From the IMG/VR virus record IMGVR_UViG_3300017987_000071, positions 1 to 64,000 of that record: a DNA stretch of 64,000 bases, one strand, 5' to 3'. The translations under genes were made by a program, and so were the position numbers. The notes beneath the pieces are model-generated. The model ran no database searches. It saw only the letters and a list, made by a program, of their open reading frames with translations, and was not told where the DNA came from. The stretch's first letter is position 1. Each line of letters begins with the position of its first letter. Below, one piece after another: positions 1-64,000 of this stretch. The DNA comes from a virus.

Positions 1-282
1 CAGGGTTTTGTTCTCAAGATAAGAACCAGGTACCCAAATTTCCTCAGTAGCAATTTCCTCAGTACCATCCCCCACACGCTTCTCCACCCACTGAAGGTAA
101 TAAGACTGCGTAGAGTCCAATGATACCAAATCTGTGCCTATGTACTGATAAGCAACAAGCACACCCTTGCTTCCCACACTTAAACCAGTGCTTGGCAAAG
201 CATACAGCGTTTCAGCAGTCAAATCAGATGCAATCTTATCTCGCAAGCGCACTATGCTTGGCAGCAACTTATATAATCGCAT
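1..282 (-). CDS. Putative baseplate wedge protein, 5' part only (runs off the window start)
   Basis: Read by hand: ATG at 282 with GGAGG upstream, open frame MRLYKLLPSIVRLRDKIASD... to position 1; lies directly after the baseplate J/gp6-like gene. Confidence 0.6.
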   Translation of the reverse strand, partial: MRLYKLLPSIVRLRDKIASDLTAETLYALPSTGLSVGSKGVLVAYQYIGTDLVSLDSTQSYYLQWVEKRVGDGTEEIATEEIWVPGSYLENKTL

Positions 283-293
283 AATACCTCCTA

Positions 294-2303
294 CTATGCT
301 AAAGCAGCAACAGTAAGTCGCCCCTTTACTGCCAACTGGTCTTCCGCAATCGGAATATCTTCGCTTGCTGATGCTAAGCGTTGAACATATGTAGACCGTA
401 CAGTCAGGCCCACAGAGGGCACCAATGCGAGTGTAAAATCATATGACCCAGTATCGTAATCTATGGTGTTGTTGCCACTAACTGCTACATCACCCGTTAT
501 ATTGCCATTACCATCATCTATCGCAACTTGACTACCTTCAGAAAATGCCAAGGTGCTTTCCACTGCTGGCGGATAATCCAATACACCTTTAATGCGTGCA
601 GAGGACCCATCTGTTGTTGTTTCTTCTTCGCCACGCTGATAAGTAATCACATACCGATAAGTGCAAACAATGTCTGCATCCAAAGCAGGAGCAGCAGCAA
701 AAGTAACATTGTAACTCCCAGTAGTATAATCTATTGTGTTAGTCCCACTAGCATCTATATCACCAGTCAACTTCCCTGAACCGTCGTCCGTCACAGTTTG
801 CGTACCATCTGTTATAACCACAGAAAACTCAACCACAGGAGTCTTAAGCAGAGTGCCAGAAAAGGTTGCCAACACTCCTGTACCAGTACCAATACTCTCA
901 TCCTCTATTTTGTAGGATGCTGTAAGCAGATTTATTATAGCATAGTCTACACCAACCACACCATCCAACACAGCGTACACATCTGATATATGGACATCTC
1001 GCCCAGGTTGCACTAGCGAAGACGAAAACATAGCATTTAATGCTTCTAAAGCACTTGCTACCACTGTAGACGATGCATAAGAAGTTTGTGCTTTCACGGA
1101 CGCATTTATATCCACATAAACAATCTTGCCGTCTTCGACTTCAACCTTAGTGGTAATAAGGCGCACAGCATTTTCACCATCATTAGCAAAGTATTCAGAA
1201 ATAGCATCCTTTAACCCAGTAGAGGGCAACTCAATATTCCCACTCTCATCTCGCCCCCAAACAGCAATCATCACAGTATTCAGTTCCGGGATAGTTTGCT
1301 TCAAGCGAGCGCGAGCGTGTGCTGGGGCGCCATAAATGGGGCTATTAAACAAGGAAGCTAAAGTCGTAAAATCCCATTGTGTTACTGCTCTACCGTTAGT
1401 TGATACCCATCTCGGAATCCAATACTTCGCATGATCAATTGTTTCACGCGGATTGCCACCTGAACCACGATGCTCAGAGTTGTTGAATAGCACATCAACG
1501 TACTCAGTTGGTGCTGTCCCTTCTCGATAGCAAGTATTCGATACTGTAGTCTCGATGTCGTTAAGCGGTATATTGCCGATGACACCACCCCCGACTCGAT
1601 ATTCTGACTCAATAGACGCAGAAGTGGGAGGAATTGCACCACTGTTATTATCCCCAAATTTCAAGGTAGCATAATCGTCAACGTCATAAGAAACCTCATA
1701 TATCTCCGAATCCTCAGTGCCATAAACCAAGGAATCCGTTTTATCCCACTCAACACTATTCACATCAACAACTATCGACCCGTCAATCACCGAAGCCTCT
1801 GCCAAACGAAACTTTTGGAACATATCGCCAGTAGAAGTAAAAGTCTCATTGCGAGTTAACCCTTGCACCATTGTTACATCAGCAGATGTGCTACCAGCGG
1901 GTATCCGTTGCTCTTCTACAACCTCAAAGTCAACACCCTTCTTACTCTTGATTTGTGTCCCCGCAGGTATTACAATAGCTTCAGCGTATACACTATCTAT
2001 AGTAGCTTTTACTGTAACGCTGGCAGCAGTAGGAGGACTAAGTTTGTAGCCTACCAACTCACCCAAAAAGATAATCGACTGTCGATCTTGTGCCGTAGGC
2101 AAAAAGGTTTCGTTTGCTGATACATCTAGGTAGTAATTCAGCAAATCAAACGCATATGCTTGTATCTCCAAAAGCGCCATGCCAAAATGTGATTCCGTAA
2201 AATCCTTCCAAGTTGACGAGAACTTTTGTCGGATTCTAGCGATTAGCATTGCTTTTATTGTGTCAAAATCCCTACCAGTATAATCTATTGCTGGAACGGC
2301 CAT
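294..2303 (-). CDS. Baseplate wedge protein (T4 gp6 / baseplate J-like)
   Basis: IDYTGRDFDTIK N-terminus, FGDN..GAIP, YRVGGG..GN, GG..RET, RAVT..DF motifs; two C-terminal DDG.G..TIDY.TG beta repeats. Confidence 0.9.
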   Translation of the reverse strand: MAVPAIDYTGRDFDTIKAMLIARIRQKFSSTWKDFTESHFGMALLEIQAYAFDLLNYYLDVSANETFLPTAQDRQSIIFLGELVGYKLSPPTAASVTVKATIDSVYAEAIVIPAGTQIKSKKGVDFEVVEEQRIPAGSTSADVTMVQGLTRNETFTSTGDMFQKFRLAEASVIDGSIVVDVNSVEWDKTDSLVYGTEDSEIYEVSYDVDDYATLKFGDNNSGAIPPTSASIESEYRVGGGVIGNIPLNDIETTVSNTCYREGTAPTEYVDVLFNNSEHRGSGGNPRETIDHAKYWIPRWVSTNGRAVTQWDFTTLASLFNSPIYGAPAHARARLKQTIPELNTVMIAVWGRDESGNIELPSTGLKDAISEYFANDGENAVRLITTKVEVEDGKIVYVDINASVKAQTSYASSTVVASALEALNAMFSSSLVQPGRDVHISDVYAVLDGVVGVDYAIINLLTASYKIEDESIGTGTGVLATFSGTLLKTPVVEFSVVITDGTQTVTDDGSGKLTGDIDASGTNTIDYTTGSYNVTFAAAPALDADIVCTYRYVITYQRGEEETTTDGSSARIKGVLDYPPAVESTLAFSEGSQVAIDDGNGNITGDVAVSGNNTIDYDTGSYDFTLALVPSVGLTVRSTYVQRLASASEDIPIAEDQLAVKGRLTVAALA

Positions 2304-2317
2304 CGTTCATTACCTCC

Positions 2318-2704
2318 TTAATACACGTTCTCAGGTGATACAGTAACCTCCACCGTCGCTATATCCCTCGCCAGCGGGTCTTCCACATTCTGAAACTTTA
2401 CCTTTACCGTTATTGTATGCTCGCCGATTTCGATATCTGCGCCCAAAAACTCCACGCGGTCATCCCACTCTTCGACCGCCTCCTGCACAGCATTCCTAAT
2501 GCTTTCTTCAGTCACAATATCATTGGGTTCAAAAACAGCATCGGGTACATCGGACCCAAAGGTAGGAAGCATAACACGCTCCCTTTTCCGAGTAAGCAAT
2601 ATCCATATGATAGAAGACCGCAGTACATCAATGTCCTCTTTAGGCTCGACCAAGGTGGCTAATGTACCATCCCAAGGCAAGGCCATACCACTGTATTGTC
2701 CCAT
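2318..2704 (-). CDS. Baseplate gp25/GPW-like protein
   Basis: ILLTRKRERVMLPTFGS...FEP...WDDRV signature. Confidence 0.9.
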   Translation of the reverse strand: MGQYSGMALPWDGTLATLVEPKEDIDVLRSSIIWILLTRKRERVMLPTFGSDVPDAVFEPNDIVTEESIRNAVQEAVEEWDDRVEFLGADIEIGEHTITVKVKFQNVEDPLARDIATVEVTVSPENVY

Positions 2705-2749
2705 TAATTCTTCTCCTTAACCACTGGCACAAACCTACTTACAACACAA

Positions 2750-2767
2750 GGTGGTTGTAGAACCACC
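2750..2767 (-). terminator. Intergenic hairpin, possible weak terminator or processing site
   Basis: GGTGGTT-CTAC-AACCACC 7-bp stem followed by TTGTGTT on the minus strand. Confidence 0.3.
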
Positions 2768-2773
2768 GAAAAC

Positions 2774-3619
2774 CTAACCTGCTGGAGGGTGTCCACCCTT
2801 TGGCGGGTGATAAAAAGCGCCAGCAACGCCCCCACTGCCTAATATCGTTCCACTAGATACAACAACTCTCTGGCCCCCTACAATTTGTACAGTATCTGCT
2901 TGCAGAGTTATGTTGCCTGTGCCTTCCTCCGTAACCGCTTGTGCTACAATCGTCGGAGACGTAAGCACTACTTGCACATCTGAATCCACTTTAACCCTAT
3001 AGTCTTTAGAATGCACTCGTATCTGCGGAGGTTCGTTCTCCGGCGAATTACCGGATGAGTCTAACTCAATATAATTATCCTTGTCTAAATAGATATCAAT
3101 CCGCTTATCGCTCACAAACCTAATCATCATTGACTTAGCGTCCCCCGCTTTGCTTTGCCCTTGCCAAACTGTAAGTTCGGGGTACTCAGTGCCAGTTCTG
3201 TTTTTTTCCTCCTCTTCAGGATCTCTGCAAGCATCGGGCAATTCAGTCTCTTCGTTATTACTGGCAGGAGCACCATAGCATGTTCCAAGCCATACAGGGG
3301 ATTGCATATCCCCTTGCTCAAACATCACCCAGACCTGTGCACCAACTCGAGGTATGCTAACCAGTCCTTCTGGTTTTTGATCCTTTTTAGTACCCCCAAA
3401 AGGAAAGCAAGGCCATGCCCAAGGCAAATCAGCTTCTTGCACATTTTCGCCATATACCTGGGGGACTAACACACGTAGTCTACCCAAGGGGCCATACTCA
3501 TCCTCTGCTTGCCCCCCATCGTCCGTAGGCCGGTCATCATTTTGCTTTACGATACCCCGATAAACACCAGGGAACTTAGTTTGCAATTGGGGGGGTTGAA
3601 TTATGCTTTCTTCGATCAC
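2774..3619 (-). CDS. Baseplate spike (gp5/gpV/VgrG OB-fold), no lysozyme domain
   Basis: YRGIV...LGRLRVLVP...LPWA...P.VG..VWVMFEQGD...PVWLG, then beta-helix-like repeats; start moved to GTG 3619 after GAGGAGG. Confidence 0.88.
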   Translation of the reverse strand: MIEESIIQPPQLQTKFPGVYRGIVKQNDDRPTDDGGQAEDEYGPLGRLRVLVPQVYGENVQEADLPWAWPCFPFGGTKKDQKPEGLVSIPRVGAQVWVMFEQGDMQSPVWLGTCYGAPASNNEETELPDACRDPEEEEKNRTGTEYPELTVWQGQSKAGDAKSMMIRFVSDKRIDIYLDKDNYIELDSSGNSPENEPPQIRVHSKDYRVKVDSDVQVVLTSPTIVAQAVTEEGTGNITLQADTVQIVGGQRVVVSSGTILGSGGVAGAFYHPPKGGHPPAG

Positions 3620-3623
3620 GCTA

Positions 3624-4754
3624 CTAACCTCCTCGCTGGCTTGTTCTACGCTCCAGATACACAATGGTCCTAAATTCACCACCGGTAATCCTTTGCTTAA
3701 CCCCGCGCACTAAATACTTCCCGGTAGTAAAATGAGGCCGCCCATCTTGGTCTGTAATATCTAAACTACTTACCGTAAAGGGCTTCAATTTTACCTGGGG
3801 GGAAACGTCAATCGTTACTCGATAAAGCGTCCGAGCATTAGCGCCCCAGATAGCCTTAGCAGTGTTTTCGACATCCTCCTCTTCATATTTCGGAAAATAC
3901 GGGGCCGTAGTTAACCACACCCTAGCAGGTTCTTGGGGCAACGAAGGACCCTTGGAGGACAACTTCTTAAAGTTAACCGTATTATCATCTGCCTTAAACG
4001 ATACTGGCTTAACCTTAATAGGGTCAAAACCCCGCACCTCAGTAGATAAACCCCCTAGAGGACCAAGTGTCACCCTGCGGTATTCCAACTCCAATAAGCG
4101 AATGTTATTCGGTTCTTCCTCTTCTGGTGCTACAGTAAGCACAAAACTAGTACCACTACCAGCAAGCGTTGGCGGTTTGAATACCAACTTATTGCCATCA
4201 GCAATAAAGAAGTAATAATTAGGATCACCACCCTGCGAAACTGCTCTAGGCAACAACACATACTTTATAAACCAAGCATCTGGCAAATTCCCTTGCATAA
4301 TATGGTATTTGCCTTTTGTGGACTCAACCTCCGCAGTTATCCCTACATTACTAGCAATATCAGATACCATATCCGAAATGCTCATATCCTTATAGGATTT
4401 AGAATCTCGAAAAGACTCATTCAATTGCTGTCCTAAATCTAATCCCTCAAGGAATATTTCTGCGTTGGTAGGAGAATAGCGAATGCGTAAGAAGGAAGCG
4501 TCTACATGACGCCAATCTGAATCGGTACGCTGACCACCGACAGCAAAACCCCATCGCACAAGAATATCAGTATCAGGATTAGTGATCACCTGATCGAAAT
4601 CTTGCCAATTAGCCTTGTCGCAATGGAGTATAAACTGTGCTGACCCATATATATGCTCGAAGTAAACAAAATCAATGATCCCATCTTCATCCACCCGTAA
4701 TGAGCGGCCTCCGACCAACAGGTCAACATGAAACGTTCCTGCATCATGAGCCAT
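3624..4754 (-). CDS. Baseplate hub protein (gp27/gpD-like)
   Basis: Position, size and the SY....SD.V..IA and GKYLVRGV.Q motifs. Confidence 0.7.
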   Translation of the reverse strand: MAHDAGTFHVDLLVGGRSLRVDEDGIIDFVYFEHIYGSAQFILHCDKANWQDFDQVITNPDTDILVRWGFAVGGQRTDSDWRHVDASFLRIRYSPTNAEIFLEGLDLGQQLNESFRDSKSYKDMSISDMVSDIASNVGITAEVESTKGKYHIMQGNLPDAWFIKYVLLPRAVSQGGDPNYYFFIADGNKLVFKPPTLAGSGTSFVLTVAPEEEEPNNIRLLELEYRRVTLGPLGGLSTEVRGFDPIKVKPVSFKADDNTVNFKKLSSKGPSLPQEPARVWLTTAPYFPKYEEEDVENTAKAIWGANARTLYRVTIDVSPQVKLKPFTVSSLDITDQDGRPHFTTGKYLVRGVKQRITGGEFRTIVYLERRTSQRGG

Positions 4755-4757
4755 TTG

Positions 4758-5129
4758 TTATACCTGAAGTTTTGTTTGGCGCTCTGCCAAAGCCTCCATA
4801 ATGTCTTCCCTTGTTGGGATTATCAAGGTATCACCGGGCACCAAATCAGTCAATGGATTCTTGATATTATTGGCCAAAGCAATCGCCCACCAATAGTTTA
4901 CAGTGCCATAAGCATCGTAAGAGATCAAATCAATGCGACCAACTTCTCCTGGGGAGACGACATGCCTACCATAACTCTCTAACTTTAATTCCGGTTTAAT
5001 CCAGATGCCAAACCGCCTGCGGCCAGGCACAACTAATTGATCTATCGTTACCTTGGTTAAGCCATACCGACTCTCTTCGCTAGTCGTATTTTCCAAGTAT
5101 GGCTGCTCAACCACCTGTCTAAAAAGCAT
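4758..5129 (-). CDS. LysM-like baseplate protein (gp53/Tail X)
   Basis: RIDLISYDAYG...WWAIALANNI.NP...L.PG..L.IP. Confidence 0.85.
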   Translation of the reverse strand: MLFRQVVEQPYLENTTSEESRYGLTKVTIDQLVVPGRRRFGIWIKPELKLESYGRHVVSPGEVGRIDLISYDAYGTVNYWWAIALANNIKNPLTDLVPGDTLIIPTREDIMEALAERQTKLQV

Positions 5130-5137
5130 AATGCCCC

Positions 5138-5620
5138 CTAAAATCTAAAAGAGAACTTAGAAGCAGTCGGTCGTCGTTTAGCTGTAAACGTAGGTGTAAT
5201 CGTAAACTGCACATCAGCAACCAGTGGGTTACCTTGAGCATCCCACGGTTTTGCCCATGATACCGTCCAACCAGTCATCAATCCCTTCAAGCCAAACCAT
5301 GTACCAATACGCACACGAATCGACTTAACTTCATTTTCCCCTTCGGGGGGAAATCCCATCATCGCCATCGTTTCAATCACATTACGCAAATCGCGAGAAC
5401 TTTGGATGGGGCCTTCCTCAAGCACCCCTAACTTAAGACTAAAAGTCATGTCCGAAAACTCGCCCTTTTCCCACAAAAAGCGGGCGGGGTGAGCTTTCCG
5501 CTTCTCTGAATTAGCTCTAAAGTTATTAGTGTAAGACACATCAAAATTCTCCAGGTGCAACGGAATCTTAATGGTCTTAATTCCCTGGATAAGTATCATT
5601 GGCACAGCCACAACACGCAC
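5138..5620 (-). CDS. Tail tube initiator-like protein
   Basis: Lies between the tape measure and LysM genes; W...G.P..ADVQFTI C-terminus. Confidence 0.55.
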   Translation of the reverse strand: MRVVAVPMILIQGIKTIKIPLHLENFDVSYTNNFRANSEKRKAHPARFLWEKGEFSDMTFSLKLGVLEEGPIQSSRDLRNVIETMAMMGFPPEGENEVKSIRVRIGTWFGLKGLMTGWTVSWAKPWDAQGNPLVADVQFTITPTFTAKRRPTASKFSFRF

Positions 5621-5623
5621 CTC

Positions 5624-8419
5624 CTAAATCTGGAACCTAGCAAAAACGCTGGCGTCGTGACGCAATTCCGTTTTTTGTCTACTTAGTTCAAGCAATGTAA
5701 ACCGAACATCCTTACTCAAACGTTCCACAGCACTCACTACAGGATCAGCAATAAGAGCAGTATAATCAGGTTGCTTAAAGTATGACTTTACAAACTTTGG
5801 AATCGGAATATCGGATAACGATCCTTGCACCTTCGCTTCAAATTGCCCACTGCCTTTGTCTACACCAGTAGCCAAATTCTCCATAATGCGAGCACCGGAC
5901 TTCTTTAAGCCTTTCAAAGGACCCTTCTTAGGTTCAGAATGGGGCAACATATCAGAAACAGCACTGAAAGCTCCACCGGCAATCTTTGACAGTACGCTGG
6001 TAGCCTTCTTTAAGCCAGATGCAAAATCCGTAACCGTTGTGCTGCCAGACTCAACAATCTTCTTTTTCTCATTGTCGTCGGGGACGCCAAACATTCGCTT
6101 CATCCAACCTGGCATCCAATTGGTCACGGTCTTCTTCACATCATTTAACCCTTTAGTAACGGATTCGACCCACTTAGTAGGATCAAACATCGAGGAAAGC
6201 GTATTCCCAATCTTATCACCAACCCACTTAAGTCCTTTCCATAGGTACTCAAAAGCATCAACCACCCACTCTATGCTTTTCCTCAAAACTTTAAAGTAGG
6301 CAATCAAAGGAAACAAACCAATTAGCATAAAAAACTTACTATGCTTCTTAACAAAATTGAATGCCTTGCCGATAGCTTCCAACGCCATCTTGATCGGCCA
6401 TAGCACCACATCCAACACCACCTTACCAACATCCCATATTGCTTCCAACGCTACATCCCAACCCCAGATAGCATCAACCAGAAAGTATACCGCTGCTACA
6501 ACCAACGCAATAATTCCCAATATCCACACCAACGGATTGGCAAACAATACAGCATTCAAAGCAGCAAATGCCCCAGTAAGTATACCAGTCGTAAACGCTA
6601 AAATTCCTTGAGCAGCAGCAACAGCATAAGATGCAATTGCTCCAGCGATTAATACTCCCTTATTAACCACCATTGCTACTGTATTGGCAATAAAACCCCC
6701 GGTCAACCCTGTCATGGATGCAATAGTTGCCCCCAAAGCTGTTATCCTCGCCCACAAACCTACAGTGGATGCAGTAGTAACTGTTGTATTTGCTCCTACA
6801 GCAGTTGTATTTGCAGTAACCGCAGCAGCAGCCGTACTAGCAGACGTTGCTTGTGCAGTCATTGCTGTAGTATTTGCAACGGAAGCTACTGAATTGGCAG
6901 CAGTTGCTGTAGTGTTTGCTGTCGTAGCTACTGTCTGTCCAGTTAGCATAGCTACAGCGGACTTGCCCCAACCAATATAGGATTTTAAACCGGTGACTAC
7001 CCACTTAAACATTCCAATACCAAACGCTATTGTTGCTTTAGCAGCACCAAGCAAAGCAGGAATAAGTGCTATGCCCAGGGTTACTGCTAAACCATTTGCC
7101 ACAATTTCGTTTTTGGTTAATGCTTCTATCACCTCTGCAATATACTCAAAAACGGGGGCTAAAATCTGAGCAAGAGACGTGAAAACTCTTGCTAGTTTTA
7201 ACCCCACAGGCAGGAACGCTTCTATTAAAGCAACGAACGGAGGTACGATCGCCTGCGCAAAAGCTCCAATAACCCTTGATAAAGGTGTAACCAATTTGGA
7301 CAGAGGTGTAACAATTTCTGACACCGCATCGGCTAATGGAATAAACAAGGGTTCCAATGTCCATTCTAAAAACTCTATCACAGAAGCAAAAGCCTTATAA
7401 AGCAAATTGCCCAGAGCAAATGCTCCCAACGCAGCTGCTGTAACTTTAAGCAGTCCTGCTTTGAAATCTCCTAGTGTTCCTGATACCCACTTCTTAGTGG
7501 CTTTCCCCACCATTGCTTCCGACTCGTCGATTAACTCCCCCATAGGGCGCTTCCACAACGGTATTGTACCTTCTGCTAATGCCTTCCCAACATCTTGCAC
7601 AAAAGCACTACGAGCACGATCGCTGCCCAACGTTTCATAGAAACTCTCTGCTAATTTGGGGTCCTGAAAATGCTCCGCTGCTAAAGTATTAATAAACTCT
7701 CGTTGGCCTCGTTTGCTCTTTGCTAACGCAGACCAAAACTCATAAGTCAGTGCTTCATCACCCAACGTTATCTTCAGTTGGCGAACCAATGCTTTTATAT
7801 CATCATAAGATGCAGTCCCCAAAGCTTCCATCAACTGTGGTGACTGCAACTTCTCAGACCAAAAAGTAGTCCAAAAAGCAGAACCCACTTCTTTTCCAAG
7901 AGCACGACCAACTTCATCATACTGCCCAAAATCTTCTACAGCAGGACGCTGTTCTGCTATCATCTTAGCGGCGGAAGCTAAAGAAGCAAATTCACCCCCA
8001 ACACTAACTGGCGCTAAAGGTGTTGGTGTAGCAGTTGTGGGCAACATACCCTCCATAGCCGACTTAGTTTCTAACGCTGCTGCACTCTGCTTAGTTAGCA
8101 TTTGAGTATTAGACGCAATCTCAGCATCTAAAGCAGTCAATTCAGCATTGAATGTATCAACCACGCCACTCAAATCACTAATCTGACCAAAAGCAGACCC
8201 ACCAGCAGACACCATATCCATCATGGAATCTTCCATCGTATCTGCTACTTTGCCAGCGCTCATTGCAGCATCCTCAAGAGCATTAGATGCTGAATCAAAA
8301 TTCTGCTGAGCAGCATTAAAAGCCGAAGTTGCTTCGTCTTCAAATCCTAACCTAAAAATAGAAGCCCCTGCCTCCAGCGAAGGCGAGGAGCCTGTTATTT
8401 CGGGTCCGTATTCTGGCAT
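5624..8419 (-). CDS. Tape measure protein
   Basis: 931 aa, Ala-rich, amphipathic and TM repeats, LPHS..K.GPL..L motif. Confidence 0.88.
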   Translation of the reverse strand: MPEYGPEITGSSPSLEAGASIFRLGFEDEATSAFNAAQQNFDSASNALEDAAMSAGKVADTMEDSMMDMVSAGGSAFGQISDLSGVVDTFNAELTALDAEIASNTQMLTKQSAAALETKSAMEGMLPTTATPTPLAPVSVGGEFASLASAAKMIAEQRPAVEDFGQYDEVGRALGKEVGSAFWTTFWSEKLQSPQLMEALGTASYDDIKALVRQLKITLGDEALTYEFWSALAKSKRGQREFINTLAAEHFQDPKLAESFYETLGSDRARSAFVQDVGKALAEGTIPLWKRPMGELIDESEAMVGKATKKWVSGTLGDFKAGLLKVTAAALGAFALGNLLYKAFASVIEFLEWTLEPLFIPLADAVSEIVTPLSKLVTPLSRVIGAFAQAIVPPFVALIEAFLPVGLKLARVFTSLAQILAPVFEYIAEVIEALTKNEIVANGLAVTLGIALIPALLGAAKATIAFGIGMFKWVVTGLKSYIGWGKSAVAMLTGQTVATTANTTATAANSVASVANTTAMTAQATSASTAAAAVTANTTAVGANTTVTTASTVGLWARITALGATIASMTGLTGGFIANTVAMVVNKGVLIAGAIASYAVAAAQGILAFTTGILTGAFAALNAVLFANPLVWILGIIALVVAAVYFLVDAIWGWDVALEAIWDVGKVVLDVVLWPIKMALEAIGKAFNFVKKHSKFFMLIGLFPLIAYFKVLRKSIEWVVDAFEYLWKGLKWVGDKIGNTLSSMFDPTKWVESVTKGLNDVKKTVTNWMPGWMKRMFGVPDDNEKKKIVESGSTTVTDFASGLKKATSVLSKIAGGAFSAVSDMLPHSEPKKGPLKGLKKSGARIMENLATGVDKGSGQFEAKVQGSLSDIPIPKFVKSYFKQPDYTALIADPVVSAVERLSKDVRFTLLELSRQKTELRHDASVFARFQI

Positions 8420-8655
8420 TATCGTCCCCTTCGTATACGCGCCGCAAAACCTCGAAAAGCACTGTTCGCAGCTTCTTGGCGTTTTGCTTCTGCTTCTCTC
8501 TCTTTCTTCACTTCATCCATTGTCTCTTCTACGTAGTACCTCCGGTCCAACGGGTAAAAATCATCAGAAGCATCAGGCGAAATCCCACCATATTTTGCTA
8601 ACAATCTCTGTTGCTCTAGCAAATTACGATAAGTCACCTTCGGACCGGCTTGCAC
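8419..8655 (-). CDS. gp51-like hub/tail assembly chaperone (possibly a frameshift extension of the upstream gene)
   Basis: Overlaps the upstream gene in the +1 frame; Y..L..Q..L...G.IS...D...P..R.YY pattern. Confidence 0.6.
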   Translation of the reverse strand: MQAGPKVTYRNLLEQQRLLAKYGGISPDASDDFYPLDRRYYVEETMDEVKKEREAEAKRQEAANSAFRGFAARIRRGR

Positions 8656-9418
8656 GAAAAAAGTCTTCAGTAAACTGGAATCGAGACCTACTTCGTTTGC
8701 AACAACGAGGGCATTGAGGTTCTAAAACCAGATTAACACCACAATCGTTATCCTCAATAACAGCTTTCACCATTCCAGTATCGCGAGTATACAAATTCTC
8801 AACAAACTCAATAGTCTCTCGCCAGTCAACCTCCTTATCATCTATACTCACTATAAACTTAGCAATACGAGCTTCATAACTGGGATCGCCCACGTCTGTT
8901 GGTACTGTTAAACGCTCAGCAAACTTGCGAATATCTCGCTCATCTTTTACTCTAAGCAACTTCAAACCTACTCGCTTTTTGCTTAAAGGCAAAGTGCAAA
9001 AAAATGGTTCCTCAAAACGCTTCGGCGTTGAACCATCCACCATCGTAGTGTTGCCATCTGGCAGAATTCTCATCTCAAAACCTTCAGGCACTTGCATCCG
9101 ATGTATAAACTCATATGTGCATTTTGGACAAGTAAGTTGAAAACTGTAATCGGGGCCATAACTAAGGTTGCGAATTGCTAATAACATATAAAAGTAATCT
9201 GCTACCAAATACTCCTCTAAAGGCATTACCTTAGTAAGCAGACAACGATCAACGATAGTCTCTAACACCTTAAGTTTGTCACCATGCTGACTGGCTAACA
9301 GTTTTTCCTCTTTTGTACGCATAGGAGCAATTTTAACAATGCCCCCAGGGAGCAAATCACCGTAAGGCAATCCGCAGGATGGCAATACGGTTTCTTCAAT
9401 AATCGTGTGTTCAAACAT
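8624..9418 (-). CDS. gp26-like baseplate hub/tail assembly chaperone
   Basis: LPS.G..Y, PM.TKEEK.L, CPKC...CPRC, DFF near the C-terminus. Confidence 0.8.
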   Translation of the reverse strand: MFEHTIIEETVLPSCGLPYGDLLPGGIVKIAPMRTKEEKLLASQHGDKLKVLETIVDRCLLTKVMPLEEYLVADYFYMLLAIRNLSYGPDYSFQLTCPKCTYEFIHRMQVPEGFEMRILPDGNTTMVDGSTPKRFEEPFFCTLPLSKKRVGLKLLRVKDERDIRKFAERLTVPTDVGDPSYEARIAKFIVSIDDKEVDWRETIEFVENLYTRDTGMVKAVIEDNDCGVNLVLEPQCPRCCKRSRSRFQFTEDFFRASRSEGDLS

Positions 9419-9439
9419 ATGCCCACCTCCTATTTTAGA

Positions 9440-9958
9440 TTACTCTTCTTTGATGCCGTCCATCGTTATAGTGCCAGTAATCATAACAATCTCTTGTTTG
9501 GCCCCCATATCGAAACCATCACCAAGAGGAGAAAGTTGAGATAACCAAGCACCTAGAAGCTTCCATTGCTTAACTGCTTCACCATTTGGCTTAGCAGAAA
9601 TCAGAGTACAATCGAACTTGCAATCTTTTGCTTCGCCTACTTCTCCCGTCTCAGGATTGTTACCTAGCTTATACCAGTTGTACAACGCCGTAGATACTTT
9701 ACCTTCCATATCGTCAAAGCAAGCAAACGTTATATCGTCAATTTCACCCGCAGAAGGCATCTTCTTTTCTTGATTCCCATAAGGAATCCTTATTGGCGAG
9801 TTACTCAGAGTAGGAGCATCACAACGTTGCAGGGTCCACCGTGCTACATCAAACTGTGCAGGGAAAACCAGCAAAAAGTTGTTCTTCCGGCGCCCCTCAT
9901 AACTGCCACTTCCTTTTCCGCCAGCGATATGGCAAGCGGTAATAGGTACATTAACCAT
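9440..9958 (-). CDS. Tail tube protein (gp19-like)
   Basis: Follows the sheath gene; LYNW..., QWKL.GAW motif. Confidence 0.85.
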   Translation of the reverse strand: MVNVPITACHIAGGKGSGSYEGRRKNNFLLVFPAQFDVARWTLQRCDAPTLSNSPIRIPYGNQEKKMPSAGEIDDITFACFDDMEGKVSTALYNWYKLGNNPETGEVGEAKDCKFDCTLISAKPNGEAVKQWKLLGAWLSQLSPLGDGFDMGAKQEIVMITGTITMDGIKEE

Positions 9959-9960
9959 TT

Positions 9961-11523
9961 CTAACCTCCGTACTCTTCAAAGGATGCTCCAGTAGGAAGC
10001 ACAGTAAACTCAATCTCTAGTTGCTCTGCGGCCTTAGTCGGCTTCAAAAACAACTTACCAAGCATAGTATTTTGGTCAATCAACGTAGGCGTATTCGTTG
10101 TATCATCACAGACAACCCTAAAATCGTACAACCCACGATTGTTAGCAATCTCGCGTAGATATGGGTTCACAAGGTCTGTAAACTGAATCCATGTTATTGA
10201 ATCATTTGGCTCAAAAACCAAATCAAGAGTTGCTGTTGCAATAACTTTACGAGCATAAAGCAACAAGCGCCTTACGTTAACTCGGTCTGTAGCAGTAGCT
10301 GAACGCTGTAAAGTTCGCTGCCCCCAAAGAGCAATGCCTCTTGTGCTAAAATTAACAAACGGATTCAAGGCATTACCACCTGAATACATTAGGTCTCGTT
10401 CACCTTGCCTTGGGGAGTATTCAAGGTCTAAAGCATCTACGATGCGTGCTCTCTGGAACCCCGCAGGAGCATACCACGGGAACGCCACCGAATCGGTATA
10501 AGCACAAATTCGAGCAAGTATACCAGACGGTGGAACCCACACTTTATCGTTATTATACCCATCAAAAAACTGAACCCAAGGCCATCCGGCAAACCCATAA
10601 GAGGAGTTAAGAGCAGCAGCAGGATAATCCACACCCGCCAGATCACCATTATGGAAATCAATAGCATCTTGCACAGAAGTTAGACCGAGCGGAAGGTCAG
10701 GCAGTGCCAAACAATCGCCACGAGTCTCTCCAATACTAAGCAACTCAGCAATAACACTTGCTTCATAACGCCCTGGAGCTGCCAGCAAATTAACGTCTAC
10801 AGATTCAGGATCATCGAAAATCTGAAGACCTGTACGAGTGCTACCACTTACTGTACCGACTACATCACCAATATCAGCATCTTCGCCATCATCTCCACCA
10901 GTTAAATCGGTGGTGGCTAACTGAAGTGTAGTTTCTGTAGTAGCAGTAACGTAAATATAAACAGACTTGCCTATACCAGTTGAACCTGCTCCTTGATTGA
11001 TGCGAGTTTCGATGTAATCCGCATCACTAGCATTACCGGTACCAATAACCAAATTGTCATGGACCTCAACGATAAATGATCCATCTTTAACCGTCAACTT
11101 ATATGTACCACTGCGAGTACCATTGGTAACGATTACACTTATATCGTTATAACCAGAACCTGGGTACAGCGACCTTACCACCACACTATTTTGGGTATCT
11201 GTAGCATTTCGCAGGTTGGCAGTAGCATATGCTTCATACGTCCCTACACGAACATACCACAACTGATTGCCAGCCTTCAGGTACTGGATTGCTGCCAGTA
11301 GCGCCTGATGGTTGCTGGTTTTAACATCAGCACTTATTGTTTTCAAATCTGGAGCACCAAACTTCTCAATCAACTGCCCCTCGGATGCTATAAACGTTTT
11401 CTTGTTCATAGGACCGCGGGATGCTGTCCCCACAACCCCAAATATGCTTGAGGATAACTGAGGAACGTACAGCGATAAATCTCTCTCAGTTGTGTATGCC
11501 CCTGGCGATACATGTATTGCCAT
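9961..11523 (-). CDS. Tail sheath protein (gp18-like)
   Basis: SPG.Y..E.DLS, PWYAPAG, WGQRTL, RVNVRRL, FEPND. Confidence 0.97.
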   Translation of the reverse strand: MAIHVSPGAYTTERDLSLYVPQLSSSIFGVVGTASRGPMNKKTFIASEGQLIEKFGAPDLKTISADVKTSNHQALLAAIQYLKAGNQLWYVRVGTYEAYATANLRNATDTQNSVVVRSLYPGSGYNDISVIVTNGTRSGTYKLTVKDGSFIVEVHDNLVIGTGNASDADYIETRINQGAGSTGIGKSVYIYVTATTETTLQLATTDLTGGDDGEDADIGDVVGTVSGSTRTGLQIFDDPESVDVNLLAAPGRYEASVIAELLSIGETRGDCLALPDLPLGLTSVQDAIDFHNGDLAGVDYPAAALNSSYGFAGWPWVQFFDGYNNDKVWVPPSGILARICAYTDSVAFPWYAPAGFQRARIVDALDLEYSPRQGERDLMYSGGNALNPFVNFSTRGIALWGQRTLQRSATATDRVNVRRLLLYARKVIATATLDLVFEPNDSITWIQFTDLVNPYLREIANNRGLYDFRVVCDDTTNTPTLIDQNTMLGKLFLKPTKAAEQLEIEFTVLPTGASFEEYGG

Positions 11524-12372
11524 CTATGCCTCCTGAATAATATCAGTTCCGTATTGCTCCACAATGTCATTAGGTTGGACGTTATCCAAGTCCGCCGTTG
11601 TCTTAACAGCACACTTATCCAACTTGACTTGCAAAACACTGCGTCTGTTTATTGCGCGTCGGGGTATCCACCCCCGAACCGTAAAATTGAACATAACCCG
11701 TAGATCCCGTTGCTGATCAGCACCCGGCTCCAAGTTATCTCCGAAATTCGTCCCTGCCCATTCAACCGACACAGACACCTCTCCCAATCTGCGGGGCAAG
11801 TCAACGGTTATAAATAACTCATCTGCGTACCAACCTGCCAATACACACTGCTCCCAAAACACCTTACGCTCATTATCCGTTCTGCACCATATCTGAAACG
11901 TATATGGTATATTGAATGGAGCAGGCCATTCATGCATCAATACATCCTTGCCATCATAAGATAACCCCTTAGATATTACTGTTCGGTTATCTCTACGCGG
12001 GTCTGGTATTGGATCACCACTCATCAACGACCCAAATGGCAATGGTACACCTTTCACTGGTACTCCCAACTGCCTTGCCATAGCAGCAAATGCTCGGTCG
12101 GGAGTAGCAAAAGTCCGTCTTAAAGTCTTATAGTCTATTGTGTTTCCGTCTGCGGAGACTTGCGTCTGCCTGAATATCTCACCCATAAGATCAGACATCG
12201 CTTTGTCGTATATATCATAAATGCTACTGCGAGAATCAGAGTCTACGGTAGTTGGAGGGGTAGCTCTTGCAATCTGGTGTATTACCACATTGGTCTTTGT
12301 CTGATATTCGTTCCCCTGTGCTGTTACTCGCTGATGATTTACCACTAGAAGTAGCCTCCTCCGCTTTGCCAA
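11524..12372 (-). CDS. Tail terminator/completion protein (gp15-like)
   Basis: VPLP, P.PFNI.Y, F.FTVRGW motifs; immediately upstream of the sheath. Confidence 0.65.
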   Translation of the reverse strand: MAKRRRLLLVVNHQRVTAQGNEYQTKTNVVIHQIARATPPTTVDSDSRSSIYDIYDKAMSDLMGEIFRQTQVSADGNTIDYKTLRRTFATPDRAFAAMARQLGVPVKGVPLPFGSLMSGDPIPDPRRDNRTVISKGLSYDGKDVLMHEWPAPFNIPYTFQIWCRTDNERKVFWEQCVLAGWYADELFITVDLPRRLGEVSVSVEWAGTNFGDNLEPGADQQRDLRVMFNFTVRGWIPRRAINRRSVLQVKLDKCAVKTTADLDNVQPNDIVEQYGTDIIQEA

Positions 12373-13106
12373 CTCTCTTGAAGCGCTTCCTTTACGCTTC
12401 TAGTTTTATTTGATTCCTTTTTGCGAGCCAATATCTTTTCCCATCTGGCTTTCTCTCTTTGAAAATACCGCAATATCTTAGGTACATACCGTCGTACCAT
12501 CTTATCCCAAACCTTGCTTCTCTCTTTATCATACCAATCGTCCAACTCCTCCACAGCACGACCTTCTTCCTCCGTCCAATCTCGAAACTCTTCTGGTTCA
12601 ATCTTCTCTCGCTTAGCTTTGTAGATTGGATCAATCCCCGACATTGCCTCCTTCATAGCAAGTTTTGCTTCATCCCACAACTTGCTTTTAGCATCCTGTA
12701 CTTTTTCGTAAGCATACTTAGGGACATTGCGCCGAAACCAATCATCTATGCTATCCATTTCCTTCTGCATTTTTTCTGCTTCGGGGCTACTTGCTTCTTT
12801 CTTCTCAAGCAACTCAGCATCCAGCGACTCATCTTTACGCTTTCCCAACCCTTTCAGCATTTGTCTTCGCTTTGCTACCTTCTTCTTTAACTCCTCGCGT
12901 CTCTTTTGCAAACGCTCAACTTCGCTAGTATTCCCGGCTTTCTTTGCTTGGCGAATTGCAGCAGTCAACTTTGCTTGCTCTTTTCCATAAGCACTCATTG
13001 CTGTTTGCTCTTCCGCCAGCATTCGCTTTTCTCTTGCTTCAATTAATTCTGTTTGCAACCCACCAAAAAAATTTGCTATATCTGTGCCTGCTGACTCATT
13101 ACGCAT
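12345..13106 (-). CDS. Charged helical protein, probable internal head protein
   Basis: Strong SD; many x-x-E-S/A sites; C-terminal half is paralogous to the N-terminal half of 13117-14082. Confidence 0.55.
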   Translation of the reverse strand: MRNESAGTDIANFFGGLQTELIEAREKRMLAEEQTAMSAYGKEQAKLTAAIRQAKKAGNTSEVERLQKRREELKKKVAKRRQMLKGLGKRKDESLDAELLEKKEASSPEAEKMQKEMDSIDDWFRRNVPKYAYEKVQDAKSKLWDEAKLAMKEAMSGIDPIYKAKREKIEPEEFRDWTEEEGRAVEELDDWYDKERSKVWDKMVRRYVPKILRYFQREKARWEKILARKKESNKTRSVKEALQESWQSGGGYF

Positions 13107-13116
13107 AACACACCTC

Positions 13117-14082
13117 CTACGCTGCTTTAGACATCAATTCCTGAAGCGTAACAACATGCCTACGCAACTGCTTCAAAGCATCCAGCACACGATCTAAACC
13201 CACAGGATACCGTCCCTTGAAAGCATCCCCCAAAAATTCATCAGCAGCGGCCTTTGCTTTCTCTTGCCATTTTCGATAATCTCTAATATCCTGATCTAAC
13301 GCCCGACGCAAATCGGTAATGTCACCACGATATCGCCTAAGCAATCTTGCAAGCGTTGGCATATCCACAGCACCAGATTCCAGTTTGCCACCTAGCACCT
13401 TGAATACTTCTGATAACTGATCTTGATACTCTTCCACTGGAGGCAACGCAGCACGCATAGCTGCCTCCGCTGCCATCCACTTTTGTCCTCGTCCCAACTT
13501 ATGGCGTAACCAACCCCAGAGGGCAACAAAAGCAGTGCCTCCTGCGGCAGCGTATTGCCAATAGTTTCTAACAAGATTCAACGCAACGTCGAACCAGTTC
13601 TCATCCAAGCGTGACTCTTTTACAATTAACCTAGCAGCCCCCTCTGGAGATATTGCTTCGTACATCACCAGATCAACATATAAGCTCCTATGCATCATGC
13701 TCTCCTCGTTTTGCCGTTTTGATTTTCTCTTTGCCAATATTTGCTCCCAGCGTCTTTTCTCAGAGCGATAAAGTTTCAGAACCGTTGGCAACCATTTTAC
13801 ATACACTTCTTCAGTAATTCTATCCTTCTCACCCTTATACCAACGACGCAAGGCATCATATTCGTTAGGCTTTGCTTCTGATTGGCCTAACTTCCTGCGT
13901 TTCTTCTCATACTCTACTTTCGCTTTTGCGAATCTCTTTTTCTTATCAAGCGACATCCACTCCCTAATTGCATTTCGCTTTGTAACAACTCGCTGCCAAG
14001 GGCCATCCCAAGTCTGAAACCAATCAGCAATACGATTCAACTCCTTGTTAATGGTTTCCACTTTTCCTTCTACTAAGTTCAT
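13117..14082 (-). CDS. Two-module helical protein with internal tag-like motif and hydrophobic segment
   Basis: YVDLVMYEAISPEGAARLIVKESRLDE followed by AAAGGTAFVALWGWL. Confidence 0.55.
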   Translation of the reverse strand: MNLVEGKVETINKELNRIADWFQTWDGPWQRVVTKRNAIREWMSLDKKKRFAKAKVEYEKKRRKLGQSEAKPNEYDALRRWYKGEKDRITEEVYVKWLPTVLKLYRSEKRRWEQILAKRKSKRQNEESMMHRSLYVDLVMYEAISPEGAARLIVKESRLDENWFDVALNLVRNYWQYAAAGGTAFVALWGWLRHKLGRGQKWMAAEAAMRAALPPVEEYQDQLSEVFKVLGGKLESGAVDMPTLARLLRRYRGDITDLRRALDQDIRDYRKWQEKAKAAADEFLGDAFKGRYPVGLDRVLDALKQLRRHVVTLQELMSKAA

Positions 14083-14615
14083 TTCAACTCCTTAGTAATC
14101 TCCTTCACGCCGCGATCTATAGCAAGAAGGTCCCTTAACACCTCAATGCGAATCCGCTCAGCGTGCTGTGGCATACGTACTTTAAATCGCTCCCAGACGG
14201 GACGCCAGTGTGGTCGAGCAGGCATCTTGCGTGTACCATACTCCAACCACAACATCAATTGAGCAAATGCGACCTTCGCTCTCGAATGGGGTTTATTGGG
14301 AAACCCTACCGAAACCTCGAAAGTCCCCCCTCTGCTTCTAGGGGTTGGTGTCTCAATTACGCTTATGTTATCTACGTATTCCTGCGTCATAACAAGAATA
14401 CGCAAATCGTAACCCTCCCGACGCTTTCGCTCAAGCCAAGCGTCAGACAAGGGAGGTTTTATATTGATCTGATACAGAATTGTATCCTGTACCGACTCAG
14501 CAAGCAAAGTAGCAACTTTTCGCAAATAACGAGTGCTACCCTCGAACACCGCTTTGCGAATGCCTTGCACGAAAGGCTTTGCCTTCTTATACCGCTTCGT
14601 CACCCTCGATGGCAT
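14079..14615 (-). CDS. Head-tail joining/tail completion protein (HK97 gp10-like)
   Basis: LEYGTRKMPARPHWRP signature. Confidence 0.8.
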   Translation of the reverse strand: MPSRVTKRYKKAKPFVQGIRKAVFEGSTRYLRKVATLLAESVQDTILYQINIKPPLSDAWLERKRREGYDLRILVMTQEYVDNISVIETPTPRSRGGTFEVSVGFPNKPHSRAKVAFAQLMLWLEYGTRKMPARPHWRPVWERFKVRMPQHAERIRIEVLRDLLAIDRGVKEITKELK

Positions 14616-14663
14616 AATCTAAGTTCCAAACAATCTACACACACTTTTAAAGAAAAAAGGAGA

Positions 14664-14888
14664 TCATGATTCAACCATTGCTGGATTAGCATTGAAATTC
14701 GTAAAGAAGATACCAACGTTGTTCGGCAGCCCCTTGCCTTCTGCTAAATCCGCGAATAAATTCGCTAAAGCCCCATACAACTCATTCTCCGTTTTGTATG
14801 CACCGTATCCATCCATACGGAATCGAAAAATGGTTCCGTCCACTGTACCTCCAGCGTCCTTCAATCCCTGCACTATTAAATTAGTCAT
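14664..14888 (-). CDS. Hypothetical protein
   Basis: TAATG overlap with the upstream gene. Confidence 0.5.
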   Translation of the reverse strand: MTNLIVQGLKDAGGTVDGTIFRFRMDGYGAYKTENELYGALANLFADLAEGKGLPNNVGIFFTNFNANPAMVES

Positions 14889-15442
14889 TATTCACACGTT
14901 ACAGGCGATGGCAACCCCTGCGATAAATCACGCAAGATTTGCCCGGTTATTGCTATATAAACTGGCAAATTTGAGACGCCGTGATACTTCTCACGATGAA
15001 AATCCCGCACCTCAAATTCCTTATCGTCAAAAACAAATTTGTCTCCTGGCTTTACCAAGATCACCGGTGATGAGACTGGGCTACGCGGGTTGCTTAAAGT
15101 CGCCAACCCAACATCAACCAGCTTAACCACTGATGGAATTAAAACAATGTCCCGCTTCTCATCTATACCATAGCGATTCAAGTCCTTCTCAGTCGGATTA
15201 AGGTTAACAAACGTATGCAAATCAACTGGCTCGCTCCACGTCTTTAGATGCTCTTCTATTTCCTGATGTACAGCATCCAATGCATCTTGCACAGTCGACA
15301 AACTATAATACGGAATTATCGGCAAATGCTGCTCTGACCATTCCTTGATATACTCCATATCACGAGCATAATCAATACTCAAGTTAGGCCACTGATAGCC
15401 CCACCGTTTATTCTTTACTGGCGTATTATAATTGCGCGACAT
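14888..15442 (-). CDS. Neck protein (gp14-like stopper)
   Basis: L.RYGID..RD, KPGD....D...FEV motifs; neck position. Confidence 0.65.
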   Translation of the reverse strand: MSRNYNTPVKNKRWGYQWPNLSIDYARDMEYIKEWSEQHLPIIPYYSLSTVQDALDAVHQEIEEHLKTWSEPVDLHTFVNLNPTEKDLNRYGIDEKRDIVLIPSVVKLVDVGLATLSNPRSPVSSPVILVKPGDKFVFDDKEFEVRDFHREKYHGVSNLPVYIAITGQILRDLSQGLPSPVTCE

Positions 15443-15451
15443 CTTTTTACC

Positions 15452-15943
15452 TTAACGCAAGGGACCCATTTTCAAATCTCTTACAAACTCGTTATAATTC
15501 TCAACCAACTGTCGCAAGCGCCCCACTTCATCCCTCTTAGACTCAACAACACTTTGATACACAAGTTCTGCTTGTTCCAACTTATCACGGTGCATTTGCA
15601 CCAATTCCTCTAAGAGGCCTTTAATATCAGGTTGCGAAATCTTATGAGCACTCTGCTGATAAAACCTATTTATTCCATTAAAAGAACGCTTTGTGGCTTC
15701 AACTAACCCACGAGCCAACCCAAGCATACCATCCCAATCACTACCTGCTTTCCATTGCTTCACAACACTAGCAACTGCTTTCAATCCAGCAGCATCCGCA
15801 GGAGGCAACTGAAATCCCTCATCAAGCCTCTCAGCTACCTTTGGCAAATTACCATGTAGCAAACCGCTAACATGTGCATTTGCTGGTTCACCACACATTA
15901 TTTTGCTTATAATTGCTCTTGTATCTTCCACTACTACCCCCAC
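15452..15943 (-). CDS. Helical protein with N-terminal tag-like motif
   Basis: AIISKIMCGEPANAHVSGLL...RLDE, then a helical body. Confidence 0.5.
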   Translation of the reverse strand: MGVVVEDTRAIISKIMCGEPANAHVSGLLHGNLPKVAERLDEGFQLPPADAAGLKAVASVVKQWKAGSDWDGMLGLARGLVEATKRSFNGINRFYQQSAHKISQPDIKGLLEELVQMHRDKLEQAELVYQSVVESKRDEVGRLRQLVENYNEFVRDLKMGPLR

Positions 15944-16650
15944 ACAGGTGGCATTGGTTCCTGTATGTTTGCTAAATCCTCTCGAACTCTCTCCATTATA
16001 CGCTCCCCAATCTCACGCTGAGTTGCTCCATCCAATTGGATGTCGCCTGTGGGACCAGGAAGCACATTACCATGCTTACCCCGGATATCGCCCAACGATA
16101 CCCGAATTATTGCTTCTACACAATCCATAAACAACTGCTCATAGGAAACCGGCACAGCCGATACTGTTTCTAACGGATATGCTACTTCGTAACCAATATT
16201 TACGGGGTCGCTAGGAGCATAAATAAACAAACGATAATTAGCAGCATCATACTCCCAATCTGGCTCAGTGCCAAAAACCCTCTCGCGGTTCTGATGGTCT
16301 ATCTTGCGTAGCAAATGATAAACATATCGCCCTTGCCTATAGTAAGGGCGATATTCAAATACATTGAAGTCAGTATACGTAGCAGCACGCTCTTCACGCA
16401 GAAACTTAACCGATAAAACGCCTAACGGGGCAGGGTCGCCAGAAGCATCCCCCTCCGTTACATCAATAAACCCCTTATCCAACACATTCTCAGCAGACTT
16501 TAACTTACGTCCTAAGATGTGTCGTTTAAAGGTGCGAAGAGCACGGTTTATCGCTGCCTGAAAACCTTCAGGTTCTATCTCTAAATCTCTGCGTCCACGA
16601 CCTAACAGCTCGCGGATTTCATGCTCTATTGTTTCAGCCGTCAGCGCCAT
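15934..16650 (-). CDS. Neck protein (gp13-like adaptor)
   Basis: LG....LEI, G.IRGK....PGP.G.IQLDG, P..WG C-terminus. Confidence 0.8.
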   Translation of the reverse strand: MALTAETIEHEIRELLGRGRRDLEIEPEGFQAAINRALRTFKRHILGRKLKSAENVLDKGFIDVTEGDASGDPAPLGVLSVKFLREERAATYTDFNVFEYRPYYRQGRYVYHLLRKIDHQNRERVFGTEPDWEYDAANYRLFIYAPSDPVNIGYEVAYPLETVSAVPVSYEQLFMDCVEAIIRVSLGDIRGKHGNVLPGPTGDIQLDGATQREIGERIMERVREDLANIQEPMPPVWG

Positions 16651-17107
16651 CTTCCTCGTCCTGCTTATGATATTGATTGAAGTGCCGGATTGCTACATTA
16701 GCATCCTCAGTACTCCAATCACAGTGCTTACAAAAGTACGTTTCGCCGATTTGTACCCAACGATCATCACCAATAACCGCTTGGGTTTCCATCTCGCAAG
16801 CTACCATGCAAGAGGATGCACATGCGGATGCTGATATGCTACCCCGGCGTCCTCGATTACGCTGCCGTTTTCGAGGAGACCACGGTACAAATTCGGTATG
16901 ATTAGCGGCAGTAACCTTTACGCCGCGCTTCCGGCGCGAGGCTAACTCGGAATCCGTTAACGGCTCCCTGGTTAACTGCGTCGGATTGAGAAAGCGACTC
17001 CACCAAATGTTGTCGTCCCATTCCCCTGGTGTAAAAAGCCGACTACCGCCCCGCGAATCCGTAAGGTACAAGGGGTACTTATGTCGGTTTACATACTTAT
17101 ACCGCAT
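16634..17107 (-). CDS. Protein with C-x3-C-x3-C motif and C-terminal C2H2 zinc finger
   Basis: ATG 17107 after GGAGGT; CASSCMVACE; YFCKHC-x12-HFNQYH. Confidence 0.6.
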   Translation of the reverse strand: MRYKYVNRHKYPLYLTDSRGGSRLFTPGEWDDNIWWSRFLNPTQLTREPLTDSELASRRKRGVKVTAANHTEFVPWSPRKRQRNRGRRGSISASACASSCMVACEMETQAVIGDDRWVQIGETYFCKHCDWSTEDANVAIRHFNQYHKQDEEDGADG

Positions 17108-17147
17108 AACGCCCACCTCCGTTTTCTTAACCAACTAATATTAGGGG

Positions 17148-18572
17148 TTAGGGTGAGCTTTCGGTTATAGTACCTGTCACATAGTAGTCACTGTTGACAA
17201 CTTTCTGTGCTGTTCTGGTAGCCATACCACGACGAGTCACAAAGTCATCCAGCGTTACGGGTTCTGTGGTATAAAGTCCAATATACGGAGCATGAACATA
17301 ACCGGTATCCAAAATGCCAGTACCCTTATGCCCCATCAGGAACTCATTAGTAGGAAAGTCAGGGTCCTTATAGAACACAGTACCATCAGACAACTGCCCG
17401 GCTTTGTATATACCTAAAGAGCCTTTTGGAGCAGGAAATGCTTTATATCCTGGCATATATTCTACTATGTTTGCACAACCGGTACCACCAATCATCCAAG
17501 GGGTCACAGTTCTCTTAGTAGCATCAAAAATGAGGTTCTTGGCTTCAATGATCTTCAGCAAGAAAGTCTTGTAATGATCATCAAGAGAGATGCCTTCTGG
17601 CTTGGTTTTATCAAACGCAACTGAACCAGCACTCGCGACAGCACGCAAATGCTGAACAATCTTGAAATTGATTTCTTTGCTGATCATGTTCGCCATGAAA
17701 GCAGTTATCTCAACATCAGTTTGAACACCATGATAAGCCTTCATGTCTTGAGCGCCTTCTAAACTCCAACGTGCTCTTAGTTTGTTGGGGCGAGCAACAA
17801 CGGGGCAAGAAGTAAAACTCAGATCAACTTGTGGCACTTGGCTGGAACCTTCTAAATCAAACTGGTAAGTACCAGTAATAGCAGTACCAGAGCCAACAAC
17901 ACTAGAAAAGGTAACAGAATATGCACCGGTATGGTAGTTAACCGTACCACTACCACCACCCTGCAAACCACCTTTACCGTCATCGGTAACTACCTGTGTA
18001 CCATCGGTAATCTCAACGGTTCCGGCTCTAAGGCCTGAAGGACCATAAGCTAAAGTACCAGTATAAGCACCAGCACCACCATTCCCGTTCTGCAAAAACT
18101 CATTCTCCACCAGCTCGTCACTGTAGTGATAACCAGAAGACGGTCCTCGCTTAGCAGAATACATCTTTTCGCCCTTCTTTACATCACCCTTATCGGACCC
18201 ATAAAGAACGTCGAAATAGAAAATCATCCCACTAGGGGAATCCAAGGGTTGTACAGACACGAGATCAGCAGCAACCAAATTGTTCACAATGGCACGTATA
18301 AGTGGAAATACATACTTCTCGAAACTACCTACATGTGTAGTTCGAGTTGTCTCGTCCATATTAGCATACCACTTGCGCTGGTTCTCCATCAAAATAGCAC
18401 AAATGTGACGCTTCCACTCATCCTCAATTCCCTCAAGGAAGTTTACTCTCTTAAAGTTCTCGTACCCGCGGACTGCTCTACCAGGCATATTTGACCATGC
18501 TTCTTGTAGCATTTGCCCTTTCTGGTACATTGCTTCCATTAACTGTTGGGGGTCTTTTCGCATCTTACCCAC
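17148..18572 (-). CDS. Major capsid protein (T4 gp23-like)
   Basis: ILMENQ, PLIR, VSVQPL..PSG.IFY, KLRARWSLE.AQD..A.HG, EIN, APYI. Confidence 0.97.
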   Translation of the reverse strand: MGKMRKDPQQLMEAMYQKGQMLQEAWSNMPGRAVRGYENFKRVNFLEGIEDEWKRHICAILMENQRKWYANMDETTRTTHVGSFEKYVFPLIRAIVNNLVAADLVSVQPLDSPSGMIFYFDVLYGSDKGDVKKGEKMYSAKRGPSSGYHYSDELVENEFLQNGNGGAGAYTGTLAYGPSGLRAGTVEITDGTQVVTDDGKGGLQGGGSGTVNYHTGAYSVTFSSVVGSGTAITGTYQFDLEGSSQVPQVDLSFTSCPVVARPNKLRARWSLEGAQDMKAYHGVQTDVEITAFMANMISKEINFKIVQHLRAVASAGSVAFDKTKPEGISLDDHYKTFLLKIIEAKNLIFDATKRTVTPWMIGGTGCANIVEYMPGYKAFPAPKGSLGIYKAGQLSDGTVFYKDPDFPTNEFLMGHKGTGILDTGYVHAPYIGLYTTEPVTLDDFVTRRGMATRTAQKVVNSDYYVTGTITESSP

Positions 18573-18612
18573 ACTCCTATTCTAAAACAAAAGATCGTCC
18601 TAGCACATCCCG

Positions 18613-20040
18613 TTACTTAGAACGCTCTCTCCTTACTATAGCCTGAATCAAATTAGGCTCATCATAACTCCTACACGATTCCGCTGATTCTACCAGCACT
18701 GAAATCTCATGGGATGGTTCTGGTAAGCGTGAGGGATGCATATCCCTAACAGCCCGACTTACCGAAGCAGATTCAGGTAAACTCTTCTTTTTAGCATCTA
18801 CCTGCTTCTTCTCAATTAATCCTTCAGCGATATGCTTCACCTGCATAGCATTAACACACTCTTTTAACGCAGGACGATATCGCTCCAACTCAGGGGAACT
18901 AAAAAGCAACCCCTCAGCAAAAAATGCAGCGCCGTCTTTATGATAGTGCTTCAGCAAACCTGCTGTAACACTCTCACAAGCAACACGCTTCTTTCCCTCC
19001 TCTTCTGCCTTTGCTTTCTTCTTTTTGGCTTCACCAAGCAAAGCCTCAGCTAATGATTCACTAGCACGACATCGCTTTACAAGTGCTTCACATATTTTGT
19101 TTAAAGCATTGTAACGCTTTGTGCGCTCAGCAAGTACTGCTTTAGTTTCAAGCAATTTTGGCAAAAGAGCAGTCACCACTTTTTGCTCAACTACGTTCTT
19201 GTTGTCACCCACAGCTTTATCCTCCCGCTGTGCTTTACGCGGTACTGCTACCGCCTTCTTCTTAACTCTTCGTTCCTTCTTGTAACCCTTTTGGTCCCAA
19301 ATCCGCCTTTCGATCAGCGCTTTTACTTTGTTAGCTTCGATCACCTCAGCGGGTTTTGCTGTAGCAGACTCAACTAAGTCCTTCAAGCGTACCAACGCTT
19401 CCGCTAATGTAACCACATCGGAATTGGATGCTATAAGCACACAGCGGGCAGCATCTATAACTTCAGCAGAAGCTACCTGTTGCCAACAACCCTCTTCTAC
19501 TCGATGCTCCTCTTTTAGAGGGCGAGTCAATGCAATATCAACAGAGGGGGTGCTCACAAAATCGAAGGTCTCCAACTGATAACCCTTCTGCACCTCCTCC
19601 AAACCATCTTGCAAAGGCATAGTCTCACCACGTCCTCTTGAAGACACCGGCACAGGGGCTTTCAACGCAAACAACTCTTTCAAAACTGTTGTGCGAGGCA
19701 CATTTAGTATCACAGCCTTACCAAGCACCAAGTTGTTTCCACCAACTCGAACTTCAGTAACAATATGCGATGTGCGATTGATGTTAGAAATTCCCTTATC
19801 AGGATGCTCCATCTCTCCCCACACCCGCATCTCATTCAACCGCTTGCTAAATATGCTTTCTGCAAGCAGTTGCTCCTCAAAGCGTTCTTTAGGATATACC
19901 CGTTTGTTTTCGTTGGCTACACCATAACGCTGAAAAGGGCCACATACCGACAAACGCTTATCGGTACCGAGAGGCGTATCTACGCTTTCGTTTAAAACCT
20001 CGATGGGTTTGAAAAGGAATGACTCTACCAGTAATTTCAC
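18613..20040 (-). CDS. Prohead protease (T4 gp21-like) fused to a scaffold-like coiled-coil region
   Basis: N.NKRVYP, GEMEHP, SH, VSSRG.G, FDFV.TPS, then ~300 aa of helical sequence. Confidence 0.93.
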   Translation of the reverse strand: MKLLVESFLFKPIEVLNESVDTPLGTDKRLSVCGPFQRYGVANENKRVYPKERFEEQLLAESIFSKRLNEMRVWGEMEHPDKGISNINRTSHIVTEVRVGGNNLVLGKAVILNVPRTTVLKELFALKAPVPVSSRGRGETMPLQDGLEEVQKGYQLETFDFVSTPSVDIALTRPLKEEHRVEEGCWQQVASAEVIDAARCVLIASNSDVVTLAEALVRLKDLVESATAKPAEVIEANKVKALIERRIWDQKGYKKERRVKKKAVAVPRKAQREDKAVGDNKNVVEQKVVTALLPKLLETKAVLAERTKRYNALNKICEALVKRCRASESLAEALLGEAKKKKAKAEEEGKKRVACESVTAGLLKHYHKDGAAFFAEGLLFSSPELERYRPALKECVNAMQVKHIAEGLIEKKQVDAKKKSLPESASVSRAVRDMHPSRLPEPSHEISVLVESAESCRSYDEPNLIQAIVRRERSK

Positions 20041-20311
20041 TTGCTAATCCTGTTAGTTCGCGTGGCGGTTCCATATAGTACTTTCCGATCAACGGAAAAT
20101 AATGCACACGGCGAAAGCTCCACAGATAATCCAAAACCTTATCGTCATCGGCCTTCAAAAACCGCAAGACGTAAAGTCTCAATTGCTCTATGTTCTCAAC
20201 CGGCACTCTATACGAATCCCCCCACTCTACATAATTTACGATAATCGAATCATCAACATCCCGCTCCAAATACAAGTGCTTTGGGTTGCGGTCTGTTGGC
20301 AGCTCCATCAT
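19958..20311 (-). CDS. Hypothetical protein
   Basis: ATG immediately after the upstream stop; 3' end overlaps the protease start. Confidence 0.45.
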   Translation of the reverse strand: MMELPTDRNPKHLYLERDVDDSIIVNYVEWGDSYRVPVENIEQLRLYVLRFLKADDDKVLDYLWSFRRVHYFPLIGKYYMEPPRELTGLASEITGRVIPFQTHRGFKRKRRYASRYR

Positions 20312-20312
20312 A

Positions 20313-20693
20313 TCAATTTTCGCCAATGTTGATGGCGTTTGCAAAGTCGTCGTTGTCAAACACCTGAAATACACCCTGAGTCTTTCCAGAAGCGTAAAAA
20401 CGGAAATGGGTACTGGCACCCTTCACATAGAAAGCATACTGCTCTTCTACACGAACCTTAATGGTCTTACTTCCAGCGGCAACGTCAGTCCAAGGACCAT
20501 CAGCACTCTCGGCCTCCTGTGCCTTAAAAACCATATCTTCAGCGTCGCTGTCTCGACCCACATTGGTCACTACACAATTGAAGCTACGCTTAGGGCCATC
20601 GCCCTGTAGATTCAAAGCATACGGACCTAAAACTACTCCTCCTGCTGTAGCGGAGGAGAATCTTTCTTCTGTTCTTGCTACTTGCATTATCAA
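20313..20693 (-). CDS. Small beta-rich virion protein (decoration/cement-like)
   Basis: ESADGPWTDV...HFRF pattern; similar to its neighbour. Confidence 0.45.
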   Translation of the reverse strand: MIMQVARTEERFSSATAGGVVLGPYALNLQGDGPKRSFNCVVTNVGRDSDAEDMVFKAQEAESADGPWTDVAAGSKTIKVRVEEQYAFYVKGASTHFRFYASGKTQGVFQVFDNDDFANAINIGEN

Positions 20694-20792
20694 GTCCTTT
20701 AAATAACGAGAAGAAGAAGCGAAGAGGTGGGACTTACCTTAACGGCACAATCGCCTCTCCTTCCCAAATCGAACAAAGGAAGTGACTAAACG

Positions 20793-21122
20793 TCACGCCG
20801 ATAAGTCGCGGAGAAGTTCCCCACGACTAGGTTGGGTTATATAAAATCTTACTCCGTCCGGTGCATCAGCACTAATACGCAATCGAACATACTTCCGACT
20901 GCTATTAACAAAAAGATGCTGCCATCCTTTAGCAACCACTGCTCCCGAAGTTACATTGGTGTACGCTGTCCCATTCGTACTGTGGTCAACATAAGCAGTA
21001 ACATCAACGTCGCTGTTGTTGAAAACAAAAACGGATGCCCCTACAGGATGAATTGGCTTTAATCCCTCTAAAACAACAGGAGTATCAACCAACCGAACTT
21101 CTTCCTCAATTTTGTTAATCAT
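20793..21122 (-). CDS. Small beta-rich virion protein (decoration/cement-like)
   Basis: HSTNGTAYTNV...RKYVRLR pattern. Confidence 0.45.
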   Translation of the reverse strand: MINKIEEEVRLVDTPVVLEGLKPIHPVGASVFVFNNSDVDVTAYVDHSTNGTAYTNVTSGAVVAKGWQHLFVNSSRKYVRLRISADAPDGVRFYITQPSRGELLRDLSA

Positions 21123-21180
21123 ATCGACTCCGATTTCTCGGATTGTGTATATCTTTTCGTGGGCAGATTTTTGCCCTATT

Positions 21181-21651
21181 TCAACCTAAAAATAAATTCA
21201 CCGCTTCTACAGGGTTTACACCCGCAGCAACCTGCTTAAAGCATTCCTCTAATCGCTGCTCTGCGCTTTCAGTCAGCGTAGTATAACGAGAACTACCACA
21301 CTTATTACAACTGTAGTGCATTGCTTTTGGAGCACTAAGTTGCTCATGCAAACAATCAACACACTGCACCACCCAACCAGCAACACTCTCCTCCTTCTTC
21401 TTCTCAGTTTCAGGTGGCGGAGTAGTTGGCTTCTCAGGGGGTGTGTCTACTTTCTCAGCTTCAGGTTCAGGTTCTGCCTCTGGAGGCTCCTCTTCAATTC
21501 GTCTAGCGGTAATCTCAAACTGAGTGCCACATTTTGGGCACTTTATTGTGCAAGCTTCGTTTAAGCGCCCAGTGCCCCGCGACAAATTAATCGCTTCGTC
21601 TAGGCTACATTCCCTTGCACAATCGGGACATGTATAACTTTTTGCTAACAT
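21181..21651 (-). CDS. Double Zn-ribbon protein with Pro/Glu linker and C-terminal tag motif
   Basis: Four CxxC pairs; LTES...EECFKQVAAGVNPVEAVNLFLG. Confidence 0.6.
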   Translation of the reverse strand: MLAKSYTCPDCARECSLDEAINLSRGTGRLNEACTIKCPKCGTQFEITARRIEEEPPEAEPEPEAEKVDTPPEKPTTPPPETEKKKEESVAGWVVQCVDCLHEQLSAPKAMHYSCNKCGSSRYTTLTESAEQRLEECFKQVAAGVNPVEAVNLFLG

Positions 21652-21713
21652 AGAATGTCCTTTCGCTCTAAACTCAATTCTACAAACCTACGCCCCGTCC
21701 GTCAAATAAAAAA

Positions 21714-22376
21714 TTACTTCACAACGATATTTCCAAGCATTTCCACTTCGGCAGGCACAGGCTTTTTCGCGGGCACATTAGCTTCTGGTTCAGTAACATC
21801 AACGGGTTCAGCCAATCGCGTGGGGGCTTGTGGCACCTTAACATCAGGGATAACTTTTTCGCAAGCAACCACCACCCAAAAGCGGATGTTTTGGGGATCA
21901 ACCGTAATTTCGCCAGGAGCACCACGCAAATCATCAGGAGATGCTGCCAACTTTGTACCAGGCAAAAAGGTTTTGATTTGTTCAACAAGTTGCTCTACAG
22001 AATCCTTGTCAGCAGTTTCGTTGATAAAAATGAACAGCACATCGAGGTTGTCATCAACCTCAATCTCTTCCAAATAATCCAATAGGTCTAAAGCATTCAG
22101 CTTCAGCATCACGCCATTAACCAATTCATCATAAGACAACCTCGGTTTACCCTGGGTCAAGTCCTCCAAAATGGTCGACAGTGATGCCCCCTGAATCAAC
22201 TGCTTAACGCTTTCCTCTACACCATCAGTTTTAGCAGCCTCTAAGCCAGCGATAAGCTTCTTGCCTTTATCGGTCATAAAGAAGTACCGTAGCAACTGCC
22301 TAAACTTGGTTCGATTTTGTCGGGTACCAACAGTCTGCAACCGCTGCTGGCGGTAATTCGGTCTTGGGTCACCCAT
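21714..22376 (-). CDS. Hypothetical protein with internal tag-like motif
   Basis: SD present; VEESVKQLIQGASLSTILED. Confidence 0.55.
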   Translation of the reverse strand: MGDPRPNYRQQRLQTVGTRQNRTKFRQLLRYFFMTDKGKKLIAGLEAAKTDGVEESVKQLIQGASLSTILEDLTQGKPRLSYDELVNGVMLKLNALDLLDYLEEIEVDDNLDVLFIFINETADKDSVEQLVEQIKTFLPGTKLAASPDDLRGAPGEITVDPQNIRFWVVVACEKVIPDVKVPQAPTRLAEPVDVTEPEANVPAKKPVPAEVEMLGNIVVK

Positions 22377-22385
22377 AACAATCTC

Positions 22386-22694
22386 CTAATAACCTAATGT
22401 CAATGCCACCTCGCATATCTTCTGTGGCAAAAATATCCAATAAATATCCTCTTTTAGCGTACACAACCAGCAAACGGGTATCTTCTTAGAGCGATCTGGC
22501 GTTATAAACACCCTCTCATTAGTGTCATATAGCCAATGGAGGTTTTGGTTTATGTAATCCAGCATCTGGGTATGCCACCCCTCAGCAGGCTCATCGCCAG
22601 CAATAACATCCCCCAAACAAACGTGTATTGGACGAGTCATCGGCGCAAAAGGACCCGAAGCTAAAATGCTATAATCTCGCCACAGTACTACCAT
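22386..22694 (-). CDS. Hypothetical protein
   Basis: Packed ORF with SD. Confidence 0.5.
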   Translation of the reverse strand: MVVLWRDYSILASGPFAPMTRPIHVCLGDVIAGDEPAEGWHTQMLDYINQNLHWLYDTNERVFITPDRSKKIPVCWLCTLKEDIYWIFLPQKICEVALTLGY

Positions 22695-23521
22695 TCCTCA
22701 GATACCTCTATTTCGTTAAATGGGTCATACTCCTCCCAACCTTCATCTTTCTTAATCTGCCGATACAAACGATCAGACGTTGCTCGAATCTCTCGCCATT
22801 TTGGGTTTCGCTTGATGCCTGAATTAGGTGCTGGATGGGATATGCCACCAACCTGCTTCAACCAAGGCACCTTCGGCAAAAAATACCTCAAGCACAAATA
22901 CGTCCGCCACCCTGCTTGGTTATTCCGCTGAGCAAAAAGGCTGTCAAACCTATAAAAGAAAAATCTCTCATCCCACGCGAAACCAAACATGTCTATGACA
23001 TCAATTAGCGCTGCCGCTCGATGCATATTGCAACAACTAGACACCATCGACACCAAACCATCAGGCATAGTAGGAACATTGCCTATATTCGCTTGTGGCC
23101 AAGCTACAATTCCTGCTTTTGGATAATGCTCCATTACATGAATCATATCGCTTGCCCACCCATCATGCACAAGCACATCCTGGTCAAGAAAAGCAAAATA
23201 CTTCAAATCAGAATACTTCTCTCTAAAATGATCGAAAACCCGATTGCGAGATACGGAGCAGCCAACGTTGTACGGACTGTCGATAACCGTAAATCGCTGG
23301 TCGCCAAACTCCTGAACTGCCTTTACGTTAGTCCTATTATCCTCTGTATTGTCAAAAATGCAGCACTCAAAAGGCACAAAAGTACTGCGTTGGATATGCA
23401 ACATACAGCGGATTAAATCATGCACGCCACCATAAGCAAGAATGCCTATTGCCAAAACAGGCCCAGGATCAATCTCCTTTCGCCAGTTGATTGGTTGGTC
23501 AACTTTATCTAAAGACTTCAC
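22688..23521 (-). CDS. Glycosyltransferase, GT2/GT-A fold
   Basis: IFDN, NVG....RN, FLDQD (DxD), DERFF. Confidence 0.8.
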   Translation of the reverse strand: MKSLDKVDQPINWRKEIDPGPVLAIGILAYGGVHDLIRCMLHIQRSTFVPFECCIFDNTEDNRTNVKAVQEFGDQRFTVIDSPYNVGCSVSRNRVFDHFREKYSDLKYFAFLDQDVLVHDGWASDMIHVMEHYPKAGIVAWPQANIGNVPTMPDGLVSMVSSCCNMHRAAALIDVIDMFGFAWDERFFFYRFDSLFAQRNNQAGWRTYLCLRYFLPKVPWLKQVGGISHPAPNSGIKRNPKWREIRATSDRLYRQIKKDEGWEEYDPFNEIEVSEEW

Positions 23522-24177
23522 GCCTTCTCTCCCCTCAATATAAAATGCTCTTGCCCCGACAAGCGCACACCAGCACCCGTAAACTCTAATTCTGGGAACA
23601 TATTCCTGTACTCTGTCTGACTGCGAAACGTCAAATATGGTAGAGAAGCAATCTTTTCTGTATTCTCTACCAAAACAAGCAAGCCTCCGGGGGCCAACAT
23701 TCGATTAAGAAATGCTACAGTTCTCTTTAGCATAGATGGTACAACGATATGCTGCAACACAGTACAGCAAAAAACGATATCAAAAGGACCCTCATTGAAA
23801 GTATTCAAGTCATCCAAAACCACAAAGCGACCTGTTGGATGCTGTTGCCTTGCTAAGCGTATTGCTTCAGGAGTACAATCCACACCCAAATACTGCAAAC
23901 CAGTATATCTTTGAGACAAACCCCAAAAAACAGGAAACCAACGCCCAACCCCGCAACCAAAATCCAACAAGCGAGCACTTCGTTTATTCGCTGAAAGCCA
24001 AATACCCATAGCCCCCTCAACATTAGGTTGCACCGCCAACGCCCACTCAAGTTCCACCTTCCGTTTTGCTTTGTCCGATTTAGTCGAGTTAACATGCAAC
24101 ACAGTATTGCAACCTTGCTTCTTATATCGCTCATCCCAATACCGTTGATGTTCCTCTTCAGTCTGAAATTGCTTCAT
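23518..24177 (-). CDS. Class I SAM-dependent methyltransferase
   Basis: LLDFGCGVGR, YLGVD, FD...C.TVLQHI, L.PGG. Confidence 0.9.
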   Translation of the reverse strand: MKQFQTEEEHQRYWDERYKKQGCNTVLHVNSTKSDKAKRKVELEWALAVQPNVEGAMGIWLSANKRSARLLDFGCGVGRWFPVFWGLSQRYTGLQYLGVDCTPEAIRLARQQHPTGRFVVLDDLNTFNEGPFDIVFCCTVLQHIVVPSMLKRTVAFLNRMLAPGGLLVLVENTEKIASLPYLTFRSQTEYRNMFPELEFTGAGVRLSGQEHFILRGEKA

Positions 24178-24183
24178 GTCCCA

Positions 24184-24984
24184 CTACTCCATAAATTCAA
24201 TAGAAGAGTCAATAATGCCATCACAAGCACAGCAACAACCGTACTCGTTACATTCAGTTCTAACTTCCCGTTGAACAAACTGCCAATCAGTTTCCCAGAA
24301 TACTGGGTCAGGCGTCCGCCAACCCCTACGCATATAAGTCACACAAGGGTACCTTGCCCCGTCTGGCCCATACAAGTATATCCTATTCTTGCAAATAACT
24401 CTACGCGGTACGCCACAAGTCTTATGCTTAGCAGAAGTCACCCACTGGTTTTCGGATATCACCAACTTCGTCCCCGAAATGCGATTAAAATGGCGCAGGT
24501 ATGCTACCCGCGAAGGCGACCCATCCACCACAATAAGCACAAAATAATCAACCATATTGGACTTTAGAATCATATCCACATGCGTCCGGTACACATCCAA
24601 ACCACCAGGCGAATGCAAACTGCCTCGGATGCCCACCTCTCGCTTTAACTTTCGCAGTAGGGTATCAGGAGGAATCGTTAAGTTGGTATAAACAATCACG
24701 CCAATAGCAGATGGTATAGCATTAATCAAATCTGCTAAACCAGGATACATCAACGGTTCGCCCCCCGTTATATGTACCCCCGAAAATTGCCCTGATTGCA
24801 AGCGAACTAATCCCTTCACCCATAACTCCGGTTTAGCAGAAGGCAAGCTACCCCCACCAGAACCATTTGAGCAATATGAACATTGCATATTGCATTGAAG
24901 CGTTGGATATATGCGCAGGATTTTATCAGCACTGCCCTTATTCAAATCTACTCTGCGTAATTTCAATTCCATAAAAGCCCCCAC
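24184..24984 (-). CDS. Radical SAM protein with Cys-rich twitch/SPASM-like C-terminus
   Basis: CNMQCSYC, TGGEP, YTN, C...GPDG..YPC, C..YGCCCACD. Confidence 0.9.
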   Translation of the reverse strand: MGAFMELKLRRVDLNKGSADKILRIYPTLQCNMQCSYCSNGSGGGSLPSAKPELWVKGLVRLQSGQFSGVHITGGEPLMYPGLADLINAIPSAIGVIVYTNLTIPPDTLLRKLKREVGIRGSLHSPGGLDVYRTHVDMILKSNMVDYFVLIVVDGSPSRVAYLRHFNRISGTKLVISENQWVTSAKHKTCGVPRRVICKNRIYLYGPDGARYPCVTYMRRGWRTPDPVFWETDWQFVQREVRTECNEYGCCCACDGIIDSSIEFME

Positions 24985-25814
24985 CTCTCTCTTATTTTCT
25001 GGTGCACAACAGGGTACGTATCCGTCTCCTCTTGCTGTCTAATAAAACGTACATCCGTAGAAAAGGTTGAGCGAAAAGCAGTCTTAAATCCCTCTTCACC
25101 CTTTGAAACCTTCGCCCACTTCACCAAAAACTCAGTAGTACCCCAAGCAGACTCCAACCTCCGTAAAGGACGCTGATTGCATAATTCCCACATCGGCAAT
25201 AGCAAACCCGACTGGCGATCAAGTTGGCGACCAAAATGCACAGGAAACCGTCGCTTGCGTAAATACAACCCACTTGCTTCCTGTATGCGCAATAACCAAT
25301 CCTCTGCGAGAACTGCATTGCTAAACCGAACATCGAACCAACCCAACTCACCCACCACCCGCATATCCATTGCAAACCCATACCACCAGCATAACCGCTG
25401 TCCGCATTTTGGCACAAGGGAGCACAACACATATCTGCGTTTAGCCTTCATTATATGCCAAACGCTACGTAAAAAAGGACCAGGGGCAACACGCACTTTA
25501 TCCGATACAAAAACAACATAACGAGTACACACACGCAAAAGTGCTTCATTCATCAATTGCGAATCCGATACTCGTCGTCTATGCCATCCTATCTTTACCT
25601 TGGGATGCACACGCTTAGGCCACGTTTGCATGTCTTCGTCGAAATAATGCCCCCTGCGCAGTTGGTATTTAACCCCCCAAGAACCACCGGGCGCTGGGCC
25701 ACTACCTGATATATAGATGGGTATCTTGGGGGGCACATGCGGATGCAATTTCTTCATAACACGCATGCTGCTATCCAAATCATGCCCAATGACGACTATC
25801 GTAAATCGTTGCAT
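24963..25814 (-). CDS. Divergent GT-A-fold glycosyltransferase-like protein
   Basis: FTIVV, N.AL......YVVFVSD, G.FD.RF, ED...R. Confidence 0.55.
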   Translation of the reverse strand: MQRFTIVVIGHDLDSSMRVMKKLHPHVPPKIPIYISGSGPAPGGSWGVKYQLRRGHYFDEDMQTWPKRVHPKVKIGWHRRRVSDSQLMNEALLRVCTRYVVFVSDKVRVAPGPFLRSVWHIMKAKRRYVLCSLVPKCGQRLCWWYGFAMDMRVVGELGWFDVRFSNAVLAEDWLLRIQEASGLYLRKRRFPVHFGRQLDRQSGLLLPMWELCNQRPLRRLESAWGTTEFLVKWAKVSKGEEGFKTAFRSTFSTDVRFIRQQEETDTYPVVHQKIRERWGLLWN

Positions 25815-25824
25815 CGTTTCTCAC

Positions 25825-25916
25825 TTTATAAAAGGGTCGTCCCTCCTAAACCATTTATCCTTAGAGGCCCTTTATAAAAGGGTCGTCCTTCCTAAACCAT
25901 TTATCCTTAGAGGCCC
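25825..25916. repeat. Tandem 46-bp duplication (1 mismatch)
   Basis: tttataaaagggtcgtcc(c/t)tcctaaaccatttatccttagaggccc at 25825-25870 and 25871-25916. Confidence 0.95.
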
Positions 25917-26556
25917 ATTGCTGCCAACCCTCAGCAACACCAAGCACCAAGTCCACTGCGCTAACTTTAGGTATTGCTAACCCTCTACGGGCCCAATCAG
26001 CAGCCATTTCATTAACCTCCTCTATTTTGGGTTGTATCCTCCTATTAAATTCAGTGAAGCCTCGCATATAACCAGTCAAAACACGATCCAATTGATTAAA
26101 TGGACCCCCCTTAACCATCACATTCGGTTGTCTACGCTTCAACCCCAAAATCTCGCGCCGAACATCCTTATACTTTCGTTGCATACTAGCAAACACCTTT
26201 GACCAAGCATTCAACACTTCAATTGCATCATCTGACCAAGCGTATTTTACCTCATGCACCCAATCCAGCATCAGTTTGCCCAACGCTTTTATTCTACGCT
26301 CAACAAACCAAGTTGCACGCTCTTCGCGAGTCCCAACCCGCAACAGTTTACGAATGCCATTAAACAATTTACCCAAGTAATGAAAAATCTCTTGCACCTG
26401 AGCAGCCAGCATCCGCAATCCCCCGGACTGTAGAAAACTTGCCCAAAAATCAGGAGCAGTAAAGTTCTCACTTAGCACATCAGCAACTAGCGTTCTTGCT
26501 TCCTCAACAGGAGACCCGCCAGCAACTACACGATCTACAGATTCTGCTATCTCCAT
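25861..26556 (-). CDS. Basic helical protein with N-terminal tag motif
   Basis: MEIAESVDRVVAGGSPVEEARTLVADVLSE. Confidence 0.65.
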   Translation of the reverse strand: MEIAESVDRVVAGGSPVEEARTLVADVLSENFTAPDFWASFLQSGGLRMLAAQVQEIFHYLGKLFNGIRKLLRVGTREERATWFVERRIKALGKLMLDWVHEVKYAWSDDAIEVLNAWSKVFASMQRKYKDVRREILGLKRRQPNVMVKGGPFNQLDRVLTGYMRGFTEFNRRIQPKIEEVNEMAADWARRGLAIPKVSAVDLVLGVAEGWQQWASKDKWFRKDDPFIKGL

Positions 26557-26565
26557 AACAATCTC

Positions 26566-27846
26566 CTAGACATCTAACTCAAAACGACGTACACCACCCC
26601 ATTCTTTGCCGGTTAACTCCTGCCCGACCTCTTCTCGTCCTAAGCCAATCGCTTCGGGGGGTTTGCCCTTACCACGACTCCATTGCCATTTTCTCCACCA
26701 CCAAACAAGCTTGCCCCACAAACCTAAATCCTTTGGCTTACCAGCAATTGAAACGGTCGCCTGAGCAATACGCTTGATGGTAACATCATAAGTAGGAACA
26801 TCCATGAAACCAACTTTGCTATCAAACGACACCCACAAGCCAAAAAGCACATCGCGGGTCTTAACCGTAACGTACCCTTCAGCAGAGATGTAAGCAAAGC
26901 AATTCACAGCATCCAAACGCTTAAGCACCGCCTTTTCTAAGAATCCTCGCTCATACCGAATAAACTCAATCTCCTTGGCCAACTTATCTGGAGATATGTC
27001 CTTTTTTCTATATGGTCCTTTCAACACCATTAATATGTTATATGCTAAATGAAAAGCCATAACATCATGCGAAGGACCATCTGTTCTAAAGAACGCTACA
27101 GCATCCCGCAGATTCTCTATAAGTCGCTTCTTCTGTAATAATGGCAGAGGCAAATTGTCTTCATCAGGAAGGGGATGCGGAACTTCATTCTTGCTAAGAG
27201 GTACATTAGGATCATATCCCGCAGCAGTTTTTAATTGATCATAGGAATACGGAGCAGCGACCGTCTTACCGGTTTTCTCGTCCTGCATCATTGGCTCTTG
27301 ATAAAGCTCCCCAGTCACAAAGAATAACTTAATAAACTCAACATTGATTTCTTGCACTAACTCGTTCAGATTCCTTTGCAACATTGTCTCGCGAGTTGCA
27401 AGTTCGGTCATCTTACGCTTGATGGTAACATTAATCTCTTCACTACGCTTCTGTGTTGCCTGATAATCATGCACCAACTTAAGCAATTCTGCTTCATCCT
27501 TAACGTCAAGATAAGGAGAAATGAGCATCACCCTACGCAAATCATCACGAGATAAACTAGCAGCACCAGGAGCATCACCAGCAGGATGCGCTCCGATCTT
27601 AGCGGTAGATACTTCCTTAACCGATAAAAGCATCTGTATCCACACATTGATCTTGCGAGCATAATCAGGCACCGACCTCACCGAAGCCAAAGCCAGAGGA
27701 CGATCTCTAGGAATGCTTTCATATAGCAAATTGCCCCCAAGCGCTCGCGGGAAAAAGGTTTGAGGAATCTCATCACAAACCAACACCACAGTCTCCTCAA
27801 TCGGCTGCACCGCTGCATGTACTACTTCTACGTTATGGTTATGCAT
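26566..27846 (-). CDS. Hypothetical protein (coiled coil, Trp-rich C-terminal segment)
   Basis: Long ORF; LWGKLVWWWRKWQW. Confidence 0.6.
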   Translation of the reverse strand: MHNHNVEVVHAAVQPIEETVVLVCDEIPQTFFPRALGGNLLYESIPRDRPLALASVRSVPDYARKINVWIQMLLSVKEVSTAKIGAHPAGDAPGAASLSRDDLRRVMLISPYLDVKDEAELLKLVHDYQATQKRSEEINVTIKRKMTELATRETMLQRNLNELVQEINVEFIKLFFVTGELYQEPMMQDEKTGKTVAAPYSYDQLKTAAGYDPNVPLSKNEVPHPLPDEDNLPLPLLQKKRLIENLRDAVAFFRTDGPSHDVMAFHLAYNILMVLKGPYRKKDISPDKLAKEIEFIRYERGFLEKAVLKRLDAVNCFAYISAEGYVTVKTRDVLFGLWVSFDSKVGFMDVPTYDVTIKRIAQATVSIAGKPKDLGLWGKLVWWWRKWQWSRGKGKPPEAIGLGREEVGQELTGKEWGGVRRFELDV

Positions 27847-28993
27847 AACTTGGCTCCTTAAATGCTAATTCCTTATCAGCGAGTGGAAAACTGAACTTAA
27901 CAATCTTCAATTCATGATCAGTACTGCCTAACGCTCTGCCAAACATAACACGATCTATAAAATGTGCTCTTACAGTCACACTCTTAGGGCGCCCAGGTTT
28001 CGGATGTAGCATCAACGTATAATCTCCACTGAACTCATAAGTAGTATGCCCACTCTGCTCTACACGCGTAATCTTAACAAGCACACGTTGAGGGCGTAAA
28101 TCTTTACCCAACAAATCACCACCATACTTCATAGGAATACCAGCAGTAAACTCATCTACCAGACGCATCCACATATTCCCTGTGCGGTTTTCCTTCTCGT
28201 CGGGCACAGACACACCACCACTCAGTTCTGGGGAGCGAGATAAACCATCAGCACCACAAGGCAACTTATGCTCATCCACATTCACAGCAACTTGCCTCAT
28301 AGTTAATGCTAAATCAAGTTGACGCCGAATTGCTTCAGGAGCATCGCTGTACTTTAAAACTCCCACCTCTACAGCACCACCTACCTTCTTAGTCAATCGA
28401 GCAACGATAGTGTGCACAACCTTATCGTTGCCGATTTTTTTTGCTCGCGCCCAAGCATCCAACTTATCCTTAAGCACATACAGTTTGCCAAACGCCTTCC
28501 GTATCTCAGCAATCTGCTTACGCAAACCATCCACAAAGTTTCTTTTCTCATCAATGTAGTCCTTTAACTCCGCCGTAAGCAAAGGGGCTAAATCACCCTC
28601 ACTTATCTTAAACAGAATATCATTCTCAAGAGTCGAAAAAACTCTATCCAGCGTTTTGCCAACCACCTTGCCTTGTGCTTCTGGTGTCATAATGGGGAAT
28701 TTGCGTTTGCCCGAAGGAATTGGCTCCTTTTTAAACAAACCCTTTGCCATATTCCACCACCGTTTTACGGTAGATACAACAGGCTCAATAAACTCATCCA
28801 AGCGTTCGGGGTCAACACCCTCCTTAAGCAACTCTTGCTTTATCCAGGCCTCATCGAGCACCTCAATAAGGTTCTTAGTCATCTCCTGCTGAACTGCATC
28901 CTCAGTGATGAATTTCGCTTTTAACTCAACCGGAGACGCCGACTGCTGCCCATGCAATATGTTCAGCATACAATTCTTTTCTTTACTGTCCAT
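27839..28993 (-). CDS. Hypothetical protein, possible processed head protein
   Basis: Acidic N-terminal leader with VLDEA and LLKEGVDPERLDE. Confidence 0.6.
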   Translation of the reverse strand: MDSKEKNCMLNILHGQQSASPVELKAKFITEDAVQQEMTKNLIEVLDEAWIKQELLKEGVDPERLDEFIEPVVSTVKRWWNMAKGLFKKEPIPSGKRKFPIMTPEAQGKVVGKTLDRVFSTLENDILFKISEGDLAPLLTAELKDYIDEKRNFVDGLRKQIAEIRKAFGKLYVLKDKLDAWARAKKIGNDKVVHTIVARLTKKVGGAVEVGVLKYSDAPEAIRRQLDLALTMRQVAVNVDEHKLPCGADGLSRSPELSGGVSVPDEKENRTGNMWMRLVDEFTAGIPMKYGGDLLGKDLRPQRVLVKITRVEQSGHTTYEFSGDYTLMLHPKPGRPKSVTVRAHFIDRVMFGRALGSTDHELKIVKFSFPLADKELAFKEPSYA

Positions 28994-29001
28994 AAACCCT
29001 C

Positions 29002-29766
29002 CTACAGTTTGCGCTTAAGCACTATACCATCGACCTCGATAGGGCGAGCCAACAAGGCACTATAAAGACGCTTTTCACCCCCCACGCCATGAGCAGCATT
29101 CAGGGTTAACGTAACCAAAATATCTACTTCATGCATTTCTGTGCGAGTAGATGCCTTCTTCGTCCTGCGATCTCGCAAGGTTAGTATACATGGCATAGCC
29201 AAACGAACTTGTATACCCGACTCAGGATCAACAACATTCTTAGGTACAACTTGCGTAACCCGTAGATTAGATTGCATATTCATCTCTACAAAAGAAAAGT
29301 TGCGTTCTACAGCAAAAGCCAAAGCCTTGGAAATGCCAATCTTTATAACCTCCTTGCCAAACTTCCGCTCACTCCGTTGTATCGACTTTAAAACATTTAA
29401 AGCCAACAGCAAAATGCTAGGCACAACATTAGGAAAACGATAACCCGGATCATCCATCTTTTTGCTGGACCTTATAGCTTTTGCTTCAGCATCCTCTAGG
29501 GCCCGTTTCAGATCAGCAACTTCTTGCGCTATTGCTTTATATCGCCCCTCTGCTTTACGCACATCCTGGTTTAACCTTCTCACCGCAGCAAGATCACTTC
29601 GCCATCGAGTACGCAAAGCCTCCCATTCGCCAGACCCAGACTTATACTCTGCCTCTAACGACCTAAGAGCATCCGATACTGGAATGCTTTTTTCTGGTTC
29701 TCTTAATTCTGGTGGGATAAGCGCTTCCTCCAAGCAAGTTATCCACGCTTTTAGATTCTCAGCCAT
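29002..29766 (-). CDS. Hypothetical coiled-coil protein
   Basis: SD; CLEEA leader; heptad region. Confidence 0.6.
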   Translation of the reverse strand: MAENLKAWITCLEEALIPPELREPEKSIPVSDALRSLEAEYKSGSGEWEALRTRWRSDLAAVRRLNQDVRKAEGRYKAIAQEVADLKRALEDAEAKAIRSSKKMDDPGYRFPNVVPSILLLALNVLKSIQRSERKFGKEVIKIGISKALAFAVERNFSFVEMNMQSNLRVTQVVPKNVVDPESGIQVRLAMPCILTLRDRRTKKASTRTEMHEVDILVTLTLNAAHGVGGEKRLYSALLARPIEVDGIVLKRKL

Positions 29767-30634
29767 CTATGTCTCCAAAGACCTCCAGCACATCAGCAAC
29801 TGTAGGATCAACCAAAGCATGCCCATTAGAGCACCAAGGCTTATTCTTTATGGGATTCGAGATCCCTTCTCGAAATATGCCTATTACAGTCTTACCATAC
29901 GCTGCCGCTACATGCATCAAGCCACTGTCATTCCCGATATAATAATCTGATCCCATTATAACCGAAAGCACAGTACCAAGTCCAGTCCCACATAAACTTT
30001 TGCAACCACTACGCTTCTGAATATCCTCTCCATCTGCCTTCTGATCCTTATGATCCCCCACCAAAACCGGTATAGCTCCTCGCTCCTTAAGTTCTTGTAT
30101 CAGTTGCACATACTTAAAATTGCCCCAATGCTTCTGCCTCCACCAAGGGTGATCCTTAAGGTAACCAATGCCAATAGCCACCTGCACCTTATTTTTATCA
30201 GATGTGAAGCGTGTAGGTGGCTGCGACTCGCAATATAACTGCATGTCCTCATCAGTTATTTCTCTACTAATCAAACCTTCACTTAACCGAAGACATGCCG
30301 TAACCTCATGCTCCGAAAACCGAAACGGATACTTCTTATCCTGCTTGTCCTTATCAGTTGGTATAACCCGTTGGTGACGAAATTGTCCCTTTGGGGGACG
30401 AATTCGCCCCGGCGGATGGCAATAAAGAACATAATCGTAAACCATATCAAACAACAGGGGGTTGTCTTTAAGCAAGCAACCCGCCTTCGTTAGCATGTTA
30501 ATAATAAGCCACCCCGCCACCCGATTGGAGCTAACTATGATGTCTACGTGGTGTTCACGCGACAAGACCCTGATCAACGGGGTGGTTAAAATCAAATTAC
30601 CTATTCCATATTCCTGTACTACAAGAATCTTCAT
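29759..30634 (-). CDS. Glycosyltransferase family 9 (ADP-heptose heptosyltransferase-like)
   Basis: MKILV...GIGN.I..TP.I..L, KHW, IGNDSGLMHVAAA.G..VIG.F; start at ATG 30634. Confidence 0.9.
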   Translation of the reverse strand: MKILVVQEYGIGNLILTTPLIRVLSREHHVDIIVSSNRVAGWLIINMLTKAGCLLKDNPLLFDMVYDYVLYCHPPGRIRPPKGQFRHQRVIPTDKDKQDKKYPFRFSEHEVTACLRLSEGLISREITDEDMQLYCESQPPTRFTSDKNKVQVAIGIGYLKDHPWWRQKHWGNFKYVQLIQELKERGAIPVLVGDHKDQKADGEDIQKRSGCKSLCGTGLGTVLSVIMGSDYYIGNDSGLMHVAAAYGKTVIGIFREGISNPIKNKPWCSNGHALVDPTVADVLEVFGDIDG

Positions 30635-30857
30635 TAGGGGTCTCCTGCATAAATGACCTGCATACCCGTATATCTTGGGAGTTGCCACACGCTGGGCAAA
30701 TTATTGTCCCCTGGATCGGAGAATCCGCTGAGCGAAAACCTCTGTATGGTACCTGCACAATAACATTAAGATGCAACCTTTGCCCGCACGCACAGATCAC
30801 ATCGCCAGTGGTCTTCTGCTTTCCAAGTCTACTCATCCTAACTACCTGCATACTCAT
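30597..30857 (-). CDS. Small Zn-ribbon protein
   Basis: CACG...CPACG. Confidence 0.5.
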   Translation of the reverse strand: MSMQVVRMSRLGKQKTTGDVICACGQRLHLNVIVQVPYRGFRSADSPIQGTIICPACGNSQDIRVCRSFMQETPNEDSCSTGIWNR

Positions 30858-31374
30858 ACCAAACCTCCTGCAAGCGCAAGCGGACTGCCACCTTCCAGTA
30901 TTAAGTCTATTGTGTCACTTACGCTAGACTCTAAGTAGCGTTTTGCGGTTGCTTTTGGCTGGACGCCCATCCGACTCCAGCGATCAAGGTCTGCTTTTCT
31001 CAAACCAACATCCTCATAAGCACCACCAATCTGATGCGCTGTATTCAACGCTACGTTAATTGCCAACAACTTAGCAGGAATACCTTGCTTAAGACTAACA
31101 TTAAGACGATCCACCGCTTTAGCATACACCAAATTGTATTTCAAACGCCTACGATACACACCTTGCATAACATCACTCGGTTGCTGGTATCGCTTAACAG
31201 AGGCAACAGCAGACCCACTATACGGAAACTTAATCTGTGCTATTCGAGCATTTCGCTCAGTTTGCCCTATAAGCCGTTATCCTGCACCCAACCTTCATGC
31301 TCCAACTCATAACGTAATTTCGAGTACCAAGGCTCCAGTACATATATCGCTTCGATATCTCGTCTAAGCGTCAT
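30854..31374 (-). pseudogene. Internally deleted, frameshifted member of the DIEAIYVLEPW paralog family
   Basis: From ATG 31374 it reads MTLRRDIEAIYVLEPWYSKLRYELEHEGWVQDNGL-stop. Another frame continues RLIGQTERNARIAQIKFPYSGSAV...KATAKRYLES + tag. Confidence 0.85.
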
Positions 31375-31961
31375 GCTATAATTCTCCTACGCAACTTCCT
31401 CAAATCCTGCTGCAATGCAACCTTACGCTCTTTGATGAAGCGAGTATCATAAAGCATATCCCGAAAGTCGCTCTCCACCTTCCAGAACATTTCGCCTTGA
31501 GCATACCCCTTAGCATCCAACCGCTCACCGGTACGCTTAAAGCGGCCATGTAAACTAACCAACGCCCCACGCAACTTCAATGCTGACTCTATTACCTTAA
31601 CAACATCAGCAGGCCTCGGAGGGGTTTTAGGTTTGCCGTTGGTGTAACCCAACGCACGAACTTGCTTAATCAAATCCGCTAACCACTCTTGCAACTTCTC
31701 AAGCCTTTCGCCGTAAGCATCAGCAAGTTCCTCAAACTCAGGGTCCTCAACGATCTCTCGCCGTTTGCGAAGTGCTTGGAGTTTACGACCCCAATTAGGT
31801 CGTCTTCGACGCCTGGCAGCATGCCAAGCAGCAGCCCCAAAAGCAGGCAAGAACTCCTCTAGGTTGGTAGCATTCACTAAACTCTCTGCTACCCCCACAG
31901 CAGATTTGCTAACCAGCAGTCCGCTGACCGCTTCTGCTATATTGTGTTCTGTTAGTTTCAT
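31371..31961 (-). CDS. Basic helical protein with N-terminal tag-like leader
   Basis: IAEAVSGLLVSKSAVGVAESLV...NLEE, then FLPAFGAAAWHAARRRRR. Confidence 0.6.
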   Translation of the reverse strand: MKLTEHNIAEAVSGLLVSKSAVGVAESLVNATNLEEFLPAFGAAAWHAARRRRRPNWGRKLQALRKRREIVEDPEFEELADAYGERLEKLQEWLADLIKQVRALGYTNGKPKTPPRPADVVKVIESALKLRGALVSLHGRFKRTGERLDAKGYAQGEMFWKVESDFRDMLYDTRFIKERKVALQQDLRKLRRRIIA

Positions 31962-32869
31962 ACCATAGTCTCCACAAGGCTACCCGCCATCCGCTGGGGG
32001 CTAACACCATCCAAAATTAAGTCTATTGCATCTAGCACACTAGATTCAAGGTAGCGTTTTGCTGTCGCTTTTGACTGGACGCCCATCCGACTCCAGCGAT
32101 CCAAGTCTGCTTTGCTAAGTCCAATTACCCCCCCAACACTCCAATTCCGATGCGCCGTATTTAATGCTACGTTGATAGCAAGTATCCGCTCAGGAATCTT
32201 ACTCCCACTTTTGGATGCTTTATTAAGATAATCCGCCGCTTTAGCAAAAAGCAAACTAAACCCATAAAGCTCCCGCCCTTCAGCACCCCCATAAAACCCC
32301 TGTAACGCTTTCTCTTGCCGTCTTTGAACTTTTTGCACTGCGCTTCCAGTATAAGGGAACTTCATTTGCTTAGCGCGCTCGTCTCTCTCAGTCCTTAACA
32401 AGCGATCCATACCACTCAAAAAGCGTTGTACATGTGGGCCTGTAACTGTCCACCCATTATAATGGGCCCCACCAAAACTCTGCACAGATTTCAAAAAATC
32501 TAGTATAGGAAGCGTCACAAAATACAAAAGGCGATTCTTATAACTACCATACTCACCCTTTTGTGGAAAACACGGGTACGATAACCTTATAGTATCTGGA
32601 GCAAGAACCTCCAAACCAGTCAAATACAAAAAATCCCAGTCATCAACCTTAGGAGACCCCAAATCTGGCCAGCCACCACGCCAAACACCGCCTAGCACTG
32701 TCGGCCCTAACCATCGAATAACTCGCTGCGTCAACCGATCAAGCGACCGCTTCAACTGCTCCCAAAAAACGTTGTCTTGTACCCACCCTTCAGTTTCATA
32801 CTCGTATCGCAACTTGCTATACCAAGGCTCCAGTACATATATTGCTTCGATATCCCGCTTTAAACTCAT
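31958..32869 (-). CDS. DIEAIYVLEPW paralog family member with C-terminal tag
   Basis: Conserved N- and C-terminal blocks shared with four other loci. Confidence 0.8.
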   Translation of the reverse strand: MSLKRDIEAIYVLEPWYSKLRYEYETEGWVQDNVFWEQLKRSLDRLTQRVIRWLGPTVLGGVWRGGWPDLGSPKVDDWDFLYLTGLEVLAPDTIRLSYPCFPQKGEYGSYKNRLLYFVTLPILDFLKSVQSFGGAHYNGWTVTGPHVQRFLSGMDRLLRTERDERAKQMKFPYTGSAVQKVQRRQEKALQGFYGGAEGRELYGFSLLFAKAADYLNKASKSGSKIPERILAINVALNTAHRNWSVGGVIGLSKADLDRWSRMGVQSKATAKRYLESSVLDAIDLILDGVSPQRMAGSLVETMV

Positions 32870-32878
32870 AACGATACC

Positions 32879-33583
32879 CTACCAATTCCAAACATCATTT
32901 GCTTCCCCCGCATCCATTCGCCGAAGGTATTTTGCTACTTGCTCTGGCTCCTTATATGTTTCCCAGTCAATTGTAACTACTTGTGTGCCCATATCCTCAA
33001 CCGCAGGCAGCACAACGCCCTCATATACCGATTGCAAATCGGCTAAATACTCAAGTTTTACTCCGACCTCATATTTGTTTTCACGCTCCCGCAATCGCTT
33101 CAGGCAGGTCGCTGGGGACGCTTTGAGATAAATACAAAGGGAGGGGCGAGTTCTGCATATTCCCTCCATGTAAAGACGTTGCATATCCATATATGTCTTG
33201 TAGTCATCATCTTGGATGTAACCGTCATCATGTAGCAACTCAACAAATGCCCGATCCCCAGGCAAAGAGCGATCATGCAAGGTATGAACACGCACAGATT
33301 TGTTGGGGTTATTTGCTACTTCATAACCCACACCATCAAAATGCTGCCAAAAGCGATCAGCAAGCACACGAAACTGCAAACGAAACGCATGAAAAGACGG
33401 TTTAACTTCATTAAGCAAATCAGCATAAAACGGTGTAAGAAACGCTGGACGCACCGTCTCAGCATAAACCTTATTGGGTTTAGCAGTCGGAACAACCGTC
33501 TTAATCTTAGCATTCAGATACTCAGCAAACGGTTTGATAAATGTACTCTTACCAACACCAATGCAACCCTCTACATAAATCAT
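32879..33583 (-). CDS. Deoxynucleoside kinase (dCK/dGK family)
   Basis: IYVEGCIGVGKST, FY.D, DRS...D..F, IYL.ASP..CL.R...R, YL..L. Confidence 0.92.
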   Translation of the reverse strand: MIYVEGCIGVGKSTFIKPFAEYLNAKIKTVVPTAKPNKVYAETVRPAFLTPFYADLLNEVKPSFHAFRLQFRVLADRFWQHFDGVGYEVANNPNKSVRVHTLHDRSLPGDRAFVELLHDDGYIQDDDYKTYMDMQRLYMEGICRTRPSLCIYLKASPATCLKRLRERENKYEVGVKLEYLADLQSVYEGVVLPAVEDMGTQVVTIDWETYKEPEQVAKYLRRMDAGEANDVWNW

Positions 33584-34206
33584 TATGCTTCCTTTCCCTC
33601 TAGTGAACCAACATAACCTTGTTTGTCCACTACAGCATGATAGCAACTACGACACATAGGAGCATACTCTGCCCCTTTCTCGACCTCAGCAACCAACTCA
33701 GTGCCCCCAGACAACCTATACGAGTAACGAGCCACGGCACCGCACAACTCACATTCCCCTTGCCGTGCTTTAAGCACCTCATCAGCATACATCGCTAACC
33801 AGGGAAGATTCTCAGCAGGTTTGCCGTTGAAGGTCACATCAAAACCAGAGACAAACACACGCTTGCCATACTGCTCGCTAAGCGTTAGCACCCCCACTGC
33901 CCGCTGCTCATCTAAAAACTGCACCTCATCAATAGCAAACACATCATAATCATCCCGCACCCAACGATCCAAGAAGTTGAAGGTTGGTGGGACCAGAAAA
34001 GCATGATTAGTTTCCAGCACCATACCATCCCACGACCGCACCCCCTTCTCCAGCAATGTCTTCTCCTTTACGAATGTTGCTATCTGAAAATAGCCAACTC
34101 GCATCTTCCTCCTCAGCAACCCATTCAACCGAGCCACCAGCATATTAGTTTTTCCGCTTTTCATTGGCCCGCATATAACCGTCAACCACTTATCTTTGTT
34201 CATCAT
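33583..34206 (-). CDS. tdk: Thymidine kinase (type II)
   Basis: GPMKSGKT, IDEVQF, CELC...Y...CRSCY lasso zinc motifs. Confidence 0.9.
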   Translation of the reverse strand: MMNKDKWLTVICGPMKSGKTNMLVARLNGLLRRKMRVGYFQIATFVKEKTLLEKGVRSWDGMVLETNHAFLVPPTFNFLDRWVRDDYDVFAIDEVQFLDEQRAVGVLTLSEQYGKRVFVSGFDVTFNGKPAENLPWLAMYADEVLKARQGECELCGAVARYSYRLSGGTELVAEVEKGAEYAPMCRSCYHAVVDKQGYVGSLEGKEA

Positions 34207-34216
34207 AACTCCTTTG

Positions 34217-35116
34217 CTACACCAGCAGACCGCACACCGCGGTCCGCAAACTTTGTCCTTCTAAAAGTTGGTCTATCGCCCCACGAACACTCAATGACTC
34301 TAAGTAGCGTTTTGCCGTTGCTTTTGACTGGACGCCCATCTTGCTCCAACGGCCAAGAATATCCTTATCTATATTCCATAATAAATCTGCTACGGAAAGA
34401 GTTTCATCCGTATGTACTGTATTCAAAGCTACATTAACTGCTAAAATACGACTTGGGATACGATCTCGATAACTTGCTTTCAACCTATCCGCAGCAACAA
34501 GCAACCGTACACCCGCATCCAGCAAATACTTCGGCATCGAAATACCTTTATACCACCGAACCTGACTAGATGCACTAAACTTACAACGATCTTGCACACT
34601 TACTAAACCACGCCTAATTATAGCAGTAAATTCCGCTAAAAACTTCGCACCAAGATACCAAACCAACTTTCCGTCTCTACGTTGTATAACATCTGGCTTC
34701 AATCGCTTAAACAATGCCACAACAGGATACAAAAATAACGGTGACTGCAAACGTTCTACGCGATCCCAGTTATCAATAACCTTTCTATAAAAAAGCGACA
34801 CGGGTTGCTCACCCCAACCATATACATCAGGATCAAAAAATACCCGTTTACCCTTCCAAATCAAATCCAACCCACCCAATAAATTCAGTGTATAAGCATC
34901 TAAATCAAAATCCTCGACCAACGCACCTATAGCATACGTCGCTAAACTCTCCGCTAAGGGTGGAATAACCCTCTTCGTTAATCGCTCCAGCGAATGCTTT
35001 AATTGCTCCCAGAAAACATTATCCTGCACCCAACCCTCATGCTTCAGTTCATAACGCAATTTCGAGTACCACGGCTCCAACACGTATATCGCTTCAATAT
35101 CCCGTTTTAAGCTCAT
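34217..35116 (-). CDS. DIEAIYVLEPW paralog family member with C-terminal tag
   Basis: First ~50 aa near-identical to 31958-32869; KATAKRYLES + AIDQLLEGQSL. Confidence 0.8.
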   Translation of the reverse strand: MSLKRDIEAIYVLEPWYSKLRYELKHEGWVQDNVFWEQLKHSLERLTKRVIPPLAESLATYAIGALVEDFDLDAYTLNLLGGLDLIWKGKRVFFDPDVYGWGEQPVSLFYRKVIDNWDRVERLQSPLFLYPVVALFKRLKPDVIQRRDGKLVWYLGAKFLAEFTAIIRRGLVSVQDRCKFSASSQVRWYKGISMPKYLLDAGVRLLVAADRLKASYRDRIPSRILAVNVALNTVHTDETLSVADLLWNIDKDILGRWSKMGVQSKATAKRYLESLSVRGAIDQLLEGQSLRTAVCGLLV

Positions 35117-35249
35117 TTCTTACTCCTATAAATCCAAGCGACCTTGCTACCCGCTGGCAGCCAGCGACTTACAACAGTAGGCTTTAGGATGTAGGCGCTA
35201 AGCCCCATTGCACCGTGTGAATTTCCACTAAAGAATGGAACACAACGAG

Positions 35250-35918
35250 TTACGCTGGTTTGCATAGTGGTGGTCCTCCCAATTGCTCCCGGTTATGCTG
35301 CTTGCCTTTAACCCAATAAAGCCGACTATGCCCAAAGCGCTCCACCAGAGGGCGCTCAGCAATCTGGTGGACGAAATCGTAGAAAGCCCGCCTTGCCCCC
35401 TCCCAATGCCCAAAATCATCTATAACGATTATGCCCCCTTGATGAACTAAAGGGTAAAACGTAAAGAGGGTATTAAGCACACTCTCGTACCAATCGCAGT
35501 CCACATGAAGCAAAGCTACCCGCTTAGGCAAAACGTCCTCAAATGAGTCCTTAAACCACCCTTCTCGAATGACTACACGCTCCACTGGGAACTCTGCAAT
35601 AGCCAGCGCTTCCATAACTCTCTTTTTGCTGCCTATTGCTTTACCAGCATAAGCATATGCTTCAGGGGTATCTTGGAAGGTAGGCATCGGTAACCCTTGA
35701 AAGGAGTCGTAAAGCCAGAGTTGCCTATCGCTTTTTGCAACCGGCAAGGAAAGAACAGCAGCCGACCCGCCGTCTCTAACTCCACACTCTACGATGTCGC
35801 CTGGGATGTGCCTGGTAACAATATCCTCTGATAAATCGTAAAGCGTAAACAATGCTTCCAACGAACTAACAGAGTAAGCATTAAGTTTTTCAACCTTCAT
35901 GTTATTTATGTAATCCAT
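35250..35918 (-). CDS. TylF/MycF-family sugar O-methyltransferase
   Basis: PGDIVECGV..GGS, YDSFQGLP, GWF.DS, LLHVDCDWYES, GG....DDFG.W.G. Confidence 0.93.
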   Translation of the reverse strand: MDYINNMKVEKLNAYSVSSLEALFTLYDLSEDIVTRHIPGDIVECGVRDGGSAAVLSLPVAKSDRQLWLYDSFQGLPMPTFQDTPEAYAYAGKAIGSKKRVMEALAIAEFPVERVVIREGWFKDSFEDVLPKRVALLHVDCDWYESVLNTLFTFYPLVHQGGIIVIDDFGHWEGARRAFYDFVHQIAERPLVERFGHSRLYWVKGKQHNREQLGGPPLCKPA

Positions 35919-36713
35919 CTACTGCTCCTGCACCTGACACATTGCTTGACAACAAGAAGCACAAGGAATAATATCTGTATCAACAGTTACATAATACGTA
36001 TCTAACCAATCGCTAAAAGCACAGCAGATATCATTGGCTTGCTTCTTGGTAAGAGTCTTTAGGTAAGTCCCAACACCACCATCGGTAATATGCCCTGGAG
36101 TCAAAAGCGTAATGGGGTCATAAGTGCTGGCGGTTTTCGGTGGAGGTTTTAAAGCTTCCACCGCTTTGCTCACCGCAGTGGCTAAACAAAGACCAGTTAT
36201 ACACACACCTTTAACCTTAGCGCTACCCTCCACTGCCAACTTGGATTTGGGGGTCCGCAACAATGATGTCAAAATCCTAACCTTAGCATTCCCCCTCACC
36301 GCCAACCCAAGATGTTGCATAACAGCACTGGTAGCCTCGATCTTATCCTTATGGATATCTTCGTAAGCAAGAGTCAGACTAGCAAACCTACGCCACTGAT
36401 CATACCTTGCCACCGTAGTATTGAGAAAAGGAATAATATCCTTATGCTTAATCTTTCCCACTCGTATAGCAGAAGCAGCAACATCCCGAAGGTCTCGCTT
36501 AGTCATAATAACCAAGCCTGCCTTCTTCCGCAAGTCCTCACGAAAAACATGCGTCTTCACCACATGCCAATCAGCTTCACCCTTAGCATCATACTTAGAT
36601 TCAGTATCAGCATAAACCGAAAAGCCTGCCTTAAGCAACGCCAAGCGTACCGTGTTATAAAGCCAAGTGCTACCTGACCGATACATCCCAGCACAAACAA
36701 CTAATCTACTCAT
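35919..36713 (-). CDS. Sulfotransferase-like P-loop protein with Cys-rich tail
   Basis: GMYRSGSTW.YN, VKTH, RDLRDVAAS, YE; C-terminal CASCCQAMCQ. Confidence 0.75.
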   Translation of the reverse strand: MSRLVVCAGMYRSGSTWLYNTVRLALLKAGFSVYADTESKYDAKGEADWHVVKTHVFREDLRKKAGLVIMTKRDLRDVAASAIRVGKIKHKDIIPFLNTTVARYDQWRRFASLTLAYEDIHKDKIEATSAVMQHLGLAVRGNAKVRILTSLLRTPKSKLAVEGSAKVKGVCITGLCLATAVSKAVEALKPPPKTASTYDPITLLTPGHITDGGVGTYLKTLTKKQANDICCAFSDWLDTYYVTVDTDIIPCASCCQAMCQVQEQ

Positions 36714-37765
36714 AGGTTACTCCACAGCGTCGTGCATTTATCACGAATTCTTGCTATAGCCATTTTACAATATTCTGTGCTTAGTTCAATGCCTAAATAT
36801 TTGCGAGCATACCTTCCACATACAACCCCCGTAGTTCCCGCACCGAAGAATGGGTCCAAAACTGTGTCCCCTTCTCTGCTCCCTGCAAGAATGCAAGGGG
36901 TAATAAGTTTTTCTGGAAACACAGCAAAATGAGCATCCTTAAACTTAGCCGTTGAGACTTGCCAAACGGACCTCTTATTTCTAGTTGGGTAGACCCCACC
37001 CTTGCGGATGCCGGATATCACAGCAGTTGGCTTTCGCTTACGCTTATTGCCTCTGTTGAGGTCGTTGGGATGCTTGGATGGCTCCGCAATAGCATCCTTG
37101 TCATAATAATACTTGCGAGACTTCGCCAGCAGAAAGATGTATTCGTGTGCTCTTGTTGGACGATCCTTAACCGATTCCGGCATAGCATTCTTGCTCCAGA
37201 TGATATCTTGTCTAAGATACCACCCATCCGCCTGAAGAGCAAAAGCAACACGCCACGGAATGCCAACGAGGTCCTTTGGCTTCAAAATAGCATGAGGCCG
37301 ATCAGATGGACGAATATCCCCATATTCCTTGAAAAAGGAATGGTGTTTTTTGTTCAATGTCTTCCTGTCAAAGTGTGTACTACTATAACGACAAGAACTT
37401 CGCCCCTTACCTCCGTAAAACGAGTCTCCAAGGTTAAGCCACAGCGTCCCATCGTCCCGCAACACTCGCTTAACCTCACTAAAGATTTCTGTTAGATGCT
37501 CGATATAAAGGTCCGGCGTTGGTTCCAAACCCAAACTGCCCAACCACGCCCCGCAAAAGCAGGTGGAGTCTTCTCGTCCCCACATATGCTCACAATCCGG
37601 CGACCCGCCCCAAACGAGGGGTGGCGTGCCGTAGTCTCTAAGCGACCAGTAGGGTGGAGAAGTTACACAACACTGCACCGAAGCATCCGGCAACCGCCGG
37701 AGCACCTCAAGCACATGCCCGTTGTAGATGTCACCAAAATTGTCAGTATGATATGGGGTTAGCAT
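36710..37765 (-). CDS. DNA methyltransferase, beta class (N4-C/N6-A)
   Basis: VTSPPY, IIW.K, HFAVFP, VLDPF.G.GTT, GIEL. Confidence 0.95.
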   Translation of the reverse strand: MLTPYHTDNFGDIYNGHVLEVLRRLPDASVQCCVTSPPYWSLRDYGTPPLVWGGSPDCEHMWGREDSTCFCGAWLGSLGLEPTPDLYIEHLTEIFSEVKRVLRDDGTLWLNLGDSFYGGKGRSSCRYSSTHFDRKTLNKKHHSFFKEYGDIRPSDRPHAILKPKDLVGIPWRVAFALQADGWYLRQDIIWSKNAMPESVKDRPTRAHEYIFLLAKSRKYYYDKDAIAEPSKHPNDLNRGNKRKRKPTAVISGIRKGGVYPTRNKRSVWQVSTAKFKDAHFAVFPEKLITPCILAGSREGDTVLDPFFGAGTTGVVCGRYARKYLGIELSTEYCKMAIARIRDKCTTLWSNL

Positions 37766-38772
37766 TGCTTATCCTCGTTTGCCTTATCTGCTTGTTGCCC
37801 CTGCGTTGGCTTACACACCTTAGCAACATCAACAGCAGAGTTGCTGGTAGCATCTTGCTTATCCTGCAAATTCGCAAGGCCAACTCGATAAGCAGCACTA
37901 GCAGCATCAAAACCACTATACCACTCTCTGCGCAACGCATCCTCGGTATACGGATTAGTACCCCTGCTAATACCTTGATTAAATGAATTGAAACCACAAG
38001 TAAAAGCAACCGTTACTAAATCCGGCAGAAGAGATTGTCCCACAACCAAATCCGCAGGAGTTGACCGAGAAGCCACCATAGCATACCCAGCATCCCAGGC
38101 AACATGCTCAGGACAATCACAATCAGTAAAAGGATTATGTTCTACCTTAAGTCCTACCGCAAATGAATCCACACCTGCCTGGAACGCTTCTGGATGCCGC
38201 GCACCACAATCCATATCTGTCTTTGCAGTAACACTACCCAATGTATGCTTATAGCACCCTATTTTAACCCCTGCAACCAAAACACCACAATACTTCCGCA
38301 ACAACTCAACCACTGCCTTAGCCCGTGGTTGCTTCTCCAACTTAGCCAAGTTGTACTCCCAAAAGTCTTCCAGATTCCCACCTTTCTGGATTGTCCTCGC
38401 CAACCAGTCGAAGAACATAGAGATAACACACTCCAACGGCATCTCCTGCTCCTTAGCATCCCAATACTCTGGGTGATGCGGATTATTGAGAACATGGTGC
38501 TGAATTGCATCCGACTTAAAATGCTTCTGGTAGTCCTCATCCGTCCCGCTTTTAGCTTTAGCCAATGACTCTTGGGAGTTAAGAAAAGCCTCATACTCCT
38601 CTGCTGAAAACTTGGAAGCGTCATGCTCAATTGCTTGCTTCATAAGCAACTGGCAAAACTCCCAGGTCAATTCCTGTACCAGCGACACATGCTTGAGTTG
38701 TGTCTGGTTGAACTTGATTACTCTCTCCATCAACGCCCCCTGCTCAGCGTCCATCAAATCTTGTATATCCAT
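37759..38772 (-). CDS. HD-like (DUF5662-type) domain fused to two RMF-like repeats
   Basis: H...HDASK...HH..NNPHHPEYW...DW, then two AF..G.......NP[FY]...W..G[YF] units. Confidence 0.65.
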   Translation of the reverse strand: MDIQDLMDAEQGALMERVIKFNQTQLKHVSLVQELTWEFCQLLMKQAIEHDASKFSAEEYEAFLNSQESLAKAKSGTDEDYQKHFKSDAIQHHVLNNPHHPEYWDAKEQEMPLECVISMFFDWLARTIQKGGNLEDFWEYNLAKLEKQPRAKAVVELLRKYCGVLVAGVKIGCYKHTLGSVTAKTDMDCGARHPEAFQAGVDSFAVGLKVEHNPFTDCDCPEHVAWDAGYAMVASRSTPADLVVGQSLLPDLVTVAFTCGFNSFNQGISRGTNPYTEDALRREWYSGFDAASAAYRVGLANLQDKQDATSNSAVDVAKVCKPTQGQQADKANEDKQC

Positions 38773-38791
38773 AATCGTACCTCCTTTTGCT

Positions 38792-39727
38792 TTATACAAT
38801 CTGGCATGCAACCACACTAGGCAGCACGCCCTCCACTATCATATCCACTGCCAGCCCTACGCTTTCTAAGAAGCGTTTTGCTGTCGCTTTAGGCAATACG
38901 CCCATGCTCGACAAGCGATTCAACAAACCATAAGACAACCCAATCTCATCTGCTACTGTAGTCTCCACAGCATAACCTCCATGCACAGTATTAACTGCCA
39001 CATGAAAAGCTATTATACGCTGAGGGATGCTTTTGCCATACGCACGACTAAGCATATCTATAGCTTTAGCATAACGCAAATCACCAGCATTAACTTCCCC
39101 CGAACCTCGGCCTGTAGTATATTTCCTAATAGCTGCTTCAGCACTAAATGAGTAGGGGAACTGATGCAACTTGTTATTAGCAATCTCCGCTTTCTGCAAA
39201 TAGCTTCTAAGCTCAGCATACAATCGCTTAGAAACATCCTTTGGCACATGATAAAAGCCATCGTCTCCCAACACCGCTGTATGCTTCATCTCCAAAAAGA
39301 TGCGGCCTAACGGAATCCGCACGCCAAAAATACCAAAATACCAATCATCATACAGAGCTTCTTCCCAAAATGCTGCACGACATACACGTTCATAATCCCA
39401 ACCCTTAACCCCAAACACAAACTCGTCTCGATCCCAATTGACCCCCCAATAATAAGTCTTAAGAAAAGCATGTACATTCACCCCCCAATGGTTGCGAGGC
39501 TCTACCCCATCGAGGTAAAAAGCATGGTAAGCCATATAGAGAGCCATCGTAGGAGCAATACGATCAAGCAACCTATCCAACGAGCGATTCAGTTGCTCCC
39601 AAAACACATTATCACTAACCCACCCCTCTCTTTCGTATTCGTACCGCAACCTGCTATAATGAGGTTCCAAAACATAAACTGCCTCCACATCCCGAGATAT
39701 CTCTCTCCCACGCTTGCTTCGTTGCAT
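38792..39727 (-). CDS. DIEAIYVLEPW paralog family member with C-terminal tag
   Basis: RDVEAVYVLEPHYSRLRYE...EGWVSDNVFWEQL; KATAKRFLES + AVDMIVEGVLPS. Confidence 0.8.
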   Translation of the reverse strand: MQRSKRGREISRDVEAVYVLEPHYSRLRYEYEREGWVSDNVFWEQLNRSLDRLLDRIAPTMALYMAYHAFYLDGVEPRNHWGVNVHAFLKTYYWGVNWDRDEFVFGVKGWDYERVCRAAFWEEALYDDWYFGIFGVRIPLGRIFLEMKHTAVLGDDGFYHVPKDVSKRLYAELRSYLQKAEIANNKLHQFPYSFSAEAAIRKYTTGRGSGEVNAGDLRYAKAIDMLSRAYGKSIPQRIIAFHVAVNTVHGGYAVETTVADEIGLSYGLLNRLSSMGVLPKATAKRFLESVGLAVDMIVEGVLPSVVACQIV

Positions 39728-39729
39728 AC

Positions 39730-39996
39730 TCAACCCCCTATTATCATTGAGCAAGGCAACCGCCTAAACACGCGGATGACCTTGCATCTTGGGCAAACAA
39801 GAAATCCTACCTCTGGCGGGTTTGGATGTGCTATTTGATAGCCTGCCACCAGCGTCTCATATTCTTCAATCTTCTGGCAGCAACTACAACGGTAGAGTGC
39901 TGGCACACGGGGCAGCATAACTATCCGTAAAGCATCACCCGGTTCACGATTACCGGTATCTTGTTCACGAAACCCGCCCCTTTGTTCACACATCAA
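39730..39996 (-). CDS. Small Zn-ribbon protein
   Basis: CSCC...CPRC. Confidence 0.45.
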   Translation of the reverse strand: MMCEQRGGFREQDTGNREPGDALRIVMLPRVPALYRCSCCQKIEEYETLVAGYQIAHPNPPEVGFLVCPRCKVIRVFRRLPCSMIIGG

Positions 39997-40535
39997 ATGT
40001 CTCCAAACTTAACGTCCTTAAACCTCTTCTTAAGGGATTTCATAAGCACACCCAATGTTTCCCACTTAGCCTTAACATCCTCAAGATTGCTGCCTTCAAT
40101 AGCACTCGGCAAATCTATATTAAGACTCTTATACTTATCCCAAAACGCTTGGTCGGCCCGCTCATAATCATCTTCCAACGCCAGCACCCCCTGCACCAAG
40201 CGAGTCTGGTATTCGGGGTCGCTTCTTCCACCCTTCTTAGCAAGTCCTTTAAGTTCCCTTAGAAAAATGTCTGCCTCACGCCCTGCTTTCTTGGCAAGGC
40301 GCTCATATTCTTTATGGCCTTTGACCCTGGGTCTCGTCGGCAGGCGACCAGCATCTCGAATCTTCTTGACTACCCATTCTGCAACCTTTCCAAGCGTCCA
40401 CCCGCCCAGCGCAATTGCTCCTGCCCCCACCAAACCAATCTCATCGAGTTGCTTTTCGACGAGGCGTCCAGCGAGGTGCTTGGGGTTTTTGCCTTCCAGT
40501 ACTTGATCCACACATGCACTAATTGCTTGATTCAT
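39993..40535 (-). CDS. Protein with N-terminal tag followed by a Gly-rich hydrophobic helix
   Basis: CVDQVLEGKNPKHLAGRLVEKQLDE then IGLVGAGAIALGGWTLG. Confidence 0.65.
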   Translation of the reverse strand: MNQAISACVDQVLEGKNPKHLAGRLVEKQLDEIGLVGAGAIALGGWTLGKVAEWVVKKIRDAGRLPTRPRVKGHKEYERLAKKAGREADIFLRELKGLAKKGGRSDPEYQTRLVQGVLALEDDYERADQAFWDKYKSLNIDLPSAIEGSNLEDVKAKWETLGVLMKSLKKRFKDVKFGDI

Positions 40536-40538
40536 CGC

Positions 40539-41213
40539 TTAGCTCCTTTTGCTAATCCTATGGATAATTGCTAACCCGTAACTATGCGGGTAATGCTTCA
40601 CAACGTAATAGCCTGTAGAGGTTTGGAAACCTCTAACGAAAGCGGCCTTCTCGTCCAGCGTCCCAAGCGCTACCTCTAGGAGGTGTTTCTCGATGGCTTG
40701 GATCACGCCACGATCAGGTTTATTGGTATCATGAAATATCATTATACCACCTTGCCTAACAAAAGGCAACCATGCAAGTATTTCTCTGCGGGTCATCTCT
40801 GGTTGGTGGCAGGTATCGAGCATCCAAACGTCGATATCTATGGGGTTGCGCTCATCGGAAGAGCGTGTAGCTCCCCAATACTCTTGGCACCATTGTGGGA
40901 AGCGCTTAGCAAACTGCACGCTATCTGCCTGTACAAAGGTCCATTCTGAATAAGAGCACACAGAATCACAATTTACGTGATCAACGCTTAGCAAAGCGCT
41001 AGAGACGTACTGTGCTACTTGGGCAAGAGCGAATGTACTTTCGCCGGAGCGGACACCGAGTTCTACGATGAGCGTAGGCTGAATTGTGATAGTTTCTTGG
41101 GCAATTGCTAGGAGATGATCGCTTATATCTGACGGGTGTGTGTTGGCGTAATGCTGGACGGCAGCGAGGACGTTGGCTTTGTTCAGTAATACAGACTTTT
41201 TATTGTTCTTCAT
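40539..41213 (-). CDS. Class I SAM methyltransferase (Methyltransf_24-like)
   Basis: IVELGVRSGEST, SVD, DS, D.CH, GG...FHDT. Confidence 0.85.
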   Translation of the reverse strand: MKNNKKSVLLNKANVLAAVQHYANTHPSDISDHLLAIAQETITIQPTLIVELGVRSGESTFALAQVAQYVSSALLSVDHVNCDSVCSYSEWTFVQADSVQFAKRFPQWCQEYWGATRSSDERNPIDIDVWMLDTCHQPEMTRREILAWLPFVRQGGIMIFHDTNKPDRGVIQAIEKHLLEVALGTLDEKAAFVRGFQTSTGYYVVKHYPHSYGLAIIHRISKRS

Positions 41214-41215
41214 TG

Positions 41216-41608
41216 CTAATCTTCCCAGCGCAAACCTGGGTTATCATCTCGCTTCCAGCGTTCCACGCAAGGGTCCTTAATCCCCTTGCTAACACGGTCA
41301 ACATGTTGGTACATTTGCTTAACGTCTTCAGCAGGATACCACCCACCTTTTAAGCAGACCATCTTGGATTTATATTCTTTACCCAAAATGATGAGGAGTT
41401 TCCAGATACGTATGACTCTAGCGAAGACCTTAACACCGGGTCGCTCACTGCATACCTCATAGGAGTGCTGACTAAAGAACGTAGAATGCTTTTCCTTAGC
41501 AAGTTTAAACGTAGGAGGCCACCACTTGCGTATTTCTTTACCTTGCCATGTGCTACCACACAGCGGGCAATGATGTGTACCGTTATCGTTTACTGATATA
41601 TGCTTCAT
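41216..41608 (-). CDS. Hypothetical protein (CxxC)
   Basis: Packed ORF. Confidence 0.45.
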   Translation of the reverse strand: MKHISVNDNGTHHCPLCGSTWQGKEIRKWWPPTFKLAKEKHSTFFSQHSYEVCSERPGVKVFARVIRIWKLLIILGKEYKSKMVCLKGGWYPAEDVKQMYQHVDRVSKGIKDPCVERWKRDDNPGLRWED

Positions 41609-41951
41609 CTTTTTTACTCCTTTGTTCTAATTCCTTGCGCCAAGCAGAAAGTTGTGCTTTCAGGTTTTGCCTTCTGCCAGATACTGTAACCTCATCAGAG
41701 CGACGCACAGATAGAGTCCAAAAGATACGTTTATTCTCCCAGTCACCGCGTAACCATCCGCACACCTCACAGCAACCGCTCTGCCCCCGGTCAAAACGTA
41801 GGGCGCTAACTAACGTTGCCACAGAAGTGGGGCAAGTATCACTAACGTATTCAAGTTTATGCTCCTCAAAGCATGTCTCACAAGCATATAGTCCCATTAG
41901 GTTCTCCTTTTTATGCTTACGCCTCCGCTTTTGCAATCTTAAGCGTACCAA
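41583..41951 (-). CDS. Hypothetical Cys-containing protein
   Basis: CETC...CEVC; true start probably MGLYAC. Confidence 0.45.
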   Translation of the reverse strand: MVRLRLQKRRRKHKKENLMGLYACETCFEEHKLEYVSDTCPTSVATLVSALRFDRGQSGCCEVCGWLRGDWENKRIFWTLSVRRSDEVTVSGRRQNLKAQLSAWRKELEQRSKKDEAYISKR

Positions 41952-42120
41952 CCAAGGGTTGTATACTCCGACGTGCTGCTTGCCTATTTTCTGCCTGCTG
42001 TGCTAAATCATTCAACACTTGCCTCTGCGTTCTGCTATAAGGAAACAACTTACAGTCATCGCAATCCTTATCAAAACATACGCAAAAAGAACCATAACGC
42101 TTTCCGTTATCAATCCCCAT
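41917..42120 (-). CDS. Small Cys-rich protein
   Basis: SD; C.C....C..C. Confidence 0.45.
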   Translation of the reverse strand: MGIDNGKRYGSFCVCFDKDCDDCKLFPYSRTQRQVLNDLAQQAENRQAARRSIQPLVGTLKIAKAEA

Positions 42121-42122
42121 GT

Positions 42123-42353
42123 TTATACTCCTAAACCCAACCTTGCTAAATCGTATCTGGTTGCAAAACGCTTGGCTGCATCTAGCAATGTAGTGACACG
42201 CTTTGCGATTGGGAATGATTCACGAATAGTGAATGCAAACTCCCAAGCGGGTTGCACTAGCATTGTGCCTGTTACTTTATTATCCTCAAAAACGATGCCC
42301 TCAAAACTAACATTAGTTACTGGTCTTATGTTAATATCACTTAGTGCCTTCAT
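42123..42353 (-). CDS. Hypothetical protein
   Basis: Packed ORF. Confidence 0.45.
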   Translation of the reverse strand: MKALSDINIRPVTNVSFEGIVFEDNKVTGTMLVQPAWEFAFTIRESFPIAKRVTTLLDAAKRFATRYDLARLGLGV

Positions 42354-42987
42354 TTGCTACCTTCTGAAGTGCTTCATAGCTTTTGAGTATTGCTTCTGCT
42401 TCTTCCAAGGTAATGGGATGCGGAGGGTTATCATCCTCCATAACCCAAATCTGCCCAGTGCATCCCCTATTCTTATACCAGGACATAACAACATAACCCT
42501 TTACCACATCCTCAGCAGCACTAGGAACCCTCAACACACCAAACGACCCAGCAGCCAAATCATCTCTGCATTTCCACCCATTACTATCAGATGCCACGTT
42601 TACCAAACCACGCAAGGCACTAGCAGTAGCACAGTTCCAATTATCCCTAGTAAAGACACCATTAGAGAAAGCACACTTCGGGTCCGACCCTTCCCAATCC
42701 TTGCCTTGTTGCTTACAGCGTGGGCAACACTTAGGTTGTGGTTCTGCTACTTCCTTAAGCAACTTGCATACAACATAAGCATCCTCATGAGTATCTTTAA
42801 GACCTGTCACCTTAAAAAGCAAGGCATCATCAAGAGCCACAGCGAAAGAATGTTGGCAATGAGAACAACGAATCTTAACATCAAAACATATACCACGTTG
42901 AGACAGGGTTGAGAAAAACTCACCTGAAATTGGTATCGAAACGGTGGCAGGCGTACCACAAACCGAACAGCATATTTCTTTAATCAT
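42337..42987 (-). CDS. Multi-Zn-ribbon hypothetical protein
   Basis: Three CxxC; NWNCAT, WYKNRG.T. Confidence 0.55.
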   Translation of the reverse strand: MIKEICCSVCGTPATVSIPISGEFFSTLSQRGICFDVKIRCSHCQHSFAVALDDALLFKVTGLKDTHEDAYVVCKLLKEVAEPQPKCCPRCKQQGKDWEGSDPKCAFSNGVFTRDNWNCATASALRGLVNVASDSNGWKCRDDLAAGSFGVLRVPSAAEDVVKGYVVMSWYKNRGCTGQIWVMEDDNPPHPITLEEAEAILKSYEALQKVANEGTK

Positions 42988-43124
42988 TTGTTACTCCTCT
43001 TATCCGTCATCACAATCTCCTTCCTGCACTTAGAGCAAAAGAAACCGTAATGCACACTGCCATCTGCTTGCTCAGCACTCCACAATAATGGAGACATAAA
43101 ATGGTTACAAACTGGGCATCTCAT
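42984..43124 (-). CDS. 46-aa Zn-ribbon protein (not in the ORF track)
   Basis: Read by hand: MRCPVCNHFMSPLLWSAEQADGSVHYGFFCSKCRKEIVMTDKRSNK; ATGA overlaps at both ends. Confidence 0.6.
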   Translation of the reverse strand: MRCPVCNHFMSPLLWSAEQADGSVHYGFFCSKCRKEIVMTDKRSNK

Positions 43125-43324
43125 TGTTCTACCCTAACGCCCAGCGACTCATCTACACTTATGGTAAATGGCTTCAAGCAACGTGGGCAATCTGGCTCAA
43201 CAGTCGAATTGCTTTTAGCATTTAAAACTATACTGCCAGGCAGCACCACATGCTTCTTGCAGTGTGGGCAGCGAAGTGTTATGCTTTCGTTTATCGGGTC
43301 GATACGGTTTACGTCAGTCATCAC
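43121..43324 (-). CDS. Small Zn-ribbon protein
   Basis: CPHC...CPRC; SD. Confidence 0.55.
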   Translation of the reverse strand: MMTDVNRIDPINESITLRCPHCKKHVVLPGSIVLNAKSNSTVEPDCPRCLKPFTISVDESLGVRVEQ

Positions 43325-43550
43325 TGTCCTCCTCGCATACCTTCACACCATGCTTCTCAAGTTCTGCCTTCCAAGCGTCCTGCATTTCTTTAGAGCAGTG
43401 TGCCATAGCGTCTAGCCAAGTCGGATATCTCCCATATGTATTCTGAAATAACACACTGTAATACATAGACTGCTTATTATGTGGCATCCTTGGGTCATGC
43501 TTAGTAGCACAAACCTGGCAATGACCCTGGGGAGGAGAAAGCATGTACAT
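43314..43550 (-). CDS. Small phage protein (C..C...H.P..PH, PTW.DAMAHC)
   Basis: Metal-binding-like motif pattern. Confidence 0.55.
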   Translation of the reverse strand: MYMLSPPQGHCQVCATKHDPRMPHNKQSMYYSVLFQNTYGRYPTWLDAMAHCSKEMQDAWKAELEKHGVKVCEEDSDD

Positions 43551-43593
43551 ACCTGCCCCCTCACTTTTAGTAGTAGTAGTATTTGAACTCACC

Positions 43594-44172
43594 TCAAATT
43601 CCTTTACGCAAACGCTTAGGGGTAACAAACCCCAAGCAACCAACACCATGCCCCTTGCGATACAAGAGGCTAAACTTTGTTTTATGTTTCTGCTTCATAG
43701 CAAACTTTTCCCAAACCTCTGCCAGTTTGTGACCAGGATGGTAAAGATCATCGAAAACGATCACGTCAGCAAACTCACTAACGTTCAGCAAATCTGTCAT
43801 TGCTGGCACAGGATCATGATCCCCATCAACGGTAACCAAATCTATCCTTGTATTCGGATTCGCTCGACGCCATTGGGGTATAACTATTTTGCTATCTCCA
43901 TCCAGATACGTAACTTCACCCTTAAAGTCTCTAAGTCTATCATCAACATGCTGATGATTCGTGGCACCACAACCACCATGCTTTCCGGTCCACGAATCAC
44001 AAACATAAATCTGCTCCAACTTAGGAGCATTATCTACAACAGCAAATAAACTTCGACCGGTTGCTACCCCAATCTCCATATAGGAGCGAATGTCAAACTT
44101 CTTGACGTAGTTTATCAAGAAGTTACTTAGGTAGTGGTCGGAGTACCGCTGGTTAACTACTCGTAGTTTCAT
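43594..44172 (-). CDS. Class I SAM methyltransferase (Methyltransf_24-like)
   Basis: YMEIGV..GRS, DSW, GDS, VDGDH, VFDD; start at MKLRVV. Confidence 0.85.
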   Translation of the reverse strand: MKLRVVNQRYSDHYLSNFLINYVKKFDIRSYMEIGVATGRSLFAVVDNAPKLEQIYVCDSWTGKHGGCGATNHQHVDDRLRDFKGEVTYLDGDSKIVIPQWRRANPNTRIDLVTVDGDHDPVPAMTDLLNVSEFADVIVFDDLYHPGHKLAEVWEKFAMKQKHKTKFSLLYRKGHGVGCLGFVTPKRLRKGI

Positions 44173-44176
44173 CCTC

Positions 44177-44428
44177 TTACTCCTTATGCTTTCCATACCC
44201 ATTAGGAAACCGCCAACGCATTTCTTCAAAGTCAGCGGCCAACCGCAAAACTTCATGCTTTGCGATATCACTAACCTCCCCCGAATCCCGGTCGCCACGA
44301 TTATGCTGGACGACATAATCGTGGAACTCACGGGTATCAAACTCTGGATTCTTTTCAAGAAAACGAGAGTAATATCGCCCACCATAAAAGTTATAATAAT
44401 CGTAAGGCATAACCATAAACCACCTCAA
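44177..44428 (-). CDS. Hypothetical protein
   Basis: Packed ORF. Confidence 0.45.
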   Translation of the reverse strand: MRWFMVMPYDYYNFYGGRYYSRFLEKNPEFDTREFHDYVVQHNRGDRDSGEVSDIAKHEVLRLAADFEEMRWRFPNGYGKHKE

Positions 44429-44841
44429 TTCAACCGAAAATCACCAACAAGATTCATCACACCTTGCTTTATTTGATCGCGCTTCTGCGTAAGATCAAAG
44501 TAATACTTAGACGCTACAGGATCACCACAACAACAACAACACATATAACAAACACAAATAACAACATCAATAGTCTCATGCAAAAACAACTGAATAATAT
44601 CTGCAAGGCGTGCTGTCTGAACAGGTACACCCGCTTTACCCAAACTACCTATAGCATCAAAAATAATCACACCCGGCTCCCGCCCACCAAAGTATGAAAG
44701 CAACTCGGACTCCATCCCTATAACCGCAGTATCATACTCCAACACGCCAATCTTGCCCTCCTCCATAACAGGCACAAACCCACTACCATTAACTGCCTGT
44801 ACATAGCATGGGCAAGGTTCTCTCATTTTAACATTATCCAT
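44425..44841 (-). CDS. Hypothetical protein with a poly-Cys run
   Basis: CVCYMCCCCCG. Confidence 0.45.
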   Translation of the reverse strand: MDNVKMREPCPCYVQAVNGSGFVPVMEEGKIGVLEYDTAVIGMESELLSYFGGREPGVIIFDAIGSLGKAGVPVQTARLADIIQLFLHETIDVVICVCYMCCCCCGDPVASKYYFDLTQKRDQIKQGVMNLVGDFRLN

Positions 44842-45100
44842 CTATCCACTCCCTTGGTATATCAAACATTTCCAGTGAAACATCCACATCACCTCTGCTT
44901 ATCGCCCCCTGCAAATAGTAGTTCGTAAAGCAACAATGAGCAAACTTTGGTTTAGTGGGGTCATAATCATCCACCATGCCCGTCGCTAAAGGAAACACCT
45001 TAGCACCTGTTTGCGTTTTCCTGTAGATATTTTGTCCCGTTATAGCATATATTGCCTGCCAATCGTTATGCTTCAAATAATACACGCTTAGCTTCCTCAC
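44834..45100 (-). CDS. Hypothetical protein
   Basis: Packed ORF. Confidence 0.4.
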   Translation of the reverse strand: MRKLSVYYLKHNDWQAIYAITGQNIYRKTQTGAKVFPLATGMVDDYDPTKPKFAHCCFTNYYLQGAISRGDVDVSLEMFDIPREWIDG

Positions 45101-45257
45101 TTAACTCAATCCCATTACCACAAAACGGGCAAAAGACAACCCGCTCAACAGTTGGTTGCTCAGGAGTAAAATCCCAGAAGGCAACGCCACCACCAAGCGT
45201 AGGCAATTCATCACTAAGCACGTCACGCTGGCAGCTATTACAATAACCTACTTTCAT
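45066..45257 (-). CDS. Small Zn-ribbon protein
   Basis: CNSC...CPFCG. Confidence 0.5.
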   Translation of the reverse strand: MKVGYCNSCQRDVLSDELPTLGGGVAFWDFTPEQPTVERVVFCPFCGNGIELSEEAKRVLFEA

Positions 45258-45481
45258 CCATCAGTTCTCCTCCACGACCCACCTCGCTTATGCTCAGGCA
45301 GACTTGCCATAAACTTATATTCTGCTTTCTTACAATTGTGAGGGTTGCCACTGCAATATTTTACCCAAGGCAAACCGCCACCCATATAAACATCCTTACC
45401 TGCTACCACCTCATAGAAGCTACACACCGAGCCACAATTCTGTGGCTTACTAGGATTATGTCTTGGCTTTCCCTTCCCCAT
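45254..45481 (-). CDS. Small basic protein
   Basis: Start at MGKGKPRHNP after GGAGG. Confidence 0.5.
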   Translation of the reverse strand: MGKGKPRHNPSKPQNCGSVCSFYEVVAGKDVYMGGGLPWVKYCSGNPHNCKKAEYKFMASLPEHKRGGSWRRTDG

Positions 45482-45788
45482 GCTCGTTGCCTCCACGCTT
45501 AACAGGATGTTTAGGGTCCCTATATATCCAAGCATCTGGCGATGTAGCCCCACCAGTTTCTTGTACGCCCATAGCAGCAACCAACTTCTTATCAGGTAAC
45601 CCCTTTATGAAGTCCTGCCACGCTTCATCCACATCCACCGTATCCTTAATCTCGGATATCTCTTGCGGTTTGCCTTCGCGTTCTACCTCCTCATGGTAGT
45701 CCGCCAGCAACCGCAAAGCATCCGACAACCCACCGTTAAAGTCATCAGGTAAAGCAAACGCTATAAACTCAGCATACAATATTTTCAT
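45456..45788 (-). CDS. Hypothetical protein
   Basis: Start at MKILY after GGAG. Confidence 0.5.
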   Translation of the reverse strand: MKILYAEFIAFALPDDFNGGLSDALRLLADYHEEVEREGKPQEISEIKDTVDVDEAWQDFIKGLPDKKLVAAMGVQETGGATSPDAWIYRDPKHPVKRGGNEHGEGKAKT

Positions 45789-45824
45789 CCAGTCATCTCC
45801 TTTGCAGTTGAACCTCTGCACTAC

Positions 45825-46052
45825 CTATTCTCCCCTAGCACTAAGTCCGTCGCAGCAACCTCTACACCATTCCTCACTCTCTTCAAATGCAATAGTTGCC
45901 CATAACGTAGCAGACACATTGTGAGGATTGTCTTTAAGAGAATCGCCACGCAACCCAGCAACGAAGCCAGCACAATAAGCACCAACATAAATCTCGTTAT
46001 CAGGAAGTGTAAACTCATCGTACCCTTCCAACTCAGCAATTGATAGCGTCAT
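45825..46052 (-). CDS. RMF-like fold small protein
   Basis: AYCAGFVAGLRG....NPH...EW.RG..DG. Confidence 0.5.
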   Translation of the reverse strand: MTLSIAELEGYDEFTLPDNEIYVGAYCAGFVAGLRGDSLKDNPHNVSATLWATIAFEESEEWCRGCCDGLSARGE

Positions 46053-46293
46053 CTTCAGGCTTCCTATTTAATCTCCACAACCTTATATGTTGCCCAGTCA
46101 TGTTACCATAAAACCAATAACGGCAACACCTAGCGACAAGACTATCCAAATCGCAAGGATGGGGTGGGCCAAACGGATTATGACCACAACCAGCACCAAA
46201 CATACCAGCAATAAAACCTCTGTTATACACAGTAGCAAAAAGAAACTCCTTTGGAGGATCATAACCCTCATATCTCATCAAACCATTACCCAT
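46033..46293 (-). CDS. RMF-like fold small protein
   Basis: YNRGFIAGMFG....NPF...YW.YG..TG. Confidence 0.5.
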   Translation of the reverse strand: MGNGLMRYEGYDPPKEFLFATVYNRGFIAGMFGAGCGHNPFGPPHPCDLDSLVARCCRYWFYGNMTGQHIRLWRLNRKPEDDAINC

Positions 46294-46306
46294 TGAATCC
46301 CCCACC

Positions 46307-46882
46307 CTACTTATTAGGCAAGGGGCAAATATGCTCCTTGTCCTGCGGGTCGCAATACACAAGGTTCTTAAGCATAACATGCTCACCTAAAAAAGGGTTA
46401 TCTACCTTAGACACAGGCAAATAAAACTTCCCCCACCCTGACTGCACATATGCTAAAGTCATATGAGGAATGTACTCATCGTGTGTTGGTGGCACACAAT
46501 CCAACTTGCCAGTAGCATACCCAAACATCGTATGGCAATCCAAGGACTTTACGTCCACTTTAAGCACATCTGCTTCCTCGTTCTCGAATAGCGTAATATT
46601 CTGCAACTCACACCATAACGTGTTAACAGGAGCATTTGCTACTGCTTTACGCACCTCGTTAACCGGGGACTTAATCCCCCATTTAACTGTAATATGTGGT
46701 GGGGACTTATCCAACGCCTCCACTAACCGACTACTAGGAATACGTTTGCCCCAACGTAATACATTATCAGCAATTGCTTTGGGCATCCGTGCTACCAAGC
46801 AACCCACCGATTTGTTCTTTCGCTCCTCAAGGAGCACCGAGCGCCAAAATGTATTTTGGCGTTTTGCAGACTCAATCATCAA
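46307..46882 (-). CDS. 2H phosphoesterase (T4 gp57B/Acb1-like)
   Basis: Two HxT motifs: PHITVKWG and Y.PHMTLAY. Confidence 0.8.
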   Translation of the reverse strand: MMIESAKRQNTFWRSVLLEERKNKSVGCLVARMPKAIADNVLRWGKRIPSSRLVEALDKSPPHITVKWGIKSPVNEVRKAVANAPVNTLWCELQNITLFENEEADVLKVDVKSLDCHTMFGYATGKLDCVPPTHDEYIPHMTLAYVQSGWGKFYLPVSKVDNPFLGEHVMLKNLVYCDPQDKEHICPLPNK

Positions 46883-47501
46883 CCTCCTCCTGCTTTTGCT
46901 TATATTTAATGCAATGAAAATCGTTATCCACTAAAGCATTGTTCAATAAAAAACATGCTCCTACATGCGAGTTGCAAGGTTCCCAATGCTCACAATTGCC
47001 ACAAGCTTCATAACCATCTATGCTCTTAGCTAAATGCAAAAGTGCATTACAATCAACAAGAAAGTAAGCACAGTAGAAATCAAGGGGAAGATCATGACAA
47101 TCAAGTTGGGAGCAATAACCGTTAGGATGATAATGAATGCAAATATTACAAGCCTCATCCAACAAACCAAGCCTACCTAGCAATTTAGCAGCACGCCCAA
47201 ACTCACCTATAGTTGCTTCCTCCAACTCATTTTCCAATAACTCCTGTATATCCTCCTCTTGCTCTAAATCCTTATTGTATTTCAAATGCTGCCACAACAT
47301 ACACTTTTGCCAATGAACTTCATCAAATATCCTAAGAGACCGCTGTAACTCCCAACGCTCCCCACTCTTGGTTTTCACCTTATAGCGATGAGTCCAACCA
47401 CAAGCTTGCACATCAACAACCTCACCATCCCAGGCACACAACGCTATACCCGGCCTGACAACAGATACACGCTGTCCTTTGCGAAACTCTTGCTTACACA
47501 T
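46872..47501 (-). CDS. Hypothetical protein (SH3/KOW-like N-terminus, two C..C.H....G.C Cys repeats)
   Basis: Start at MCKQEF. Confidence 0.5.
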   Translation of the reverse strand: MCKQEFRKGQRVSVVRPGIALCAWDGEVVDVQACGWTHRYKVKTKSGERWELQRSLRIFDEVHWQKCMLWQHLKYNKDLEQEEDIQELLENELEEATIGEFGRAAKLLGRLGLLDEACNICIHYHPNGYCSQLDCHDLPLDFYCAYFLVDCNALLHLAKSIDGYEACGNCEHWEPCNSHVGACFLLNNALVDNDFHCIKYKQKQEEVDD

Positions 47502-47865
47502 TTTGCTGTCTCCAATCAGGGCAAACCTTCTTACCAACCCTATGCCACATATGCAATGTAAAAGGATGCCGAGGTGGGCGACCTTTAGCATAAGCCCACT
47601 GATCATAGTTCTTACATGCCTGCTCATACTCAGTCTGGGGAGGCAACACCAACAATACTTCCTGATTCTCACTGATAAAGTAACCCCTTACATCCTGTAT
47701 ATCTTGCAAACTTGGCAACGCAGAAGCACGACTAACAGATAAATGCTGCCACAAACCATCACTATACTTCTCTTCTGATAAAATCACAGCAAGGCCATCC
47801 TCTTCTCGCGTATAGGCTTTTGCCCCAGGCAAAACCTCCAAAACTCTCTCAACCCACTTACTCAT
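47494..47865 (-). CDS. Phage protein with W.HLSVS...LPP...Y...HP..LH.W motif
   Basis: Motif pattern recalled from other phage hypothetical proteins. Confidence 0.55.
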   Translation of the reverse strand: MSKWVERVLEVLPGAKAYTREEDGLAVILSEEKYSDGLWQHLSVSRASALPSLQDIQDVRGYFISENQEVLLVLPPQTEYEQACKNYDQWAYAKGRPPRHPFTLHMWHRVGKKVCPDWRQQNV

Positions 47866-47950
47866 AATCACCCCCCAACAAAACACTAACGCAGACAGCA
47901 ATGCTAACTGCACATAACCCAACCAAATAATTCACAGTGTCCCCTTTATT

Positions 47951-48322
47951 CTAGCACAGCAACGACAAAGCAAATAGCAATGCTAGATGCCACACGTTAT
48001 CCACAACAATGACAAATGTAATATACGTTCCTGGAAAATGTTCCTGGAAATGCTTAAACTGGCCACGCCATTGCATCATCAACTGAGGCAACCTCAACCA
48101 GTCCTGAACGCTATGGGTAATCCAAAGAATCAACACACACCACCAAGGCCACCGGCGACCTACAGCATAACCACAACCATAAATGCTTAGAGTAACCAAT
48201 GCCCCATGAAACAGTGCGATAAGCAAACCCAACCAGCGCCGGTTCTTCCATTGCTTATTATTCGCTTCCCAATCAGACTGCAAAATATAATCACCAATCA
48301 ATAACCCAATCAAATAATCCAT
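47951..48322 (-). CDS. DUF3307-like membrane protein
   Basis: GDY.LQ..W...K, H, H..QD, DN..H with TM segments. Confidence 0.7.
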   Translation of the reverse strand: MDYLIGLLIGDYILQSDWEANNKQWKNRRWLGLLIALFHGALVTLSIYGCGYAVGRRWPWWCVLILWITHSVQDWLRLPQLMMQWRGQFKHFQEHFPGTYITFVIVVDNVWHLALLFALSLLC

Positions 48323-48418
48323 ACTTATCTCCTTTGTCCAACGGCAGCAGAGTGCCATGCTTCTCTGCTGCCCCAAATATAAACTTACCTTCTAGCTTAT
48401 TCTATTATGCCAAAAAGA

Positions 48419-48655
48419 TTATCTAAACCCCGTGGGGTAGTCCACACCTGCAAACAACCCACTGGCAAACCCTCCTAGCGTATACGATTTAACTGTTCTT
48501 TGCTGTTGCGAATTATAAGAAGGTAAGATACACAAGTACCGAAGTTTGTGGATAGGATTACCGTTAGGCAAAATCTTCAAATACTGAATAACACAAACCA
48601 TCACGGCTTTCGGATACTTGCCAAATAATCTATAACCACAATCAAGTTCACTCAT
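48419..48655 (-). CDS. Hypothetical protein
   Basis: ORF with weak SD. Confidence 0.4.
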   Translation of the reverse strand: MSELDCGYRLFGKYPKAVMVCVIQYLKILPNGNPIHKLRYLCILPSYNSQQQRTVKSYTLGGFASGLFAGVDYPTGFR

Positions 48656-48710
48656 AATCCCACCAAACTACTGTACACAACCTGGGAATTTCGCCATAAA
48701 CGTACACTAG

Positions 48711-49526
48711 TTAGTGCCCAAAAGCACCCATACGCTTAACACCAGTAAACTCAAGTTGAGGGTCTTGAGCATACCCATTGTACTTCACAGAATCCCTTAC
48801 TCGCTTGAACAAAGTAGCACGCTCAACGTTTGGCGCTTTACGAATATGCTTACACATATAGTGGGTTAGCACCCCTTGGTACTTACCACCAATGAAAGCG
48901 TCATATGATACTTGCTTATCCCTACATCCCGCCCATAATATATGAGATTCCGACGTTCTAAACGCATGGCGAACAGTCTTTAGTTCTACATTCTCCCCCT
49001 CCCAACGGCAAGCAATATCCAGAGGTGGAGGAGCAAACTTTGCAATGGAAGCCTCTGGGTCCTTGAATAATGAAAAACTACGGATGCCGGTACCCGAATG
49101 GCAACAGTCTAACACGACTTCAAGCAATGCGCTTTCTGGAACGCGACTAAAGATATCCCGTAAAACATCATCTGTAATCATATGATGTTCCCAATCAACA
49201 TCATACGGGCACAGTATCTCATCCAGCGAATCAGTGAGTTCATCTCCATCGCGATCCCGTACCTGTGACCCATGCCCTGAAAAATGGAACAGTATATAAT
49301 CGCCGGACTTAGCACCGGACACCAACCAATGTAAGCGTTCAAGAATCCCCACGCCAGTTGCCCTAGAATCTGCTAAAACCCTAACATTCTTGTTATCAAA
49401 CCCACCAACATGTGCTTGTAGCACTTGACGCATATTTGCTACATCATTCAAGCATCCACGTAAATCTGGCACATAAGAATGCTTATAGTTATTTATACCA
49501 ACCAGCAACGCTTTGTTCATCACCAC
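48711..49526 (-). CDS. Metacaspase (peptidase C14)
   Basis: KALLVGIN.Y, L.GC.ND, HFSGHGSQ, DE...P.D, DCCHSG, GC.D.Q.S.D, Q.PQL. Confidence 0.95.
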   Translation of the reverse strand: MVMNKALLVGINNYKHSYVPDLRGCLNDVANMRQVLQAHVGGFDNKNVRVLADSRATGVGILERLHWLVSGAKSGDYILFHFSGHGSQVRDRDGDELTDSLDEILCPYDVDWEHHMITDDVLRDIFSRVPESALLEVVLDCCHSGTGIRSFSLFKDPEASIAKFAPPPLDIACRWEGENVELKTVRHAFRTSESHILWAGCRDKQVSYDAFIGGKYQGVLTHYMCKHIRKAPNVERATLFKRVRDSVKYNGYAQDPQLEFTGVKRMGAFGH

Positions 49527-49950
49527 TCCTTATTCTACGCATACCTTTAACAAAGGGTAGCAAATCCAAAAAATATAAACCTAACTCACCAACAGCGTTA
49601 CAACGGTACACAACCGCTATAACGACATCCCTATCTTCCTCAAATGCTTGTTTGCTTAGCACTCTGCCTAAATCGGATAATCTCACTGACAACCCACACT
49701 CATATGCAAACCCGCCCTCTACAACAGACCACAAAGCCACAAACGGAGTTCTACCCCGTAGAGACTTAATCGAAACATTGCCGCCAATAACTCTAAACGA
49801 TTTGTATGTTGGCAATACAAAAGGCAACACAACAAAATATCTACTGTCCTCAAACAAGAAACCAAATGTATAACCCACTCCTCGCATTGCCCGCTTTCGA
49901 TAATCACTATGGGGGGTAAAATAATCGGTAGACAGCAGCCATTTACCCAC
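49489..49950 (-). CDS. Hypothetical protein
   Basis: Packed ORF. Confidence 0.4.
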   Translation of the reverse strand: MGKWLLSTDYFTPHSDYRKRAMRGVGYTFGFLFEDSRYFVVLPFVLPTYKSFRVIGGNVSIKSLRGRTPFVALWSVVEGGFAYECGLSVRLSDLGRVLSKQAFEEDRDVVIAVVYRCNAVGELGLYFLDLLPFVKGMRRIRSGDEQSVAGWYK

Positions 49951-50119
49951 TTGTCACCCTCAGTTCACACTGATGTGCTGTGCAAGAAACCTGGCAAGCA
50001 TTAGTGCAACCATCACTAATAAGGGCCCAGTGTTCTTCGATACTCACCTTACCCATCTTACCAGTTTGCTCCAACTTACGCACAGCATCACGCAACTTCC
50101 TTTGTTCTTCCTTGCTCAC
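49943..50119 (-). CDS. 58-aa peptide with SCIFF-like Cys motif (not in the ORF track)
   Basis: Read by hand: MSKEEQRKLRDAVRKLEQTGKMGKVSIEEHWALISDGCTNACQVSCTAHQCELRVTSG; GGAG SD and GTGA overlap with the sulfotransferase stop. Confidence 0.65.
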   Translation of the reverse strand: MSKEEQRKLRDAVRKLEQTGKMGKVSIEEHWALISDGCTNACQVSCTAHQCELRVTSG

Positions 50120-50652
50120 GTTTTAATCTCCCTTGGGTCAATACACGGAAAGGGTTCATCAAGCAAATGCTTAACATCCTTACCTAAGAATAAACCAAGA
50201 GCGGACCACAAACTTGCATCCGCCCCCTCACAAATATTAAGTATAAGGACATCCTGTCCCCTACCAGCAAAATGCTGAATGATATCTCGTTCCAAAACCC
50301 GCCGTACTTTAGCAAATACAGCAGGATTATAATCTGGTGGGGTACCATAAACCGCACAGCAGTACTCATAAGACCGACGGCCGAAAACTGGTGGTGCTAC
50401 TTCCCATTGCTTCCTGCAACTCGCCATCCAAGTTACTTCATCCCTTACTGTATAAATGAATTTCGACCCAGGATACTTAGCATCTAGCATCTTATAGTTT
50501 GCCACTACAGACAAATCCGCCCCAGCATCCATATCACCATCGAAAACCCGTAAGTCTTTTGGGAAGTGGATAGCCTTGTACCCCAAACGACGCAAGGCAG
50601 CAACCAGCGAATGGGTTCCTGTGCGAGATAAACCAATACCGAATATCTTCAT
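50116..50652 (-). CDS. Sulfotransferase-family protein
   Basis: KIFGIGLSRTGT.SL..AL..LGY...H, YPGSKFI.TVRD...W..S. Confidence 0.85.
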   Translation of the reverse strand: MKIFGIGLSRTGTHSLVAALRRLGYKAIHFPKDLRVFDGDMDAGADLSVVANYKMLDAKYPGSKFIYTVRDEVTWMASCRKQWEVAPPVFGRRSYEYCCAVYGTPPDYNPAVFAKVRRVLERDIIQHFAGRGQDVLILNICEGADASLWSALGLFLGKDVKHLLDEPFPCIDPREIKT

Positions 50653-50655
50653 CCC

Positions 50656-51240
50656 TTAACCCCAGTGAACCAGATAATCTTCCACCTGGCGACAAATACT
50701 ATGTAGTACAAGCAGAGTTGCCTCCTGTATACGAGGAGTTTCTGTGCTTGGAATCACTATTGAATGATCAATAAAGAATGTATCACCTAGCACCTTAGAC
50801 TGCCCCACAATAATGCCTGTAGCAATATCGTTTCTATGTGCCCAAGCCAACGCAGAAGTAACATTAAGCGACTCACCTGAAGTCGTCAAACCCACAACTA
50901 AATCACCTTCACTTGCCTGCGCCTGCAACTGCCGGTCAAACAACTCATCCCAGTCAAAGTCATTGCCCAACGCTGTAAGCAGCCCCGTATTGCTATTCAA
51001 GCAAATCACAGGATAACCCTTTCGATACCGCATAAACTTGCCCACAAGTTCAGTTTGAAAGTGCTCTGCTTGGGATGCTGAACCACCATTCCCAAAAATG
51101 TAAACCTTCCCCTTACGCTGAAAGGTTTTGCAAACAGCCATCGCCAAACTCTTAACAGAGGCAAGGAAACAACCACTGCCCATCTTTGCCAGCAGATCGC
51201 CAAAAGCAGTAAAGTCTGCGAAGATGCTAGTTTTCTTCAT
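50656..51240 (-). CDS. gmhA: Phosphoheptose (sedoheptulose-7-P) isomerase
   Basis: GNGGSA..A.H...EL, TA.GND, F.RQ, TSG.S.NV, RIQE. Confidence 0.92.
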   Translation of the reverse strand: MKKTSIFADFTAFGDLLAKMGSGCFLASVKSLAMAVCKTFQRKGKVYIFGNGGSASQAEHFQTELVGKFMRYRKGYPVICLNSNTGLLTALGNDFDWDELFDRQLQAQASEGDLVVGLTTSGESLNVTSALAWAHRNDIATGIIVGQSKVLGDTFFIDHSIVIPSTETPRIQEATLLVLHSICRQVEDYLVHWG

Positions 51241-51523
51241 TAGCATTCTCCTTATCCCAAGCATTAAATGCCTTCTCGAATTCGCTTATGCCTTGCTCGT
51301 TGTTTAACCAAACATCAAACTCTCTATCGTGATAGGTTTTTTGTGACTCCACTCCAACATCCACATCAATGAATAGCGGGGAAACATCATCTAACGTGTA
51401 CGTAAATCCCGCCAACTTTCGTCTTCGCTTCCTCCACCACCTAGCAACAGCATTCACAAACAGCACAACCAAATAAGCAGCAATGCCACCCAGCACAAAA
51501 CAAATAAACACCAAGTCCCACAT
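51227..51523 (-). CDS. Small membrane protein
   Basis: N-terminal TM followed by a basic stretch. Confidence 0.5.
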   Translation of the reverse strand: MWDLVFICFVLGGIAAYLVVLFVNAVARWWRKRRRKLAGFTYTLDDVSPLFIDVDVGVESQKTYHDREFDVWLNNEQGISEFEKAFNAWDKENANEEN

Positions 51524-51828
51524 TACGAATTCTCCTTAAACCACCGTGCCACACGCTTCTCAGCACACTGACCAGCATCAGCATGTTCAGCAACAACTAC
51601 TCGCCCATCGCTTAAAATAGACCAATACACATCACTCTTACGAAGCACACAACGAAATTGCGACACAATGTCAACAATCTCTGGTCGACTCAACCTCTTC
51701 GTATCCAAGGACACACGACGCAAACATGACTTCCGCCAAGCATAAATAGCATCCTGTGCATCTAAGTACCGCACCCCAAGACCGCAGGATATAGCACCCA
51801 CGTTAAAATCAAAAGCAGATAATTTCAT
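51523..51828 (-). CDS. Hypothetical protein
   Basis: Packed ORF. Confidence 0.45.
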   Translation of the reverse strand: MKLSAFDFNVGAISCGLGVRYLDAQDAIYAWRKSCLRRVSLDTKRLSRPEIVDIVSQFRCVLRKSDVYWSILSDGRVVVAEHADAGQCAEKRVARWFKENS

Positions 51829-52025
51829 AACGAGGACTCCTTCGTCTGTATAGGATCAGGTAGAAACAACGGCACGTAAACACTCTTCATGTTCCTAAAT
51901 GCTTCAAGAGCGTTATGAACCTTAAACACATAACATGTAGTACAAAACGTTATACCAGGCGAAGACTTACTATCCCACTCTGGATGTGTACAGGTCTTCT
52001 GGCGCTCCATAAACTCATCCGTCAT
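51825..52025 (-). CDS. Hypothetical protein
   Basis: CTH...C..C. Confidence 0.45.
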   Translation of the reverse strand: MTDEFMERQKTCTHPEWDSKSSPGITFCTTCYVFKVHNALEAFRNMKSVYVPLFLPDPIQTKESSL

Positions 52026-52483
52026 AACCCCTTTATCCTTTCTATAAGTGCCGTAGTTGAATAACCCTCCTGCCTCTTATAAAGCAACACACGTCCGCCA
52101 CACTTCTCAACAAGCGCAGCGCCTACCACTGAACCATCCCACTCTGATCCCTTAATAAGCACATCAGGGCGAATCGCTTGAATCAACACCAGTGGAGTAT
52201 CGTCTCTAAAAATGGTAACATAATCAACCATCGACAATGCATCCAGCACTACCGCACGATCCCTGGCAGACACAATAGGGCGCTTAGGTCCCTTCACTTC
52301 ACTTACAGAAGCATCAGAATTGAGACCCACAACCAATATATCCGCCTGAGTCTTACAATAAGTTAAGAAGCGAACATGCCCAGGATGCAAAAGATCAAAG
52401 CATCCATTAGTAAAACAAACAGTTTTCTTCAAACAACGTGCAGCACTAAGATCATCTAACAAATCAGGCAACGACTTTATCAC
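52022..52483 (-). CDS. Heptose-1-phosphate adenylyltransferase (HldC/RfaE domain II)
   Basis: FTNGCFDLLHPGH, VGLNSD.SV...KG..RP, PDVL.KG, GYSTT. Confidence 0.92.
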   Translation of the reverse strand: MIKSLPDLLDDLSAARCLKKTVCFTNGCFDLLHPGHVRFLTYCKTQADILVVGLNSDASVSEVKGPKRPIVSARDRAVVLDALSMVDYVTIFRDDTPLVLIQAIRPDVLIKGSEWDGSVVGAALVEKCGGRVLLYKRQEGYSTTALIERIKGL

Positions 52484-53037
52484 TTAGGGATTTCCTTTCC
52501 TGCCCGCCCCAGCGTTGTCTTTACACCCTTAACAGTATCCCGCACAAACTCCATCTTTGCCCCCATGCGAGCATCATGAGGCAAATACTTCTTAAGACGC
52601 TTTACCCGCGTCTCAACCTCCTTATAAAGATACTTTGCTGTATTCTTCAACGTATCCAACCTTGTCCGTACTCTAGCAATCTCTTGGTCATCATGAGGAT
52701 CAAACCCACCCTCAACCGATGCGGTATACAGTACCTCCGCATCCCTATAAATCTTCTTCACTTGTCCCCAGAACTTATCAGCAACCTTCTCATATTCTGG
52801 ATTGCCTTCCACACCACTAACTGCCCGTGTGAAATCATCTGCTTTATCTTTCAAATAGTGGTAGGTCTTATAAAGCGTTGTTGCCAACTTCCGATGAATA
52901 GTACGTGGGATGTCTGCTATCTTGCGATATGCCTTAACAGGCAAATCAAGAATGCCCTCATCCACCACAATGCTCTCTGCCAATTCCGATGGCAAAACGC
53001 CCTCAAGTATCAAATCTACTGCCTTAGACGTGTCCAT
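52480..53037 (-). CDS. Basic helical protein with N-terminal tag
   Basis: MDTSKAVDLILEGVLPSELAESIVVDE; GGAGG SD. Confidence 0.65.
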   Translation of the reverse strand: MDTSKAVDLILEGVLPSELAESIVVDEGILDLPVKAYRKIADIPRTIHRKLATTLYKTYHYLKDKADDFTRAVSGVEGNPEYEKVADKFWGQVKKIYRDAEVLYTASVEGGFDPHDDQEIARVRTRLDTLKNTAKYLYKEVETRVKRLKKYLPHDARMGAKMEFVRDTVKGVKTTLGRAGKEIPK

Positions 53038-53045
53038 AAAGCCTC

Positions 53046-53750
53046 CTATAAGGAATGTACTTTCGTTTTTGCACCCCACTCAGGCGCGCAGCGAATCAAC
53101 GGAGACTGCAACTTACCTGGCAGTGCATACCCTATCGCTGGCACCCTATGAGATAATGCCACATAAAACAATAACCCTTCTGGGCCAACAAAAGTGTCCG
53201 CTTCAGCAACAACCTTCATTGCTTCCAAAAGAGAGGTGCGTCCCACCAAATTTATCGTATTGCTAAAAACCCATGATCTGTAGCTCTCATCAGTCCCAAC
53301 CAACACAGGAACAATCTTATAACCCACACGCAAGGATTCCTGTATAATCACCGTACACTGATGCAACACTCGTTGCTTCCCCAAAGCCTTAGCATTGCTG
53401 CCTCTAGTTCCACTGTTAACCTGCACCACACTGTAATGATCAGGAAAACCAAACTTAACTACATTAACTTTGCTAAAATCAACTTGAGGATAGGGTTCAA
53501 GGGGCCACGCCTCGCTATGGTCCTTATAGGTTACATTGATTTCCTTCAACGGAAAGCGCTCAAACACTTCCCTTGTTACAAATTCCACCTTAGATACCTT
53601 GGGGTTTAACCCATAGATATCCTGTATAGCACAGCGATCATGAAATTTCGCATAGTGCATAATACGCAAGGGAGAGTTTGCGTGATACAACTTGCACAGA
53701 GCAACCAAGTATGTATCTCCAAACCCCCCCTTAACTTTAAACTCCATCAT
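53046..53750 (-). CDS. GT9-like glycosyltransferase
   Basis: GGFGD, VLVG, INLVGRTSL.E...V...A..FVG.E. Confidence 0.7.
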   Translation of the reverse strand: MMEFKVKGGFGDTYLVALCKLYHANSPLRIMHYAKFHDRCAIQDIYGLNPKVSKVEFVTREVFERFPLKEINVTYKDHSEAWPLEPYPQVDFSKVNVVKFGFPDHYSVVQVNSGTRGSNAKALGKQRVLHQCTVIIQESLRVGYKIVPVLVGTDESYRSWVFSNTINLVGRTSLLEAMKVVAEADTFVGPEGLLFYVALSHRVPAIGYALPGKLQSPLIRCAPEWGAKTKVHSL

Positions 53751-54873
53751 CCGTCTTTATCGGCAATACGATATAACGAAAATCGCTGCCGATCTCCATT
53801 AAACTTGGACCATTAGCATCAGTGGTCCAACGCCAAACGAATTTATCTTCAGCAAATGCCAACGCTGGTAGTAGCAAATCAGGATCAAATTTAACAGGCA
53901 AGGGAACCATATCCCCCATTGCTGCCTGCATCTCATACTCCGCTTTTCCCCTAGAATTGGTACTGCTAAGTTGCAACTTTCCTGCTGGCGGGCTACTGAA
54001 TGTAAACTCAGCAAATCTATCCATCGCTTTCCCCGACAATGCAGCAATCTGCTTCAGGGGAGATATAAGATCATTAGCATCAATCCTTGCTTCTGGCCCC
54101 CAAACCGAATTCAAAAGCTTCTCGTATGGAGGAAATTGAGAAGTCACTGTCCCAACCGCCAACGTAATATGCTCAGTGTTAAAAACAAAATGGTTGCCTA
54201 CTACAGCAACCTCAACCGCTTCATCCTCCTCGATGTTAGCAATCTTCACCAACTTTGCTACCTGCCTCAAACCTGACCGAGGAACGACCGCTTCCTGTTT
54301 CTTCTTTGGGGTTGGTGTTTGTTTGGTACAAATCGCCAAGCGCTTACCGTCAGTAGCAATAAACGAAACAGAATTACTGCGTGCTTTGACATACACATTG
54401 TCTAAATCGTACTTACTTTCATCTGAAGTACCAGCAAAAATGCTCTTTTCAATAAGCTCCGACAGGTCCTCCCGCGAGATGCTAAAGCAACCCTTGGGTT
54501 GAAACTCTGGCAAATCAGGAAATACATCAGGACTCTGGCCATAAACGACCACTCGCCCCCGTTTCCCAAAGCGAAATTGAGCATTTGTCTCTTGGGAAGT
54601 TATCTCAATCTCCTGGCCCTTCCTCGCATTAACCACCAAATCATAAGTCAACGCTACAGGAAGCACAAGACTCCCACCACTTACTACATCCACGCCACTG
54701 CTCGGCGCGGTATACATAACAGACGTTTCCAGATCACACGCCTGCACATAAAACGAATCCATATCAGCGGACAAATTGACTATATCCGCTGATATACCTT
54801 CTTTCTTAGGGGCAACCGCCCTAGCAAGGGTCAACCCTGCTAAAAGCGATTCCCGACTAATCGTAACTTTCAA
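53737..54873 (-). CDS. dnaN: DNA polymerase III beta sliding clamp
   Basis: 378 aa; DLE, FP.LP, ATDGKRLA, FPPYE, Y.VLPI. Confidence 0.92.
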   Translation of the reverse strand: MKVTISRESLLAGLTLARAVAPKKEGISADIVNLSADMDSFYVQACDLETSVMYTAPSSGVDVVSGGSLVLPVALTYDLVVNARKGQEIEITSQETNAQFRFGKRGRVVVYGQSPDVFPDLPEFQPKGCFSISREDLSELIEKSIFAGTSDESKYDLDNVYVKARSNSVSFIATDGKRLAICTKQTPTPKKKQEAVVPRSGLRQVAKLVKIANIEEDEAVEVAVVGNHFVFNTEHITLAVGTVTSQFPPYEKLLNSVWGPEARIDANDLISPLKQIAALSGKAMDRFAEFTFSSPPAGKLQLSSTNSRGKAEYEMQAAMGDMVPLPVKFDPDLLLPALAFAEDKFVWRWTTDANGPSLMEIGSDFRYIVLPIKTDDGV

Positions 54874-55400
54874 GTCTGCTCCCCCTGTTTCTCAACCTGC
54901 GGTTGGCTTATCCAGATGTTACCACAAGCAATACAGTATTTTGGTTCTGGCAAACCAGGCATACCAACAGAAAGAAACATTGATCCTGGTGTCTTGCATT
55001 CTGCACAAAAAGGCCCATTAGCAACCTTCGCTTCAAAAGGTTCTGATTTAAGTCCAAAGACTACGAATTTCTTACAAGACCTACAAGCATAAACAGACAA
55101 CAAAGTATCTGAACCACCACTATGCTGTTTTGAAATAAGCAGTGTCATATCATGATCCCAACAAAATGGACAATCGGGATCAACCGTCTTGCTTTTATCT
55201 CTCTGATAAAAACGCAAGGCCTCCGATTCGAGAATCGACAACCCATGCTCATTCACCCAAACAGCACGAAGCACATGTCCATCCACGCTAGGGCATTTAA
55301 CAACATTGCGGACATACCCAAACCTAATAGCGAGTTGTTCTCGCTGTTGCTCCTCGTTTTTCTTGTCAACGAGTTCCACGATCATACCTCCTTTGATCAT
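54870..55400 (-). CDS. Zn-ribbon hypothetical protein
   Basis: Four CxxC. Confidence 0.5.
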   Translation of the reverse strand: MIKGGMIVELVDKKNEEQQREQLAIRFGYVRNVVKCPSVDGHVLRAVWVNEHGLSILESEALRFYQRDKSKTVDPDCPFCWDHDMTLLISKQHSGGSDTLLSVYACRSCKKFVVFGLKSEPFEAKVANGPFCAECKTPGSMFLSVGMPGLPEPKYCIACGNIWISQPQVEKQGEQT

Positions 55401-55588
55401 CTTGCTCTACGATCCGTTAACCATAGATGACAAGCAAAAAGCACAAGTGCCGCACCAAAATAACCCAAAATAAGTTCAGCTCGTCGAGGGTTAGTGGTTT
55501 CCTCCAAAGCAGCAAACACACCAACAAGTGCTGCCACCAAACAAAAAAACCCAATTCGATGAGACAACAATCTCTCGTCATCAACCAT
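55397..55588 (-). CDS. Small two-TM membrane protein
   Basis: Start at MVDDE; two hydrophobic helices. Confidence 0.45.
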   Translation of the reverse strand: MVDDERLLSHRIGFFCLVAALVGVFAALEETTNPRRAELILGYFGAALVLFACHLWLTDRRAR

Positions 55589-55590
55589 AT

Positions 55591-56544
55591 CTATCCTACC
55601 AATAACACTACGGTACGAGATAAACTCATACCTTCCAACAAACAATTCACAGCATCCCACACCGAGATGCTTTCCAGATATCGTCTAGCGATCTCCTCTG
55701 CTGTATCTTTAACAGCAAGCAACCGCTTTAAGTATCCAGGTGTAATACCCGACAACGCTACACCACGATACCCAACCCCCATAATAGTCTCTAAAGCACC
55801 CTTTATTGCATAGAAACGATCATAAGGAGGTTTATTATATTCTTTATTCAAATCGTCCACCTTCGCAGCGAGAAGCGCATTCACGATGGTCAATTTACTC
55901 TTAGTGGACGCCAACGGATGATGGTACTTAATATCGTCAACCATCCTACTGGACCCACCATACGGGAACTCAAGTCTGCTACGAGCAAAAGCAAACTGCT
56001 CCTGAGTTAACTTCCATAAATACGGATAGAACTTGCTACGAGCATACTTGGGGTTAAGCTTCCAACGCCCATCATCCTTAACAAACTCTAAAGCCTCAAC
56101 GACCTTCCAAATGTCCAAGCGAGTAGACAACACAGTACGAGTCTGAGGTAGATTTGCTTTAAGAATCGCACGCACATCATCAGCATCTCTAGCATCCTTG
56201 CTATCCAACGCTGACGCAAAACCTACATAAGCAGAAGCATCCGCATTGCGCACCCCTTTAGGAGCACGTAAACCAAAATATGGCAGCAAGAAAGTAATAT
56301 GCTGCCACGGCTTCCACTGTGACGTAGCACTATCCCATATAAGCTTCAGCATACCACGCCCCAAGATATCAGATACTCTCTTAGTCACTTTGTCAAATGA
56401 TGTTTCAACACGCCTTAAAAACGACGCATCCCAAACCCAACCGCCACGCTCTTCGGAAGACTTTTGCTTCATGTACCAAGGATACAAGGCAAACAGAGCC
56501 TCTATATCCTTCCGAGGTAATACAATACGAGATTCTAATAGCAT
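55591..56544 (-). CDS. Divergent DIEAIYVLEPW paralog with C-terminal tag
   Basis: KDIEALFALYPWY.K....GWV.D..F; FPY.GS; ARRYLES + AVNCLLEGMSL. Confidence 0.7.
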   Translation of the reverse strand: MLLESRIVLPRKDIEALFALYPWYMKQKSSEERGGWVWDASFLRRVETSFDKVTKRVSDILGRGMLKLIWDSATSQWKPWQHITFLLPYFGLRAPKGVRNADASAYVGFASALDSKDARDADDVRAILKANLPQTRTVLSTRLDIWKVVEALEFVKDDGRWKLNPKYARSKFYPYLWKLTQEQFAFARSRLEFPYGGSSRMVDDIKYHHPLASTKSKLTIVNALLAAKVDDLNKEYNKPPYDRFYAIKGALETIMGVGYRGVALSGITPGYLKRLLAVKDTAEEIARRYLESISVWDAVNCLLEGMSLSRTVVLLVG

Positions 56545-56555
56545 ACCCTATCCTC

Positions 56556-57215
56556 CTATAGCATATCTTGAATATGCTTCATTAACCACATCCAGAGTTT
56601 GCGGATAACCAACCACAATAGAATTACCGCTGTGTAACTAGCAAGCCACAAAGCCCCCATATGTGCTGTGACCAATATCCCCAAGATACCTAAAAGAGCA
56701 GGGACCGCCGTAGAAGAATCACCAAACATCAACAATATCTTATTGATGATGCGTCGAGCTAAACCCTCACTGGATTTAGCCAATCCCATCTCCTGGTCCT
56801 CTATGTTCTGAAGGTAACCATCCACATCCTCGACCTTCTTTTCGACTTCCTTCTGCACATGCTTGGGCGATTTCCTAAAAATACCTGTAACAGCATCCCA
56901 AATGCTACCTAGCATCCCGCGCTTCTTTACCTTCTCTGCTGTCCGCAAGATCGTTCTCTCCACTGCACGCTCAGCGGATGGCAACTCCTTACGAATTTTC
57001 TCTGGTTCAAGTTTGCTAGGGTCAAACTCTATCCGAGTTCCCCGCAAGGTAAACTCACACAATGTTCCCTTTTCCAAACGCTCAATCGCCTGATCGACTA
57101 AACGATTAAAGCACCGCTCAAGCAAACGATCAAACGCAAAAGGATCAACTACTGCTTCAGCAACAGCATTAGGATTAACGCCTATGCTAACCGCAATCTC
57201 GTATATGTTATTCAT
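56556..57215 (-). CDS. Tag-bearing protein with C-terminal TM hairpin
   Basis: AVSIGVNPNAVAEAVV; GMLGSIWDAV; two TM segments. Confidence 0.6.
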   Translation of the reverse strand: MNNIYEIAVSIGVNPNAVAEAVVDPFAFDRLLERCFNRLVDQAIERLEKGTLCEFTLRGTRIEFDPSKLEPEKIRKELPSAERAVERTILRTAEKVKKRGMLGSIWDAVTGIFRKSPKHVQKEVEKKVEDVDGYLQNIEDQEMGLAKSSEGLARRIINKILLMFGDSSTAVPALLGILGILVTAHMGALWLASYTAVILLWLVIRKLWMWLMKHIQDML

Positions 57216-57241
57216 ACTTCTTACTCCACGTACATCGAATA

Positions 57242-58078
57242 CTATCTTACCACGTATGCACAACGCTGTCCAGTAAAAAATCTAGGAAACCTAGAAATAA
57301 TTTTATCCGTCCCAACCTCTCGCCGAACTGCTATATGCTCACCCCCTAATTGCCCACGATATTCCTGCTTAAGCTTCCTTATTATATCCTTATGCGCTTG
57401 GGTTTGCTCCTTGCGATGCTTCCCTGTAATCTGACTTCGATGGCGTCTATACCAATAAAGCACATAATCTACGAAAGCCGTTTGGCACTTCGTAGTCGCC
57501 ATCACCACAGCTAACTGCAAATCTACTGCGTATGGTATACTCACATCTAATCCTGGGCTATCCAAATACTGATCACGGCGAAGCGCCCGTTGATGCTGTC
57601 CGCCCCACCACCTTGTAGTTGTAAACGCTTCAAGGAGAGACATATTCTGAGGGGTGCTTTTCGCCCACCCCTGCATAGTATGTCGCTCACCAAAAGTGCT
57701 ACCATAAACGAACTTCGACCACAGAAAACCAAGTTTCCGTTTACGATACATATGATAGCAAATTATTTCCAACGCATAGGGGTATGAGAAATCGTCAGCG
57801 TCCACCACTGTCACTATTGGTGCTTGAGCAGCAAGGATACCCTGATGAGTCGCAGCAGCACACCCTCTATGCTCACCCTGAAGTATCCTTATACGATCAC
57901 CATGCTCTACAACATCACACACCTCAGCAACCATACGCACTGAAGCATCTGTAGACCCATCGTCCACCACTATCAACTCCCAATCAGCAAACGACTGGTT
58001 AATTATAGAATACACAGCAGTTTGTATATACCGTTCAGCGTTATATACAGGCATCACTACAGAAATAGCAGGCATCAT
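57242..58078 (-). CDS. Glycosyltransferase family 2
   Basis: ISVVMPVYNAE.YI, ELIVVDDGSTD, DADD, YRRH. Confidence 0.93.
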   Translation of the reverse strand: MMPAISVVMPVYNAERYIQTAVYSIINQSFADWELIVVDDGSTDASVRMVAEVCDVVEHGDRIRILQGEHRGCAAATHQGILAAQAPIVTVVDADDFSYPYALEIICYHMYRKRKLGFLWSKFVYGSTFGERHTMQGWAKSTPQNMSLLEAFTTTRWWGGQHQRALRRDQYLDSPGLDVSIPYAVDLQLAVVMATTKCQTAFVDYVLYWYRRHRSQITGKHRKEQTQAHKDIIRKLKQEYRGQLGGEHIAVRREVGTDKIISRFPRFFTGQRCAYVVR

Positions 58079-58800
58079 ATTGCTAACAACCTATCTGCTC
58101 CTACAACCGGAAAGCGATCCAAGGGTATCATAGTTTTACGTGGCAACGCTTTGCGAATCCGCTTACCAACAACCTTGCCCTTTTGCTGCATACGCCGATA
58201 GGCTTGAGTCTTAGTGACATCAATCTCCACTTCCTTATAAGGGTAATACACCGAAATGCGCATCCCAACCTTAGAATGTACCGACAAAAACTTAACCAAG
58301 GCAGCGGCAACCATCCGCACAAACCCTACCGTATCATCACACAATTCAGTTGCCATCTTGGGGGTTAACGCAAACGACCGTCGAAGATGAGGAGTAATCA
58401 CCCAACGATGATACAACCTTACCAACGAATCCCTAGCAGTATCCCACAAACGAAAGCGAGACGACAACAAGTCTCTGACTCCACCACTCCTAATATACAC
58501 AACACAACGCACCCCCAAACTCTCTTCAAGATGCGCAACTAAAGGATCAGCAACAGCCTTAAGAAACTGAGTACAAAGGCCAGCCAAGTACGGACCTCTA
58601 CGACCAGGTGGCATAGTACTACCCCACTCCCTTACAATACCCACCAACTCATCAACATAATTGGGGGGTAACGCAGAAAGGGCGTCCTCTCCATCATCAA
58701 TCATAACCTCTTTTGCATAAAAGAATCGACGACGGCGGACGCCCTCTATACCTTCCTGTAACAACGAACCAAACACTGCAATATCTTCATGCATGGACAT
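58075..58800 (-). CDS. Hypothetical helical protein
   Basis: Long ORF with triplicated SD. Confidence 0.55.
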   Translation of the reverse strand: MSMHEDIAVFGSLLQEGIEGVRRRRFFYAKEVMIDDGEDALSALPPNYVDELVGIVREWGSTMPPGRRGPYLAGLCTQFLKAVADPLVAHLEESLGVRCVVYIRSGGVRDLLSSRFRLWDTARDSLVRLYHRWVITPHLRRSFALTPKMATELCDDTVGFVRMVAAALVKFLSVHSKVGMRISVYYPYKEVEIDVTKTQAYRRMQQKGKVVGKRIRKALPRKTMIPLDRFPVVGADRLLAI

Positions 58801-58830
58801 CTTATTCTCCTTATTCTCCTTATTCTCCTA
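58801..58830 (-). repeat. Triplicated 9-bp unit carrying a Shine-Dalgarno sequence
   Basis: Minus strand reads TAG-GAGAATAAG-GAGAATAAG-GAGAATAAG-ATG. Confidence 0.9.
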
Positions 58831-58836
58831 AAAAAC

Positions 58837-59676
58837 CTACACTGCATAACAATCTTTCTCCGTCAACGGGGGTCGTCCCCGCAACCGTCTAAAATAATTC
58901 CTACACTTAATTTCCTCAGCAAAACCCGGCACATCCCGATTAACCTTTGTAGGATGAAATACCCGCAGTCCCTTAGCAAGAAACCGCTGGTACCCCAACG
59001 AAGTCCGCCAAGCAAAATACCCCAAGTCTCTACATGACTCTATGCCAAACCCAGCACAACGAACTAGCAATGCTAACCAGGGATCATCTGCAAGGTCTAT
59101 CTTACCTCTAATATCTCTATAAGGATCATCAAGAAACTTATGCTCACGCAAACCCTGCACGCCTTGCTTTGTTAACCACATAAAGCAACCTAGCACACTT
59201 TCGCCAGGTGTATATGTATTTGGCACATCCAATATCTTGGTGACTTCCTCACGACTTTTGTAATACCGACTACGCCAGTTTGCTGAGTCACCAACGTAGC
59301 CCCCAGCAAGTCCGATATCCGTATCAGCATAACGTTCCAAAAGCAAAGTATCTATACCCCTTGCTATAAAATAAGTATCGTAGTCTATTGATACCAACGC
59401 ATCATAAGTGTATTGCTTATCCACCCACTTTATAGTATCTGCCAACAAACCATAAAGGCCGCTGCCCCAACCCCACTGCTGCTGAGAGCAAAAAACTTCC
59501 ACCTGTGGAAAGCGTTCAAGGGTAGGCAAGCGAACTGCTGGATTATTGTCTATAGACAAAACGACCAACGGCATGCTTAAGCAGTATGTAAAAACTGTCT
59601 CAACGGTATCTAGCACTAGCATCGGCCACTGATGACACCGCAAAACTACAACCAACGGAAAATGTTTACGTCCCAC
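58837..59676 (-). CDS. GT-A-fold glycosyltransferase-like protein
   Basis: VVVL, IDNN, WGWG.G, YD....IDYD (DxD), ADD. Confidence 0.6.
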   Translation of the reverse strand: MGRKHFPLVVVLRCHQWPMLVLDTVETVFTYCLSMPLVVLSIDNNPAVRLPTLERFPQVEVFCSQQQWGWGSGLYGLLADTIKWVDKQYTYDALVSIDYDTYFIARGIDTLLLERYADTDIGLAGGYVGDSANWRSRYYKSREEVTKILDVPNTYTPGESVLGCFMWLTKQGVQGLREHKFLDDPYRDIRGKIDLADDPWLALLVRCAGFGIESCRDLGYFAWRTSLGYQRFLAKGLRVFHPTKVNRDVPGFAEEIKCRNYFRRLRGRPPLTEKDCYAV

Positions 59677-59690
59677 TATAACGTCTCCCG

Positions 59691-59945
59691 CTATTTATCT
59701 AACTTCGCCTCCAGTCGATCCAACCTACGTGTTAACTCATTCAAGGATGCAAGCATACACCCTAAAGGATCACTAACATCCTCAGACACAGAAGCATCCT
59801 TCGTTAATTTCTTCTTAGCCACTAGCAACGGGCAAATTATACTCCCATTAGTGCGTTTATCCAGCACATACTTCGCAAAACGAAAGGCAGCGGTCACCAC
59901 TAAAGCAATCAAAGTAACAGTAGTTAACCCGACCTGTTGCTCCAT
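59691..59945 (-). CDS. Single-TM protein with C-terminal coiled coil (holin-like)
   Basis: N-terminal TM; LTRRLDRLEAKLD. Confidence 0.4.
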   Translation of the reverse strand: MEQQVGLTTVTLIALVVTAAFRFAKYVLDKRTNGSIICPLLVAKKKLTKDASVSEDVSDPLGCMLASLNELTRRLDRLEAKLDK

Positions 59946-60018
59946 ACTTTCTCCTTTATGTAACGATAAGTAGACTCCATCAAATCAACTAACGAATACA
60001 CCGCCACAAACAAGGATG

Positions 60019-60984
60019 CTACAGCAAACACGGCTTCCATAATGACTCCTCGTATAACCAGGTTCTCAATTCCTTATCAAAAACACCAGGTCCCTTAGCA
60101 AGCACCCCTATACCAGCATCATGCACCGCCTTAGCAATCACAATACCTAAAGAAATGCCAAACACCGCCTCCAAAGCTATACCAGTAGCACCCAATAGTG
60201 AAGCAATAAATTTCATCATAGCAGGAAACCACATGTATGGACTAATTGGTGTAAAAGGGGGGACCAACATCAACACACCAATTACCATTAACAGTGGACT
60301 CTTATGAAACCGTAAAAATAGAAGATTAACTACCCGCTTAGCCAAGCCAACTATAAAACGCCAAAGCGCTCGCAATATCCCATAAATTGCAGAGCCAATC
60401 TTCCCAATAATTGACCCTTTCACCTTTACCTCTAATTCCTGCTCAAGACGCTTTTGCTCCTGCTCCAAAGTACGTAATGAATGCTTCACAGCAGCAAGCA
60501 ACGCCCTAACAATTTCGTCTGGAGAAGCATCATTCGGCAAATTCAAACCTTGCTTAAACTCATTAGTAAAGATGAATCTTTGCAAAAACTCAGCAGCGTC
60601 TTGCTTAGTACGCAAATCAGGAACACCCATATCCTTCAAGGTCTTCTCCACAGCACGCTCGACCTCAACAGCAGCGCCCTCCAAAAGAAGCACTTCCTCA
60701 ACGAGATTGTTCAACGAATATTCGCCATGCACCACAGCATTAACTGCTTCTCGCAAACTCTTCTCGTAACTTGTTTCATATAAAAAATCTGCTTGCATAA
60801 CCGATTCCTGTAACGAATACCCGTAAAACCTACAGCGCTTAGTAAGTTCTGGCAAGGCAGAAGCATCATCAACTTCAACAAAATCCTTGCCTGTGATGGG
60901 GTCTGCCCGCAATCGCACAGGCAAACCAGCAACTACCGAACTAAGCGAAGCCGTAGGCTCCACAGGTACAACCTGAAGAACCAT
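60019..60984 (-). CDS. Tag-bearing protein with C-terminal TM helices
   Basis: LREAVNAVVHGEYSLNNLVEEVLLLE; IIGKIGSAI; TM segments. Confidence 0.6.
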   Translation of the reverse strand: MVLQVVPVEPTASLSSVVAGLPVRLRADPITGKDFVEVDDASALPELTKRCRFYGYSLQESVMQADFLYETSYEKSLREAVNAVVHGEYSLNNLVEEVLLLEGAAVEVERAVEKTLKDMGVPDLRTKQDAAEFLQRFIFTNEFKQGLNLPNDASPDEIVRALLAAVKHSLRTLEQEQKRLEQELEVKVKGSIIGKIGSAIYGILRALWRFIVGLAKRVVNLLFLRFHKSPLLMVIGVLMLVPPFTPISPYMWFPAMMKFIASLLGATGIALEAVFGISLGIVIAKAVHDAGIGVLAKGPGVFDKELRTWLYEESLWKPCLL

Positions 60985-60985
60985 C

Positions 60986-62197
60986 CTAGAACCTGCTAGT
61001 TTCAGCAATCAATTGGCGCACAGCAAGAGAAGGATTAACACCACGCATAACTTTTCTAACAGCACTTTCTACCGCTGTTTTCTTCATATCAGCACCCGCA
61101 GGCAACGGTTGCTCACCTTCTACCTCTCTACCAGCAGAAGTTGACGCAGGATCATCCTTATCAAGAGGATCAGTTGTCTGCTCAGGACCCGGCACTGCGG
61201 TAGTAGTTTTAGGGTCAACAGCTTGATTATCCCCACCACCCTTAGTAGTCAATTCGTCAGCAGTAGGCGCAATAGGTGTCTTAGCACCCTCGTCCTCACC
61301 AAGCCAATAACCATCCCAATCATTTAAAGATTCCATCTCTGGTTCATCCTCCTCATCCTCTTCGGGGGGCAACTCTGGTTCTGGTTCTTCATCAGGTTCC
61401 TTATCATCAACTGGGTCTTCCTCTTCCCAAATTACAGAATTCAAATAGTCCACATAGGACTCCTTCTTACAATCCTCCCCCTTTACATCCTTCTTACTTG
61501 CCTTCTTTTTCTTCTCTTCCTCTGCCTTAGTTGCCTCTGACTTCACCTCAAAAAGCCCATTGTAAATTGAATGTGACTCCACAGCAGCAATGCCTGGAGT
61601 AGTTGACGTTGTAGTAACCACAGAAGGAGTAGTTATCATTGGCGCTGTAGGCTCCTCATCTGGAACAACAGGCGCATCAACTTCATCACCAACCTTGGAA
61701 AGGTCCCCAGGGTGAGTGCTAACTACATTCTGCTCTGATGTAGGCATTACTACACCGTCAACTACTCCATGCGTATGAGTATAACTCTGTGGACCTGTAG
61801 CTGGATCGGTAGTACCATCACCATCCATATCAAGGTCAACATAATGAGTATGTCCATCAGCAGGATCAGGAGAAGTCACATAACGAGTAGTCACAACGTC
61901 AGGCAAAGTCTCTTCAAGTAAATAAGGAGACCTTGCAAAAAAAGACTCTTTCTTTTGACTGCCATTTACAGCAGCAGCAGTAACAGGAGTAGCGCCAACT
62001 TCGGGTGGAGCAGCCCCCTCCTTTTGAACTTGGTCTGTTGTCAATAGTACGATCTGGTCGTTGAACGGACCACTGCTAACACATTTCACCTTTAACTGGG
62101 TAGCCTCAGCGCCCTCTTCTCCTACTTCCACAACAGAACCTCTCAACTGCAAACCGTCCTTATTAGTCCACAGTACAGAATCACCAACGTTTATCAT
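60986..62197 (-). CDS. Acidic low-complexity prohead-core-like protein with HTH repeats and C-terminal tag
   Basis: KOW-like N-terminus, DGHTH...THTH, several xxES sites, AVESAVRKVMRGVNPSLAVRQLI. Confidence 0.6.
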   Translation of the reverse strand: MINVGDSVLWTNKDGLQLRGSVVEVGEEGAEATQLKVKCVSSGPFNDQIVLLTTDQVQKEGAAPPEVGATPVTAAAVNGSQKKESFFARSPYLLEETLPDVVTTRYVTSPDPADGHTHYVDLDMDGDGTTDPATGPQSYTHTHGVVDGVVMPTSEQNVVSTHPGDLSKVGDEVDAPVVPDEEPTAPMITTPSVVTTTSTTPGIAAVESHSIYNGLFEVKSEATKAEEEKKKKASKKDVKGEDCKKESYVDYLNSVIWEEEDPVDDKEPDEEPEPELPPEEDEEDEPEMESLNDWDGYWLGEDEGAKTPIAPTADELTTKGGGDNQAVDPKTTTAVPGPEQTTDPLDKDDPASTSAGREVEGEQPLPAGADMKKTAVESAVRKVMRGVNPSLAVRQLIAETSRF

Positions 62198-62207
62198 TGA
62201 TAGTCTC

Positions 62208-63998
62208 CTATCTTAAACCAAATCGTGATCTCAGATGATGCCTTGAAACGACAGGCGCTTGCTTCTTCAAAGTTGCAACCGCAGCCCGCACAGCATCAGG
62301 CGCCACCTTCTTAAACATCTTATTGATAAGCGCATCTCTACGCTTCTTTAAATAATCCTCAAACTCTCTACGCTGCTGGTCTAAAGCAGCAAAACCCAAC
62401 TGAGCAGGGGGCACACCAAATTCATATTCCCCCATACTCTTATTTACCATAGCATCAGCCAACTTGCTTGAAACAAGTTCCAAAATAGATGGATACTTAC
62501 CCATCGTTGTCACACGCGAAACAGTACCCCCGGAACTAAATGCTTGCTTAAGAAAACCAGCAGCACGCTTATCCTTAACGTTAATCATCTTAATGCGATT
62601 AGATGCTATATCCACACCTTGAACTCTCCCACGAATCAATTCCCCTTGCATAAACTCTGTCATCTTAAACGGATAAAGCAAAAGATAGTAAACCAACGAA
62701 TCTATATCCTTCCCTTTAGCTTCATCTGTCAACAACCTTGCACCCTTAAGTACTCGAATCACAGAGCGAAACATATTGAATGTTGGATTATTAGCACGAC
62801 CAACAATATTCTTTAAATCCCCACCCTTCATTCTCTTAATTATCTTATCAACCTTATTCTTGTCCACTGCTTGTGCTAATCCCAACTGCCCACGAAGAAC
62901 AATAGACCTATTAAACGCATTACCTTTAGTCTGAACATGATACAATTTAGCATCCGCTGCGGAGGGGTCCCCAGATAAATACCAGTCTATTGCACTAGGA
63001 TAAATAGTTGGTCGCAATCTAGGTTGGTCAGAATAGGCTAACTCTGCTTTAATCTCCCCTAAAAGCTTCTCCTCCCCAGACCAATCCTGCTCCACGACCT
63101 CCACAAATAAAAAATGCCCAACCGCTTCATCCACTTCCTGTTTCAACAAAGGATGTGTAGCCAAATGACCTGATATCTTCTTCTTCAACACATAAGCAAC
63201 CTGATCCTTATTCTTTAGCAGAATTGCATTACCCCGCACAGCAGCATCTCGCCTATCCTTTACAACTTCAGCAGAATGCTTACTAAAGTCAGCACCAGCA
63301 ACATCACGCAACCTATCCTCAACCTCACGATATTGTGGACTACCAGGGGTTGTCCGCCGCATAAAATCCTTCAACTCCCCAATTTTTTGTTTACGCTCCT
63401 TTGCTTGACGCTTAGCTACCTTTGACACTTGCTTCTTACCACCTGAAGTCGTTGGGTCAATCTCAGCAGAGCGTAATAACTGTACATCACTATCATGACT
63501 CAAGTTAACCTTAGTGCATAATACATCGGACTGATAACCATAAGTGTTCACCAAATGAACTCTTAAGTCATCTACCGTTTTCAGTGTCTCACCTTTTCCA
63601 AAAATCGTATGAATCACGATATCATCCATTTGACTAAATACTGTTTTAAAAGATGGAGAGCCACACAGATCGCCAAAGCCAATCTGCCAAGGGTCTTTTG
63701 GCAACTTCTGTTTAAGCAAAGTTACCAACATACGAGCTTCATCGTCTTCCTGATCTGGCAAATCAACTAACCTACTACGAGCAAGTCTAATCTGCTCTTC
63801 CAATTGAGAGTTTAAACTCTCAATTACCAGCAGAGTCTCCTCCCCATTCTTAAACAACTCATGATAAAAACTCCGCAGATTTGCTAACTTTCCCCTATCA
63901 TACTCTTTGACAAAAAACCCACCAACACCGAGCAAACGACGAGCTTTCCCGCCTATAACATCCCCTTTATCTTGGTTATCAAAAACATCCTTAGCCAA
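62208..63998 (-). CDS. Large hypothetical protein, probably 5'-truncated by the window end
   Basis: Frame is open to the window edge; TTG start is arbitrary. Confidence 0.6.
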   Translation of the reverse strand: MAKDVFDNQDKGDVIGGKARRLLGVGGFFVKEYDRGKLANLRSFYHELFKNGEETLLVIESLNSQLEEQIRLARSRLVDLPDQEDDEARMLVTLLKQKLPKDPWQIGFGDLCGSPSFKTVFSQMDDIVIHTIFGKGETLKTVDDLRVHLVNTYGYQSDVLCTKVNLSHDSDVQLLRSAEIDPTTSGGKKQVSKVAKRQAKERKQKIGELKDFMRRTTPGSPQYREVEDRLRDVAGADFSKHSAEVVKDRRDAAVRGNAILLKNKDQVAYVLKKKISGHLATHPLLKQEVDEAVGHFLFVEVVEQDWSGEEKLLGEIKAELAYSDQPRLRPTIYPSAIDWYLSGDPSAADAKLYHVQTKGNAFNRSIVLRGQLGLAQAVDKNKVDKIIKRMKGGDLKNIVGRANNPTFNMFRSVIRVLKGARLLTDEAKGKDIDSLVYYLLLYPFKMTEFMQGELIRGRVQGVDIASNRIKMINVKDKRAAGFLKQAFSSGGTVSRVTTMGKYPSILELVSSKLADAMVNKSMGEYEFGVPPAQLGFAALDQQRREFEDYLKKRRDALINKMFKKVAPDAVRAAVATLKKQAPVVSRHHLRSRFGLR

Positions 63999-64000
63999 AC

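What the first reader, a model, noticed from the sequence alone, without database searches (positions are those of the whole stretch)
13117..62197. A ~25-aa, protease-site-flanked tag shared by about 16 proteins: candidate portable capsid-loading signal
Seen in sequence: one peptide pattern recurs in proteins that are mostly unrelated (numbers are ORF start coordinates). N-terminal copies: 25861 (ESVDRVVAGGSPVEEARTLV-ADVLSE), 39993 (ACVDQVLEGKNPKHLAGRLV-EKQLDE), 52480 (KAVDLILEGVLPSELAESIV-VDE), and weaker ones in 31371, 15452 and 56556. C-terminal copies: 30854 (YLES-SVSDTIDLILEGGSPLALAGGLV), 31958 (YLES-SVLDAIDLILDGVSPQRMAGSLV), 34217 (YLES-LSVRGAIDQLLEGQSLRTAVCGLL), 38792 (FLES-VGLAVDMIVEGVLPSVVACQIV), 55591 (YLES-ISVWDAVNCLLEGMSLSRTVVLLV), 60986 (AVES-AVRKVMRGVNPSLAVRQLI), 21181 (LTES...CFKQVAAGVNPVEAVNLFL). 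Internal, weaker copies: 13117, 21714, 60019. A Glu site usually lies on the cargo side: L/V-x-E after N-terminal copies and x-L/V/T-E-S before C-terminal ones. None of the recognisable enzymes carries the tag. Established: T4 gp21 cleaves after (I/L)-x-E inside the prohead, and T4 internal proteins IPI-III are loaded through a short cleavable N-terminal capsid-targeting sequence; this window encodes a gp21-type protease. Inference: this is a helix-turn-helix address label that works at either terminus, docks cargo on the prohead core and is then cut off, defining a large injected cargo. If so, it could be used to load foreign proteins into the capsid.
Basis: partly seen in the sequence, partly recalled or inferred. 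Interest (0 to 1): 0.92.

Follow-up and report, generated by a model that had tools for sequence, protein, structure and literature searches.

The report
Shared terminal peptide tag on phage proteins
An uncultured marine or sediment giant phage carries the same ~20-residue helix-turn-helix peptide on a flexible tether at one end of several otherwise unexplained proteins, always with a glutamate site next to it; it may be a new kind of address label for loading proteins into the phage head, but that function is untested.

Summary

**How many copies hold up**
- A profile built only from the five C-terminal copies of one paralog family finds the N-terminal copies in genes 52480 (E 1.6e-6) and 39993 (E 1.7e-3).
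- In leave-one-out tests, each of ten copies is the best non-seed hit.
- Shuffled proteomes give almost no hits at these scores.
- Ten copies stand: about eight are solid, and 60986 and 21181 are marginal.
- 13117 and 31371 are supported through family homology. 56556 and 21714 are plausible. 15452 and 60019 are not supported.

**Carriers are not mostly unrelated**
- Five belong to family A, with the tag at the C-terminus.
- Four belong to family B, with the tag at the N-terminus or internal.
- That leaves about five independent contexts.
- Natural fusions place the tag between two domains.

**Properties of the tag**
- Conservation is at the peptide level; synonymous sites have diverged.
- AlphaFold2 predicts helix-turn-helix at low confidence on a flexible tether.
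- Every copy has a hydrophobic-x-Glu site on the cargo side.
- The same L-V-E-S type site occurs three times in the phage's own gp21-type protease.

**Reading**
Best reading (about 0.4): a docking handle for the prohead core that the protease removes. This would be a longer T4 capsid-targeting analogue that works at either end. No proteomic or binding evidence exists. A tag-to-tag pairing module is a serious rival.

The parts
31973..32032 (-). Tag copy at the C-terminus of family-A gene 31958-32869 (DAIDLILDGVSPQRMAGSLV), preceded by RYLES.
   Evidence: leave-one-out E 1.1e-5. The AF2 model gives helix 267-286, a turn, then helix 291-302, at pLDDT about 50.
34223..34282 (-). Tag copy at the C-terminus of family-A gene 34217-35116, preceded by RYLES.
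   Evidence: leave-one-out E 1.1e-3.
38795..38854 (-). Tag copy at the C-terminus of family-A gene 38792-39754, preceded by RFLES.
   Evidence: leave-one-out E 1.8e-4.
55597..55656 (-). Tag copy at the C-terminus of the divergent family-A gene 55591-56544, preceded by RYLES.
   Evidence: Leave-one-out E is 0.56, but the copy sits at the homologous position in the family alignment A1.
30857..30916 (-). Tag copy at the end of 30854-31168. This ORF is the C-terminal piece of a degraded family-A paralog; the N-terminal remnant lies at about 31270-31371 in another frame.
   Evidence: (leave-one-out E 4.9e-5).
52966..53025 (-). Tag copy at residues 5-24 of family-B gene 52483-53037 (KAVDLILEGVLPSELAESIV), followed by V-D-E.
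   Evidence: Found by the profile built only from family-A copies (E 1.6e-6). The database protein P0012 starts at the ATG at 53037. In the AF2 model, residues 1-40 have pLDDT below 50, with helices 4-11 and 16-23.
40458..40517 (-). Tag copy at residues 7-26 of family-B gene 39993-40535, followed by L-V-E and L-D-E.
   Evidence: E 1.7e-3; E 1.3e-5. Family-B membership: hhalign probability 96.5%, E 8e-10.
26485..26544 (-). Tag copy at residues 5-24 of gene 25861-26556, followed by L-S-E. The rest of the protein is not detectably related to family A or B.
   Evidence: (leave-one-out E 3.1e-3).
61007..61066 (-). Marginal tag copy (G-V-N-P subtype) near the C-terminus of the acidic protein 60986-62197, preceded by A-V-E-S.
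   Evidence: leave-one-out E 0.19, but still the top non-seed hit.
21187..21246 (-). Marginal tag copy (G-V-N-P subtype) at the C-terminus of the zinc-ribbon protein 21181-21651, preceded by L-T-E-S and R-L-E-E. The gene lies just upstream of the protease gene.
   Evidence: leave-one-out E 0.1; top non-seed hit; zinc-ribbon families, all below Pfam cut-offs.
13621..13683 (-). Internal tag copy in 13117-14082, with one extra residue in the turn. A retained Met precedes it and R-L-D-E follows. The C-terminal half of the protein is family-B-like.
   Evidence: hhalign of the B-family alignment against 13117: E 4.2e-4, 154 columns, residues 126-307. The tag HMM alone gives E 14.
31875..31934 (-). 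Degenerate N-terminal tag of 31371-31961, a probable family-B member, followed by L-E-E.
   Evidence: hhalign E 1.3e-4, probability 54%. Not found by the tag HMM.
57150..57209 (-). Possible N-terminal copy of the G-V-N-P subtype in 56556-57263. Not significant on its own.
   Evidence: (E about 3-4).
22155..22214 (-). Possible N-proximal copy in the acidic protein 21714-22376. The G001 ortholog h42486 has a similar segment (VQVDDIIRGTTSIREAASKLA).
   Evidence: (E 1.1).
18613..20040 (-). Prohead protease: an S77 (T4 gp21-type) domain fused to a ~250-residue K/E/A-rich tail. L-V-E-S occurs at residues 4-7, 222-225 and 449-452. This is the candidate enzyme for tag removal and a candidate docking hub.
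   Evidence: Pfam PF03420, E 4.1e-10; sequence; motif count.
17148..18572 (-). T4 gp23-type major capsid protein. Candidate propeptide sites L-M-E|N and M-D-E|T are conserved as L-L-E|Q and L-D-E|T in G001.
   Evidence: Pfam PF07068, E 5e-50; sequences.

Best explanation
The tag is a ~20-residue amphipathic helix-Gly turn-helix peptide, held on a flexible linker at one end of a set of fast-evolving ORFan proteins. It most likely acts as a common docking handle.

The proposed sequence of events is:
1. The tag binds one shared partner in the assembling prohead core. The scaffold-like tail of the protease is the first candidate.
2. This carries the attached protein into the head.
3. The gp21-type (S77) protease then cuts at the hydrophobic-x-Glu site between tag and cargo and releases the cargo inside the capsid.

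**Shown here**
- The recurrence of the tag, its terminal position and its peptide-level conservation.
- The predicted tethered helix-turn-helix.
- The adjacent Glu sites.
- The presence of the protease and of similar sites within the protease.

**Inferred, not shown**
- Binding to the core.
- Packaging of the carriers.
- Cleavage at the sites.
- Ejection into the host.
For: - **Non-chance recurrence.** It is seen across at least five unrelated protein contexts and at both termini.
- **Selection on the peptide.** Third codon positions differ freely among copies.
- **Conservation outside this genome.** Family-A homologs at 34-45% identity keep YLE[S/H/N] plus the tag at the C-terminus. Family-B homologs keep the N-terminal tag plus I-T-E|G or L-D-E|G.
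- **Structure models.** AF2 gives confident helical bodies with the tag as helix-turn-helix at pLDDT 36-55. That pattern is expected of a peptide that folds only on a partner.
- **Glu sites.** [LIV]-x-E lies within 8 residues after all three strong N-terminal copies, against a background of 0.093 per window. [LVT]-E-S lies within 10 residues before the C-terminal copies in three unrelated contexts, against a background of 0.008.
- **The protease carries the same motif.** L-V-E-S occurs three times in the protease: near its N-terminus, at the domain/tail junction and near its C-terminus. There are 19 such sites in 27,420 residues, so about 0.3 would be expected in this protein. The G001 protease has LIES, LTES and VVES.
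- **T4 precedent.** T4 gp21 cuts after L/I-x-E and has an N-proximal L-I-E. T4 Alt and gp21 are processed at the C-terminus. T4 internal proteins share only a capsid-targeting sequence (PMC9026906; PMC3012670).
- **SPN3US precedent.** The SPN3US protease prefers Ser at P1' (PMC10052503).
- **Absence from enzymes.** The tag is not found on the identifiable enzymes.
- **One consensus.** Tags of neighbouring A and B genes are no more alike than tags of distant ones. For example, 52480 and 38792 share 13 of 20 residues although they lie 13 kb apart. This suggests one common partner (sequences; my own count).
Against: - There are no virion proteomics, and no cultured relative carries these families.
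- Three-residue Glu sites are common, and the C-terminal pattern was defined after seeing the data.
- P3 is Tyr or Phe before family-A tags, which is outside the T4 L/I-x-E and the phiKZ/SPN3US A-x-E logos.
- In T4, phiKZ and SPN3US, targeting propeptides are N-terminal.
- The carrier genes are interleaved with glycan, methylation and replication genes rather than sitting in a clean head module.
- No tag-like segment was found in the protease tail or the capsid protein, so no partner is identified.
- The tag is not significantly present in the nearest genome-scale relative G001: 3 hits at 4 bits or more, against 0.5 expected.
Confidence: 0.42

Rival explanations
1. The tag is a pairing (docking) module. 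Two helix-turn-helix hairpins would form a four-helix bundle. Proteins with a C-terminal tag (family A, 60986, 21181) would then associate non-covalently with proteins carrying an N-terminal tag (family B, 25861). This resembles the docking domains at polyketide synthase subunit ends. The tag would not be removed, and no capsid targeting is implied.
For: - A and B genes cluster together: 39993 with 38792; 31958 with 31371 and 30854; 55591 close to 52480.
- Natural fusions place exactly one tag between an upstream domain and a downstream body: P0010, P0015 and the in-window gene 13117.
- The numbers of C-terminal and N-terminal carriers are similar.
- Each tag helix has an i, i+1, i+4, i+5 hydrophobic stripe (read from the sequence). 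A 20-residue hairpin cannot be stable alone.
Against: - This does not explain the conserved Glu sites on the cargo side, or the same motif in the protease.
- Tags of neighbouring A/B genes do not co-vary (sequences).
- 60986 and 21181 have no obvious partner.
Confidence: 0.25
2. The tag is a fusion relic. It would simply be the conserved N-terminal segment of family-B proteins. Loss of a stop codon let upstream genes read into a downstream B gene. Later truncation left the segment as a C-terminal tail on family A and a few others. Its spread would reflect gene fusion and fission plus tandem duplication of A/B cassettes, not a general address function.
For: - In P0010, P0015 and 13117 the internal tag is preceded by a Met at exactly the position of the B-family start codon.
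- Nine of about twelve copies belong to just two paralog families.
- One A copy is a decaying gene.
Against: - The C-terminal tag is kept in family-A homologs at 34-45% identity from other samples, and its synonymous sites have diverged. It is therefore under purifying selection in that position.
- It also occurs on three proteins unrelated to A or B.
- This accounts for the tag's origin, not for why it is maintained.
Confidence: 0.15
3. The tag is a recognition handle for the phage's modification enzymes (glycosyl-, methyl- and sulfotransferases, radical SAM enzyme). It would work like a RiPP (ribosomally made, post-translationally modified peptide) leader or follower peptide. It marks substrate proteins and is then clipped off, possibly by the caspase-like peptidase.
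For: - Carrier genes are interleaved with GT2, GT9, TylF- and CmcI-type methyltransferases, a radical SAM enzyme and a sulfotransferase-like gene.
- A Peptidase_C14 gene lies at 48711-49526 and is conserved in G001.
Against: - The carriers are 100-400-residue folded helical proteins, not short core peptides.
- No RiPP recognition element was identified.
- The flanking sites are Glu sites, whereas bacterial caspase homologs cut after basic or Asp residues (general knowledge).
- G001 keeps the caspase homolog but has no significant tag.
Confidence: 0.07
4. The similarity is chance or compositional, among helical Ala/Leu/Val/Glu-rich ORFans.
For: The weakest claimed copies (15452, 60019) score no better than hits in shuffled sequence.
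Against: - Cross-family detection at E 1e-6.
- The left-out copy ranks first among non-seed hits in every leave-one-out run.
- 0.01 hits expected per shuffled proteome at 6 bits or more, against 7 observed.
- The position is strictly terminal.
- The tag is conserved in outside homologs.
Confidence: 0.02

Closest known systems
T4 capsid-targeting sequence (CTS) of internal proteins IPI-III and Alt, removed by the gp21 protease
   Same: - A short terminal peptide is the only thing shared by diverse, fast-evolving proteins.
- The phage has a gp23-type capsid protein and a gp21-type (S77) protease.
- A hydrophobic-x-Glu site separates the peptide from the cargo.
- T4 Alt and gp21 are also processed at the C-terminus (PMC9026906; PMC3012670).
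   Different: - The T4 CTS is about 10 residues and N-terminal. This tag is about 20 residues, is predicted as helix-turn-helix, and sits at the C-terminus in most copies or internally in fusions.
- The site before C-terminal copies has Tyr or Phe at P3.
- Packaging and cleavage are proven in T4 and untested here.
- Sequence similarity to the T4 CTS was not tested.
N-terminal propeptides of head and ejection proteins in the giant phages phiKZ, 201phi2-1 and SPN3US
   Same: - A giant phage with many head-associated paralog families.
- A gp21-related protease that cuts after Glu, with Ser favoured at P1' (PMC10052503).
- The protease has a C-terminal propeptide.
   Different: - Those propeptides are N-terminal (except the protease's own), 20-254 residues long, and do not share one recurring sequence motif.
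- Their logo is A-x-E.
C-terminal helix-turn-helix coat-binding domain of the P22 scaffolding protein (residues 268-303)
   Same: An amphipathic helix-turn-helix at a protein end that docks inside a procapsid. It is enough to carry fused foreign cargo into the shell (PMC9962691).
   Different: - It is 36 residues long and binds through basic residues.
- It belongs to the scaffold itself and is not cut off.
- There is no sequence match: the PDB profile search returned nothing relevant.
Encapsulin cargo-loading peptides
   Same: Short terminal peptides, at the C-terminus or N-terminus depending on the family, that direct unrelated cargo into an HK97-fold shell (general knowledge).
   Different: - Encapsulins are not viruses and have no protease step.
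- The consensus sequences are different.
Docking domains at the ends of polyketide synthase or NRPS subunits
   Same: Short helical modules at the C-terminus of one protein and the N-terminus of the next that pair them. Fusion of the two proteins replaces the pair (general knowledge).
   Different: - Those domains come as complementary, non-identical pairs. Here one consensus is used at both ends.
- The biology is unrelated.

Membership tests
T4-type capsid-targeting sequence / protease-removed propeptide | The phage encodes a gp21-type prohead serine protease and a gp23-type capsid protein. | tested here: met
   Pfam Peptidase_S77, E 4.1e-10; Gp23, E 5.1e-50. T4-type portal, E 3e-30.
T4-type capsid-targeting sequence / protease-removed propeptide | The peptide is N-terminal and about 10 residues long. 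| tested here: not met
   The tag is about 20 residues. Seven of the ten supported copies are C-terminal, and some are internal.
T4-type capsid-targeting sequence / protease-removed propeptide | An L/I-x-E cleavage site lies between the peptide and the mature protein. | tested here: inconclusive
   N-terminal copies and B homologs have [LIV]-x-E. C-terminal copies have Y/F-L-E-S, A-V-E-S or L-T-E-S. Cleavage itself cannot be tested here.
T4-type capsid-targeting sequence / protease-removed propeptide | Carriers are present in the virion, and the peptide is absent from the mature protein. | not testable with these tools
   The phage is uncultured. No homolog occurs in cultured phages.
T4-type capsid-targeting sequence / protease-removed propeptide | The peptide is sufficient to load a foreign protein into the head. 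| not testable with these tools
   This needs an experiment.
P22-type scaffold helix-turn-helix coat-binding domain | An amphipathic helix-turn-helix fold. | tested here: inconclusive
   AF2 predicts helix-turn-helix in both families, but at pLDDT 36-55.
P22-type scaffold helix-turn-helix coat-binding domain | Sequence relationship to a solved scaffold domain. | tested here: inconclusive
   The profile search of the PDB returned only three weak, unrelated hits with E of 0.06 or more.
Any Pfam or PHROG family for the carriers | A hit above the curated threshold. | tested here: not met
   No family reached its cut-off for the A, B, 25861 or 60986 proteins. 21181 gave only sub-threshold zinc-ribbon hits.

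The most novel reading that the evidence does not exclude
A 20-residue helix-turn-helix address label works at either end of a protein, or between two domains. It would load a large and rapidly diversifying set of proteins into the head of an uncultured giant T4-related phage, after which the prohead protease excises it. This would be a bidirectional capsid-targeting signal that defines a large injected cargo.
Probability: 0.33. Interest if true: 0.8.

Novelty: new variant of a known kind. Interest (0 to 1): 0.6.

Why it matters
If the tag is a loading signal, it has three consequences.
- It would be the first recognisable sequence signature for packaged or ejected proteins outside the T-even phages, so the injected proteome of an uncultured giant-phage lineage could be read from sequence.
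- It would show that prohead targeting can work from the C-terminus and from internal positions.
- It would offer a compact, excisable handle for loading foreign proteins into capsids.

If the tag is instead a pairing module, it would be an unusual case of split-protein docking in phage accessory proteins. Either way, the A and B families (conserved ends, hypervariable cores, tandem duplication, decay) look like arms-race proteins worth characterising.

Tried and rejected
**Searches that found nothing**
- Nucleotide search of the phage collection with the capsid/protease region: no match.
- tblastn of A and B proteins against 50,697 phage records: no match.
- IMG/VR scans with the A protein, the A alignment, the B alignment and P0003: no relatives.
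- Metagenome scan: only one 2.6-kb contig.
- GTDB genome scan: none.
- Homolog search for 39993: itself only.

**Searches for function or fold**
- Pfam and PHROGs on the carriers: nothing above threshold.
- Foldseek against PDB and BFVD, and VIA-align wide, on the family-A model: no match beyond generic helical bundles. Best Z was 6.7.
- A nucleotidyltransferase hint from the ESM Atlas (score 0.92 with only 100-110 shared features) and a few low-ranked PDB rows is treated as a lead only.
- The Atlas search for family B was uninformative.
- PDB sequence-profile search with the tag: no relevant hit.

**Tests of specific ideas**
- Tag-like segment in the protease tail or capsid protein: none by hhalign. 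By eye I saw a "VNFLEG" resemblance in the capsid propeptide, but it is not supported statistically.
- Tag in relative G001: only a weak excess, not significant.
- The tag as a translated DNA element or recent recombination tract: rejected, because synonymous positions differ.
- T4 late-promoter motif TATAAATA: not enriched, with 2 matches against 2.6 expected.
- Sequencing runs: no RNA holder is listed. The DNA is held in sediment and seawater metagenomes.

**Tool failures**
The neighbourhoods of P0002, P0003, P0010 and P0013-P0015 could therefore not be read.
- The Python machine was lost, so no further statistics could be computed.

Full report
**What the window is**

The window is 64 kb of an 83.7-kb virus record. 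CheckV rates the record 39% complete, so the true genome is probably about 200 kb. Nearly all genes lie on the minus strand. The record encodes:
- a T4 gp23-type major capsid protein at 17148-18572;
- a gp21-type S77 prohead protease at 18613-20040;
- a tail sheath and a baseplate-J protein;
- a T4-type portal at genome position 77238-78896, outside the window.

The nearest cultured phages share at most 36.5% identity in the capsid protein. The nearest genome-scale relative is a 192.6-kb IMG/VR contig, G001, at 48% capsid identity. The DNA occurs in sediment and seawater metagenomes.

**Is the motif real?**

Yes. The translated ORFs show the pattern x-A-V/I-D-x-h-h-E-G-x-S/N-P/L-x-x-x-A/V-x-x-L/I-V/L, where h is a hydrophobic residue. 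To avoid circular reasoning, I first built an HMM from only the five C-terminal copies of one obvious paralog family.
- Its next best hits in the 124-protein set were the N-terminal copies in 52480 (21.2 bits, E 1.6e-6) and 39993 (E 1.7e-3).
- With seven seeds, 100 shuffled proteomes gave 0.01 hits per proteome at 6 bits or more, against 7 observed.
- In leave-one-out runs over ten copies, the omitted copy was always the best non-seed hit. 25861 reached E 0.003. 21181 and 60986 reached only E 0.1-0.2.
- All ten copies lie within 26 residues of a protein end.

The remaining claimed copies are not significant alone: 21714, 56556, 13117 and 60019 have E of 1 or more, and 31371 and 15452 are not listed.

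The DNA alignment of the ten copies shows free variation at third codon positions. The conserved object is therefore the peptide, not a nucleotide element or a recent recombination tract.

**Are the carriers unrelated?**

Mostly not.
- With tags masked, 30854, 31958, 34217, 38792 and 55591 are clear paralogs, here called family A (alignment A1).
- 30854 is the tail of a decaying copy. Its N-terminal remnant lies in another frame just upstream.
- Profile comparison shows that 39993 is a full-length relative of 52480 (probability 96.5%, E 8e-10, 162 columns).
- 31371 is a probable member of the same family (E 1.3e-4). So is the C-terminal half of 13117, including its internal tag and a retained Met (E 4.2e-4). 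Together these form family B.
- 25861 matches family B only over the tag.
- 60986 (acidic) and 21181 (zinc ribbons) are unrelated to either family.

The tag therefore occurs in about five independent contexts, not sixteen.

**Relatives elsewhere**

- Family A has a handful of metagenomic homologs at 34-45% identity. Five keep the C-terminal tag after a conserved YLE[S/H/N]; in P0006 and P0008 the tag is degenerate. L274 is invariant and E275 nearly so.
- Family-B homologs P0013 and P0014 keep the N-terminal tag, followed by I-T-E|G or L-D-E|G.
- Two natural fusions exist. P0010 is a family-A body, then the tag, then a basic tail. P0015 is an unknown 230-residue domain, then V-M-E-S, the tag and a family-B body.
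- In both fusions, and in 13117, a Met sits exactly where B proteins start. This suggests that upstream genes have read through into a tag-B gene.
- G001 shares the structural genes but none of the carriers except 21714. The tag profile gives only a weak, non-significant excess there.

**Structure**

| Model | Body | Tag region |
|---|---|---|
| 31958 (family A, 12-sequence alignment) | Confident helical body (blocks at pLDDT 85-95) | Last ~40 residues at pLDDT 43-55: helix 267-286, turn, helix 291-302 |
| 52480 (family B) | Four long helices at pLDDT 77-94 | Residues 1-40 below pLDDT 50: helices 4-11 and 16-23, then a coil holding V-D-E |

In both families the tag looks like a tethered helix-turn-helix that is not packed on its own protein. 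Neither body has a recognisable fold match.

**The Glu sites**

- After the three strong N-terminal copies, an [LIV]-x-E lies within 8 residues. The background is 0.093 per window.
- 31371, 13117 and the outside B homologs follow the same rule.
- Before the C-terminal copies, the sequences are RYLES or RFLES (family A), TAVES (60986) and TLTES (21181). The background for [LVT]-E-S within 10 residues is 0.008, but that pattern was defined after seeing the data.
- The motif hydrophobic-[LVT]-E-S occurs only 19 times in the proteome, and three of those are L-V-E-S in the protease itself. They sit at residues 4-7, 222-225 (the junction between the S77 domain and the K/E/A-rich tail) and 449-452.
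- The G001 protease carries LIES, LTES and VVES.
- The capsid propeptide has L-M-E|N and M-D-E|T, conserved as L-L-E|Q and L-D-E|T in G001.

Published work supplies the precedents.
- T4 gp21 cuts after L/I-x-E and has an N-proximal L-I-E.
- T4 gp21 and Alt are processed at the C-terminus.
- The 10-residue CTS of the internal proteins targets them to the core and is then removed (PMC9026906; PMC3012670).
- The SPN3US protease favours Ser at P1' (PMC10052503).

**Interpretation**

The data fit a docking handle that takes proteins to a common partner and is then clipped off. The prohead core is the natural partner in a phage of this type. I put this at about 0.42.

Two points weigh against it. 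Genes for the carriers sit among glycosyl-, methyl- and sulfotransferase genes, a radical SAM enzyme, a DNA methylase, a kinase, a sliding clamp and a caspase-like peptidase. No partner surface was found by sequence.

The main rival (about 0.25) is a tag-to-tag pairing module joining A-type and B-type proteins.
- In favour: A/B gene clustering and the single-tag fusions.
- Against: it leaves the Glu sites unexplained, and neighbouring A/B tags do not co-vary.

A pure fusion-relic origin explains how the tag spread. It does not explain why the tag is conserved at the C-terminus of family A across samples.

**Comparison with known systems**

Functionally the nearest system is the T4 CTS. Structurally the nearest is the P22 scaffold helix-turn-helix used for cargo loading (PMC9962691). 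Encapsulin loading peptides are the nearest precedent for a tag that works at either terminus. The tag fails the strict CTS definition (N-terminal, about 10 residues) and has no sequence match to any solved domain. If the function holds, it is a new variant and not a member of an existing family.

**Limits**

- The script machine was lost.
- No experiment bears on packaging or cleavage.

Noticed in passing
window 18613-20040 (-): The prohead protease is fused to a ~250-residue K/E/A-rich coiled-coil tail, and there is no separate scaffold gene between it and the capsid gene. An L-V-E-S site at the junction (residues 222-225) could release a scaffold-like fragment. G001 has the same fused layout (594 aa).
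   Followed up: partly
window 20041-64000 and genome 64001-77237: The portal gene (genome 77238-78896) lies 57 kb upstream of the protease gene; in T4 only genes 67 and 68 separate the two. The interval is all on one strand. It mixes the tagged ORFans with GT2, GT9, TylF- and CmcI-type methyltransferases, a radical SAM enzyme, a sulfotransferase-like gene, a DNA methylase, a deoxynucleoside kinase and a DnaN-type clamp.
   Followed up: partly
window 30854-31371 (-): A degraded family-A paralog. A 33-residue N-terminal remnant (TLRRDIEAIYVLEPWYSKLRYELEHEGWVQDN...) ends in a stop. The C-terminal ~130 residues continue in another frame, and the variable core is missing.
   Followed up: yes
window 25824-25915: A 46-nt tandem duplication (98% identical) covers the last codons of gene 25861 and the sequence just downstream.
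   Followed up: no
window 48711-49526 (-): A caspase-domain (Peptidase_C14, E 6.5e-30) protein, conserved in relative G001 at 29.5% identity. It is a second protease in the region, with unknown substrates.
   Followed up: no
window 17148-18572 and 294-2303 (-): Capsid protein residues 155-238 and baseplate-J protein residues 466-551 share 38.6% identity (E 4e-7). This looks like a shared inserted Gly/Thr-rich domain in two different virion proteins.
   Followed up: no
window 12345-14082 (-): Genes 13117 and 12345 share an N-terminal domain (25% identity, E 1e-6). Both are inserted between neck/tail genes that are adjacent in G001. The C-terminal half of 13117 is family-B-like.
   Followed up: partly
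protein P0008 (metagenomic homolog of family A): A family-A body is followed by a degenerate tag-like stretch and then SNF2 helicase motif I (DEMGLGKT) at the contig end. This may be a fusion of family A to a helicase.
   Followed up: no
window 39993-40535, 31371-31961, 25861-26556 (-): Directly after the predicted Glu site, several N-tagged proteins have a Gly/Ala-rich hydrophobic stretch, for example IGLVGAGAIALGGW in 39993. P0013 has one too. Removing the tag would expose a membrane-active-looking N-terminus.
   Followed up: no
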